A stretch of 64,000 bases of DNA from Vermamoeba vermiformis (GCA_045837725.1 JBEWZL010000209.1:124001-188000); one strand, 5' to 3'; counted from the stretch's first letter, positions 1 to 64,000 are shown. Notes: generated by a model from the sequence alone, not told the origin. Translations and numbers: made by a program.

Positions 1-2361
1 ATGTACTGTCATGTCGGAATAACGACTACGGGCCATAGTAAGGCCCGATAAATGACACATCTCCATTCAACCGTCACTAACGCTTGAATCCAGCATTAAA
101 GTCGCTGATATTACTGGCAAGAATGCTCAATACATCGTGCAGAAGAACTTGAAGGACATATTCTTGGGCATAGTGCAGTTCGCGCTGATTGGTGTGCCTG
201 CGTCGCTCGTCAACAGTGGCTTGCGTTACGCAACGGATTCGCTGTCGTTATTGTTCAGAAAACGACTGACCGATCATGTGAACAACGAGTACTTGAAGGG
301 CACTAACTTCTATAAGGCCTCCAACTTGGGCGGTGAGAGCAGAATTGACAACGCGTAAGTAGCGGATCTAACCTTAGAAGTGCTGTTCGAACCAGATGAT
401 TGATGCGTATATAGCGATCAACGAGTGACAAGAGATATTGAACGTTTCAGCGAGTCATTGAGCTCATTGTACGCGACTATCTTCAAGCCATTGTTGGATG
501 TGATCTTGTTTACGTACAAATTAGCTCTCGTGCTAGGTCCTCAAGGTCCTGCGCTTATATTTACTTATTACTTCTTCAACGCACTCGTCAAGCGATTCTT
601 GATGCCCGCCTTTGGTAAAGTAAGCAAAGTCTCGAATAATTTTTAGATCTCGGATATGCTCTCGAGAGGAATAAGAAGCTAATATAACGCTCTTATTAGT
701 TGACGGCGCGCGAGTCAGAACTCGAAGGCGACTATCGCATGGCACATCAACGGCTCATCACCAACAGCGAGGAGATCGCGTTCTACGACGGCAGCAAGCG
801 CGAGAAAGAGATCATTTCGCGCCTATTTATGGGCGTCTATCACCACGCCAACTACTTCAACCACCTCAAGTTCTTGGTCGGCATATTCGACGAGTTCTTA
901 GTCAAGTACGGTGCGAGCATCATTGGCTATGTGATCTTAGCGCTGCCCATCATTCAAGGTACGCCGTTAATAGGCCCCTATTCATATAGAGCTCTATACT
1001 CACCTCACACAGGCCGCACTGGCTCCAAGACCACCGCTGATCTCACGGGAGATTTCGTCCGAAATAGGCAATTGCTGATTTCACTCGCCAAGGCCATTGG
1101 TCAGCTCATCGTGCTCTTCAACAAAGGTACGTGTTTGACACGTGTCGCCAGTACACCTCCGCTCACTTGCCTTATTTAGTCACCATGCTCGCGGGTCTGA
1201 CAGCACGTGTCGCGGAATTACTCGAAATGGTCAAGACACTTGAAGGCGCGGGCAATGCTCCGTTTGAACTGCGCGATGATGACACGCGTCAAAAGGTGAC
1301 TCAGGCCGCACCCGAATCGCAGCCTGCTGACGTATACAAACAAGGTAAGTGGCACTTTGACACCTGTCACTCGACCAATGGCTAATGATACGTGTCAGAC
1401 GAGCACATTGACGCGTGGCTTGCCTCGTTCAGTGAACGCAAAACAGCGCAGCGAACACGTGTCATTTCGAATCCTCCAAGCGAGGCTGAGCTGCAGCAGT
1501 TAGCCGCGTCGAGCAAACAGCGCGGAGTGTTGCTGGAGGGCGAGCTGATCAAATTCATGAACGTGTCGATTGTGTCGCCTGAAGGCAAGTTGTTGGCACG
1601 TGACATGTCATTTGAAGTCAAGCGCGGTCAGAATGTCATCATCACTGGCCCCAACGGTGCTGGCAAGAGCAGTTTGTTCCGCATTCTCGTACGTAGCACA
1701 CGTGACACTTTGATGCAAACCACTGGTTGACACGTGTCACAGGGTGAACTCTGGCCCCTGCACTGCGGTGTAGTGGTCAAGCCGCGCAAAGAGGACGTTT
1801 TGTTTGTGCCGCAAAAGCCTTATTTGGTGTTGGGCACTCTGCGCGATCAGGTCATTTATCCGCACAAAGGTCAGTGTTTGACACGTGTCACTTGGCAAAG
1901 ACTAACCCATCATTGCAGAGGTTGACATGAAGGCAGCAGGAGTGACAGACTCGGACCTCGAACGACTGATGGACATTGTGGACCCTTCGCGCACCATCCT
2001 CAATCAGTGGAAGTGGGTAAGTGACGCCTGTCAAACACCGTTCTGTACCAATGATTCACTCTTGCAATCTCAGACCGAAGTCAAAGACTGGCTGAACACA
2101 TTCAGCGGTGGTCAAAAGCAACGTGTTGCAATGGCACGTGTCTTCTATCACCGTCCACTCTACGCCGTGCTCGATGAGTGCACGAGTGCAGTCTCGCTCG
2201 AAGTCGAGGGCATGATCTACGAGACCTGCAGCAAGTTGGGCATCACGCTGTTCACTGTCTCGCACAAGCCTTATCTGCGCAAATATCACGACTACGAGCT
2301 CAATCTCGATGGCCGCGGCGGATGGTCGTGGACTCAGATTGACAAGTCGCAGTTCCAGTAA
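1..2361 (+). CDS. Peroxisomal ABC half-transporter (ABCD/PMP70-like), 5'-partial, about 9 introns
   Basis: EAA-like loop '[24 protein letters not shown]', Walker [10 protein letters not shown], '[32 protein letters not shown]'; GT-AG introns e.g. 355-413, 1127-1178, 1689-1742. Confidence 0.93.
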
Positions 2362-2450
2362 TAAATAGACCTAATTGTAGCATCGAACGTTAAGTCAGGC
2401 AACTGATTCGCGATTTATATACAATGAGTGCACGACAGGTATGATACAAA

Positions 2451-3975
2451 TTACAGGCGTGGAATTCTGCGCACTGGCACTGCTTCGTCCCAAGGGCCAC
2501 TGATTTCACTGTGACACGTGTCAGTCAGAGTACACCGCAATGGATATAATTGATACGTACTTTTTATATTGCTGCACCCACTTGAGCCAATAGGGACAAA
2601 TAAAAGTGACAAAGAGCACACTGAGCACGTAAATGATGGCGAGGGGCTTGGAGAGCGGCACGATGAGCATGGTGACAATGAAGAACATGCTCCACGTCAA
2701 CACGAGACTCAGCTTGATCGAGTACATCTGTAGCAACACACGTTAGTGTTGTGACACTTCAAATGACACGTGTCACATGCTGTACTTGCCATCAGGTGGT
2801 AGCGCATGATGGGGAACAGAGCAAACAGCTCAATGGCCAGATACACCACTGCAAACACGTGATAGATGGAGGACAGGCGCGATGTCAACAGAACACTTGC
2901 AAAGATTGCTGCGTTCAGTGAAATTGGGCCCGTATACCTGCAAAGAATACTCGTTAAGAAAGAACTGCAATGATATGTGACACGCACGTGACATTGATGT
3001 CATTCTCCGAGCCAAGTGATGACGTGGCGCTGGGTGGTTTGAAGCGTTCGTACGAATAATCAAATGTAGCGAGGTGTATGACGAGAGTGATGACAGTGAG
3101 CGTGGTGATGGTGTCCGTGCTGATCGGTGCCGTCAGTGTCAGCAGCACGGGACTCAAGATCAACACGCCGAACACGACGAGCAACATCTTCCACAGCACT
3201 GGCACCCACACCTGCCACAACGTGCGACTGACACGTGACACCATGCGGTACGGACCTGTCAAACCTGTCACTTCACTGACACGTGTCAACGTTGATAGCA
3301 CGTGACTTACCGCCCCAAGAGCTCTGCAGCACAGCGCGCGTCGTGCGGCCAGTGGGTGCAACGAGAGCTGAGCGCGCACGAGGTCTGGTGGCAGGGGTCT
3401 CAGTGGCCACGCGCACGAGATAGCCGAACACGAGCAGCGCGAGCTCGACTGCTGAGAGCACGGGCAATGCAAGCAGTTGCGAATAGGTGTAAAAGAATCC
3501 GAGCAAAAAGAGTGCTACGACTGTGATCTGCTGCGTCACCACCGCGGAATCCATCACCACCGTCCAATAGTCGTACGGCACTACATTAACATTCTGTCGC
3601 AGACCAATCAGAAATGTATTGTCCACGTGATTGTCTTCGTACGGTTGTTTTTCCCACAAAATCTTTCGCCAAGGTGGCTTGCCATTCTCTTCTTCTGTGC
3701 GTTTCTGCAGATCCAAAAAAAAAATTAATAAAATATTTAAAAAATACTCAAATAAGCTTTTAAGGTGAAATTAGCGATTTATTAAGCAGAATCGTTAAGA
3801 TAAATTATTAATAGAATAAAGTACGTACTCTGGACGACGCTCTCTTCGCTCCACAGCTCGAACAGTTGGATTCGTCCAACACGAACATATTGCCGCAGAA
3901 CGGACAATAGCGCCATCGATGTTGCTTCAGCAGCAAAGTATTTTGCGATTTAGCGCGTTTCTGAGGATCCATCAT
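2451..3975 (-). CDS. PIGC: GPI-GlcNAc transferase subunit C (PIG-C/GPI2), with a predicted extra first exon
   Basis: 'WRKILWEKQPYEDNHVDNTFL', 'ISLNAAIFASVLLTSRL', C-terminal 'ISGPWDEA'; exon 3975-3829 splices in frame to KRTEEE. Confidence 0.9.
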
Positions 3976-4184
3976 TAATTGACTACGTGGACATTATTAA
4001 CCAATCCTTGAAATGTGATGCAAATCAATTGTAAGGAGATATACGGTATATTGTTGTGCAACGTGTTGCTCTTGTGTCGTGTCCCCTTACTGACAATTAT
4101 ATGGAAATTCACACATTTGGTTACGTCGACAAAAGATTCTGTCTCATCCATTTATTCTCATTACATTACCGAACTAACAACAAC

Positions 4185-4615
4185 ATGTCCCTCGAAGTAC
4201 GTATTAATGCGATGCCGATAGATGCTTGTAGCTAATTGTGCTTGTACGAGCAGGAGAGATTCCAAAAGGCCGCCGAAGAAGTGAAGAACTTCTCCAAGAG
4301 ACCCTCGAACGATGAGCTCCTCCAACTCTACGGTCTCTACAAGCAAGCTACTGTTGGTGACAACAACACTAGTACGTGGTTGCTTTTCTTGTCCCAAGAT
4401 GCACCAATTAATCATTTATTTCGCTAGGCCAACCTTGGGCTGTTCAACTCGAGGCTAGATCCAAGTGGGACGCCTGGACCAAGTTGAAGGGTATTTAATA
4501 TTATTTTTAGTAATTTTCGAAAGATTTTTACTAAATTTCTGTAGGTACCAGCACTGCTGATGCTCAAACCAAGTACATCGAATTGGCTGAGCAACTCAAG
4601 ACCAAGTACCAGTAA
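4185..4615 (+). CDS. ACBP: Acyl-CoA-binding protein, 4 exons
   Basis: Spliced [40 protein letters not shown]...[10 protein letters not shown]...[14 protein letters not shown]. Confidence 0.95.
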
Positions 4616-4885
4616 GCTGCTAGATAGCTCTGGTCTATCTATTTTTATACATTACTGCAATAAAAATTACTTTTGTTGCAATCTGTGTAATCGACTGGCT
4701 TGGTGGATCTATCGCCTGCGCTTAGGTGCAGTATCATACCTGATTACTAAGCTAGCTTAGTAAAGTTGATCTCGCACGTGAGGCTAGTGCTTGCAAACCG
4801 ACCAATCAGGTGCGGCCAGCGCGTACTGGCAATCGAACAAAACTTTTTGTAGCTCGTTTGAGCATTATCGTACTCACTCATCAAC

Positions 4886-5712
4886 ATGACGCAACGATCG
4901 GCCGCCAATCCAAAGCTTGCGAGTAAGATCCAGAACGATGCCTCATGGACCGATGCAGAACGCAAGTTCTTGATGGACTACGTACAAAAGTCAGGCGGTG
5001 CAGCGCCTTCAAAGGTCGCAGCGAACACTGAAGCTAACAAAGAGAACATTCCTAATTACAATCCTCAGGTATGTGTATAATTGTTTTGAACGCATTGTTA
5101 ATTTTGTGACAAACCCAGCCCGTTCTACGACCCCTATTGCCGAAGCAGATCCGCACGTATGAAAAGCCGCAACCGGCGCCAAAGAAACAAAAGACCACAC
5201 AATCTCAACCTCAGCCGGCGCCTGTTAAAACTAAGCCAACACAGCCTCAAGTTCCGAATACGAAAGATCCAAAGCCAGTACAAGCAACTGCTGGATCAAA
5301 ACCGCAACCTTCTTCGCTGCCACCCCTTCTTGTACCTCGCAACACGACAGCGACAACTGCTACTGCTGCCACTGTCGCTGCCTCTGATGTTGTTGTTAGC
5401 GGGCCAGTACAGGCCTCGACTCAACTCGTTGCGGCCGACTCCAAAATTAACAAAAAGCAGGAAGAGGCTGTGCGTCAACGAATACAAGAGATCAAACAGC
5501 GAGTGAAGTTGCTTGAAGAACAACGCGAAGTGAACATAGACACGCAATGGAACTTATTTTTAGAAGCCGATGCGCTGCAGAAGAAGAAATTAGAACTGCG
5601 TGCAGAATCTCATCGCATTTACAGCGAGATTGAGCGCGAGATATTCACGTTGAGAAAAGAATATGCCGAGCTGATGTGCCTGGATCGCAAGCTGATTGAA
5701 GAGCACGACTAA
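4886..5712 (+). CDS. Hypothetical protein with KEN box, low-complexity linker and C-terminal coiled coil
   Basis: ORFs 4886-5080 and 5137-5712 joined by an intron starting about 5069; 'NKENIP'. Confidence 0.65.
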
Positions 5713-5817
5713 GTTATCTTTCCGTTGTCATTGTATATAATATAGTAGACATTACATTAAATACGATTTATGATACATATTGATTGAACTGCTATTACAC
5801 AATTCAAACGAGTTAAA

Positions 5818-6877
5818 TTACATTCGCTTGGCAATAGAGCGAGCATTAGTGTTGTTCTTAGCCGCGCTCTGGTTGCCTCTAGCAGCAGGTGATGATTTGA
5901 CGGCAGTGGCGGGCAGAGACTTGGGCTCTTGAGTCACGTGCATGGCAATCAGGGTGTCTTGAATGAATTTGCCCCACATCTCGCGCGGAATGTTCTGTTG
6001 CTTCACGCGCTCATACAGTTCAGCGTTGTTGAGTTGCGAGCCAATGCCATCGTTCCAGTAGTTGAGTTTGATCGACAGTGCAGTGGTCAAGAACAAGCGC
6101 TCTTCTGAGGCCTCGAGTTGTCCACGCACTTGAGTGAGCTCTTCTGTCAGGCTGGCGACTTGTGTTTCGTATTGAACACTCTCGATCTTTTCGCTTTCCT
6201 TGCGCGCACTCTCGGTCAAAGCTTCCAGACGGCGGATCATGTCCTTCTCGTTCTGGATCTGCGCTTCCAACATTTTCTTTTCAGTTTGAAGATTGTTCGA
6301 GATATCCTTAGAGATCTGAAGGTACTCTTCCAAACGATCGATCTTTTGTGTCTTGGTCTCGTTGTCTTTTTGAAGACGATTCACTTCTTTTTTCAGATTG
6401 CGAACCTTCTCGTGCTCGGATTCGTATTTTTTCTGCGACTCTTCGCGTACCCGCTTCAAAGTTTGTTCCAGAGCCTGAATCTTCTCATTCAGCTTGCGTT
6501 CCATTTGCTCGTAAGTTACTTTGCTAACGGCTAGTTGCGCATGCAGACTGTTGTTTTGTCCTTCGAGCTCTTTGATCTTGTGTTGAGACTTTTCTGTTGA
6601 TTAAATATTAGAGATCTATTACATTGTTACATTGGTATCGTAGTTTTGCGTACCTGCATCAGATTTGGGTCTCATGTTTTCTTCCAGACCAGGCGATGAG
6701 GCAGGGGATTTGCCAGCTGTAAATTATGCATTAATATTACTGAGAGTTACACTACAAGCAACTTTGCTTACTAGAGTCTTTCATGGGGCTCAAGGCCAAT
6801 CGCTTCGCATCCTTCTTGGCACGACGACTGATCGAAACATTCAGATTGGCAGTGTTTTCTTTGTTAGTAGCAGACAT
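5818..6877 (-). CDS. Hypothetical coiled-coil protein with N-terminal KEN box
   Basis: First exon MSATNKENTANLNV...KRLALSPMKDS, two short introns, 228-aa heptad-rich ORF. Confidence 0.7.
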
Positions 6878-7023
6878 GCTGTTATGTGCTCGAGTTGAAA
6901 GTGTATGAAAATAGCAATGTTGGTGTCGACATTTTTTAAATAATCCTGCAACGGCTAGTGCAGAATAAAGCGGGAAAAAAGTCGAGAAAAAGTTTGAGCC
7001 GTAATTTGTATTGCACTGGCAAC

Positions 7024-7467
7024 ATGTCGAACAAGCTCATTAAAGATCAAATAGCCCTGCTTGAAGGGTTCTCAGCACCACAGAATAAACACTCATTGCA
7101 GAAGAAGAAGAAAAAGAAAACTCCAGATGCGTTAACTAAGATCCAAGTGTTAAGAAAAGAGCGAAAAGAAGAGAAGGAAAAAATTCAAAATAAAAACATT
7201 AATTACCTTACTTACAAACCAGCCGTAAAGGAACGCAAATCCAGCAAGAAGATGTTGAGATTAGTAAGTTAACAATCCCAATAATATCATATCTTCTTTA
7301 ATAATTATTTTAGTATAAATTTAAGGGACTAAATTTATTATTTTGGTTGTTTTTACAATTTTGGATCGTGATCTGATCGTGTGTCAATTTAGGCACTGAA
7401 AAAGAAAGGTGGAAATCAAAAGCCGAAGAAAACAAACACTACTGTACATAATGCCGATGACAAATAG
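7024..7467 (+). CDS. Small lysine-rich protein, possibly AROS/RPS19BP1-like
   Basis: MSNKLIKDQIALLE..., poly-Lys, 'NINYL'; one AT-rich intron about 7264-7392; family call weak. Confidence 0.5.
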
Positions 7468-7720
7468 CGAATAAATAAGTTTAGCACACACTGACGCGAG
7501 TTCAAGCTGTTTTTTTTTCGTTCTCGCGACAAGATTTTTGGTGATTTCGAACAACAAATTCAAAATTGATTCTCCTCGCTAGAAACGAACACTGCTGCTG
7601 TCAGAACATTCATTCTGCAGTCGCTGATATAATCTCATTCATCAGCGAGCACTTTGATATCAACGCAGCGCTATTTGCAGCAGAACAACAAACAGAAATT
7701 ATTTAGACATTAATTTTAAT

Positions 7721-9298
7721 ATGGCTGATCGAGAGATTGAAGAGCTGAATCAACTAGCGCAAGGTATATTAACACTAACACCGCGTGTTGCCTCACCTAG
7801 CACACCTCACCGTGCATCTGGACCCAAGCCTATTGTCGCCGTCCCGCAGTCCTCACCACGCACTCCGCGCGCTACCATCTCTACACCGCGATCACCCAGC
7901 ACCAGTGCAGCACCATTGGCCTCTTTGTCGAGCCCTCGCATGCGTCAAACAGCGCTCTTCACATTCAGAGGTGTGATCGCTGCTCGTACCGTTGAGAGCG
8001 CAAAGTCGATGCGTCGTCACTTGGAACACATGTGCGATGTGGTGATTACTACATATAGATACTGCATGGACAAGAGCAGAGAGAGCCCTGACGTCGTTGA
8101 CAAGTTGAAAGACATCGTGCAAGTACAACCAGATGTGGCTTTCTTCGTCGAATTCTGCATTGAAGAGACTGAAGCGTGCACGCGCGAGGCCTCTAAGGTC
8201 AAATTGCAAGCACTCAATGCGCGCGTTCAAGAGCTCACTGCTAGCTTGCCTCAAGATTTCCAAGCAATCAAAAGCGACACCTCTGTCTACGAGCGGATCT
8301 TCGACAAATTGCTCAGCTTGTTGGAGAATGTCAGCGAGTTCTTGAAGGAGGGGCACAAAGTCGAGGTGGGTCGTGTGCTAGACGTGGCCTATGAAGCGGT
8401 GTCAGAGACCAAAGCACTGCGCGACTTGGCCGATGAAGCCAACTTGGTGCCGCAAGCGCAACTCACGAGCAGAAAGTGCTTGGACCTGCTCAAGTACGTC
8501 ACTGCAGATATATCCTTCGCACTGTATTGACCGCGCATTGTAGATCCGCACGCCGTCTCGTCGAGCAGCAGAACACAGCGAAAGAGCTGCCCGATCGACT
8601 CTACGCCGCGCAGTCCGTGCTGCAAGCCTCGCTGCCCGTGTTCATCAAGAAGACACGCGAACGATTTGACGAGCCTGCCAAGTACGTACTAGTTCATACA
8701 ATAGTTCTGTGTGGTGCAGAGTAGCGATTGACACGTGTCAAACAGTGCCAGCAAGGGCGCAGAGTGCAGTGAGGCCGCACGACAAGTGAGTTTTGTGCTC
8801 GAAGAAGTGATCGCTATTGTGCGCAGTGTGGAAGTGGCGTACGAGACAGATTTCAAGCTGCAACACGAGCCTGTCATTCGCGATGGCGTGCTCAACAAGC
8901 TCGAACAAGCTGTCAAGAATGTCAAGGGCCACTTGACCAAGCTGCACACCGCGGCCAATGACCTCGATTCACGCGCCGCGAAAGAAGATCTGTTGGGTGC
9001 CACACAGGGCCTGGTCGACGATCTCAAGACCGTGCAGGGTCTGGAGGGTGAAGCGAGTGAGTTCGTGCAGACCATTCGTGCAGGCATGGAGCCGAGTCAC
9101 GATCAGCTGTTTGCCTCGCAGCGCAAGCTCGGTGATCTGCTGCAAGGTGTCAACAATCGCATGCTGGCACTCAGAGGCGCGAGCATCACCACGGACAGCG
9201 CAGACATCAATCGCGAGGACATGCTCGAAGCCGCCAAGTCGATGCTCAGTGCCCTCAAGGGTGTCAGTGCCACACTCGAGTCAGCACTCGATGAGTAG
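7721..9298 (+). CDS. Helical-bundle protein, vinculin/talin-rod-like
   Basis: Three ORFs joined by introns (about 8493-8543, 8682-8745); amphipathic helices such as 'DMLEAAKSMLSAL'; SP/TP-rich N-terminus. Confidence 0.55.
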
Positions 9299-9396
9299 AG
9301 CTGTATTGCCTTATTTGTACAAAATACCTTTTAAAGTAAAAATTGTTTTAATTCTATTTTACAAGCACTTTACGTCCACTTAGTAAGGGGGTAATA

Positions 9397-12300
9397 TTAC
9401 CACTTAGTCGCTTGGGCGTACAGGTTCGGGAACAAATCAACAATTTCGTAGAAATTGAGTCGCTTTTGTGGATCCGAATGCCAACAGATCTGAATGAGCT
9501 CCGAATACGCAGCAGGCACGTGATTAGGGATACTTGGGCGCAGACCTTTCTGCACCGCTGCACCAAAGTCTGCTGTCGGTTTGCCACTCCAATCTGCAGC
9601 GTATTCCGCAAAAGGAAATCCTATTTGGAGGAGTTCCCAGAGAATTATTCCGTAGCTGTACACGTCAGCCTTGAGATCGTAGGGCTGATTCAACAGCACT
9701 TCAGGGGCGCACCAGTTCTCGTTCAGATCGCCACCGCGCATGGAGCCAGCGAGCATTTGTGCGGTACCAAAGTCCGTCACTTTGGCAGCCACCGCGGCGT
9801 GGTGATCGAGTGCCACCAACAGCACGTTGGGTGAGCGCAAGTCGCGGTGAATAACGTCCTCGCTGTGCAGATACGCCATGCCGCGAGCAATGTCTTGCGC
9901 TATTTTTAGTCGCAGTGGCCAGGGCAGCAGTGGTGCCACAGGCTGCTGATCGGCAGTGCGCAGTCGCTTGTCGAGAGCTCCGAGTGGATAGAAATCCATG
10001 ACCAGGGCCAGTGGACGCAGAGATATTCCGCGCAGTGCCACCAGACAGTCGTGCTGCAAATTGCACATCATGAAGGTCTCGTGCTGCAGTTCACTGAACG
10101 AGTCAGTCAAGAAATCTTCCTCTTGTTGCAGCAGCTGTTTGACAGCAAGAATTTTGTTCGGGTCTTCGTTGAACAGATCACGTGACTTAGCACGTGCGCG
10201 ATAAAGAGCTGCAAAGGCACCCTCAGCGACTTTGTCGAGCAGTTCCAAGCGATTGAACTCGATCACGAATGACGTGTCACTGCCAAAATCGAACATCACA
10301 TCGGGGGCTGCAGATGACAAGTTGACGGGTGTCACTGTGTCATCGCGGTGGCACTTGAGCTCCGTGTCACCGAGTCGCAGGGCTGACAGTACTGCTGTCA
10401 GGGCCCAGTGGGACGGTGTTTGACACGTGTCAAATGACGCGAGACAGTGCGGACATGGCACCTCAATGCCAGGGCTGTTGCTTAATTAGGAAAGAGTGTT
10501 GAGGCTATTACTGTACTTACCGAGCACGTGCCCATTGTCCTAAAGTGGAAATGCTGTCGCACAGCAGTGTCAGCAGTCCACCACGTGACACACCTGTCAC
10601 TCCGCGGCGTGTACGAATGCGCACGAGCACGCGACCACGTGCTTCATCGGCTATTAATAGCGCTCGCTGCGGAGATTTATCGAGATCGAGTTCGATGATC
10701 ATGCCTGATCTCCAGCACGTGATTGGTCGCACGCCTTTCAACTGCAGAGTGCGCGTGATCAAGCGCGACTGAAATAGTTGCAATGATTAGTCGTGGGCTA
10801 TAAATAGAAGCGAATGTCTTACGGCAAATCCAAGCGGCAAAAACTTAAACAGGAAATCGCGTCCGATCGGGTCGATCCACTCCTCGCTGACAGGTGTCAC
10901 TGGACACGTGACAGCACCCTCGCTGGCACTGTACAGCGCGAAGGGCTCGGGCCACGATTCACTGAACAGCTGTGTTGGTGGTGTTTCGGGCAACAGACAC
11001 GGAACAATAATTGGTCCGAGGGACATCGGAGATGACTCCGCACTGCTGTCACTCTCCGCGCTATTTTTAGCTTCCAGTGCGCGGTCCAGTCCCTGGCGCA
11101 GACTCAGCGCGGCTTGACGGGGAGCTCCGAGGCGCGGTCCCACTGGCCGCTTGCCACTGGCAGGGGTCTTATTGCCTGTTATGGAAGGTGCGCGCTTGAG
11201 TCGCTGTGCCACCTCAAAGTGCGAGAGCAAATCTACCAAAATAGGCCACAAGTGCTGCGGATAATCGCGCCAGACGTGCGGCAAGATCTGATCGGTGAGC
11301 ACGCCGTCCTTGATGTAGTTGTGTTTGAGTGTCACAATCGACGACATGACGTCTGACAGCCATTGCTATATATGGCAAGTGAGTCAGTAGTGGACTGCGC
11401 GCACTCCATCAAACAACACTTACCGGATTTAGAATGACAATGTCGCTGAGATTCTCTTCGCCCTTGTGCTCTATTTTTAGACTCTCAAAGGCCTTGACAA
11501 TGTGATCACGTGACTGCTCGCGATCAAATTTGGAAAAGTAGCTGATCACACCCACGTCGTTCATGAATTTCAGCACTGTGATCACGTCCTCGTCGGCCTC
11601 AATGCCCGATTCAGCCACGAATTCTTTGAATTCTTTCAGCGACATGATTTCCTTTTTTGAACGAATTTTCTTGATGTTGGACTCGAGTGCCACGTAACTC
11701 ATCGGCACGTGCTGATTGACAGCGGGATCTTGCAGGGCCAGGGTGATGAGTCGCGCTTTGAGCTCTTTGAGACCTTTGCCATTTTTGGAACTGACCGCGC
11801 AGTAGTCTTTGATCATGGGAAATCTCGACTGATATTTCTGCTTCATCTCGTTCAATATCTCGCGGTGCACTTTCTTGTCAGTCACGCGCTTGTCATCGAG
11901 GTGCGTGCCGACCAGCACGACAGGGGCAGTAGGTGCGCGCAGTTTGAGTGCTTTGAGCCAGTACTCGATGCGACTCGCGGAGATATCGACGAGATTGAAG
12001 ATGAGCAGGTACACACTGCGCGTGGTCAAGAAGAATTGGTGCGTGGGATAGTAGCTGTGGTGGCACCTGTCAGTTACGCGCGCAGAATAGTTGCAAAGAC
12101 TTACACTTCCTGACCGCCAAAGTCCCAGCACGAGAAGGTGAGATCGGAGGTGGTGGCACCTGTCACTGGATCACTCGCCGTGGTGTGCTCACTGGTGACA
12201 CCTGTCAACGTCCAGTCTTCAATGTCAATGCCGTCAGTGGCCACCGTGTCACCCGAGGCCTGTGTCGCCGCTGCACCCACTGGCGTCGTCTTCTTGCGTC

Positions 12301-14284
12301 GGAGCGTGCCTCCGAATGCGGAGCTGGTTCCGGAGGTCTCGACCAGGGCCTTGCGCAGACTCGTCTTGCCGACCTCTTCTTGGCCGACCAGCACCAACTT
12401 GACACGGCGCCACGAGGACTTGGAGGTGTTGAGCATTCTCAAAAAGGAAATAATGGCCGGTGTACCCTGCAACATAATCTCGCGCGGGATCAATTCAGTG
12501 AACGGATTGCCTTCGAGTCGGAGCGAGGTGTGTCCCGTGGCAATGCGCATCTGACCGATCTGATAGGGCAGTGACTGCAGCTTGTTGTTGCTGAGGTCGA
12601 GGTATGACAGCTGTGACAGCTTGATCACGTGGGGTGACACGTCACTCACCTCATTCGACTGCAAACACAACTCGCGCAGTGTGGTCAGCTGATAGAGCTC
12701 ACTCGGCAGTTCAGTGAATTTGTTGTTGTTCAAGTGCAGCGCTGTCAAACCTGTCAGTCGCGTGACACTTGCTGGCACACTTGACAGCTGACACGCCCCG
12801 GCCTTCAACACTTCCAAGCGGGATAATTCTCCGATATTTGCAGGCAATTGCGTCAAAGGATTGCCTTGCACCTCCAGCACTTCCAAATTAGGCAATTTGT
12901 CGATGCCATGGGGTAGTTCAGTGAATCGGTTGTCGTTGATGCGCAGAGTGCGGAGCAGACTCCAGTGCTGCAAATCATTGCTGAGCGCGTTCAGTGAATT
13001 GTGTCCGAGATCGAGCAGCACGAGGCGGTTGAGTGCGACTAAATTTAGCGGCACTGACTCGATCTTGTTGTGCTGCAAGTGCAATTCTTCGAGTGCCGCG
13101 CAGGAGGTGATGGCAAGTGGCACCTCGGGAATTTCATTGTTGTTCAACATCAAGATGCGCAAGTGATTCAACAGCGCGATCTGCGAGGGAATTTTCTTAA
13201 TTTGGTTGTGCGAGAGGTCCAAAATAGTCAAGTAGCCCAGTCCGCACAGTCGCTTGGGCACTGCTGTCAGTCTGTTGCGACTGAACTTGAACACTGACAG
13301 CCCTGATATTTGCAGCACTTCGCTGGGCACTTCGACCAGGGCCTGATCGGTGATCTCGATGTTCTTGGCATCCACGCCCTTCAAAATGCCTTTTTTGTAC
13401 ACAATGACCAGCGGCTGTTCGCTGCCACTCGCTGCACTGGGCGTGGGATAGTTCCCAGAGGGCAGTGAATCACGTGCCACTGTGACACCTGTCACCGGTG
13501 AACTGACTGCACGTGTCAACGGGGAATTGCCACCGTGCGAATAACTGGGGGAAGTGGCGCCAGGAGTGTGCAGATTGGGCTGCGAATAGCCATAATTGGA
13601 AGTGGCAGGGTACGGGCCCGTGTAGTTCGGTGTTGCCAAATTAGGCGAGGAGTAGCTTGGATTGGTGCTCGGGTACGCGGGGGTGTTCGTGTAGTTGGGG
13701 GTGTGCTGTGGACTCGCAGTGCCACTACCATAATTGGCAGGTGCGGAATAATTGCTGCCGGTCGGGCTCGGATAATTGGCGGGGTAATTGCCTGCAGGGC
13801 TGTAATTGCCGGGATACGGAGCAGCAGTGCCATAATTAGGTGCCGCATTACCATAATTGGTAGTATTACCATAATTGGCAGTGGTGTTGGGGTACGGAGC
13901 AGGATAGCTGTTCACGGGTGCAGTGTAGTTCAGTGTGGTGGGATAGGTGCCAGTAGGATAGCTTTGAGGAGGATAATAGGCTGCAGTAGTAGGTGCAGTA
14001 GTGTTCGGATAGTAGCCTGGGCCTGGCTGCGGATGTGGCGCTGGATTGGGACTGCTTGGGTACGCCGCGGGGTACGACGGCTGACCAGGGGCATAGTACC
14101 CAGGCTGTGTATTATACGGGGTCGTATTATACGGACCAGCGGTATTATTGGCAGGATAATTAGCGTAAGGATTGGGCTGCATAACAACAATCAGATGCGG
14201 TACGGAAGTTAAGAGTTAAATTGGCAAGTTGAGTAGTGAGGGACATAAATTCATGATAATTAGTGGCGCAATACTTACTTGCAT
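9397..14284 (-). CDS. Roco-family kinase (Pro/Tyr-rich N-terminus, LRRs, Roc GTPase, COR, TKL kinase)
   Basis: LRR array, 'KLVLVGQEEVGKTSL', 'WDFGGQE', 'LVGTHLD', 'HRDLRSPNVLL', 'VTDFG', 'WCAPE'. Confidence 0.95.
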
Positions 14285-14668
14285 TACAACGAGTGCTAAT
14301 TTAATATTCTAGTTTTTTCTGGGCGGATCGTTTAATTAACCGAATTGCCCTATAAATCTCCTAACTACTATCACCAATTGGAAGCGATTATATATACAAA
14401 TACGACAACAATCACAACTCGCTCTTGTGGTTGTTGAATTCAATTACAATGATTCGAATAAGCGCAACAGATTCAATTTTAATACAATTCAAAAGCGAAA
14501 TTTCGCGGCTGTAAAGTCACGTGTCCGATCGATGAACTAGTCACGTGTTGGGAATTTCGTGCCGTAAGACCTATAATCGTGACTCATTTTTAAAGCTACA
14601 CCCTTTCGCATACAATACAGTGTTTATTTGCTTTACAAGTCCTATTACCAAATTAGGCAATTATTTCC

Positions 14669-16134
14669 TTAAATGTCCTCGCCCTCGCTGTCCCCCAAGT
14701 GCTCCTCATCCGCTTCTTGTGGCTCCCCCGCAGAGTCCTCATCGACCACGTGCTCATCGTGCTCCACTGGTGCCTCGTCCTCCTCGTCCAGCTGCTCGTC
14801 CAGATCCATAATAGGAAATCGCAGCGTGGCAGCGACACCGCTCAACTGTCCCAACTGCTCGCCAGTCACGTGCATGGCTGAGAACAGCACAACTTCAGCG
14901 CCAGCCTCGCGCGCCTGTTCGACGAGCTGCACGTACTTCTTGCGCGTGGTGAGTTCAGTGGCGCGGAACAGACTGTCGAGCACCAGCAGTGTCTCCAGCG
15001 CATTGTGCACCGTCAGCGCGTAGTGCACGTGCTTGTAGCCGTACACGACCTTGTTGGGATCTTTGCGCATCGTGTCGTAGAACTTCTGCAAGTGCTTGAC
15101 CTCGTTGTGTGCCTTGGTGTCGGTGAGGATCTGCTGCACATTCTTGTCGAGCAGCACGTCCTTGAGTGCCTGCTTGTGGCCACTGCTGCTGCTGGCGAGG
15201 ATGAACTTGTGCTTGTGCTCCAACACCCACTTGTCGCTCTCCTTGCGCGTGGCCTCTTTGAGCACGTACTGCTGGAACTGTTCTTTCAAGAAGCCAGGAC
15301 TCGCAATGATCACGGCCTTGATGTGCGACCAATCACTGCCCAGCGTGCGCAACATGAGCTCGTAGCCCTGCTGCAGGAACTTCTCCATCGCCTTGTCGTG
15401 CGCCAGGGCACTCGCTTTGCGCTTGCGTGGTATGGGGATGTTCAAGTGTGCCTTGACGAGCGTGAGACTCTCGTGCACGAGACAGATGTTCACCGTGCCG
15501 GGGCCCAGCAGCACACACACCACATCGCTGCGGGCACGCACACTGCCGGCCACACTCTCGTTCAGTCGCTCGAGGGACACGGCGTCCCAGTGATCTTTGA
15601 CGAGCGAGAACTTGTGGCCCTGGTCGAGGTCCATCGATTGGAACGCACCTGTCTGCAGAACGGCGCGTCAATACATCTGAGAATTCGCGAGTGGTGGCGT
15701 GTAATGCACGAATTTGTGGTGCATTAAATATCCATCGTGCTTTAAAAGTGATAAAAGGAGCAAATTAATGATAATAACAGGGTGCTAATTAATTATTAAT
15801 TAAAATTTCTAATTTTCCACAGATCAAGACCAATTAATTCTGATTGTACCTTAATAAATTGATTCTCTTCCACATTCTGACCATTGAGTCGTATAATGCC
15901 CGAATTAGCATCGAAATCAATCGCTTTCACCTCGATCGTGACTGTGATCCGCTTGCGTTCCTTCTCAGTGGAGCCAGTGGCACTCTCCTTGGCCACTTTG
16001 CGGAAGGTCGATGCGCGCACTCTGTCGCCAGTGGTGATCAGATTGTACGCGTGCCACATGTCCTCCAGCGACTCGGTGATCACCGTGATGGTGCCCGCGC
16101 CGTTCTTGTCGATGTCTTTGTACACGATCTTCAT
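14669..16134 (-). CDS. PELO: Pelota/Dom34 ribosome-rescue factor, one intron, acidic tail
   Basis: 'EDMWHAYNLI...VRASTFRKV', 'IIASPGFLK', 'HVTGEQLGQLSGVAATLRFP'. Confidence 0.95.
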
Positions 16135-16296
16135 GCTGCTCTGTGCTCAAGGGTGCTGCTCTAATGTGTGCTGGCGGTGCTCACTGGGCCCCAGCGATAT
16201 ACCAGGGCCACTGCACTCTACCAGGGCTGAGCACGTGACAGCAGGGCAGCACGCGTCTCCAATGTCAGGCACACAGAGGTCCATATCAGCACCACG

Positions 16297-16705
16297 ATGA
16301 ATGCCACACGAGAGCGCGTACTGCAGCTGTACAAGCAGTTGATGCGCACTAGTCGCACTTGGAGCGGCAAGCAGAGCGAGAAAGAGTACATCCGCGCTGA
16401 GAGTCGCAAGCAGTTCAAAGCAAACAAGACTATCACAGACCCTGCTACTATCGAGAAGCAGCTGTTTGAGGGGCAGAGCAGATTGGAGCTCGCACTGCAT
16501 TACAAGAACCCCTATCCGAGGTAAGTATTTACGCTGATGTGCTGAAATTGAATGTGCGCTTGACCTGCAGTCAATTATATTATAATTAATGCCTATATTT
16601 AGAGTGCACAACATTATCAAAACGACGCCAGACAGACTGAATCAGCACGGACTTGAAGAGGTGCAGAAACAACAAATCGCAAAAGCGCAATCACTGTTTG
16701 AATAA
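16297..16705 (+). CDS. LYRM1: LYR-motif protein (LYRM1-like)
   Basis: 'VLQLYKQLMR...RKQFKAN...RLELALHYKNPYPR'; intron about 16521-16602. Confidence 0.8.
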
Positions 16706-16868
16706 TGCAGCTGCTGTTATTCTGCCATGTACATATGCATATTATACATATACACCGACGCTGCGTGTCCTCAAGAGACAGAGCAGATCTGATTTTTTTG
16801 TAAATAAATTTCTTTTATTTTGACCAAACAGGAGCACGAGCACGCATAGCTATATATACATATAAACA

Positions 16869-18961
16869 ATGTTTGACGTGGCAGCGAGTCAGCGCGAGAG
16901 TGGCAGCACGAGCACGCAGAGTGGCGTGGGTGAATTGCAGCTCGATCCAGAACAAGTGGAGAAGTACAACGAGATTATCGATCTGCTGCTCGCTGGTGGA
17001 TACTTCAGGGCACGCATTCAAGGCCTAGACTCGTTTGATAAGGTCGCTGGAGGCATCACCTGGTGTTTGACGAATATCAATCAAACGGATTTGGACTTCC
17101 GCTTGTTGTTGCAAGAACACGGCCGTATGGGTGACAAAATGTACGTCGATGCTCGAGTATTATTATTATTATTATTGGGGATTATTCGTGCGAATTAATA
17201 CCACCTTTAATTTTCTCGCGATATTTCCAGCTGCCTCATCATAATTGATTATAATACTGTTGATTACTATACTGCTGATCCAATACTGTTGTGATGACCA
17301 CCACTGATTACCATTGCCGCAGCTACTTGTCTGAAAATATTGAGCGTGCCCTCACGATTCTCAAGTGTCCCTATCCGCTCCAAGCGCAGCAGATCTACTA
17401 CCTGGACTGCATCCACATCTACCCCGTGATTCAGTGGCTGTTCAAACTCGTCATGCAGGTGCGCGAACAGACCGAGGACAAGGTGCGCTACTACACCGAG
17501 ACGCAGTTCAACAAGGACTACGCACTGCCCGCCGATCTGCTCCGCGACCAGTCACGTGACGCCTCGCTCAGCTACATTCGTCGCGCACGTGATCAGTACG
17601 CGGCCAAGCGACAGTTCAGACCTGGCCAGGGACTCAAACAGAACTGGCGCATGCGTCGTCGATTGGTGCAGACGGGTCTGTGGTCACGTGCCGATCACGT
17701 GGGCGACGAGACGGAGCAGATCCAAGGCGTGCTGCTGCAGTACGGTCAGGGACACTTGTACAAACAGCGCGAGAATCGAGCACGTGACGAGAGTGGCGAT
17801 GAGGAGCAGCAGCGCGAGTTGGACGAATTGGAGAAGCGCGGTGAGAAATTGATGCAATCGATGACACGTGACAGCGGAGATACCTCCGAGATCAGCACCG
17901 ATCACGTGCTCGAGAAGAACAACGCACTGCTGTCCAATCTCAAAGAACAGAGCGAGGAGTACGAGCGCGCACGTGGCAGCGGAGATTCAGCGGAGATTGA
18001 AGAGAGTGGCACGGGCGAGAAGAGTCACCAGCGCGCATTACTAAATATAGACAAGAACGTGCGTGCCATGCGCGGTCGATTGGCCAAGTTGACGGAAGAA
18101 CACGATCACGTGCTGGCACAGGTCAGCAAACTGCGCGAAGAGCACGTGACGCAAGAGACCACGAGCCAAAATCTCGAGCGGCAGATTGCAGAGCTGCTGG
18201 CACTGGAGACTGACGAGAACAGAGCGGAGTTGACAGCACTGCGCAGTCTGGTGGCACTCAACGAACAGCTCAAACAGCAGCAAACACTCTTCAAGCAGAA
18301 CTGCAAAGATCAGCGCGAGGAGTGGACTGCAAAGATTGCCAGTCTCAAAAAGGAACTCGATGCGAGTGCGGTGGTGTCGGAGGGTGAGGACAGCAGCCCT
18401 GCATCGCGTGAAGCGGAGATTGAGCGCGCGTACGAGCGTGACAGCACCAAACTGCAACAACTGATCGAACACAGCGCACTCAAGAGTCGTCAGATTCAGA
18501 TGGCCAAGCGCAAGATCGATGAAGTGCCCACGCGCCGCGAACTGCAGCAATATCAGCGCCAGTTCATCGAGCTGTACGAACAGATGGCGCTCAAGTACTT
18601 TGAGACCAAGCAGTACTACGTGTCCTTCAATGCGCTCGAAGATGTGCGCATGTACATTCAGCGCGAGAGCTCCATTCTCAACTCGATGCAAGAGGGCTAT
18701 CCGAGTGCCATGAAGAGCAAGACTGGCAAGCAGAAGTTCTTGGAGACACTCGAGGGCATCAAAGCGCAGCTCGAGAAGAGTGTTGAGCACGTCAAGGGCA
18801 AGGTCGAGCAGGAGAAGCGACGTCGCGACGAGTTGGACGAGCAGTACAAGCAGCTGTTGGACAAAGAGCGTGCTTATTATCGTGCAGCCAAAGAGTTCCA
18901 AGAGGAGTGCAAGAAGACCGAACTCTTAAATACCAAGCTCTCACAGTTGCAGAAAAAATAA
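16869..18961 (+). CDS. CCDC93: Coiled-coil domain protein 93 (CCC/Commander complex)
   Basis: 'IIDLLLAGGYFRARIQGLDSFDKVAGGITWC', 'KIDEVPTRRELQQYQRQFIELY'. Confidence 0.92.
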
Positions 18962-19370
18962 CGTGATAATGTACAGAGTTTGAAATTTCATAAAGAATAC
19001 CTCTTCCTTGCAAGATTTTTGCTGAACACATCTTGCTACACAAGTAACTGCTCTGCAAATGGGTCTTGACTTTGCTGGGACGAGGAATATTACGGGAAAA
19101 TACATGAAAAACAGACTGACGTGTGTCCTGTCTCATTATCAGTTTTCCTCCAAGTATGTCTGGCTACTAGTAGTAGCTGGCGGGACGCTCACCAGATCTG
19201 GTTGCATCCACGGATTGACCAGTAGTGGAGTCTACATGACCTGCAGAAGGACTTCTGAAATTTCCAGCCTTGTTCTTCTGCATAGTTTCCAACGGGTCCT
19301 ATCCCCAAACTTTTGTAGTCTGTGGGGGAGGCGAAAAAGGGTTCTGCTGATGAAGTAAATGACCATTTTC

Positions 19371-20249
19371 ACCAAACTCTGCTATTAGCCTCAGCGGATA
19401 CAGAGGCGTGCTGGCTATGGGCTAACTCGGGAGGCTGAAAATAGAAATCCTATGGCGGACGTCCCGTCCACCAAAAATTTTTCATCCGTCCGTGGACATT
19501 GCATCCGTCCGGGGTCGCTGTGTCCGCTGATGTTAGTAATTGACCGACTTATCCCAAACTTTGCCATTAGCACCAGCGGACCCAAGAAGGACTACTATTG
19601 GCATCAGGAGGCTTTGGGCTAGCCGCTGGAGGCTGAAAATGTCTTTGTTCTGCAAAGAACTTAAGTACCAGAACTTTGTTCTATATGCTGCAAAACCATT
19701 TAAACTTTGGAAATACATAGAACTATCACTATATAACAAGAAGATATGAGTAACTGTCAATGATATTGTACTGACAGCAATTTGTAAATTTTCAGCATTA
19801 AGTATGAACCCATCCATCAGCACATACTGTGTACAACACAACTATACGTATTTTATGCACCACAGAACTTTAGCTACAATTCATTGTCACCTAACAGTCC
19901 AAAGATTGTTGCATCATACATACTTTTTTATGTTGTAACTTTGTCCAGCATGGTGGCAAACCTTTTTATATGGAAGGGATATGCTTAACCACATACATGG
20001 CATATAGAAATCCTAATAAAAACTTGGTACTATATAATGTATGGTCGGCGGACGTGCGGTCCATGGCGGATGTCCAATTTTTGGCGGACGGGACGTCCGC
20101 CACAGAGAATTACAGATCCAGGGTCACTGCATCTGCCGATGTTAGTAATTACCAACTTATACCAAACTCTGCCATTAGCATCAGTGGACCCAAGAAGCAC
20201 TGCTATTGGCGTCAGGAGGCTTTGGGCTAAACGCCAGAGGCTGAAAATG
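19371..20249. repeat. Degenerate direct repeat family A (about 130 bp; copies near 19371-19441 partial, 19512-19640, 20121-20249)
   Basis: Shared 'ccaaactYtgcYattagc...gggcta...gaggctgaaaat' aligned by eye. Confidence 0.85.
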
Positions 20250-21280
20250 GCGATGTTCCCTAGAATGCGCACATAGAGTTGTAAGGAGGATGGCTCTGCT
20301 CAGATACCGAAGCAGTGGAAACCGGGATGGCAACCATGCAGAAGTCCCAGTTCAATCACAGGGCGGACATCCAAACGATCCTGTCCTCATTTTTGTTTAT
20401 GGGGGACGGCCAGGCCGAATTGGCCAGGGTGGCCGGTTTGGTCAGGGCGGCCGGTCCGGCCAGGCCGGCCGGTAGGACTTGGTAATTTTGCCAGGAAGGA
20501 TGCAGGAGCAGGTTCAATTCCTGCTGTAGGCAAAATTTTATGGTAAGTTTGTATGGGGGTGTGGTTGCCCTGGGTTCAATTCCTGGTATCTGCATGGATT
20601 TTTATTTATTGGACTTAGAAAAAATCTGAGTAGCCATACAGTCCCAGGTTCAATTCCTGCTGTCTGCCATTTTTTTATTTTTCTGAATGTCAGTTACTAG
20701 TGGTTTGTTATCACCCAATGCTGCAGTAATATGGATACTAATGCCTCATATGTACATTCGCACCAGTTGGTGCCTTGTACCATACCTACATACCTGGCCG
20801 GCCGGACTGGCAGGGCTGGCCACAAAGGCTTGGCCTGGCCGACCTCCTATCTGTGGACATAATTACATTTCTGGATGTTCTATGCAGAACTACATATCTA
20901 TAAGAGGATTGCTTCTCTGCTCACTATTTTGCGCAGGATGTATAACGTTCTTTGTGAAGCAAACATGGCATGGGCAATATGTTATTTGCCGAGAAAGAGC
21001 TGGAATTGATCCATTAGCCAAAATAACCAATTTCCAATGTATGGGGATTACAATTCTTTCTCTATCTCCAGTGGCTGGAAGCTGATGTAGATGCAAAGGT
21101 CATAGAGTAGTATCCTATATTTGCTCTACCTACTGCAGCAAACAGAATTGAATTCATTAATTACTAACTTCAGTGGATGCCCTGCCCAAGTGAATGTCCT
21201 GCTCACTATATGCTAGCCGACCTCCTGTGGATGTGCAGTCCGTGGCAGTGTCCAATTTTTGCCAGACGGGACGTCCGCCA
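19453..21280. repeat. Repeat family B (about 55 bp): 19453-19508, with inverted copies at 20048-20102 and 21229-21280
   Basis: tggcggacgtcccgtc at 19453; its reverse complement gacgggacgtccgcca ends at 20102 and 21280. Confidence 0.85.
20399..20850. mobile_element. MITE-like element with imperfect GGCC-rich terminal inverted repeats enclosing three tRNA T-arm fragments
   Basis: 20399-20476 is an imperfect inverted match to 20791-20850; internal GGTTCAATTCCTG three times; no target-site duplication established. Confidence 0.45.
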
Positions 21281-21936
21281 GATGGCATTCCACTTTTTAT
21301 TTATTGGTATGGCTTGGTTCGATTGAACGATCTTTGTGATTTTTCAGCGGTAGGTTCATAATTGCAGGAATACTGGTTACTCAGTGCATTATGGTCACCC
21401 AACACAAAAGAAACCCTATACTTATCAGAAGTTTTTAATGGTCTGGGACAGGCAACTTGTCAGCCTTCCCTGACATCAATTATCAAATCTAGCTGGGCTG
21501 GAATCTCACCAGCTGGCTAGTCCCATAGTGGATTGGCCATCCTCTCTGCAATTGACTACGCAGCATCCACCCACCTTACTATTTCTGTAACTAACCATAA
21601 ATGTATAGAAGTTCATAGCTAGTCTACAAAGAGCGCTTCGGCAGCTCAGCAATGGACAGGATGCCACCATGGGCAAAGCATCCCTTCAACAAGGCCTCCA
21701 CATACCTTATTGTGAAAAATTGTGTTTGTTCTCTTTATGGAAGAGTTTATGGTAAATGATAATGCTGACTCTAAAGAGCCACAGAAGTTCTGGTTCTGGT
21801 TGGAATGTCTCTAGTTTCAAGTTTGCTTGCCCATAACACCCAATTGCATCCGTACCAAACACTCTGAAGAAAACAGGAATGCATATGCTAATCAGGTTGA
21901 ACACAAGTATGGTAACTACAGTATTTACATGTTCAC

Positions 21937-24675
21937 TTAATTTACATTTTGTTGCTGTTCCTTCTTCTTTGACCGTTCTTTTGTATACAACTCTTTGACT
22001 TTTTGAAGTGCTGTTATTATGTCCTGGAAGCTTGGTCGCTTGTCTGGATCTGCATCCCAGCCTAAATGAAGATATATTAGCCTGTGTCACACTCCCCGCG
22101 CTCTATTATTGTGCTTACACTTGGTCATGAGCTCTACAAACATGGGCGGACAGTTGGGCGGAATGGTCGGTCTGAGATTGTGCTGCGAGGTCTGAATGAT
22201 GATCTGGAAGTCGTAGCGCAAGTTCTGATGCTCGCTGTAGGGCCGCTGATAGTGTCCCGTCATGCACTTGGTCACGAGCTCCCACAGCACAATGCCAAAC
22301 GAGTACACGTCGGACTTGGTGGTGTACTCGTGCTTGGCGTACACTTCAGGGGCGCTGTACAAGTACGTGCCGCGCAGCTTGGCGAGTGTGGAGTTGTTCT
22401 GCGTGTCGTTGAAGCGTGCCAGCCCAAAGTCCGCGACCTTGACAATCCAGTGCGTGTCCACGAGCAGATTGGAGGCCTTGACATCGCGGTGCAAGATCTG
22501 TGGGCGCCACTGATGCAGCACATTGAGCGCGGTGGCAGTCTCGGTGGCCAGAGTGATCACCACGCCCCAATCGAACTTGAGATTGGTGGCACGTGTCATG
22601 AGATCGAGCAGTGAGCCGTAGGGCACGTATTCAGTGACGAGACAGAGCAGCGGGCGCAGCACACAGCCGTAGAACATGGTCACGTGACTGCCCTTGACGG
22701 CCGCGAGCACATTGAACTCTTGCTCGAACTGCTTGAACTGCGTGTTGTTGGTCTGATCTTTGAGCACTTTGATGCACACATCTTGACCGCGGTATCGGCC
22801 CTTGTACAACATGTGCTTGTCGGACTGCTTCAACTCCTCCAAGAACTCCAGCTCGCTGCCATTGATCTCCCAGTTGTTCTTCAGCACACTCACTGCTGTC
22901 TCGCGGAACTTTTGCGTCATGAACTGCGGCGAGGTCATCAGCTCTGTCATGTGATTCGCACTGCTCGTCGCGTGATTGACAGCTGGTGACACAGTGCCAC
23001 TGCCCTCGCGTGCCTCGACTGCATTCAACATGCCCTGCAATCGCTCCAAGATCTGCGCGAAGGACGGGCGCAGTTCAGGCTCGTGTGCCCAACACGCGGT
23101 CATCAGTGCCACGTACTCGGACTCCACGGCAGTCATTTGCTTCTTGCTCGCCTCGTCGGGCAGGGCAGGGCGCAGCGTGTTCTGCGTGACACCGATGATG
23201 ATCTGCGCCTTGTTCAGACCCTGGTACGGCTCTTGACGCGTCCACAGCTCCCACAGCACAATGCCGTACGAGTACACGTCTGCTTTGGTCGTGTAGCCCT
23301 TGGCTTCAAACACTTCGGGGGCAGTCCACGGCAAAGTGCCACAGAATGTCATGTTCTTGTCTTCGTTGTGAAATTTCGCGAGTCCAAAATCGGTCACTTT
23401 GACGCCGTAGTTCTCATCGACGAGCAGATTGTGGCTCTTGAGATCGCGGTGCATGATCGGCGGGTCAAACAGATGCATGTAGTTCATGCCCTTGGCGGCA
23501 TCGATTGCCATCTTGAGCATCACCTTGTACTCGAGGCTGGTCGTGTTCAGCACATCGCGCAGACTCCCGCGCGGCATGTACTGCGTGACCAGACACAGCT
23601 CCTCCTCGGCCATGCACACACCCATCAGCATCACAATGTTCGGATGGCGCAGCTTCTTCAACATGTTGGCCTCTGCTTTGAACTCGAGCAGCACGTCCTC
23701 GTGCAGCAGGGTGCGGAAGATGCGCTTGACTGCCACGGGGGTCTGGTGCCACTCGGCTAGCATCACTTCACCGCACGAGCCGAAGCCAATGCGCTTCTTG
23801 ATGAGCAGATCACGTGACGAGATCTTCACCGTGTCACCGCTCAGCAAACTGTCGTCACGTGACAGTTTGACACCACGTGATCGCGCGTGTCCGACCGTGC
23901 TGTGGTGCATCACATCGCTCAGGGTCTCGCTCGCCACTTTGCTGCGCTTGGTCTCTTCCTGTTCACTGAACGACAACTTGCGCTTGGTGCCACGTGACAC
24001 CACAGTGGTATTGCTCGAGGCCAGCTCCGTGTTGTGATTGGCAGCCTCGGCGACAGGCTCGTCAGACTCGGTCCAGAGATCAGCACTGGCGCCACACATG
24101 GGCTGCGAGTCCAATCTCTGCGTGGCCTCTTCTTCGCTGCCCATCGTGTGCAGCGTGTGTGGCCCCGGTGTTTGGCGCTCAATGTGCAGGCGATAGCGCC
24201 ACTCACTCACAATGTCCACCAGCGTGATCTCGTCGTAGTCCTTCAGCTCCATCACCTTGCCACTCTCCAGTCGGTGCTTGGTCTTCTCGCCGCGACGATG
24301 GATCGCAGCAGGATTCGCTCCTTTCTAATGACACGTCAGTTGAATGTACGCGCTGCTAATTCTTGGCTTCAAATAAATAATTTTCACATAAATTGGATAG
24401 TACACCAATGCTAAATATGCATAATGACCACTGAAATAATTAGAAAAATATTTTCTTCAAATTGAACAAAAATTCGATCCCCTTACAGCCACGACAGAGA
24501 CAATGCCCTTCTCTTTATTAAACACCAGTTCTATATGAACTCTGCTCAATCGCTTGTCATTGATGCCATTCCATCCTCGGCCAATGTTGTTGCTGCCAGC
24601 AGTCAAGAAGAACGTGGGTTGGTCTGGATCTTTGAGTGCAACGAGATAGGCTTTGAATGAGTCCCGTGTAGACAT
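21937..24675 (-). CDS. FHA (PNKP/aprataxin-type) plus two tandem TKL kinase domains
   Basis: 'IGRGWNGINDKRLSRVH...KGANP'; HRDLKSHN/DFG/APE and HRDVKASN/DFG/APE; last exon about 22061-21937 'CWDADPDKRPSF'. Confidence 0.9.
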
Positions 24676-24846
24676 TGAGCTCAATTCAAAGTCAAGTTCC
24701 AGTTGTTAGTCATGGTTAACAGCACATCAGCAGCACTAAGAATGACAGATCTGCTGCTTTATCAAAATTATTTTTTTTTCCTCTCAACGAGCGCGTGCTT
24801 AACTGAACAGTGCAGTGTCTGCGACTATTGACATATAATACACCTC

Positions 24847-26323
24847 ATGTGGCACAAGATTGTTCCCAGCACTAATCGCTTGCGCGCTGTGCTCAAGTGC
24901 AGCAGCAACAAGAAGGTGCGTTGAAGATGTGATCTGTTTCGATCAGCAGCTCAATTAACAGTCGTATTACCTATAACAGGTTGTTAGTAATACTACCAGC
25001 ATCTTTTTATTGAAGTCTAAGAGAGCTTATTGCACTCCTGGTCCTAAAGAGGTACAATCCTTGGTGTTAAACTCATCCTTTATCACTTGCTTGCTTCCGT
25101 ATATATATACGTTTAATATATTTAACAGCGTATCAATAGTCATAATCAGTCATATTCCTTGTGCATAATACAACTTTAATACTGATTTTTTCGATTAATT
25201 TTCATAATTATCAACAATTAGCTCAAAATGTGACTGGAATGCAAGGCAGTCCTACACAATAGCGCGCATATAAATAATAAAATTAAAATATCGCCCTTTG
25301 ATAAAGCAACGCCACTAACCCTGTGCGTTTGATCAGGTGACGGTTCGTGATGCCCTCAACATGGCTTTGGATGAGGAACTCGCGCGTGACCCGAAAGTGT
25401 TCTTGATGGGCGAAGAAGTTGCGCTCTACAACGGTGCTTACAAGGTGTCTAAGGGCCTCCACGCCAAGTACGGCTCAGATCGCATTATCGACACTCCGAT
25501 CACTGAATCTGGCTTCACCGGTCTCGGAGTCGGAGCAGCCATGGGTGGCACTAGACCCGTGATTGAGTTCATGACCTGGAACTTTGCTCTGCAAGCGATT
25601 GATCACATTGTGAACACAGCGGCCAAGACGCGCTACATGAGTGGCGGCAACTTCGAGCTGCCCATCACATTCCGCGGTCCCAATGGTCCCCCAACTGCTG
25701 TCGCGGCACAACACTCGCAGTGCTTTGCGGCCTGGTACTCGTCACTCCCGGGCATCAAGGTCGTGGCCCCCTACTCGGCTGAAGATGCCAAGGGTCTGTT
25801 GAAGAGCGCTATTCGCGACAACAACCCCGTGGTGGTGCTCGAGAACGAGCTGTGCTACAACTACAAGTTCCCGCTCAGCGTCGAGGCTCAGAGCGCTGAC
25901 TTCTTGGTGCCGATTGGCAAGGCGAAGATTGAGCGTCAGGGCAGCGATGTGACGGTGATTACACACAGCAGATTGGTGGGTGAAGCGATCAAGGCCTCCG
26001 ATCAGCTCAAGGGCGAGGGCATCAGCGTGGAGGTGATCAACTTGCGCACGATCAGACCGCTGGATCTGGACACGATCATTGCCTCGGTGAAGAAGACTGG
26101 TCGCGTGGTCACTGCCGAAGAAGGATTCGTGCAGTGCGGTGTGGGCGCAGAGATTGCAGCGCTGTTGATGGAGCACTGCTTCGATTACCTCGATGCCCCC
26201 GTAGAACGAGTGGCAGTGGCTGATGTGCCCATGCCCTACGCCAAGTCCATTGAAGATCTGGCCATTCCGCAAGCACACAACATTATCAATGCGATCAAGC
26301 GCGTCACTTACCGCAGCAAATAA
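24847..26323 (+). CDS. PDHB: Pyruvate dehydrogenase E1 beta subunit, mitochondrial
   Basis: '[14 protein letters not shown]...[17 protein letters not shown]...[10 protein letters not shown]...FRGPNG...AQHSQ'; presequence in two short exons. Confidence 0.97.
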
Positions 26324-26573
26324 GAGAGCTATGTAGCTGATTGAAAGATATGTAATAAACTAATCGTGAGTAACAACACCGCGGTCCAAATGAGGGTGCT
26401 CGTGCTAGGATGGACTCATATCTATTTGATGGACTCCGCAGTCGAGTGACGGAGGAGAGATTTATTCCGCAAAGAGTAAGTAATCGTGACAAAATTAGAC
26501 GTAAACACCTCGTGTGGGTGTGAATCGAGGGGCGCATATATTTAACAAGAAGAGAGAGTACAAAGCCCACTGC

Positions 26574-28064
26574 TTAGTATCTGTAGTGGTTGGGCTTGTA
26601 AGGACCAGAGGTGTTGACACCGAGGTAGTCAGCTTGACCGCTGGTGAGCGTGGTCAACTTGACACCCAAGTGTTCCAAGTGCAAGCGAGCGACTTCTTCG
26701 TCGAGCTCCTTGGGCAAGAAGTGCACACCAATGGAGTACTTGGCGGGCTCGGTCCAGAGAGCGATTTGAGCGAGGGTCTGGTTGGTGAATGAAGAGCTCA
26801 TGACGAACGAAGGGTGACCGCTGGCACAGCCCAAGTTGACCAAGCGACCTTGAGCGAGCAAGATGACGTGACGACCGTTGGCAAGAGTGTAACGATCAAC
26901 TTGAGGCTTGATGTTGACCTTCTTGGTGGCGTTGGCGTTGAGCCACTTGACGTCAATTTCGAGATCGAAGTGACCAATGTTGCAGAGAATGGCGTTGTCG
27001 TGCATCACAGCCATGTGTTCACCGCGAATAACGTCCTTGCAGCCAGTAGCAGTGACGAAGATTTGACCTTGAGGAGCGGCCTCGTCCATAGTCACGACTT
27101 GGAAGCCTTCCATGGCAGCTTGGAGAGCGTTGATCGGATCGATTTCAGTGACCAAGACGCGAGCTCCCATACCCTTGAGGGATTGAGCGCAGCCCTTGCC
27201 GACATCACCGTAGCCAGCAACAACGGCGACCTTACCGGCAATCATGACGTCGGTGGCGCGCTTGATGCCGTCCAAGAGGGATTCACGGCAACCGTACAAG
27301 TTGTCGAACTTGGACTTGGTGACACTGTCGTTGACGTTGATGGCGGGGACCTTCAACTTGCCCTTCTCCAACATCTTGTACAAGTTGTGGACACCAGTGG
27401 TAGTTTCTTCGGAGATACCTGATGAGAAAAAAAATATCAGCGCCGATTCTAATATTAAATCGTACTGCGATGGTATTAATTAATTGTCGGGGCATCATTC
27501 CCATCTTTAAAGCGATAATTGGAATTATCGGATTGGGATTCGCATCTCGGGTTTAATTAAAATAATTCTCTTACCCTTAATCTCAGAGAGCAATTCGGGG
27601 TAGCTCTCGTGAACGAGGTTGGTCAAATCACCACCGTCGTCCAAAATCATGTTGAGGGGCTGGCCATCCTTGAAGATCAAGGTTTGCTCGATGCACCACA
27701 AGTACTCCTCTTCAGTTTCGTTCTTCCAAGCATAGACAGGAGTGCCAGCAGCAGCAATAGCAGCAGCGGCGTGGTCTTGAGTGGAGAAGATGTTGCAGCT
27801 GGACCATTGAACATCAGCACCGAGTTCGATCAAAGTCTCGATCAGAACGGCGGTTTGGATCGTCATGTGCAAACAGCCAGCAATACGAGCACCCTTCAAG
27901 GGCTTCTTGGGGCCGTACTTGGAGCGCAAAGCCATCAAGCCAGGCATTTCCTTCTCGGCGAGCTCGACTTCCTTGCGACCCCATTCGGCCAACTTGATGT
28001 CGGCGACCTTGTAGTCGGGCTTGTTCTTCAACTTCTCTCTCAACAAAGTGACGGTGGCGGACAT
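26574..28064 (-). CDS. AHCY: S-adenosylhomocysteine hydrolase, one intron
   Basis: '[16 protein letters not shown]', '[15 protein letters not shown]', '[14 protein letters not shown]', 'GYGDVGKG'. Confidence 0.98.
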
Positions 28065-28240
28065 GACTGGTTTGATGTTGTCTACGTGAATAAGTAACAG
28101 AGACAAATGATCACGAGCGGTGCGTTGATTTTTTAACAGGTCTGAATGAGGCACGTGACCTCGCTCCAATCACTGCGCACCGCACTCGAACAAACAATTC
28201 TCTCCCGCATAGTCGCGCACTCTACCTTACATACGGAACC

Positions 28241-29224
28241 ATGGCATTTGTTCTCCGTTCTTTGGTTTCTCGTGCCTTTTACTCGCGGATCGTGCGATCT
28301 GATCGGGTCCGAAAGAACGTGACTTCATTGTGGTCTAGTCGTCGCACTGGCAGCAGACTATTAAGTACACATCATGGAGATCATACTGGTCCTAATCAAG
28401 GGGTGCAATGTCACTTCAATCCGAATAAATTCAGCTGCTTCAAGTGCTGGTCGTGCGAGCATGTAGCACACGAATACAGCTTCTTCTGTCATCACTGCAA
28501 CACGGTGCAACCTCCGTGCAAGCACTGCAATTATTTTGAATATTTCAATTGGTAGGGCCCTCGTATTATTAATAACTTAGTTGCACTTAACGTTCTGAAA
28601 CACTTTCACATTATTAATAACTGCTTGGATAGTATATTAATATTACAAATATTAGTCCCACTACATTTGACTTGGATGTCGATCGCCTAGCTGCTCGTTA
28701 CAAAGATCTGCAACGACATTTACACCCGGATATCTTTAGTAAAAAGAGCAAGGTAAATAATATTATTGAATACTCTGATCGCTTACACCTCTACTAGGAA
28801 GAGCAGATCTTATCGCTTGAACAGTCAGCAATGGTGAACGACGCGTACAAGATCCTGAAGCAGCCTTACACACGCGCTGCGTATTTGGTAAGGCCTAAGT
28901 TTTCACTACAATCGACACCGTATTAACACAGCACAGCTCAAACTGCACGGTGTAGAAGTAGATCAAGAAAATCAATCAATTTCAGATCCAGAACTCTTGG
29001 GCGCTGTCATGGACTTGCGCGAGGCTATTGAAGAGGCAGAGAGCATCCCTCAGATCAATGATATTGCCTCGCACATCGCGGCCAAGAATGACGAGTGCAT
29101 TGTAGCGTTAAAAGACGCCTTTGCCACGTTGGATCTGGATCGAGCACGCGAGTGGACGATAACGCTCAAATACTACACCAAACTGCAAGAGGAGGTCGAA
29201 AATAAGAAACTGCGCATCCGATAG
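28241..29224 (+). CDS. HSCB: Fe-S cluster co-chaperone HscB/HSC20/Jac1
   Basis: CWSC...CHHC motif, J-domain 'LQRHLHPD', 'VNDAYKILKQPYTRAAYL'. Confidence 0.9.
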
Positions 29225-29395
29225 TGTCTGTAGTATTGTATAATAGTGTTTGTGTGTTAAATAGTGCATTAAGACAATTCTGCGGTGAATTATTCTATAT
29301 TTGCAACGACTGCGAGCACCACGCATTGTTATTAGAGCACTGACTTTGAAGCTTATTTGTTGCAAATAACATACATACAACTAGCTACTGACATC

Positions 29396-30268
29396 ATGGA
29401 GAGTGCTGGTCAAGACACGTCAAATCTAATGGAAATAATTATCAAGCACAACAAAGACGAGCATAAAATTAAAATATCACCTAAGGCTACATTGAATGAA
29501 TTGCGCAAGTCTATTCAAGATGTCACGCAAATTCTGCCTGGTAATTAATATTTTTAATTTGAAAATTTTTCTTTAGAATTTGCAGCAGATCTGAGAATAA
29601 CGCAATATTGACTGACAGGTCTGCAAAAGTTGATGTTTAAAGGAATATTGAAGGGCGAGGACAAGACCCTCGATGAGCTCGGTGTCAAGCCCAATACGCG
29701 GATCATGGTGGTCGGCTCGTCGCTGCAAGAAGTGATGAGCTTGAGTGCTGGTCCAACGCCTGAAGAGAAGAAGAAGCTCGAAGAGGAGCCTGCGAACACC
29801 AACCCTCTCAGCGAACAACTCGTAAGTAGCGTCACGTACTGGAAATTGAATGCGTGGACTGACTGGATGTAGCCGCACAAGAAAATCATCGACAAGGGCT
29901 TGCCTGAAGGTGCAGACAAGGGCTACAAGGGCCGTAATGTACGCACTACACACCACGCACGACAACACTAACGCAATGCACAGGATCCGCTGCCGCAGAA
30001 TGGAGTGCAAGCGCTGTACAACAGCCGCGGCACCAAAGTGCGTCTGTCGTTCAAAGTGTTCGCGGGGGAGCTGTGGATCAGCAGCGCGACTGACACGCAG
30101 AAGCTCATGTTCGCGCAGATCAAGAGCATTCACAACGAGCCCATCAAGGGCAATGAGGACTATCACATCATCAGTCTGCAGGTCGGAGCCAGTGAGAACT
30201 CGCGCATCTATTTGTACTTTGTGCCCGCGCAGTACGTCAAGGCCATCAAGGACACCATTCTGTTCTAG
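29396..30268 (+). CDS. UBFD1: Ubiquitin-domain protein UBFD1-like
   Basis: UBL 'LQKLMFKG...RIMVVGS', 'LYNSRGTKVRLSFK', 'YLYFVPAQYVKAIKDTIL'. Confidence 0.85.
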
Positions 30269-30448
30269 ACCTCTGTTTGACACGTGTCATTCACGCACTT
30301 GTACAGTTCCATTCTTGTAAAGTTAAGCTTGCCGCACATTGAATTCGAGTTTTATTCGAGGTAGTAATAGTACAAAAAAAAACAACAAAATGACAATTAA
30401 ACAGCAAGTATTCACAATTAACGAGTGCTATGTACAAATAAGGCAAGT

Positions 30449-32590
30449 TCACATGGGCCGCTGGTCCGGGTTCATGGGAATTTGTTTCGGGACATTCTGC
30501 GCAGGGGCAGTCAAATAGGGCTGCGGGGGTGCGGTGCGATTTGGCGGCATAGTGCCAGCAGTGGGTGGCCCTGGTCGATAGCCCGTGGGACTGGGCACGG
30601 CTTGATTCCAAATTAGGCGCGCAGGGTTCTTCGCATTGGGTGGCATGGGCGGGGGATTGGGCGAGGGCGCGACGTTGTTGTGCCACTTCATGTTGCTCGG
30701 ACGCGAGGGCAGTGGCGCAGTGCCAGTGGGATAGGGACCAGGCGCAGACGGGTTGACACCTGATGGCACCGTGCCTTGCGGACCACGTGCGGGGGTCTGA
30801 CTCGGCGCAGGTCCGGGTTTGGGCGGGGACGGGTACGGCATCGCAGCACCGCTCGGGGACTGGTAGGTGTGGGGCTCGGGTGGCGGATTGGACGCGTGTG
30901 AGGGCGCAGGATAGGGACCCGTGTTGATCATCATGGGCCCTGGTGCAGTGTTCGGGGCATTCATTGCGGGGTTCTGCGAGGGCGGGAAATAATTCGGACC
31001 GGAGCTTGGGTTCATGGAGGGTGCTTTGGGATAGCCAGCGGTGGGGAATGGTGCGGGGTAGGGCGCGGGAGTGGGGCCAGTGGGCTTGGTTTGATCGAAG
31101 GGATAGGAGGGTGCAGTGCCGTAGGGGGAGGGCGGGGCAAAGGGTGAAGTCGGGGGACCTGCAACGGGGAAATTGATCGAGTGCGAGGTCATGCCGGGCT
31201 GTGGCTTGACAGGAGGTGCTGCGTACGAGCCTGTGGGTGGCATGCCCGGTCCAGGCATCATTTCCTTTTTGGGCTTGACATCCATCTCGCGCGGAGGACC
31301 AGGCTGCTGTTTGACAGGCCACTCGGGGTAATTGAACGCCGCTTGTGACTGCGGTGCGTGCGTGAGTGAGAGCGGCGTGTGCGCAGAGCTCTGTTGCGGC
31401 ATGAATTCAATGCGGAAGTCGTGCCAGTCCAGACACTCGTACGTCTGACTCGGCACGCGATCGTAGAGCTCGCTGAGTGTCTTGTCGCGGAAGTGCAGCT
31501 GCGGCAGTGGCATTCTGTTGGGCAGTGGCACGAGACTCAAGAACACGGCGTCGATGTTCTGCGTGCTCGGGGCTGGTGCAGTGCTCGCAGTGACAGGTGT
31601 CACTTGACTTGGTTTGACACTCGCTTGACTAGGACTCTTCTTGGTGTTCTGACTCGGTGTTGAGGTGCTGCTATTATTAGCGCCGCTGTTGCTCGAAGTC
31701 AGCGCGCGTCGTTTGCGCACAGGCTTCTCGTCCTCGTCCTCGTCACTCTCTTCGCTCTCACTGCCGCGGCGCGTGGACTTCTTGCGCTTGTTGTTTGCAG
31801 ATGGATCCACGCTCTTCTTTGCAGGCACGCGCTTCTTGCTGGTCTCGCTGCTGGCAGTCAAGACTTTGCGGTTCTTTTCGTCCTCGTCGTCGTCCTCGCC
31901 CACAAACAGCATGCCCTGTGCAATGGCCTGTTCGAGACTGGGCTGTGACTTGTCGCGCTTGATCTTCTGCGTCACGCTGGTGTAGTATTTCCTTAAATAG
32001 ACATTCGACTTCTGCTTCAGCTTGGCACGTGACAGCACGCAGGCCGGACAGTACCACTTGGGCACTTCAGCGACCTGTTCGAGTGAGAGTGCGGAGGGCA
32101 GACAGTAGGTGTGACGGCCCTTGTTGCAGCCGTCGCAGATGAGCAGTTCTTGCGCGCTGTCGCCACTGCCGCACTGCTCGCACATCACCGTCTCCGGATC
32201 CACCCACTGTTGCGCACCTGTCGCGTCACGTGTCTTGGGCGCACTCGTGCCACCACGTGTCACGTGCGAGGGTTGTGGTGGCACTACGGTCGGGGCTGGC
32301 GCGCGTCGCACTTTGTTGGGCACGGGAGATGTGGCTCGGAAACTGGAGAGACCGGGCATCAAGGGCGACACCTCGGGCTCGGGTGCGAGGTCCATGGACA
32401 TGTGCGATCGATCGAAGTACGAGGTGTCTGCGTCGTCGAACAGGCCTTGACTGGGACCGAATGAATCCATCATGTCAAAGGTCGATCTGTCGTCCACGCC
32501 TTGATCGATGCCAAATCCCGACAAGGACATTACGCCACCCCTGTCGTTGTCACCACCGAGGTGGTAGTCGGCGAGGCCGGAATCCATCAT
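30449..32590 (-). CDS. PHD-finger protein with Pro-rich C-terminus
   Basis: C4HC3 'CEQC...LLICDGCNKGRHTYCL...WYCPAC'; probable 5'UTR intron about 32600-32830. Confidence 0.85.
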   Translation of the reverse strand: MMDSGLADYHLGGDNDRGGVMSLSGFGIDQGVDDRSTFDMMDSFGPSQGLFDDADTSYFDRSHMSMDLAPEPEVSPLMPGLSSFRATSPVPNKVRRAPAPTVVPPQPSHVTRGGTSAPKTRDATGAQQWVDPETVMCEQCGSGDSAQELLICDGCNKGRHTYCLPSALSLEQVAEVPKWYCPACVLSRAKLKQKSNVYLRKYYTSVTQKIKRDKSQPSLEQAIAQGMLFVGEDDDEDEKNRKVLTASSETSKKRVPAKKSVDPSANNKRKKSTRRGSESEESDEDEDEKPVRKRRALTSSNSGANNSSTSTPSQNTKKSPSQASVKPSQVTPVTASTAPAPSTQNIDAVFLSLVPLPNRMPLPQLHFRDKTLSELYDRVPSQTYECLDWHDFRIEFMPQQSSAHTPLSLTHAPQSQAAFNYPEWPVKQQPGPPREMDVKPKKEMMPGPGMPPTGSYAAPPVKPQPGMTSHSINFPVAGPPTSPFAPPSPYGTAPSYPFDQTKPTGPTPAPYPAPFPTAGYPKAPSMNPSSGPNYFPPSQNPAMNAPNTAPGPMMINTGPYPAPSHASNPPPEPHTYQSPSGAAMPYPSPPKPGPAPSQTPARGPQGTVPSGVNPSAPGPYPTGTAPLPSRPSNMKWHNNVAPSPNPPPMPPNAKNPARLIWNQAVPSPTGYRPGPPTAGTMPPNRTAPPQPYLTAPAQNVPKQIPMNPDQRPM

Positions 32591-33469
32591 CAGTATGACC
32601 TTTGAAAGATTTGATCAGACAAAATGTTCTCCGGTTGCTTGCAGTTGCAACGGAATTTTAAAAAACGTATTGTTATTAATATATCTCCTATTGTGATGGT
32701 TATTTAAATTATCGCGACGATTTTTGGATGTGGAGGAATTGCGTTTAATTTCTTAATTTCTGCCAAGATCACCGCTAATTCATCGAGCAAATAGCTTATT
32801 GTAATATCCATAATTATCTAATATACGTACTGTAGTCTAGTTAGCGGTTATTTGCTGTTTCGGTTCGTAAGATGAAAAGAATCTGTCACTGATTCGCTAA
32901 GTGTCGCGAGGGTCAGAGACAAGAGCTCAATTATGATAACTACAAGATCATGCACTACGATATACAATATTTAAGGCTGGTCTGTTAGTGCACAGACTGC
33001 TGTTGGCTGAATAAATTTTGCGTTCGCTGTGCCAACTAATTTGTTAACAAGAATTTCGCTCCTTATTTGGAAAAAGAATACTTGCAAGAACACGGAGCGA
33101 ACGGCCACACAATTTTGCGTGTAATTGCGATGGAACGGTGGGCTTGGTCGCAGGACTCTTTAGATCACGTTCCCGGTGATTTGACGCCGAAATGAAGAAT
33201 GCCGTACGAGGTGCCATAGCACTTGTTCGAACAAATGGAGTTATAGTATGGAGAATCGACTTTAGGCACCGTCGTTCAGATAGTCCAGCCTGGCCAGACT
33301 GAAGAGCTCTTGCTGATCGAAGCGAGAATTTAACTTGCGTGCTAACTTAACCGACCAGACCATTTCATTGCTATATGACGATGGCTTATGTCATATCTAC
33401 ATGTCTCGTAATTATTCATCGATCACCAAGCAAAACCGCCAACCATCAAAATTTCCCTCCTAAACGAAG

Positions 33470-33529
33470 CCCGCCAAATACCGCTCAAGTGACCGTTTTT
33501 GGTTTTTGAATTTTTTCCCGCGATTTGAA
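33470..33529 (+). promoter_or_regulatory. Cluster of E2F-like, CHR-like and MYB/MSA-like sites
   Basis: CCCGCCAAA 33470, CCGTT 33493, TTTGAA 33505 and 33524, TTTTCCCGCG 33513. Confidence 0.45.
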
Positions 33530-33624
33530 ATTAATTTAGTTAATAGTCATCGCCTTGTTATTACCACTAGTGTGGGGCATATGCTTTATATTGTAATCGG
33601 TTGACGTCGTTTTTGAATGCAGAG

Positions 33625-36600
33625 ATGGCATCCGATACTTTAACAGCATTTTATGGCGATTTAAATAAGGAGAATATGCTCCCTGTAAGTACATACCTAT
33701 TATATCGCATATTATTATTAAATATATCGCATTACTTAAGCGAACATCAAATACCGTATTCAAAATAACAATTATTTTTCAAAAATAATAATTTATCGAT
33801 TAAATTATAGAATACTTCGCCATCGACCCCGCCTAAGATGGCCAAGGGAGCTCGTATTCAACCCTATAGTCCGGGCGCGAAATCTTACAATGACGAATCT
33901 GATCAAACAACGCATCCCTTGGCGCAATCCAAGCCGATCACAACCGCACAACATACATACGAACGCGAGCTGACAGAGAGTGCAGTCAACGCCATGGAGC
34001 AACAAGAGCTCGCAGCCCTGTGTCTGCGCTTGAATCGCCGTGTGGTGGAGAGTGAGCTGGAAGTGAGTGAGCTCGAGCACCGCTTGCAAGACGTCACTGA
34101 GCGCGGTCGCGATCTGCTCGACAAGTTCACGACGCGCGTGCGACAGTTGCAGCGCTTGAAGCAACAGTACGACGAGACCAAGCACAAAGTGTTGCAGCAG
34201 CAGGGCCTCGAGGACGATGTGCTCACTCTGCGCAAACAAGTCGCGGATCTGGAGCGCGCACTGCGTACTGCAAAGAGCACACCGAGCACGAGCACGAGCG
34301 AGGAGAGCAGCGACAGCACGGTGGAGTCGTTGAGCATTCGCGCTGAACTGTTGCGCGCGCACAATGTCACGCTGGAAGATCAGCTGCGCCGCGTGAAGCA
34401 ACAGCAGCACGAGAAGGACCAGACCATTGCGCAGCTGCACGGTGAATTGAAGCGCGTGCAGCAGTCCGTGGCTGAACAGGTGATTGTCAAGGACGATGTC
34501 ATCACGCGCCTCGAGCACACCATTGACGAGTAAGTCATTGCTATATTTGGCAATGTCACGTGACACTGACGCGTACACAGACTCCGCCAACAGCTGACCA
34601 ATGAGCGAGCAGCACGCCAGCACGACGAACTGCGCGCCGAAGAACGATTGCAAAGGTAAGCACGTGCTGCTGCGTGCCAGCTGTGACTGACCGTTGTTGC
34701 AGTGTCCGCGCCGAGTACGAGAGCAAGTGGCAGCAGCAGCGCGAGGACAGTGCGAGTCTGTTGAGCGATGTCGCAGAGTTGAGCGAGACCGTCAAACTGC
34801 GCGACATGACCTGCGCGGAACTGACGCGTCGTGAGAAGGAGTTGTTGGGTCGATTGGAGGAGCAGACCAAGCTCAATGCTAACCTCGAGGTATGGGGACT
34901 GTAACTAGTAGTGTGGCTGAGTACTGACTTGGCGATGCAGAACGACATCCGCTTGATCTACAAGAAACACCAACAAGATCTGAAGGAAGTCGCTGAGCGA
35001 TACAAGGTAATTAGGATTGCCCAACTATCACCACGATATTAATCAACGCATGCAGTACGAAGACTACCGCTCGCGCTACAGTGCGGTGGTGCAAGACCGC
35101 GATGCCCTGGTTGATCACGTGACAGAGTGCTGGTCAGTGGTCGAGGACTCGCTGGAACTCACTGCGCTGCAACAAGAACTCAGTGCGCACCTCGCTGACA
35201 CCACTGCGCTATTTTTAGACCGCGCTCAGCACGTATCTCAAGTGCGAGATCGCGTGGTGTCCAATCAGCAACAATTGGAGCACGTGCACGCACAACAGAC
35301 ACGTGCAATGACGGAGATGCGCGCTGCTATTCGTGAACGCGAGTCAGTGATTGACACGTTGACAGGCGAGTGTCAACAACTGCACACTCAGCTGTCACAT
35401 GTCACGCAACACGTGGCTGCACGAGATGACATGGTAAGTGGACATTACTATATTTGGCAATAGCATCCAATACTCATTGCGCCATGCAGATCAACAATCT
35501 CCGCGCCGATCTCGCCGCTCGTGAGGATGAAATCTCCGACTTGCAATCGAGTGTCACGGAGCTGACAGCGGAATTACTCGCGCGTCAAGCCCTGGCAGAG
35601 AGCTCGCACGAAATCATGCAAGAACAACTGGAGCGCGTGACAGCACTGAACACGGAGCTGTACAGCGAACTCGATCAGACGCGCCAAGAACTGCTGCAGC
35701 ACGTGTCCGCACTGCACACTCAGCACGAAGAGGCACAGGTGTTGAAGCGCGCAGTGTGGGACCGACAGCGCGACGTGCACTGCTTGACACGCGATGTGAC
35801 TGCACTGCGCGAGACCATTGAGTTCATTGAACAAGAGCGCATCATCGCTGAGAATCACGCCACCGAGCTCAATGACCAAATTAGGCAATTGACTGAACAA
35901 CTCTGCACTGCTCAAGACGACAACACGCGCCTGACAGCGGAGATTGCCGAGATGCAACACGAGAGCGCAGAACAACGCGCAGCCATTGAGTCACGTGATC
36001 AGAACATCGCTCAACTTCGCGGAGATCTTGCCGAGATGCGTGCAGCACACGAGCACGTGACTGAAGAGTTGGCCCGCACACGCGAACAGCTGCAACAACA
36101 GCAACGACTGGAGAGCGAGGTGCGCACCATGTTGAGCGAGACAGTGGCACGTGACAACGAGCACGTGGAGCAGTTGGAGCGTGAAATCTCCCTGGCGATG
36201 GGTCGCGAACTGTTGCTGACGTCACAAGTGCACTCCAGCACGCGCCGCATCGAGTCACTGATGCTGGAGCAAGACGAGTTGACAGCACGCATCGCACACT
36301 TGCAGCGTCACGTGACTGACCTCGAAGTGTCTGCGGAAGAATTGCAGCAGACGATTCAAGCACGTGATCAACAGCTGCACGACTTGACCGCACAGCACGA
36401 GCAGCACGTGACTCGTCTCACCGAAGAGCGATCACGTGACTTGACTGCGCGCGATGAAGAATTGCAACGCATGCGCAGCCACTACGAAGAGGGTTTGACA
36501 CGTGTCAAATCGGAGTTCCAATCGCAGCTGGAACACCAAATTAAGAACACTGACAGCACCAAGGCCGAGTTGACAGCACAGCTCATCAGTGCGGAACAAG

Positions 36601-37487
36601 ACTTGACACTGGCACGCTCGACCATTGACGAGCTCAGCCATTCACTGAACGAAGCACGTGCCTGGGAAGAGAAATTCCGTCAACAAATCGATGCAAACAC
36701 GCAACTGACAGCCACCGTGACCTCGCAACAGAGTGCGCTTACTGGCCTCGAATCACAACTGCAATCTTTGCAGACACAGTGCACGGAACTGGCGCGAGCA
36801 CGTGACAGCCAAATTGAGCGCGCACGTGGTCTGGAGCGCACACTCGCTGAACACGTGAGTGAACTGCGCTCGTGGCAGCGCAAGGGCTCAGAGCTGACTG
36901 CGCGCCTGGCTGAAGAACGCGCGTCCTATGCAGCACAGTGCGTGGAGAACGAGCTGGTGCGCAGTGAACTCAGTGCCCTGGTAGAGCAACACCGACTCGG
37001 TCAACACAAAGTCAAACTGTTGCAGGCACTGATCGGCACCCTGTTGCTGCAAGTGGACTACTTGTGTCGCGTGCAAATACCGCGCGGCGAGAGTCAGAAC
37101 AGCGTGGCAACACTGCTCAAGAAAGAGGCCAGTCTGCTCGCACAACAGCGCAAGTTGACCGAGCTGCACGAGCTCTATCGCAGTGCCTGTGCGGAGGTGG
37201 AGCGATTGCGCGGCGTGATCAGCGAGCACGAGCACCGCTTGGCAGAGGTGGAGGACCGCTACGAAGAGCTGCTGAAGATGACCAAGAACGAGGTGTGGAA
37301 GACGAAGGAGCGACACGATGTGGCGGAAGAGAACTGTCAGATCTACGCTGGATTGGTCAAGCAGATCTACGACCAACTACAACAACAGCAAGGAGACAGC
37401 GCGGAGAGCTTGACTGCTAAGCTCAATCAGCTGATCCACTCCACGATTGAGTTCAGCGAGCAAGACGAGTGCTCCTCCGACAGCTAA
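33625..37487 (+). CDS. Very long coiled-coil protein with N-terminal KEN box
   Basis: Exon 1 MASDTLTAFYGDLNKENMLP spliced to NTSPSTPPKM; chained heptad ORFs up to 677 aa. Confidence 0.8.
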
Positions 37488-37576
37488 GCTGAGCTCTGTA
37501 ATTACTGAGAATAGGGCACTTTAATTAGTGATTTATTCTGTTTGTATATTGTAACATAAAACCCTCGAGTTTGATA

Positions 37577-39501
37577 TTATGCACTGTCTGGTTTGTTCGC
37601 TTCGGCCAAGCTGACAATAAGAGGTTAGTACTATATGCGAGGCCCGTGAGTGCGCACTACCTGAGCTGTTCGGTGACAAACTGCGTGAGGTGGTCGAGTG
37701 TGGCAGGACCGTAGTAGTAGACGGGCGTGCTGTTGTGTGCGCGCCAGAACAAGAAGCTGGGCAGCACTGAGACCTGTGCGGCACAGTGGTGAGTACGGCA
37801 CTGCAGGACTGACGCGCACTTACATTGAGCTGTGCCTCGACTGGCAGTGTGCCCTGATTGATGTCAAATGCCCCCACCAAGATCTGATGTCCCTCGCGGG
37901 GTGTGCTGAGCTGTGCCGCGAGTTGTTCCCAGACAGGTGTCACGGCACGGCAGTTGACGCACCACTGCGCGTAGAACTCGACGAACACGTGACGTGCCTC
38001 TGTGCCCTGCAGCACTGCATTGAGCTCATCCAGCGCCAAGTGCGCGACAGCACTGTCCTCACTGAACACGGGGGCTTGTTCCTCGCGGGGACGTGACACG
38101 TGCCACTCGCTGAGCCAGTTGATTGCGCCCTTGTTGGTCACGTGCTGTTCAGGGTCCCACACAGCCTCGAGACCCTTGAGTCCCACGACTGCCAGTGTTG
38201 GTAGCTGCGAGGCATCGAGCCCAACGAGGGGCAAGAAGGCACCGAACAGCCCGCCGTTGAAGAGCACAAAGTCGTACTCGTCGTGCAAGCTCTTGGCGGC
38301 AGCTTTGAAGGCATTCAGCACGGCACTGGACTGCTCCTTGGACTCGCTCACTGCTGCAATCACTTTCGGCTTGCTGCCTGCAAAGACACCTGTTTGACAC
38401 GTGTCAATAACATACTGACAGGCTGTTAGCGGGTACTTACGGAACACGTTGAAGAATGAAAAGTCTTGCTACGAGTGAAGGTCAGCTGTGTGGTACGACA
38501 TTGCCATAAAAGGAAATACTCACGTAAAGCGGTGTGTTCTGTTCTTGAATCAGTTTGACCAGGGCACTGAAGTCGTACTGACTGACATCTTCAATCACGT
38601 GACCCTTCTCGCCTGGACGATAAATCACCAGCGAATCATCGCGCTTGATCTTCAAGCTAAAAATAGATCAGCGGAGTTCAGTGTCTGACACGTGTCACAT
38701 ACCTCTTCGCAGCCTCAGCACGTGTCACGAGCATGAAGTCGATGTCGTTCTGAAAGTGACGCGCGACACGTGTGAAAGTGTCAAGAGTTTCCTTTTTTGT
38801 CGAGCCCTGGTCGAGATAGGCAATCACATAGACACTCTCGCGGTCCTCTTCACTGAACTGCTTGCGCTGTGTCTTGGTGTCGAGTGCGCGCACAGCAGGC
38901 ACGGTGAACAGTCGCTGCAGCCAATCACCGAACACGAGGCCCATGCGCTGGCCCAGGTACTCGCGGCTGCGTCCTTCGCGAATCACGTGGAGGGCGGGCA
39001 CCATGGAGACTTGCAGCTGACAGGTGTCAATAGGTGACTTGTGCGAGCAGAGTGACACTTACGCGCGTGACTATATCAGGGTGTGCCTGTGCATCGATCG
39101 ACACGAACACGATCTGACCGGGACCGAGCACTTGATTGAAGCGTGCTTCGATGCCCTCTAATTCACCAGTCAATCGCTCGACTTGTTCTTTGGCGGCTTC
39201 TTGATTGGTGGTACTATAAGGACTATTAATAGCTGCTGGCATGTTGGAGCAAATAAGGCCACAATAATTATTAATAATAATAATATAATATTATCCGCCA
39301 ATTATCTCTGATCTACTCTGCAAAACAGCATGCGCTATATATACACGAAGCCAACACATATCATACGTACAGAAATACTACAACTACATCGTGGGTGCGC
39401 GCGAGCTGATCCAAGTCCTTAGTCGCCACCGCTTTGAGTGCGTGACTGCAGGTTAGTGCACTCAATACGAGGCACACGAGTGCAATGATATTAGCGCGCA
39501 T
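37577..39501 (-). CDS. Secreted/ER multi-thioredoxin-fold (PDI-like) protein
   Basis: Signal peptide MRANIIALVCLVLSALTCSHA; 'FVEFYAQWCVNC'; 3' end uncertain (37657 or 37577). Confidence 0.75.
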
Positions 39502-39639
39502 TGATATATAGATACTACTAGTGGTACTGCAATGCGCTGAACAATTCTAAAGATATTTCGCTGCGCTGAGAATTCATCGAGTGCGAGCAATAGACTTTAT
39601 TATGAATACAGTGCTATGTACAGTAGTATAGGCGATCCT

Positions 39640-40598
39640 CTACCGCACAGGAGGGTGCAGGGGCAGTGTCAAGAGGTCCTTGAAGAGCTCAATCTGATAG
39701 TCGTAGTCGCGCGTGACATTCGGATCTGCATTGATCAGCACGGTGGTCATCGCGCACTGCTTGGCTGCACTGAGCTCGCCTTGGTGATGCCCTACGAACA
39801 CCACTTCGGGACCTGTCAGCTGCAGGGCCTCGAGGGCGAGGTGAAATATCTTGAGATCAGGTTTCTTGCAGCCGACCTCGGCGCTGTTGACGAAGCAGTG
39901 CCAGTGCGTATAGTGCAAGTCACGTGCCTGCAGCCAGCGCAACTTGTCTGCACTCTGCGACACGCTGTTCGTGATCACACCGAGCTTGTAGCCGCGCGCA
40001 CGGAGCAGGGGCAGGGTCTCATTGACAGTGGGATAGAGCGCGATGTTGGACTCAGCCTGGTGCAGCACTAGCAGTGCGTCTTCGCGGTCCTCCATGCGCA
40101 CGTCGAGCCAATCGAGGATCTGCTCGTAGTAGCGTCGTCCACTCACTTCTCCAATAGTCGCGCGGCGTCGCATGGCCTTGATAGCCTCATTGTCAGGTGC
40201 GGCCTAGTGGCAAACATATCAGATTTGTGGAATTCTAATCGCGCTACACGAAAAGTAACGGATTGAGGAATTCCTGAATTTATGCACGGAATTCTGAGTT
40301 AAGCAGTAACGCTCAGATATATTGCAACAATATTATACGCGTACATTGATCTTCGAGATCAGCTTCTCTTTATCGTAAGTGCCGAGTTTGAGCAGATGAT
40401 CTTCCAATGCCAATAATTTCTTTCTTAATCGTCGATAAACTATTCCAACGAATTTTAATATATATCACCCTAATTTAGAGTGGTAATATTCAACGTACTA
40501 ACACCATTCGCATCCATGACAATTGCTTTGTGCGCCGTTTGCGTGGCGTAAGATCTAGCCGCACGGCGACAAGTCTGCTTGACGATCGTGCTGAACAT
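39640..40598 (-). CDS. HAD-superfamily hydrolase, probable mitochondrial presequence
   Basis: 'IVMDANGVI', 'LGVITNS', 'EVGCKKPD', 'VFVGH'. Confidence 0.85.
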
Positions 40599-40897
40599 GA
40601 GCTAGTGATAGTGTTGAGTGTGTATTGCAGCTGTGGTGTTCTGATCTGTTGGTGATTTGACTCTCAACCAGTCACTCGGTTTAAATGCCCAAGAAAACTT
40701 TCCAAATAAGGACAAACACACCCGAGCACGGTGCATTGAGTGCAGAATTCCACCAGTGCCGCGCTGCCATTGGTCAGGTGTGTTGTTGCGGCTGGCTGGT
40801 TGCTGCACGTGCCGAGTGGGCAGCAAAAAAAACAGTCACGTCAGCAGCACATAAAGCAAGTGTTTGTATCAACTAGAGCTCCATATCGCCATACCCA

Positions 40898-41824
40898 ATG
40901 AAGAGTCTGTTGTCGAGTTGCTTAGTCGTGCTCGCAGTGGTGGTCCTCGCAGAGGGCTTGTCATTCACACTCGGTCCGGGCAAAGAAGAGTGCTTTTACG
41001 AGAATGTTAATCAGGGCACCACCGTCAGCATTGTATTTCAAGTGAACACTGGTGGTCGTAATGATATCGATCTTAATGTACGTCATGAATTGATTTCAAA
41101 CAATTAGATGGAGACAAAATATTTTTAAAAATTATATTTTGCTCTTAATCACATTATTTGACCACTAAAGTGCCCAATAATTATGCCCAATATTAATGTA
41201 ATAATTTAGGTCAAAGGTCCTGACGGCAGAATCATTTATCAACGACGTCGCGAACAAGAAGGCAGATACGTGTTCCAAGCCCCTCTCAACGGCATTTACA
41301 CTGTCTGCTTCAGCAATCAGATGTCGTCTTTCTCTTCCAAGCAAATTTCATTCGATATTGACGTCGGCAAGGAGGCTGAAAAGGAAACTGAGAAGCCAGG
41401 TACAGATGCACAAAACACTTCTTAATGAGCTCAGACTAATGCATTATTACTAACAGAGGACTTATCGCCCTTGGAGACTTCTATTTCCCAATTGAGCAAT
41501 CTCTTGGCCACTGTTCAATCTGAACAAAAGTACTTGAAGATGCGCGAAATCCGTCACAAGCTGAGTAAGTCACAGCCATGCTTATGAGCTCTACACGACA
41601 TATTAATAATATATATGTAGCCACTGACAGCACCAACACCCGTGTTATTTGGTGGAACATTTTTGAAGCCGTGGCCTTGGTGGGCATGAGCGTGTTTCAG
41701 ATCTACTACTTGAGACGGTGAGTAACTTGCTGTTGTCTTTAATAACGTTATATTTATTATATATCAATGTGCATCGACTCATATGTTCTATTTCAGATTC
41801 TTCGAGGACAAGCGCACTATTTAA
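40898..41824 (+). CDS. p24/emp24/TMED cargo receptor (GOLD domain)
   Basis: Signal peptide, 'KEECFYE', 'YTVCFSNQMS', 'QIYYLRRFFEDKRTI*'. Confidence 0.93.
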
Positions 41825-42077
41825 AATCAGTTCTGTAATTGAAACTGGATCCACTCTTGAACATATAAATTTCTTGTTTATCTTACTATGACTGGCTCTA
41901 TTAATGGCTGTATATTGGCATCCGCTTATTGTGCTGAATACTCATGGCGCACCTATTGATATTACGTTCGTCATTCTCGCTAAAATTTGAGTTCAGCCTA
42001 CTGAACGGATGTAAATCATTCGTGTGACCGTAGAGTTGTCCGCCAGGCCGTTGTGACTCACATCCAGAACTTTTAAC

Positions 42078-42255
42078 CAACAACCACACCTGACCAATGG
42101 CTGCGCGGCACTGGTGGAATTCTGCGCTCAATGCACCGAGTGACTGACAGCAGATCAGAACACCACAGCTGCAATACACACTCAACACTACCACTAGCTC
42201 ATGTTCAGCACGATCGTTGATCGCACTCGATGAATTCTCAGCGCACATAAATATC
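42078..42255 (+). repeat. Inverted duplicate of 40582-40790 fused to an inverted copy of 39552-39586
   Basis: Near-exact reverse-complement matches; 42221-42245 equals the reverse complement of 39562-39586. Confidence 0.9.
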
Positions 42256-42257
42256 AC

Positions 42258-42931
42258 CTAACTGTATTTCTTTTCTTTGAGTAGTGTGTCTGTTTCCTCG
42301 GTAGGTACGTTTTTCTGACTTTTCTTCGGGGTAGAAAGTGCTATCCGATACGTTGCCTTAGGGCGAAGGTGGTTGATTTCTTTGCCCATCTCGTCGACGA
42401 TGATTAACGTTTTTGGGTCATTCTTCAATTTGTAGGCTCTCAATAACTTCGGAGTAAAACTGCCTGCCATTACCCTCCTACTTCTCGTGGCAACCAGGAG
42501 TATGCACGTCTGTTTATTAATAATTAATTTTCGTTATAAAGAACGTCCTTTCTTACTTGCTCTAAAGAGGCAAAGAAAATGTCCCTAAAATTTTTTTTGA
42601 AGTTTGTAATTGCAACAGATGAGACACAGAAATGATCCGCAAGATCTTTTTGGAGTACCCAACCCAACTCGGTATCGATACCATTCATTAGTGCAATACT
42701 TGCTGCAGCAATAGTGCCAATTTCGTGCTTTGTATTAGGTAACTGGTTTAAAAAATGGTGTATTACTTCGACGGCGACGTCATCTTCTCCAAGTGGTAAT
42801 CCACTCTTATGCGCGAACCAATCCTTTACTTGCTCTAATATTTGTGCTGTTTCGGCAGAGTCTTCGATCGACAGTCGGTGAAAGAGGCCCTCAAGGTTAT
42901 CCTTCGTTCTATGCGTCATTTCGTTCGTCAT
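42258..42931 (-). CDS. Orphan protein with a TFIIB/cyclin-repeat-like segment
   Basis: 'IAAASIAL...QKDLADHFCVSSVAITNFKK'; GT-AG intron about 42556-42510 joins the two ORFs in frame. Confidence 0.55.
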
Positions 42932-43136
42932 AATTGTGATGGGATGGTGCTGTGGTCGCGGTTGTGTTGTGATATTACGCACATGTTCGCAGGGCTGAAA
43001 TTGATTCTTGTTGCAACGCACTCGAACAACTTTGCTATTGTATTATACCACACTAGGCATCAACATTATTGACAAGTTGAATATGATTATAGACCATTAA
43101 ATACGACTCCTGACACCATCCGAAAGCTAATCCGCG

Positions 43137-46100
43137 ATGAGTCAACTCCTCAAAACGTACATTCTGCAGGCAGTGAATAGCGTGAAAGAGTTCTACAAAC
43201 AGTCGCCCAAGCTGCCTATTGTCGTCTTTTATCGCTATTTGTGGGAACACAATCGCAACTTGTTGTTGAAGACACTCTTCTTCAACTACATCTTTCCAGT
43301 CATGGTAGAAATATTGCCGTAAGTTACTCTATCATATAGTGCTATTTATAATCATATCAGATCGTTACAATGGCAATTAAGACCCTAAAATTAATATTTC
43401 AATTAATTTTTGTGATTTTTTTCTCGTCCCAATGCCCGGTCTGAAACATTAGATTGCTAATCAGTGCTATTCTATTCTAATTATAGATGGTGGGCCTCTC
43501 GACGTAAAGTCGGCAACAAGTTGCGTAGTTCTCGGATCAAGCTGAACCACAACATGGTTACAGGCCAGGACTTTGTATTCAGCAAAATGCAGGATTTCTT
43601 GCTCAAATGTTTCTTATATATATTCTTGGACAGTAGCACTCGCGTCATTAAGAACAGACTCGTATCCTAATTCACTCCGATCTAGATCCAGACTTTTATA
43701 ACCTCGTTTACTTGTTTCTCCTTGACATTTGTGCACTCTAGGCCCTCGAAAACAAGTTCGTCATTAAGAAGTTGGTGTTAGAGAAGATTTTGTATTCCGA
43801 ATCGCGTGCCTTCGAGACGCTGAACATCAACACGGAGAATCTGGAAGAGAAGATCACGAATGATATTACAGACACGCTGAACTTCATCAACAGATACTTG
43901 CCCTCGCTAGTCTCAGGACTCTACGCCTTTGGTATTGAATCAGCCATGCTCTATCGCAAGCGCCACACGATCGACATGTTGGCGGTGATCTATCCGCTCA
44001 TCATTGCGAGCTTCAACAAGCTGCTGGACATTATACAGAAGCGCTATTTAAAGAAGAAACAAAAAATCAAGTCCAAGCACAACACTGACATGTTGGACAG
44101 TTGCATGGCCAATGCGATTGCTGGATTCACTGACATCCAAGTCAACAACTTGCAAGAGGTCGAACTTGGCTTCTTTGAGCGTGTGGCACGTGAGTAGCAT
44201 CATAATGAGCACTAATACGATGCATCATATTGACGCATTTACAGAGAAAGAAATCAACAACAAAGAGGGGTTCAAAGGGTTTTTAATTAAATCCATTTCC
44301 ACCATCAATCAAATGTCTGTATTCGCCTATGCAATTGAGGTCTATTTTGTACATAAGGTGAGTCATATAGCACATCTCTATTTGTTGCTGTGTACTCACG
44401 TTGCAATCAGATCATGAAACGACAGAACTTTGACCACAAACAATTCTCTAAAATTCAGCAAGAGATCGATCACGTTGTGTACGTAGTATATTAATGTATG
44501 CCTATTATATCAGCTATTAACGGCCTCGCAGCACATTGGCCCGCAATTCCTACAATTTGTTGACCAAGAGCAAGTCGCTCTTCAAATATCAGTCCAAAGT
44601 CGGCAAATTGTTGCACATTCAGAACTGGCGCAATGAAATGCAACACTTGCACGTGAGGTACGCTGTTTGACACCTCTGACACCTGTCACTAACCACGCTG
44701 CAGCGAGATCACCGAGTTCACTGAACTGCGCATTCGCGGCGTCAAGTTCAGCTATCGCGAGGACCAATTGGCAGCGCTCAACTTGCAAGAGGATCAAGAG
44801 ATCTTGGTACGTGTCACAGCTCACCACGTGATTGTGTCTAATTCACTGAAATGTTCAGTTCGAGGCCGGCAAGAAGTACGCGTTGATTGGTCAGAACAAA
44901 GCGGGCAAGTCCACGCTGACCAAGATCATCTGCAAGCTGTACAAGCCTGACGAGGGCTACATTGCCCTCAACGGCATTCCTTATTCGGAAATACCACGTG
45001 TCGTGCTGCGCAATCTCATCTCGTACATTCCACAAAAGGCGTTCATATTCCCCGGCACTATTCGCGAGAACATTCTCGTCGGCAATCCCAACGCCACTGA
45101 AGAGGAGTGTAAGTAGTGAAGTGCAGTTGTTTAGTGGCCCTCTACTCACACTTCACCAGTGCTCGCAGCCGCAGAAGCAGCAGGCGTGTTCGCATTCGTG
45201 GTCAATGATCTCAGTCCGCGCATGCGTCGCACATTCAGCACACCCAACTTCGCCAATCAGTTGAGTGCTGAGAGTGAGAACAAATCACCGCTCAAGCGCA
45301 CTGGTCTCAAGCCACACCCCGAGAGCTCCATGTTGCGCACTGTCAGCTACAAAGAGCTCGACAGCATTGTCTCGCCGCACCCCGAGAGTGACTTCTACTC
45401 CAACTCGCAGTTCGGCATGTATCCCCTCGTGCTGCCTGACCGAGTGCGCGGCAAACACACGCGCTCCAAGAAAGACAAAGGCCCCAAGCCCTCATCGTTC
45501 TTGACAGACTCGATTGACTGGGACAGCGATGACAGCGATGAGGACTCGTCGGAAGATGAGTCGCGCGATGAGAATGACTCGGACGAGGACAGCGCGGAGA
45601 GTGACGAGAAGACGCAGATCATGAAGACGAGTGCCGATGTGATGGAGGACAACAACGACTTGGCGACCAGTGGCGAGGGCGAGAAGAAAGAGAAGAAGAA
45701 GAAGAAAAAGAAGTACAAGAAGAGCGGCTCTAGTCTCAATCTGCGCGCTAGTTACGAGAACAGCGCGAACTTCAAGGCGCACAAGATGGACAAGTCCAAG
45801 CACCCCATTCTCGATCAGTACATTGGCGGCGATGTCAGTGGTGGATTCGCGCAGTCGATCTCACTGGCGCGCGTGTTTGTGCGCACCTCAGCCAAGATAG
45901 TGATACTGGACGAGTCGATGAGTCAAATGGATCAGATCAAAGTGCGCTCTATTGTCTTCCCGAAGCTGTTTCAATTCGTCAACAAGTGGAACATGTGCTT
46001 GATCATCATTACGCACAACATGACTGCCATGCACGATCTGGATCACATCTACGTGCTGCACGAGGGTGAAATAGCGCATGAGGGCACGCATCAACAGCTC

Positions 46101-46145
46101 TTGGACTCTAAGGCCGAGTTATATATGCAGTTGCTTGGTCAATAA
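43137..46145 (+). CDS. ABC half-transporter-like protein with a large NBD insertion
   Basis: Walker A GQNKAGKST, Q-loop 'YIPQ', VSGGF, 'ILDE', 'IITH'; multiple introns. Confidence 0.85.
43662..43741 (+). other. U12-type (minor) intron
   Basis: Donor GTATCCTA, branch TCCTTGAC at 43719-43726, TAG acceptor, reading frame restored. Confidence 0.8.
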
Positions 46146-46748
46146 GCGAATCAAATCCGATCAGCTCCTGAATAGAACACTGCACTGGTCTGGAAGAGCT
46201 CTGGACTAGTGGCCACCTACTCCACTATTTTATTATTAATCGCTGCTTGTATTATTGGTGCTGGTGTAACCAGTACTGGATGGATGTGTAGATTCCGTCT
46301 GGATGTCGATACTGGAGGCAATAAAATATGCTCGGAGTAAATGCAACATGTTGATTACTTATCAATTAGTATATCGCCATGTGCCGGTTAAATGTGTTGA
46401 TCGTGCTTTGAAATTTCGATATCGCCTTTTCTCCGTGATATGGGCCATTTCTCCTTGTTGACGAATAATTTACTGTTAAATTGTTCCCTTGGTGACCACA
46501 CTTCCATATACCTTGTAAGTACTCGCCCTACGATATAATGACAAGAGGCAATTACATTAATGTTGGGATCGTGGAATTTGTCGTGGATCATCGCAACTGA
46601 CCGCGAACCGCGTTGAACTGTTAGCAATAACAATAATAATAAGCTAAACACTCAAGTGTAATTTAACAACACCATTTGCTGCAATGTCACGAATATCTTA
46701 TTTTCTGAATTTACGCACCATTACTAATATCTCCCTGGCCAGAGTCAC

Positions 46749-48654
46749 ATGTCGAATTGGCCCTTTATCAACGAAGAACCCTCTGAAAGTCAACTTGACG
46801 AGACCTCGCAGTCCGATGGCAAAAAAGTTATTCCCTTCGCCGTGAGGGCTTGTGACTTTTGCAAGAAGCGCAAGATCCGCTGTGAAGGCACCATTCCCTG
46901 CACCGCCTGTCAGCGCCGAGGACAAGTTTGCACATTCACGCGCGAACAGAGCAAGCGAGGACCCAAGCCCAAGCGCGTGCGTCGTGAAGCAGTGCCCTCA
47001 ATGGCGAGTGGTCGTGCGGGCAGTGGTGCGAGTGAGGAGGTGAGCGGTGAACTGATCAGCTTGCAGCCCCTCACTCAGGACCTGTCCAAGCTCAAGATTG
47101 AACTCGAAATTCAAAAGCGCCTTGAAGCCCATTGGAAGCAGCAGTACTTTGATCTCTTGCAGCAACAGCAGAGCACTCAACTCGCGCTCGGCAGCTCTAA
47201 TGTGCCGGCCTATCTGCGCGGCATATTCATCGACAACAACACCACTGGCCTCGCACTCGATGTCTCGCCTGAATCGCCGCTGATTGGTCAGTTCTCCAGC
47301 ACCAGTTGGGGTCTGATTCGTGACCCTGACATTCCTCTCAAGCTGCAAACACTGTTTTCAGATGCAAATATGTGCACACTCCCGAGCTACAAATTGATGC
47401 TGCCCATCGACGAGCCAGTCAATAGCCTAATTTGGAAAGTGTTGATGCACAACACTGCTGACAGCATTGCAGACTTTCTGCGCCACGAGACCACACCGCT
47501 CGTGCTGCAGTTCATGCAGTCCGCAGTCGTGTTCGCTCAAGGACTGCGCGGCCTGGACGAGGACCAGCAACACTTGGACATTGGCAATCACTTGCTGCTC
47601 ATCATCAACGGCGCATTCAACATCTTGTTCTATCAGCGCGAGGTCCAGTACAACATCAAATACGTCAAACAGATCGCGTACGAGTTGCTCAATCTCGCGC
47701 AGTTCCTCAAGTACACGGGCACTGGTGCCGCGGCCAAACAACTCTCGCCGCTGTTGGTGCAAATCATGCAACAGTTCGAACCTGCGCTCGATGATCCTGA
47801 ACTGCTCACCAAGTACGTCTTATTCTAGTGGTTTGTAATTGAATACTGACATGTCGTGCAGTGCTTATGGACATCTGATACACAAGTCCGAATCGGCGAG
47901 TGAGCGCGACTATTGGATGGCCAAGTTGAATGGTGTGCAAGTGGTACGGTTGTTGATACTAATGCTCGTGTGACATCCATTTGACACGTGTCATTTAGCA
48001 AAATCCGCTCAGCAAGGCCATGCGAGACTTTACCGTGGTGATTTCAGGCCTCAAAATTCTATCGCCGCAGTCACAGTCCAGACAAGAGTTGAACGACTAC
48101 TTGCAACGCATTGACGCAGCTCAAGAGGTGTTGACGAGTGCCGCTGAAGCTGATCCCAAGAACCGTGAAAATTACAAGTTCTTTGCCATCTGGGCGCACA
48201 TGTCGCGTGCTGAAGTGTTTCATCGCTTGAATGAAATGCAACAACACGAACTCGCGCTCAAAGAGACCATGCGCAGATATTTTGCGCTGCCTCGCAACAT
48301 GTTCCGAAAAGCACTGCGCGGTCTGGCTTCGGTATGACACTTTATATGACGGGCACGTGTCCATCATTGCTAATATCTCCTTCGCAGTTAATCACCACTG
48401 AAGGTGTCACTTTAGTAACGGCCAGCAAGCTGTTGCAGCTCACAGACACGACATTCGACCCCAATGGCATGCCGCGCGACCTGTCGCTGATCATTCAACC
48501 ACCCACCAGCTCCGTAGTCGAGATTCATTCGAGCTCAGACGAAATCAATTCTGATGTCGTGTCACTGTCCCCACACGACTCCAATGAATCGAATGAAAAC
48601 TTTGAAGATTTTATTTTTGACCCGATCGTTGAACAGATGACTGAAGCTATGTAA
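46749..48654 (+). CDS. Zn(II)2Cys6 binuclear-cluster transcription factor
   Basis: 'ACDFCKKRKIRCEGTIPCTACQRRGQVC' then 'KRGPK' and a coiled coil; 3 introns. Confidence 0.9.
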
Positions 48655-48929
48655 ATTTTGTAAATACTTGGAATGTAAATATCGAATTAACTTTTATTGT
48701 GTCGGTGCAATTAGAGAGCTACGAGAAATAATATTTCAATGCAAGAACAGGACTGATGCAGCAAGAAGCACCACAATAGAGACGTGCACTCGCCAACCAT
48801 GTTTTAGTTATCATTGCTGCCAGCATAAGTGCGAGGACGGAATTGCGTCAATGCCACCACACCAATAATGCTCGGCTGTCGGCAGATGAAGTACTGAGCT
48901 TGGTAACACGCCCAATTTTGGTCTGCAGT

Positions 48930-51443
48930 TCATTCGTCGTCATCAATCTCCATGCTGTCCTCTTGACTCAGCGCATCGAATGGATTGCTAGTAGGTTTGA
49001 CTGCCATTGTTTTGCTACCAGAGTTAGTGCGCGGTTTGATGGGCGTGGTCGAGTTTGATTTCTTGCGTTGACTTGGCACTGCGACACGTGACTCCAAGCC
49101 GGCAGTGATTTGTTGCGTCAACAATGTCACGTGATCGTCCTCTTCGGGAGTTAATTTCAGTGAACCAAGCTGATTGTCACACACGCATTGCATTGTGTGC
49201 ACGAACAGCTTGCCATTGTACCACTCAGCGATGTTCAAATCAGTGCAATCACGTGCCAAGTCCAGCAGATACAGTGCCTCGAACAGTGCCGCACTGATCA
49301 CTTGCCACACAGCGCCTTTGTGAATGAACTCTATGTCGTGTGGCACTTTAATGCCCGCAAGATCACGTGATGCAGTGTGATTGAGCACGTGATGCAGTGC
49401 TAGGGCTTGAATGTCACGTTGTGTGAGTGGCACTTTGTCATAGGTCTACAAGACATGAATAAGCTGCTGTTGGTAGAATAGTTTCACATACCTGCAGCCA
49501 ATACCGCGCTGCCAACACAAATAACGAATCACGTGACAGTACGGTGAGGGTTTGGCGTGAATACATCAGCTTAGATAGAATATGAAGCAACTGTTCACTG
49601 AACAGAGTGTTAATGATCAATGCATTCACTGAACAGACTCGGTGACGTACCGCGGCAGTTGATAGAGCTGTGCGAGTGAGGGCAGTGGTGACTGATCGAC
49701 TGCAAATGAAGAGCACACGGACACTTGCTGGTCTTTGTAGTGATCTCCAGTGCGGAAATACTCCGTGTAGCACGTGATATCTGCCATTGGTGAGCACACT
49801 AATAACAAAAAGGATCGTCGATTAACTCACTTGACGCGTCATTGTCTGACTTGAAAAATATTCCGATGACTTGTTGATTGATTGGTCTGCACGCCATGAA
49901 ACACGTCTCTTTGGAGTAGTCTGCGCAGTGTTGTTAGTTGTGCCTATAATACACGTCTATGAATTGAATTAATAGTCTAATACCTTCGAGTATTGCACCA
50001 CGCACCAGTGCACCTGTGTTCAGCATGGCCAAGTTGCAGCGACCTTTGCGCACGTGTGGGAAGGCGATGGGAGGAATGCTGAACTGTGTTGTGCCCAGTG
50101 TGACAGTTGGTGACACATTTTCCAAATTAGGTAATGTCATGGCGGCAGTGTAGTGCTCCACACTGTACTGCATCAACGACTTGAGCGAGTCTAATTTCCT
50201 AATTAGGCAATGGATCAGATCGGTGCCAACACCTACCACTCATCACCACGCGGTCCTTCAAGTACTGCAAAGCACTCTCATTCGAGTCACGTGCCGCTAA
50301 GAACTTTCCAATCGAATAAAACAGACTCTCGCGTGCTTGGGCTGTGCGGTCTTTGTGCCGCCAATTGTCGCGAATGTAGCGCTGCAAATCATTCAAATCT
50401 CCGGCCTTATCACTGGTGTAGTCATTGCCAGCAAGTGTCGCAAACATTGGCAGCAGCTGTCAAACGTGTCATCAAGTGCAATAATTGCCAAAATGATCCG
50501 TGTCTGTTGATGGTACCTGTGCTTTGAAGCCAAAGTGCTCGGCCACACTGGCAGGGGTGATAATGTCGGCTATAATGTCGTCACCTTAATTAGCGGTCAG
50601 TAAGTGGCTATTTCCTAAAAAGGAAGGAGTGTACCATCAGCCGCGAACGTGTCAATGTGAATAAAGCCAGGATGATCGGCGAACATGACGTAGTCTGTGT
50701 CATTACCCACGACAAATGCGCTATTTGTGCGTGCATAACTGATGCAAATAGGTCAATAATAATGAATAATAAGGCCATGCGATCGATCTTACTGCGCTAC
50801 AACTGGATCTGCTTCGCCATCGGTGACGAAGTATTCTATCTCGAGCTCATCCAATAGCGACAAGAATATACTCTTGATCATATCGTTAGTGGCATATAGA
50901 AGTCGGCTATAAGTGTACCTTAATGAATGGCGGGAACCAGATCTGAGTGTTGTCAACTTCGATCGGGCCCATTGGATTGCTTTGAATTTTTTTAACGAGC
51001 TGATGAACTTCTGTAATTTTCTTTTGAAATCGCGTCAATACAGTATCGAGTTTAGCATCGTCTGAAATGCCGTCTAAGTACACGATGACTTGGATCTGAT
51101 TGTCTTTGAAAAACTTGAGGCGTTGTAATAAAATCGCTCGATATCTGTGTAATAGTAAGTATTGTCCTATTAGTATAATTTGCACGTACTGATCATATTG
51201 TGCGCCATAAGACAAGTCAACATGAGCGGCATTAAAAATAGATCGAAAAAATGCGCTGCCGTCTATGACCATTTTCAAGTGACCTCCTAATAATTATTTT
51301 AATATTATTTGGTATTTTTTAAAAATTATATTTTTGGTATTCAGTGTTTATTTCCAACCTTTTTCTTGGATCCACTTTGACAGATTTACTGTCTTCGTTA
51401 TCTGTTTCTCTCGTAAGAACGTCAATAGACCTCTGATACCCAT
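48930..51443 (-). CDS. PIN/XPG-like protein of the Asteroid/FAM120 group
   Basis: 'MGIRGLLTFL', 'VIDGSAF', 'VYLDG', 'GEAD', 'LAGNDY'. Confidence 0.75.
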
Positions 51444-51589
51444 TTTGAAATGTTTTGTGGTATATTGTTCATCTTTTTGCAAATATTGAAAGAAGCCAAA
51501 ATTTTCCTTTTTGGATCCCGACAATAAACTCAATCAATTACAGATGCATTCGATTCGGTTTATTTACAAATAAGTACAATGGTCACCTA

Positions 51590-54500
51590 TCACGTGACTT
51601 TGAAGAACTGCAGCACACTCGACAGTCGCGCGAGTCTCTTAGCGACAGCGGCGTGTAGCGGCAGAATAGAGTGGCGAACAGGACCGTCCAGCCAAGACAG
51701 CGCCCAGCACTCGCGCACGAAATCTCGAATCACGTGGTGCATGTTTGGGAGATATTCAGCGCGACCGTGCTCTAAATATAGGCGCGCAAAGAGCACTGTT
51801 TGCGCAGGACACAGCGAAGAATTGCAGTTCTGCATCGCTGTCGGGGCCACGAGATACGCAGAGATCAGCGGCCGAGTCACGTGCGGGGGTGAGGGCGGAA
51901 CATTTCCAGGCGTGGAGGGCGTGGCCGGGGAGTGCAGACTGTTCATGTTGCGCGGACGCACCGTGGAGGTGTCAAAGTGACAGGTCGGATGTGGCGGATA
52001 GAACGCAAAGCTTTCAGTTGCCAGCTGCTCGCTGTGCGTGGCATCGAATATGAACTGCAATTCGCGATTGAAGGTGATAGAGGCCACGTGCGCGCTGAGA
52101 ATGATGTCGGAGTAGGCGACGTCAGGGCCTGACAGCACGTGTTGCCATTCTTGGAGTTCATTGGGCAAGAACTCGCCATATTTAGTAATGATAACGTGCC
52201 ACCGCTTCAATGGCAGCAATTTGTTGCAAAGACTCCACAACTGGCTCGTCTGATCGTGCATGTCGCGCTGTGTTTTGAGCAGGCGTGCTTCGAGGAATTC
52301 ACCGCGCGCATCAGTGCAACAGACTGCTGTCCAATCACCGTAGTCCGAGGCTGTGTAACAAAAATGGAAGTAATCACGTGCTTGCGATGAGCCAGCTGGT
52401 TTTGCGTCTAAAAATAGCTCAGGCATGTCACTGGCACTCTTCTCGGGCAGTCCATTTGCAGGCGCGAGAACAGCACTGGGCTCGAACAATTTGAATGACT
52501 TGAACGCGGTTAGTATTGCTAAATATAGAACAATGAGCACAGCTACGTACATTGTTGGTGAGCGAGGACATGGTGGGTGTGGAGGGCGTGGTGTGATTGG
52601 TCTTGTTCGTCATCACTGTCACGCGACGACTCTTGTTGAACACCGAGAAGCACAGTGCCTTGACTTTGGTCGAGTCTGCACGCTTGTCGATCACGTGACT
52701 GATTGGGATGGGTTGCAGAATCAAATTCAAATTGCCTTTTTTGGACGTAATTTCAGCAATCGAGGCGAGACACTTGTAGAGCAGGGCTTGATTTTGTTGC
52801 GTGGCAGGTGACTTGGTCACGTGATCGAATGGGAACACAATGTAGACTACAATACAGCTGTCTGAATATGCATTCAACACGGAGTCCTCGCACAGATGAT
52901 TGGCTGCATGGAATGTGTTAATAGACATCACGGCCAATCACCTAAATACGTACCCAAGTTCTTGCAGGACTCGACGAATTGCGAGGCATAATTGTACTTG
53001 ACTTCAGCGCTGATAATGTCCTCTGAGTCGGCCATGTCCGGTGCGAATACAATTCCTTCACCAAATTTGGAAGTCTGCGCTGCTTTGTGTTTGCCCAAGT
53101 TGCAGAGCTCGTAAATAGCACTCAGCTCGTTGAAGAAGGTGATGACCTGATTGAGCAAGAACTGATTGTCAGGTGTGATCACAAAGTACGCCACATTCTT
53201 CTTTGGGGCGTAGGGCTCTAAATTCGCTTTTTCCCAAAAAGGCAATAGCTTTGGCGGAACTTCCAGCCATTCTTCTTGATATCCAACGAGAAATTTCGGT
53301 TCTTTGAGCTCTTCAACGAACGGATTTGCTGGTGTGGCATTATTTGTGTTGGCCGCGGAGTTGTTGATCAATGCGCGCACCAACTTGTCGCCACCGCCGA
53401 TGAGTGACCAATCATTGAACGACAACGGGCCCTTGCACTCGATCGAGGACTTGGTGTTGCGCAGCATGTTCTGCAGTGAGCTTGTGAGCAATGATTGCAC
53501 GTGATCGGTCAGTCGTCTGTTCGAAGTGAGGGGCATGGAAATCGGGTCTAAAATGAGCTCCAACAACCAGCTGTTCGGCTCTTCTTGTGTTTGAAAGTCT
53601 CTGAGTGCCGAGTAGACACCAGTCCAGTTCTGGCGCTGCTGTCGCACTTCAATCATGAACTGTGCTGCGCGGTCAACCAACACGCCGACGTTGTTTTCAT
53701 TGTCAAATGACACGTCGTAGCCAATCAGTGCTTGTTGTTCAATCACTTCAATCAGTCGCTGCAGTTGAGTGTCACGCAGCGCAAATTGAGTGCCGGGTGG
53801 AGTGTTGGACTTGATGTATGGAATAGGAGTCATGCCTGGTGTGTGCGGTGTTTTGATGGCATTGCTCGGGGTGGATGGATTGCGCGGGAATTGAGAGGGT
53901 GAGGGCTGTGAAGTGGGTGACATCTGATTGTAGAGGCCAGGGGAGTGCACTTGCAGCGAGTATGGCGTGTGTTGAGGCGTGAGTGAGTGACCTACTGAGC
54001 CGAATGATGGCACGTGTTGTGGTGTGTAGGCCGAGAAATAGTGCTTGAAGTGCTGCATGATGTCGAGTGCGTGCAAGTCTATGTTCAGCGCATCGAGCAC
54101 GTAGGTCAGTTTGACAGCTGTCACTGGGCTGTAACGCGATGACAACAGCTGCGTGATTAAGTTGTTGCCGCGCGGTCCTCGATCTTCACGCGAGATCGGA
54201 TTGATCAATTCAAAGTGCGGCAGCGGTGAAGACTTGTTGCCAACATTTCCCTTGATGACGTCACTGGGCTTGACATCGGGTGTGAAGGGCGGTGGATTGG
54301 ACGAGTCACCGTTGAGCTCATCCATCGGGTGATCTCTGTCGAATGGATTGTCCAGTGCCATCTCCTCGTCACTGTCGCTGTCACTGCTGCTCTCGCTGTC
54401 ACTCTCATCGCTGCTGATGTTGTCCAGCATGGAACTTCGCTCTTTGAGGTCGCCGAGCTTCGGATCAGAATTGCCTTGTTTGGATGTGCTGTCAGACATC

Positions 54501-56844
54501 TCGGACTTGGGGTCCGCACTGTACGACAGCAAATCACTCTTCGTCACTTTGCTATTAGCTGGAGTGTACGTGAGCGAGGACTTGAGTGAGACTTTGGGAA
54601 TGGCGTTGTTGAGTGATTGATAGTCAGGAGGACACATGCCATAGAGTGTTCGTTGCTTCTGTTTGGCTGTCAACAGTGCCTCAGAGTTATTCCGCGAGAC
54701 AACAATCTCTTCAGTCGATGCGGCTAGAGGTACAGTGGTGGGATTGGAGCTAATTGAAAATGAATTCGACTTGTCAAGGGCTGGTTGAGCAGCAGCGACT
54801 GGCTCTGGCTTGAGCGGCTCGACAGTGTCAATCTCCATTTTAGTGACAGTAGCTACTGGCTCCACGGGCTTGGGTTTGGGTTTCTCTTTGTCAATTTCCA
54901 TCATCCACTCGTCAAAATCATCGTTGCCGAGCCCTTTTGAAATGTCAAAATCGAAGGTATCCCTGTCCGCAAGTTAATATCAACTCTAATATGCAATGCT
55001 CCTAACGTACTTTTCTATTGGGAATTTAGTCTCAATAACCATGGGCTCGGCAGGCTTCTGTTCCACAGGTGCGGGTGTCACTTCAGTGATAGGTGGTGGC
55101 ACTACCGCTGCTGTCGGCTGTGCAGCGCCTTGTTGACTTTGCGATAATTTTTTCTTGGCTGTGAAAATTAACCTTGGCCTCGTCGGTGCAGCAGGTTGTG
55201 TTGGAGGTGCAGCAGGTGTTGAATTAGGCTGTGGTGCATTGTTGGCATTGTTGTTGCCCGAGTCGAGCACTACTTCAGCTGCAGGCTCGGTATTGCTCGT
55301 GGTCGGGGCTGTGGGCTGTGGTTCTTCAGCTTTACGTTTGCTCTCGTCCTCTTCAGGCTTGGGCGTCAATTGATTTTTCACTTCAGGAGCTTTGGGCTTA
55401 GTGACGGGCACTACTGGGGCTGGCAGACTGTCCAAATTCAGAAACGGATCTTTGTACTTCCAGAAATTGACTTCTTTGCGGAATTTTGCGTCCTTGCTGT
55501 TGACTGACAGCGATTTGAATCCATTGTTCAGCAAGGTGATGGTTGAGTCGTTGCGCTGTGCATATTCATACGCGTAAAACTGTTCGAGCAGTGCTTTGCT
55601 CTGTGGTAATCGCAGCGGTGCTATTTTGAACACGAGTCCGCTCGGGAATGTGAAGGTTGAATTGCCGATCTGCACTTTGACCGCGTACTGACTCAGCGCG
55701 TGATTTTGATGTGACAAATGTTCCGCCCAGGACTTGCTTTGTGAAGCGAGTTCTTCCGCGGCTTCAACGACTGTTTTGATCTGGCCAATAGCACCCGTCG
55801 TGCTCGTCAAGACGTGTTTGTTCCACACGGCCTTGTTCTGAACTTGAGCCATAATAGCCCTGAGCTCTGTTGCGTCCAGTTGTTGCAAGCGTGTTTTGAA
55901 TGCTGACACATAACAACAGATGACACCGCCCATCAAAAAGAATTTGATTGTAATCGAGTCCAAACACTCGTCATCGCGGAATATTAACAACGAGGGGTCA
56001 ATTGCACGACTATATGCAATATTAGTATTTAAAATCGTGTATTAAATGTCTGTGGTACCTCATTTCATCAGGCAAATGCAGAAAGAAATCGGAGACACGC
56101 ACGAATGAGTTTTGATGCAGTACTCTAATAGGCATATGTTAGTAAGTGTAATTACAAGCATCAAATAGACTTACTTTTGCACCAAATTCTTCAGCGCGCT
56201 AAATAGCAAACTAATGCGCGCCTCGTCACCCTCATGCGTCGCTCCTTCGCCAAATTTAAGCGTACCACTTTCTTTTTCTAATAGAGAGATTGTTAATTAC
56301 GATGTTATGATCAAGAACAATATGATTTGTATGTACTAATTAGTTGCGTCAAAGAACTCAGTTCTGGCAACGATCCACTAAACAAGAAGACCCATAATTC
56401 GCTATCGCTCTCGTCGTCAGCATGATTTGGTCCTATAAATATTGTTTATTAGCCAATACGTCTTGAAAGCTGGACTAGTCAAAGGAAAATGTGTGGCGCG
56501 ATCTGGATCTTGCCATCATCATTTTCTTGAGAATCGTTTTTGCTAACACAGCAATAAATATAATAAAATTGAACATATTCTACTATGAAGTTCAAACTAT
56601 AGAGCTTACCATAAGAGATCTCACGCTTGAAGTAAATTGACGCGATATCTCGTTCTAATAAATCTGTGAATGCATTGTATGTATTTTCTAAATTGCCAAT
56701 AAAGCGTAGCCAATTGATCCTGTCGAATCCGCTCTGTGAGAAAGTTAAGAAAAATAAATCTGTTGAAAAACAAGCAGAAAATAAAAAAGCAATCATAGTA
56801 ATTAAGGATACTATCGCAAATATATTAGAAACGGCATTATCCAT
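51590..56844 (-). CDS. MED13: Mediator kinase-module subunit 13
   Basis: 'FLVGYQEEWLEVPPKLLPFWEKANLEPYAPKKNVAY', 'CCTDARGEFLE', 'ALSWL...HSILPLH'. Confidence 0.88.
56734..56811 (-). other. U12-type (minor) intron, first intron of MED13
   Basis: Donor GTATCCTTAA, branch TTTCTTAAC 10 nt upstream of the CAG end. Confidence 0.8.
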
Positions 56845-57172
56845 TATATTCTTAATTGTTAACAATTAATTGTTTCCATGAGCCAAGATCAAATTGATCG
56901 TTCAACTGGATCGTGTGGTTGATGCGTACAAGATTAAATAAGCATGCGCAATTGAGTACAGGTCACACTTGGTTGCGTAGTGCGTGCGCGGAGTTGATAA
57001 GATTGGTTTTTTCTCCTGTCGAAAAATTGTTTGACATTTTAGGAACTGACTTTCGAGTGAGTACTTTGTGCACTATAGTATCTAGTATATCTATGATATA
57101 AGCAAAAAGATGACGAGTACCTCTATAGCTACAAAATCTTTATTTTAGTCTACAGATCGCGATAACAATAAA

Positions 57173-58151
57173 TTATAACTGTACATTCATCGTGGCCTTA
57201 TGTTGCTCAAATTGTTCAACAGAGAAGTGTGCTAATACAAATGCATTGTTATTACAAGGTCTAATTGCCATGTATGTTCAAGTAATGGTTCTACGTACCT
57301 GCAGGGTGTTGTTTCAGCTCTTGATCGATTTCATTCACTTGATCGTGCATTTTTTCAAAGTCAGCAACGAACTTTGTGACATTGTCATTCATATCGTCTG
57401 CAATAGATCGTGATTGGATTAGTGAACGATATGAAGCGAGCGATCGCCATTGACACGTACCACCGTGCGTCTGTTGATTGATATCGAGCACATCCTTCGT
57501 ATTAAGACACTGCTCGAGCTGTTTGTTCTCTGTGTTGAGCACTCGAATCTCGGCTTTGATTGATTTGTTCAGTTGATTCAGCTGGTGCACGATTAGTACG
57601 TCATCGATTAAGGTACCTCACTTTCTGTTGATTATTAATTTAATTGTGGTTACCTTGACTATTCGCTCGCGCAATTCAGCCAATCGATTGTCAAGTTGAG
57701 CATTCGAGGGCATATTTTCTGCACTCGGCAGCAGTTTTGATGGTTTTGGAGGCTACTCGACATTAATACAATTATACAATATATATTTGTATTGTACCTG
57801 TGATAATACTGCGTTGTCGGGAATTTTGAATACGTTCGTCAGGGCATAGCTTTCAAAAATATCGAGACCTTTTAAAACCTCATCTTGTAGCTCCTTTTCC
57901 ATACTTTCGAATCCCTATTGTTTTAAATTAATTTTTGACACGCAGTAATTAAAATTAATTGATATTACCTTCTGTAATTTTTTCTTATCTAATTTTTTAA
58001 TCGATTCATCGGCTAATATTTTATCTTGCTCATTTGAAAATTCATCTGCCATTTTAGCGCTGACTTCTGTTCTAGCCGTCTCCAAAAAACTCATCGGAGA
58101 TACGGTAAAGAAGCCGTTCTCTCTTTGGAGTTCAGTAGGCTGCCGTGCCAT
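57173..58151 (-). CDS. MIS12: Probable kinetochore protein MIS12
   Basis: N-terminal 'ENGFFTVSPMSFL', 'LDIFESYALTNVFKIP', coiled-coil tail; about 5 introns. Confidence 0.6.
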
Positions 58152-58380
58152 AATGATATTTGTACTATTATTTTAGTTAACAAGCCTGTGGCCACATAAA
58201 TCGACAAAAGCACAAAGAAAGAAAGTCTTTTGTACGATCGTTTGAAAAAGGGCGCGAAAACAAATTTCCGCGGGTAAATCGCTCGGAAGGTTGGACAATT
58301 AAGGATTAAATTCCTATTTACCATATTACAACTGTACACAAGCAGCAAACGAATTACATCCTAGCAGATAGAACAGATCC

Positions 58381-61300
58381 TTACACCTCGTCGCTATTCA
58401 TCTGGACGTTCTCCGCGTCATCGTCTTCATTATTATTGTCATCGCTAGGGACTCCTTCGTCAACACTTAATTCGCTCACCTCATTGTCGCTTACAGGCTC
58501 CGCTTGTTCTTCATCTGCTTCTTCTTCCGCCTCGTTGTCCTCAACAGCCTCTTCTTCAATTTGTGCCTTCTTTTTAGATTTCTTCTTGCTCTTTTCTTTC
58601 TTTTTCTTCTTTTCTTTCTTGGCCTTCTTAGACTTCTTTTTCGATTTCTTTTCATCGTCGCTATTGTTTTCCTCAACTTCTTCCTTGTCACTGACCTCAG
58701 GCTCACTTTGCTCTGCTTCGTTATCGCTGGCATCCGACGCATTCTTTTCTTCTTTGACAACCTGCGAATCAACTACTTGGCCCGACAAAGTCTTGTGCTT
58801 GAGATTGCCGAACCACAGAGCCGTCAATATGCCGTTGGATTTGAACATCTTCTTGATCTTTAACACGAATGACTCCAACGACTTCTTCAACGGTGGAATG
58901 GAGTTCAACAACTTGATGTCTTTGGCGGCCTTCTTGTTTTCGCAGTACCATTGTAACCGACGCGTGCACGCTTGGAAAGCCTTAATGACGTTGATAATAT
59001 CATCGCGGTACTTGGCAAAGTTCTCTGACATCCAAGCAAGATCTTGTACAATTGTATCGCAGATTTTGCGACCGTACTTCATGAAGTGAATGAGTACATT
59101 TGGAGCCTAAAATACGCGTTTAGTCAAGCAATGCAGAGAGATAAACGGTTGTTACTTACTTGGAAGTCCTCCAATAAGGTCAAATCATTCAACTCCTTGA
59201 ACACCAGCGACACCTTGCCGATGAAATCTAAGCCTTCTTTGCCTGCATCAACATCTTCATCGTCGCCCTTTTTCTTCTTTGCTAACTTGTGCGCACTCAA
59301 TAGCTTGGCAATTTCGGCAATAACGACCTTGAAATAGACTTGTGTGTGTGACTTTCTCAGCGGTGACTCGCTCTTGATTGCAAGCTCCTTAGTGATGTTC
59401 TGCAGAGTTTCAACCGAGTCGGTAGCAAACTTAACGTTGGTCTCTAGAATACTAACAACGGCATCTGAAGGGACTTTGAGGTGACCCGACCAATCGCGAG
59501 AGAATAACAACCGTCCTGCGTACTCGGACAGCTTTGAAGCAAGGTCACTTCTCTTTGGATCTGCCGCATCCAGCGCCGTAACAATTGAAGCGAGTAAATC
59601 CAACAAGGCTTTGGAAGAGTCGAATTCGCTGACAATCGGCTCAAATTTCGAAAAGTATTCGAAGCAGTTGACGAGCATAGTTGGTAAAGTCATTTCTGGT
59701 TTTTGTTAGTTCCAGGCAAGTACTAATGCAAAAACTTACTCTTCGGAGGCTGGGCCGATGGTGCTCTACCACTTGCAACATTTAAGATCATGCTCAGTAT
59801 TTCCTATCAAATGTTAATGATGACAGCTTTTTCGAATCAATCTTACCATAAATAGCTTTTGGTGCGACGTGAAGAATACAGGGCAAGCGAAAAGCTTCTT
59901 TAAGCACTCAAGAATGACTCCGATGGATGGATTTAGGAACGGGTCATCATCTTCAGACTCGTTGTCCACTGCCAACTCTTTCAATCGTTGACACAAAGCT
60001 GCAAATACTGGCTTGATAGTCTCCACGGCGTCCATCTTGCTTTTGTACAAAGTCGACCACGTGGGTGGCGGTGCGTTGGCGACTGCTGGGTTGAGTATTC
60101 GTTTGGGGTGTGACAGCAAATAGTCCAGCTTGCCATCAAGATCCTTCACGAGATTGTACACTGATTTCGGCGGTATTTTAATCAACTTATACTCGTCCTC
60201 GGCTGCGGCATCGGTGTAGTTCATTATAATGCACGAGGCTAGCTCAAGTGGGCGTAGAATGTTGAGCGTCGGCGTGTACACGAGATCAATTTGGATTGTC
60301 CTGCATAAATCAGCAAACAGTACTGTTTTTCGTGTATTACTTACTTGTTATCCTCGCCGTCACCTTTAAAGGGAGATTTAATTTTGGGTTTTGATTTAGC
60401 CTTGCTGCTGGGAACGAAGTTCGGCATGAGTCCCAAGTACTTGTCCAGTAGCCTTTCTGCGTCCACGACTTGTTGCAGACGCTTGACAACAATGTCTATT
60501 TTTTCATTAACAATGCATAACAACAACAATAGAGCTCACCTTGAGTCTTGGCATCGGGTTGCTGAGAAAAGATGTTGATTATTTCACGAAGGAAGTTGAT
60601 TGTGTGGAACAGCTCGGCGCACACATCTTCCTTCTCGCTTGGTGTTAGAAGTTTAAATTCATCTTCGTCGTATTCTTTGCTGACTAAGAATGGACATCCA
60701 GAAAGTGCGTCAATGTCACTCAGTAGTGGGTTTAATCTCCTGTTGATGAGCATGTAGAACTTCATTGAGGCAATCATCCACGACAGCTGAGTCTTCTCAA
60801 GCCCTTTGGCTCGTACAAGGTTGAAAATATCCACGGCAATTTCGTAATTTTTCTCGTCAATCACGTAGCTTGCAGCTCCATTCGTTTCTTGTTCTTGGTA
60901 CTTTGGCACAAACATCTTTTCGCCCACAACGTCCAATAAGTTTTCGTTAAATCCAGACAAAACTTCTTCAGCGATGTCGTGCCAATGAACTGCAAAGCTT
61001 AGTTCATTATAAAAGAACTCTTGTAGTTCCTAAAACATTGTTAGTCACGTATGACGGAAGATACATTACTTACAGGCAATCTCTCTACTTTGGTGATGGT
61101 TGCGTCCAATACTTCGCGTGCGTGTTCAAAGTCGATAGAAGGATCAACGTCATTGTCTACCTGCTGCTTTCTGCGCACCATCGACGTTAATTTACTGATG
61201 AGACAGACAGCACCGACTACTCCCATCTTTTGGTATTTGATATCGGGATTCATCAATTGCTTCTTCAACAAGATGTCAAGATCACTGGTAGGCGATGAAT

Positions 61301-63344
61301 CCTATTCTGGTAGTCAGTAAGCTAAAGAGATACTACAGTGCTTACAAATGGGTCACCGAAGTACAGGTCGCAAAAGATGCTGTAGATCTTGCGAATTTGA
61401 TTGATGTTCGTAACGGGAGCCAAGTCGAAGTAATCTAACAGTCCTTGAAGAATCGAAACATATTGCTTCGCCATCGCGTGTTGAGTATTTATAATATCGC
61501 TGAGAGTGGACAAGGCTGCCATTACTTCAGCGCTCTAGTAAAAATGGGGTCAATTCCTATTGTCACGACAGCGAACTACTTACGCTGGATGAGCCAATAT
61601 GAGAGATAATTGTCATCAAGATCTCTTGTTGGAAATAAGGCTCGTGAAAGTCTACGAACAGCCTCTTATACATCTGACAGCCAAACGTTGAATGCGCAGG
61701 ATCCATTGATGACCTGACCAGCATTTGAGCGATCGATAGAATCTCGGGGAATAAACTGCTTTGACATTAGTCGCGCACGTCAAAAGTTTGTAACCCTTAC
61801 GTTCGCAGAGCTTGGGTGTGACCTGTAACGCTCTTTCGGAATAGAACCTCGCCAATATTGCCCGCACTAATTTGCTTCCTAAACACGGGCTCAATCTTCG
61901 TCTTGCAGTTAGCAATCGAGTGCAAGATGTACAACAGCCAGATGTCCAACACTCGGTATCCTCCCTGAACAATTATCATTAGCTGCTGTCCTAAAAAAAC
62001 GGATGTCGACTACTTACGGGTGGCACGGAAGATAGCAATTTGAGGAACGCTTTCGGTAGTTCTTTGTTGTACTTGATGCCTGTTTTCAACGTTTCAAATG
62101 TGAGTACTTCTCCTTCTTTGCTCTTTGAATTGGCGTTGCTCAATGTCTCGACGTTCAAGCTGTCACGCATCTCCTTAGCAACTTTCTCAGCATCGGTCGA
62201 AGCACTTTGCAATATGAATTTCAACAAAACAGGCAAGTCCTCGATTTTGCTGCTGTCAAGCATGTGAATAATGCTACTGCGCACTTTGTCCAACAGTTCG
62301 GGCTTGAGGTTCAGATTGGACAGTGTATCGACAACTGAAACAGTGAATTCTGCGTCAGTCTCCAACATGTTGCGTAGTTCGTCAATAATGAGCTTGAAAA
62401 TAACGTCAGAGAATGGTTTTGAATAACTGAATAAGCGTACCTGATGTCCATAATCATCTACAATCTCCGGAATAAACGACACAATCTCCTTCTTCAATCG
62501 CGGTGTGCACACTGACAACGTCTCCACCAACTTCCTGGCCAAGCCCTCGCTGTCAACGATGTGATCTAACCAACGGAACTGACTCAGAATTAGCCGCGGG
62601 ATATTGTCCTCGATGGCCATTGCACTGCGTTTGTTAGAGTCAAATTGCACGATCATCAATGCCGAACTTACTCGTCGTCGGTCATGTAGTCAGGAATCTT
62701 CTCCAACAAGAAGTCAATCACTGCTGTTTGCGTTGCTGGCACGCCAAGAAACATTTTGACGATACTCTCTTGCCCAACAGCACCGACAGCCATGAAGCTA
62801 ATAAGCTTATTAGAACAACAATAATCATGGCGCAGTATGACTTACGCGGAGTCTTCGTTGGCGCTCGCAATCAACGGGATCAAGGATCGTTTTAGGTTGT
62901 CTTCGTTTGACAGATGCGCGAAAAATGCTTTCAAAACATTTTTCTTAGCATCAGCGTCGCCATTATATTTCTTTTCAAGGCTGCGTTTGGTGGCAGCAGT
63001 CGAGCCTAAATTAGAAATATTAATTTCTGGATGTCGGAATAGGTCGCCTTTCTCTTACCCGTTAAATGCCATTTGCTGCCTCTAATTTTTAAAGAATATT
63101 CCCTCATAAGCTTCGAAAAGTCGTCAGTTGGCGCTGAGCCAGATTCGTCATCAATGCGCCGTTTTTTCGTTGGTGATTGGCCTAAAAATCATGAATTATG
63201 GTTAAAAATATTTTAGATTAATTTTATTTGGTTAAGAAATGGAAAAACAGCCAGGCGCAAGCCTTCAGATCGCGGATCGAAGCTGGATTCAGGCTTTAGC
63301 CGAAGCTTACTTGAATCTGCAGAGCTAATTTCCTTTCTCTTCAT
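58381..63344 (-). CDS. FANCD2: Fanconi anaemia group D2 protein, many introns
   Basis: 'IPRLILSQFRWLDHIVD', 'TRRLQWYC...IPPLKKSLE', 'WFGNLKHKTLSGQVVDSQ', acidic/Lys tail. Confidence 0.92.
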
Positions 63345-63740
63345 GGCTAGCGATTCCTTATGACTCTGCTTTGTTGTCTTCAGCCAAACAAACAAAATGA
63401 AATAATTCGCGCGAGAAATTCTGAGAATAAAGTACAAGACAAAGAACAAACCAAAATTGGTGACTGTTTCTACAAGAATCGCAATATTCAGAGCAACGGG
63501 ATCACTAGGGATGGATCAATGATTCGGCCAATAGAACCAAAAAAACAGCGAGAACCGGACCTAACTCTGCGTGAGCAGTGAACTACTTGTCTTTGTAGTA
63601 CAACCGTGTGGTACTCACACAAGCAGCTTGACACGTCACGTGCATTTTAAAATTGATAAAAGTCTTGACAAAATCAGATCGGGAACAAATTTTTATTTTA
63701 CTTGCTCGGTCATTCATGACAACATAGATAGTAGTCACGA

Positions 63741-64000
63741 ATGTCGAATCAATCAAGTCCCAATAGCAATGTATCACCAACACGGCTGTCGGTCTCAAAC
63801 ATTTGGAAAATGCACGGAGGATCAGTCCACTTATTGATACCCACCGCTGCTCCAATTCTGCTTCCAGAAAATACTAATACACAAACCGGTCGCAATAATG
63901 TAAATAATAATAATACGATTTCAAACAATTTTGTCAATAATTCTGTAAATACTCCAAATCAAATACCACAAGTTGTAAATAAGAATTCCAGCGGGAGTAT
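63741..64000 (+). CDS. Possible 5' end of an Asn/Ser-rich protein gene, divergent from FANCD2
   Basis: ATG at 63741, frame open to the window end (MSNQSSPNSNVSPTRL...NNVNNNN). Confidence 0.5.
   Translation, partial: MSNQSSPNSNVSPTRLSVSNIWKMHGGSVHLLIPTAAPILLPENTNTQTGRNNVNNNNTISNNFVNNSVNTPNQIPQVVNKNSSGS

Follow-up and report, generated by a model that had tools for sequence, protein, structure and literature searches.

An iterated 12-bp palindrome with an E-box core in introns and codons of Vermamoeba vermiformis genes

A 12-bp palindrome, TGACACGTGTCA, with the E-box hexamer CACGTG as its core, is iterated far above expectation in a 64-kb stretch of DNA from Vermamoeba vermiformis (GCA_045837725.1 JBEWZL010000209.1:124001-188000; hereafter the window). 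Its full form is concentrated in short introns and its core is shaped at synonymous positions of coding DNA. The explanation that we favor, with a probability of roughly 0.4, is that it constitutes a selected site, which a dimeric E-box-like factor recognizes in double-stranded form within transcription units. The statistics presented below cover these 64 kb and three short contigs. The presence of an iterated palindrome, as put forward in the original prediction, is confirmed, with all 12 perfect copies, the seven variants with a CC/GG spacer and the one with a GC spacer being located exactly at the positions it had given (Table 1).

Exact matching recovered 12 copies of TGACACGTGTCA in the window, against a mean of 0.02 in dinucleotide shuffles (none of 100 shuffles gave 12), while the relaxed form TGACANNTGTCA occurs 20 times against a shuffle mean of 0.19, its spacers being CG in 12 cases, CC/GG in 7 and GC in 1. 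The possibility that the excess would disappear under Markov models of orders 3-5 had been raised beforehand; it persists, with 24 occurrences on both strands (12 sites) against 0.07, 0.23 and 0.88 at orders 3, 4 and 5, the last corresponding to 0.44 sites expected. The half-sites CACGTGAC/GTCACGTG are likewise found 54 times against 7.3 expected (order 3). The TGACA dyad had been proposed as the enriched unit, but the enrichment instead sits in the E-box: CACGTG is the most frequent hexamer of the window (120 sites versus 23.8 at order 1, i.e. 5x), whereas TGACA alone is weakly enriched (313 versus 216 at order 1 and 271 at order 3) and CACCTG alone is not enriched (33 versus 33). The palindrome is symmetric and graded from core to flank, with 13 sites extending to GACACGTGTC and 12 to the full TGACACGTGTCA. 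The 12 perfect copies are accompanied by 14 with one mismatch and 20 with two; change of the central CG to CC or GG, which retains CANNTG, accounts for 7 of the 14 one-mismatch variants, and no CpG-deamination product is present among these 14. No enrichment of palindromes in general was found, CACGTG alone standing out; GAGCTC is mildly enriched (55 versus 19.5, and 44 versus 26 in coding DNA).

Table 1. Copies of the palindrome in the window and their gene context
Position	Form	Context	Strand	Remarks
1..64000	CACGTG core sites, n=120	87 in coding segments, 22 in noncoding DNA within genes, 11 'intergenic'		
1136..1147	near copy TGACACGTGTCG, 1 mismatch	ABCD-transporter intron 1127-1179		TGACACCTGTCA in L002/L003 ortholog
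1358..1369	TGACACCTGTCA	ABCD intron 1345-1398		identical in L002/L003, remaining intron diverged
1728..1739	perfect	ABCD intron 1689-1742, end 3 nt before 3' splice site		12/12 conserved
1879..1890	perfect	ABCD intron 1870-1918, 10 nt after 5' splice site		12/12 conserved
2512..2523	perfect	PIG-C (GPI2) intron 2509-2560	gene minus	intron missing from spliced L001; 12/12 conserved in L002
2764..2775	perfect	PIG-C intron ~2727-2790		intron missing from L001; 11/12 conserved
3277..3288	perfect	PIG-C intron ~3256-3312, second CACGTG at 3299		12/12 conserved
8729..8740	perfect	predicted intron 8682-8745, end 5 nt before 3' splice site	plus	prediction only
10421..10432	perfect	probably coding (..FDTCQT..), ROCO/kinase gene	minus	open frame across copy
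10888..10899	TGACAGGTGTCA variant	ROCO gene coding DNA		
12196..12207	TGACACCTGTCA variant	LRR-coding exon		
13483..13494	TGACACCTGTCA variant	LRR-coding exon		
30278..30289	perfect	3' UTR or intergenic, 13 nt past coding segment 29972-30265		between convergent genes
31591..31602	TGACAGGTGTCA variant	PHD-finger gene coding DNA		
36496..36507	perfect	coiled-coil gene coding DNA (..GLTRVK..)		frame from segment 35481-37469
38395..38406	perfect	probably coding (..IDTCQT..)		
38686..38697	perfect	predicted 46-nt intron 38657-38702, 6 nt after 5' splice site	minus	
39018..39029	CC/GG spacer variant	predicted 46-nt intron 39017-39062, adjoining 3' splice site	minus	
44677..44688	TGACACCTGTCA variant	predicted intron 44658-44703	plus	
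47982..47993	perfect	predicted 200-nt intron 47813-48012	plus	prediction only
54112..54123	TGACAGCTGTCA variant	Med13-like gene coding DNA	minus	

Among the 20 TGACANNTGTCA copies 11 fall in short introns, 8 in coding DNA and 1 between genes, so that the location in gene bodies originally noticed holds for 19 of the 20, as judged from the rough spans of a largely home-made gene model whose introns come mostly from frame logic (only six are externally supported, five of PIG-C by the spliced contig L001 and one of CCDC93 by a transcriptome protein). The density of the 12-mer is 1.45 per kb in within-gene noncoding DNA, 0.19 in coding DNA and 0.12 in intergenic DNA, which gives introns a roughly 12x excess over intergenic DNA, and CACGTG is enriched 10.2x, 4.5x and 3.4x in the same three classes. 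None of the 20 copies is in an obvious promoter, and the sole intergenic one lies between convergent 3' ends; a link to convergent genes was considered and dropped, as some convergent pairs are CACGTG-rich and others have none. Within introns the position of the 12-mer is not fixed, ranging from +6 to adjoining the 3' splice site, and many introns lack it. The copy at 10421 follows an intron of the form GTAAGT...AACAG. At 38395 the copy is also spanned by a candidate intron of 67 nt (GTAAGT..CAG), the splicing of which would introduce a stop in the favored frame. Rfam and tRNA scans of the window returned no matches.

In coding DNA 86 CACGTG sites are observed, as against 34.2 +/- 3.8 upon shuffling of synonymous codons and 14.4 upon codon permutation, and TGACANNTGTCA occurs 8 times against 0.8 expected. 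Of the 125 permissive contexts, namely HV and [STPA]R[GAVDE], 77 bear CACGTG (62%). Of the 52 arginine codons located between a codon with a final CA and one with an initial G, 44 are CGT, compared to 134 of 611 overall, and conversely G follows CA|CGT in 44 of 46 cases. A general preference for the codons CAC (92% of His) and GTG (66% of Val) would fit a by-product of codon usage or composition, but neither the synonymous and codon shuffles nor the Markov models of orders 3-5 account for the counts, and such an artefact is rejected.

The sites are strongly gene-specific. Motif-rich genes carry 3-6 CACGTG per kb along their whole length and are of unrelated function, while some genes have none in 4 kb, and the fraction of permissive contexts realised varies by gene (permutation p = 0.006). 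There are no sites in 24001-28000 or in 56001-60000, as opposed to 30 in 34001-40000. Hence, the even dispersal expected of a system of the HIP type, as the palindrome had been described, is contradicted, and most copies of the full 12-mer lie in introns; what stands of that description is the strong over-representation in gene bodies and the absence of a transposon body, and, as with HIP1, the palindrome is written into coding DNA via codon choice. Successive fifths of gene length contain 10, 14, 23, 39 and 17 CACGTG sites, which suggests a 5' depletion; no claim is made of it, given that a small number of genes harbor most of the sites.

Comparison with L002, a contig from a relative (74.6% identity over 7171 aligned bases), showed identity at 89 of 96 intron motif columns against 279 of 551 other intron columns (Fisher p = 1e-16), a figure probably somewhat inflated because the copies were picked in the window and then scored in the relative, and because identical words may have served as anchors of the alignment. 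With 91 of 103 splice-site columns being identical, the intronic copies are by this alignment conserved as strongly as splice sites. The intron 1870-1918 of the ABCD gene has a 58-nt insertion in L002, yet its copy is kept. In the aligned region the window has 18 CACGTG sites and L002 has 13, of which 11 are common; among the 7 confined to the window 4 are exonic (1204, 1456, 2135, 3624) and none is an intronic 12-mer. Since exonic sites turn over between relatives, position-specific selection is apparent from the alignment for the intronic copies alone. The density of CACGTG per gene is preserved in the relative, the ABCD and PIG-C genes being rich and the genes at 4.2-7.3 kb poor in both.

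An origin from a transposon or an introner family was considered. Introners and MITE-derived introns, known from Micromonas, Aureococcus and others, similarly involve a repeat in many short protist introns, in lineages that differ in intron presence, and the intron 959-1013, which is missing from L002 and L003, points to intron gain or loss in this lineage. However, that varying intron lacks the motif, and the motif-bearing introns have nothing else in common. The 50-nt flanks of the copies have a mean pairwise identity of 0.306 versus 0.281 at random positions; no longer decayed consensus is thus discernible, and the flanks are unrelated as originally stated, although the TT/AA said to border the copies reduces to a weak preference for T at -2/-1. 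In contrast to introners, there is no shared body, terminal repeat or target duplication beyond the 12 bp, and the copies are old and conserved instead of recent insertions. This origin is rejected; a relic of this kind is extremely improbable, as is a mere consequence of codon usage and base composition.

The near-absence of copies between genes would fit a process acting at the RNA level or coupled to transcription. An RNA-binding protein could recognize CACGUG or UGACACGUGUCA on the pre-mRNA or mRNA, or self-complementary copies could pair with each other, so as to help in the definition of the very short introns, in processing or in transcript marking. Several intronic copies are indeed close to splice signals, either adjoining them (TGACACGTGTCACAG at 1728 and 2512) or 6-14 nt after the 5' splice site (1136, 1358, 1879 and 38686), some introns contain two complementary copies (1689-1742 and about 3256-3312), and intronic copies match splice sites in conservation. 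Against this, the variable position in introns, the many introns without the motif, the lack of a stable fold and the presence of the motif in exons speak against an intronic splicing signal or structured RNA. The 12 motif introns fold no better than their shuffles (z-scores between -1.91 and +0.87, averaging about -0.1), and a hairpin was discarded upon finding no extra stability in comparison with 8 motif-free introns, the self-hairpin being of 4 bp only. Furthermore, nothing in single-strand recognition calls for a perfect palindrome, the flanks of CACGTG show no clear difference between sense and antisense, and exons best keep the center, which would be the loop of the hairpin. An RNA-level element is consequently an unlikely explanation.

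A different possibility is that a sequence-specific DNA modification and repair system or biased conversion with a preference for transcribed DNA keeps turning near-cognate sequence into the motif, in which case individual sites need not be functional; an orphan methyltransferase of CACGTG paired with its cognate mismatch endonuclease would be one example. The parallel is the cyanobacterial highly iterated palindrome HIP1 (GCGATCGC; PMC4390886), which is also a short palindrome far above expectation, accommodated within coding sequence by the choice of codons and amino acids, lying outside mobile elements and of unresolved cause. Unlike HIP1, the present palindrome is eukaryotic, has a full site of 12 bp with a 6-bp core, and is gene-specific and intron-concentrated instead of even. 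Such a drive would account for coding sites in every frame that the protein allows, for the enrichment of CACGTG even in intergenic DNA, for the turnover of exonic sites and for the excess of perfect copies over the expectation from decay. The near-cognate CATGTG/CACATG is depleted as well (21 versus 62 at order 1 or 34 at order 2), but CATG is scarce generally (412 versus 788 expected), and the depletion is therefore not specific; a specific VSP-like signature is for the same reason uninformative. The synonymous changes that most often produce the site (CGC to CGT and NCN to NCA) are unlike those of a T:G-specific repair, the variation in realised fraction and the genes without sites run counter to a general drive, and a 12-bp recognition sequence with a tolerated CACCTG center is unlike the sites of type II enzymes. 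The methyltransferase or biased repair process invoked in the original prediction thus finds no sign in the present data, and a drive of this kind is doubtful.

The E-box and G-box sites recognized by bHLH(-ZIP) factors and by G-box bZIP factors have the CACGTG core in common with the palindrome, whose symmetric flanks are those expected for a homodimer and whose CACCTG and CAGCTG variants fit CANNTG. TALE homeodomain dimers (MEIS/PKNOX/TGIF) bind TGACAGCTGTCA, likewise with inverted TGACA half-sites and a 2-bp G/C spacer; however, the GC spacer is present in 1 of 20 copies and it is CACGTG, not TGACA, that carries the enrichment, which argues against the TALE-type reading offered earlier. Plant bZIP factors use the G-box/ABRE word GACACGTGTC. 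Among 20 papers listed of the 23 in which a literature search found this word, 5 deal with plant promoters or stress. The copies could accordingly be homotypic clusters of one transcription factor's sites controlling a subset of genes, and placed in introns and exons merely for want of longer intergenic DNA, as would be compatible with the gene-specific distribution and its preservation in the relative. Yet, the density across whole unrelated genes far exceeds that of usual site clusters, well over half of the permissive codon contexts are realised, and promoters lack copies; an ordinary regulon is hence improbable. The same near-absence between genes and from promoters counts against any transcription-factor site, for which it is unusual: known E-box and G-box sites are found in promoters and enhancers with few copies per gene, whereas here up to 5-6 per kb occur inside genes, synonymous exon positions included.

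The favored reading of a duplex-DNA site within transcription units might nonetheless be framed as follows. TGACACGTGTCA would represent the complete version of a palindromic recognition site of 12 bp, which purifying selection may keep inside the transcription units of the amoeba. Short introns, as otherwise unconstrained DNA, would retain the full 12-mer, while in exons the protein-compatible part alone would be written via codon choice (CAC|GTG or NCA|CGT|G), probably with some contribution from amino-acid choice. We infer that the putative reader is a homodimeric sequence-specific protein of a bHLH-like E-box type, most likely acting on double-stranded DNA and tolerating CACCTG within full flanks, with a role in gene bodies, where it would control particular genes at the level of chromatin or in a manner coupled to transcription, and not at promoters. 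The interpretation in the original prediction, of a process fixing the motif in gene bodies, is partly supported.

A literature search found no description of this palindrome or of a eukaryotic HIP-like iterated palindrome inside genes, and a term search of the main text of the Vermamoeba genome paper gave no mention of motif, palindrome or methylation. A broader and rather speculative view is that this is a eukaryotic counterpart of bacterial iterated-motif systems such as HIP1, Chi and uptake sequences, in which dedicated machinery, strong enough to bend codon and amino-acid usage, writes and maintains a palindrome across transcription units. If true, the motif could mark self genes or serve as a gene-body chromatin signal, in an amoeba that giant viruses and intracellular bacteria constantly attack. 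If the pattern is genome-wide, it would to our knowledge be the first eukaryotic HIP-like iterated palindrome inside genes, and a single palindrome would leave its mark on the introns, the codon usage and, in part, the amino-acid usage of a free-living amoeba, with its intron copies constrained as strongly as splice sites. The palindrome is relevant to gene prediction and codon models in Amoebozoa, and the 12-mer as a probe provides a testable handle on a putative DNA- or RNA-reading factor in this group.

A pattern search of the window recovered exactly 12 perfect copies of the 12-bp palindrome TGACACGTGTCA (TGACA and TGTCA arms overlapping a CACGTG core; the 12-mer) and 20 of TGACANNTGTCA, in which the two central bases are free, bearing out the copies and coordinates of the original prediction, which had proposed a palindrome iterated in gene bodies as a system like the cyanobacterial highly iterated palindrome HIP1. 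Dinucleotide shuffling gave means of 0.02 and 0.19 for the two forms, and the observed count was reached in none of 100 shuffles. Counted on both strands, the 24 occurrences (12 sites) of TGACACGTGTCA compare with 0.07, 0.23 and 0.88 expected under Markov models of orders 3, 4 and 5, respectively; thus, the objection that the enrichment might vanish against such a background fails. Among hexamers CACGTG itself ranks first, occurring at 120 sites in the window versus 23.8 expected (order 1), and the leading 10-mer palindromes are GACACGTGTC (n=13) and GTCACGTGAC (n=5). TGACA by itself is mildly high (313 versus 216-271 expected) and CACCTG by itself shows no enrichment in the window (33 versus 33), the hierarchy being core > core + [AT]C > full 12-mer. 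Alongside the 12 perfect copies there are 14 with one mismatch and 20 with two; half of the one-mismatch copies (7/14) carry a single central CG to CC/GG change that retains CANNTG, and none of the 14 is a CpG-deamination product. The only other clearly elevated palindromic hexamer among the 64 is GAGCTC (55 versus 19.5, order 1), which in coding DNA occurs 44 times versus 26 after synonymous shuffling. Across the whole window CATG (412 versus 788), CCGG (104 versus 223) and TGCATG (23 versus 79) are under-represented relative to order-1 expectation.

The DNA of the window is eukaryotic, with Pfam matches to an ABCD-type ABC transporter, PIG-C/GPI2, an LRR-Roc-COR-kinase (ROCO) gene, a double TKL kinase, CCDC93, a Med13-like protein, a PHD protein, a Zn2Cys6 protein, an eRF1-like protein, a transketolase-fold E1-beta-like protein and S-adenosylhomocysteine hydrolase (SAHH). 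The CCDC93 ORF matches, at 96% identity, a transcriptome protein in EukProt whose accession carries the name Vermamoeba vermiformis, the next named matches being from dictyostelids and Balamuthia (32-35%). On a rough coding map, for which 7 Pfam-supported ORFs served to train a codon log-likelihood, the approximately 3 kb that separate CCDC93 from the double-kinase gene (19000-22000) show almost no coding signal; no CACGTG occurs across 20001-22000.

Locations of the 20 copies of the palindrome with any central two bases, and of the ABCD gene
Feature	Coordinates	Strand	Remarks
11 intronic copies	1358, 1728, 1879, 2512, 2764, 3277, 8729, 38686, 39018, 44677, 47982
8 coding copies	10421, 10888, 12196, 13483, 31591, 36496, 38395, 54112
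1 copy between convergent genes	30278
ABCD gene	86-2358	plus	introns short, 49-60 nt

A rough division into sequence classes gave 12-mer densities of 1.45/kb for the 6.2 kb of within-gene noncoding DNA, 0.19/kb for the 41.5 kb of coding DNA and 0.12/kb for the 16.3 kb of intergenic DNA; CACGTG exceeds its order-1 expectation 10.2x, 4.5x and 3.4x in these classes, respectively. Five ABCD introns (1127, 1345, 1689, 1870, 2017) hold the motif or a near copy; the PIG-C gene, convergent to ABCD, has five introns, of which three contain a perfect 12-mer and a further one has CACGTG spanning its 5' junction. Position within the intron is variable, with some copies lying 6-14 nt past the 5' splice site and others ending 1-5 nt ahead of the 3' splice site. 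The lengths of predicted introns are concentrated at 44-64 nt, and a CTNAC-like branch site lies 10-15 nt upstream of the AG. Their 5' splice sites are about as frequently GTACGT as GTAAGT (many introns, e.g. 1127, 1689, 2509, 8494, 8682 and 41078, with further examples at 44807, 47813, 52499, 52904 and 54963).

The 68 strongest segments of the codon map (38.2 kb) reveal that the site also shapes coding sequence. CACGTG occurs 86 times in these segments, versus 34.2 +/- 3.8 after synonymous shuffling within segments and 14.4 +/- 3.4 after codon permutation; the corresponding figures are 64, 14.7 and 2.6 for CACGTG[AT]C half-sites and 8, 0.8 and 0.0 for TGACANNTGTCA. The sites concentrate in the two code-permitted frames, CAC|GTG (38) and NCA|CGT|G (44), with 4 in the third. 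Arginine is encoded by CGT in 134/611 cases overall and in 44/52 where the preceding codon ends in CA and the following one starts with G; conversely, 44 of the 46 CA|CGT occurrences have G as the next base. In genes of at least 900 bp, 77 of the 125 His-Val or [STPA]-Arg-[GAVDE] contexts bear CACGTG. Since the codon permutation (14) and synonymous-shuffle (34) expectations differ, the amino-acid neighborhoods, too, are biased toward contexts permitting the site. Two unrelated genes share 17 identical nucleotides, TTGACACGTGTCAAACA, at 10421-10437 and 38395-38411; these comprise the 12-mer with one preceding and four following bases and are read in the same frame in both genes (Asp-Thr-Cys-Gln-Thr).

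One scan of metagenome contigs with a PIG-C exon as query recovered three related loci, of which L002 and L003 are genomic orthologues (L002 with 74.6% identity over 7171 aligned bases) carrying 4 perfect copies and 2-3 variants. In the alignment, the motif occupies matching positions in introns 1127, 1345, 1689, 1870, 2509, 2727 and 3256 (window coordinates), while the remainder of these introns differs, including by indels as long as 58 nt. Over 12 shared introns, identical columns amount to 89/96 in the motif, 279/551 in other intron sequence and 91/103 at splice sites (Fisher p ~1e-16), a comparison that scored, in the relative, copies already selected from the window, and for which identical words may have served the aligner as anchors. 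No perfect intronic 12-mer is lost in L002. CACGTG sites number 18 in the window and 13 in L002, with 11 in common and 2 confined to L002; of the 7 confined to the window (1139, 1204, 1456, 2135, 3624, 4775, 5935), four are exonic (1204, 1456, 2135, 3624), and at 1139, within intron 1127-1179, L002 has a CACCTG form. Exonic CACGTG is less stable than the intronic motif between the relatives. The third locus, L001, aligns with window 2401-4041 in three pieces at ~77-88% nucleotide identity and, because all five PIG-C introns are missing, probably derives from a related strain's spliced transcript or from a processed copy. The motif-free ABCD intron 959-1013 (55 nt, GTACGC...CACAG) is precisely missing from genomic L002 and L003, and close relatives therefore differ by intron gain or loss.

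As originally noted, the copies do not extend into a longer transposon consensus: the mean best-orientation identity of the 50-nt flanks of 20 copies is 0.306, versus 0.281 at random positions, the sole signal being a weak T at -2/-1, and palindromy stops at 12 bp in most copies. An introner origin was likewise rejected for the 12-mer copies. RNA fold z-scores range from -1.91 to +0.87 (mean ~-0.1) in 12 motif introns and from -1.30 to +1.64 in 8 introns without the motif, and the 12-mer itself can form a hairpin of only 4 bp. The gene-oriented base preceding the motif (T11 G6 C2 A0) and the complement of the base following it (T5 G8 C4 A2) indicate no clear strand asymmetry. The unremarkable folding, short hairpin, lack of clear strand asymmetry, CANNTG-keeping variants and lack of a deamination product favor a symmetric duplex-DNA site with an E-box-like core, probably read by a putative dimer. 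The core is shared with E-box/G-box sites, from which the 12-mer differs in location and density, whereas TALE dyads share its half-site geometry but not its core. The evidence goes against a classical transcription-factor site, as the motif is nearly missing from intergenic DNA and there are 3-6 sites per kb across whole genes.

The distribution is also gene-specific. CACGTG ranges from 0 to 13 per 2 kb, with the maximum at 36-38 kb; none occurs at 42-44 kb, at 56-60 kb or at 24-28 kb, where the E1-beta-like and SAHH genes lie. The fraction of permissive contexts realised varies among genes (chi-square p = 0.016, permutation p = 0.006), from 0/5 in 7994-9295 and 0/3 in 46728-48645 to 10/13 in CCDC93 and 17/25 in 33826-37469; the relative matches the window, with ABCD/PIG-C being rich and the genes at 4.2-7.3 kb poor. 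Such heterogeneity argues against a blind genome-wide drive. Maintenance by a HIP-like modification or repair drive is a less probable alternative: CATGTG/CACATG is indeed low (21 versus 62 or 34), but so is CATG generally (412 versus 788), and the synonymous routes in use differ from those of T:G repair.

HIP1 leaves a statistical footprint of the same kind, but it is a prokaryotic motif of 8 bp with an even spread. The literature records retrieved held nothing relevant on the 12-mer, the 10-mer, gene-body or synonymous CACGTG, highly iterated palindromes in eukaryotes or Vermamoeba intron motifs. The genome paper of V. vermiformis CDC-19 reports 41.7% GC and 3.5 introns per gene, and its main text has no occurrence of motif, palindrom- or methyl-. 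In conclusion, the iterated palindrome stands as an observation, and in strengthened form, while its interpretation is supported in part: a categorically new HIP-like system in a eukaryote is doubtful, and the finding is rated as an E-box-type palindrome employed as an iterated, conserved, intragenic element.
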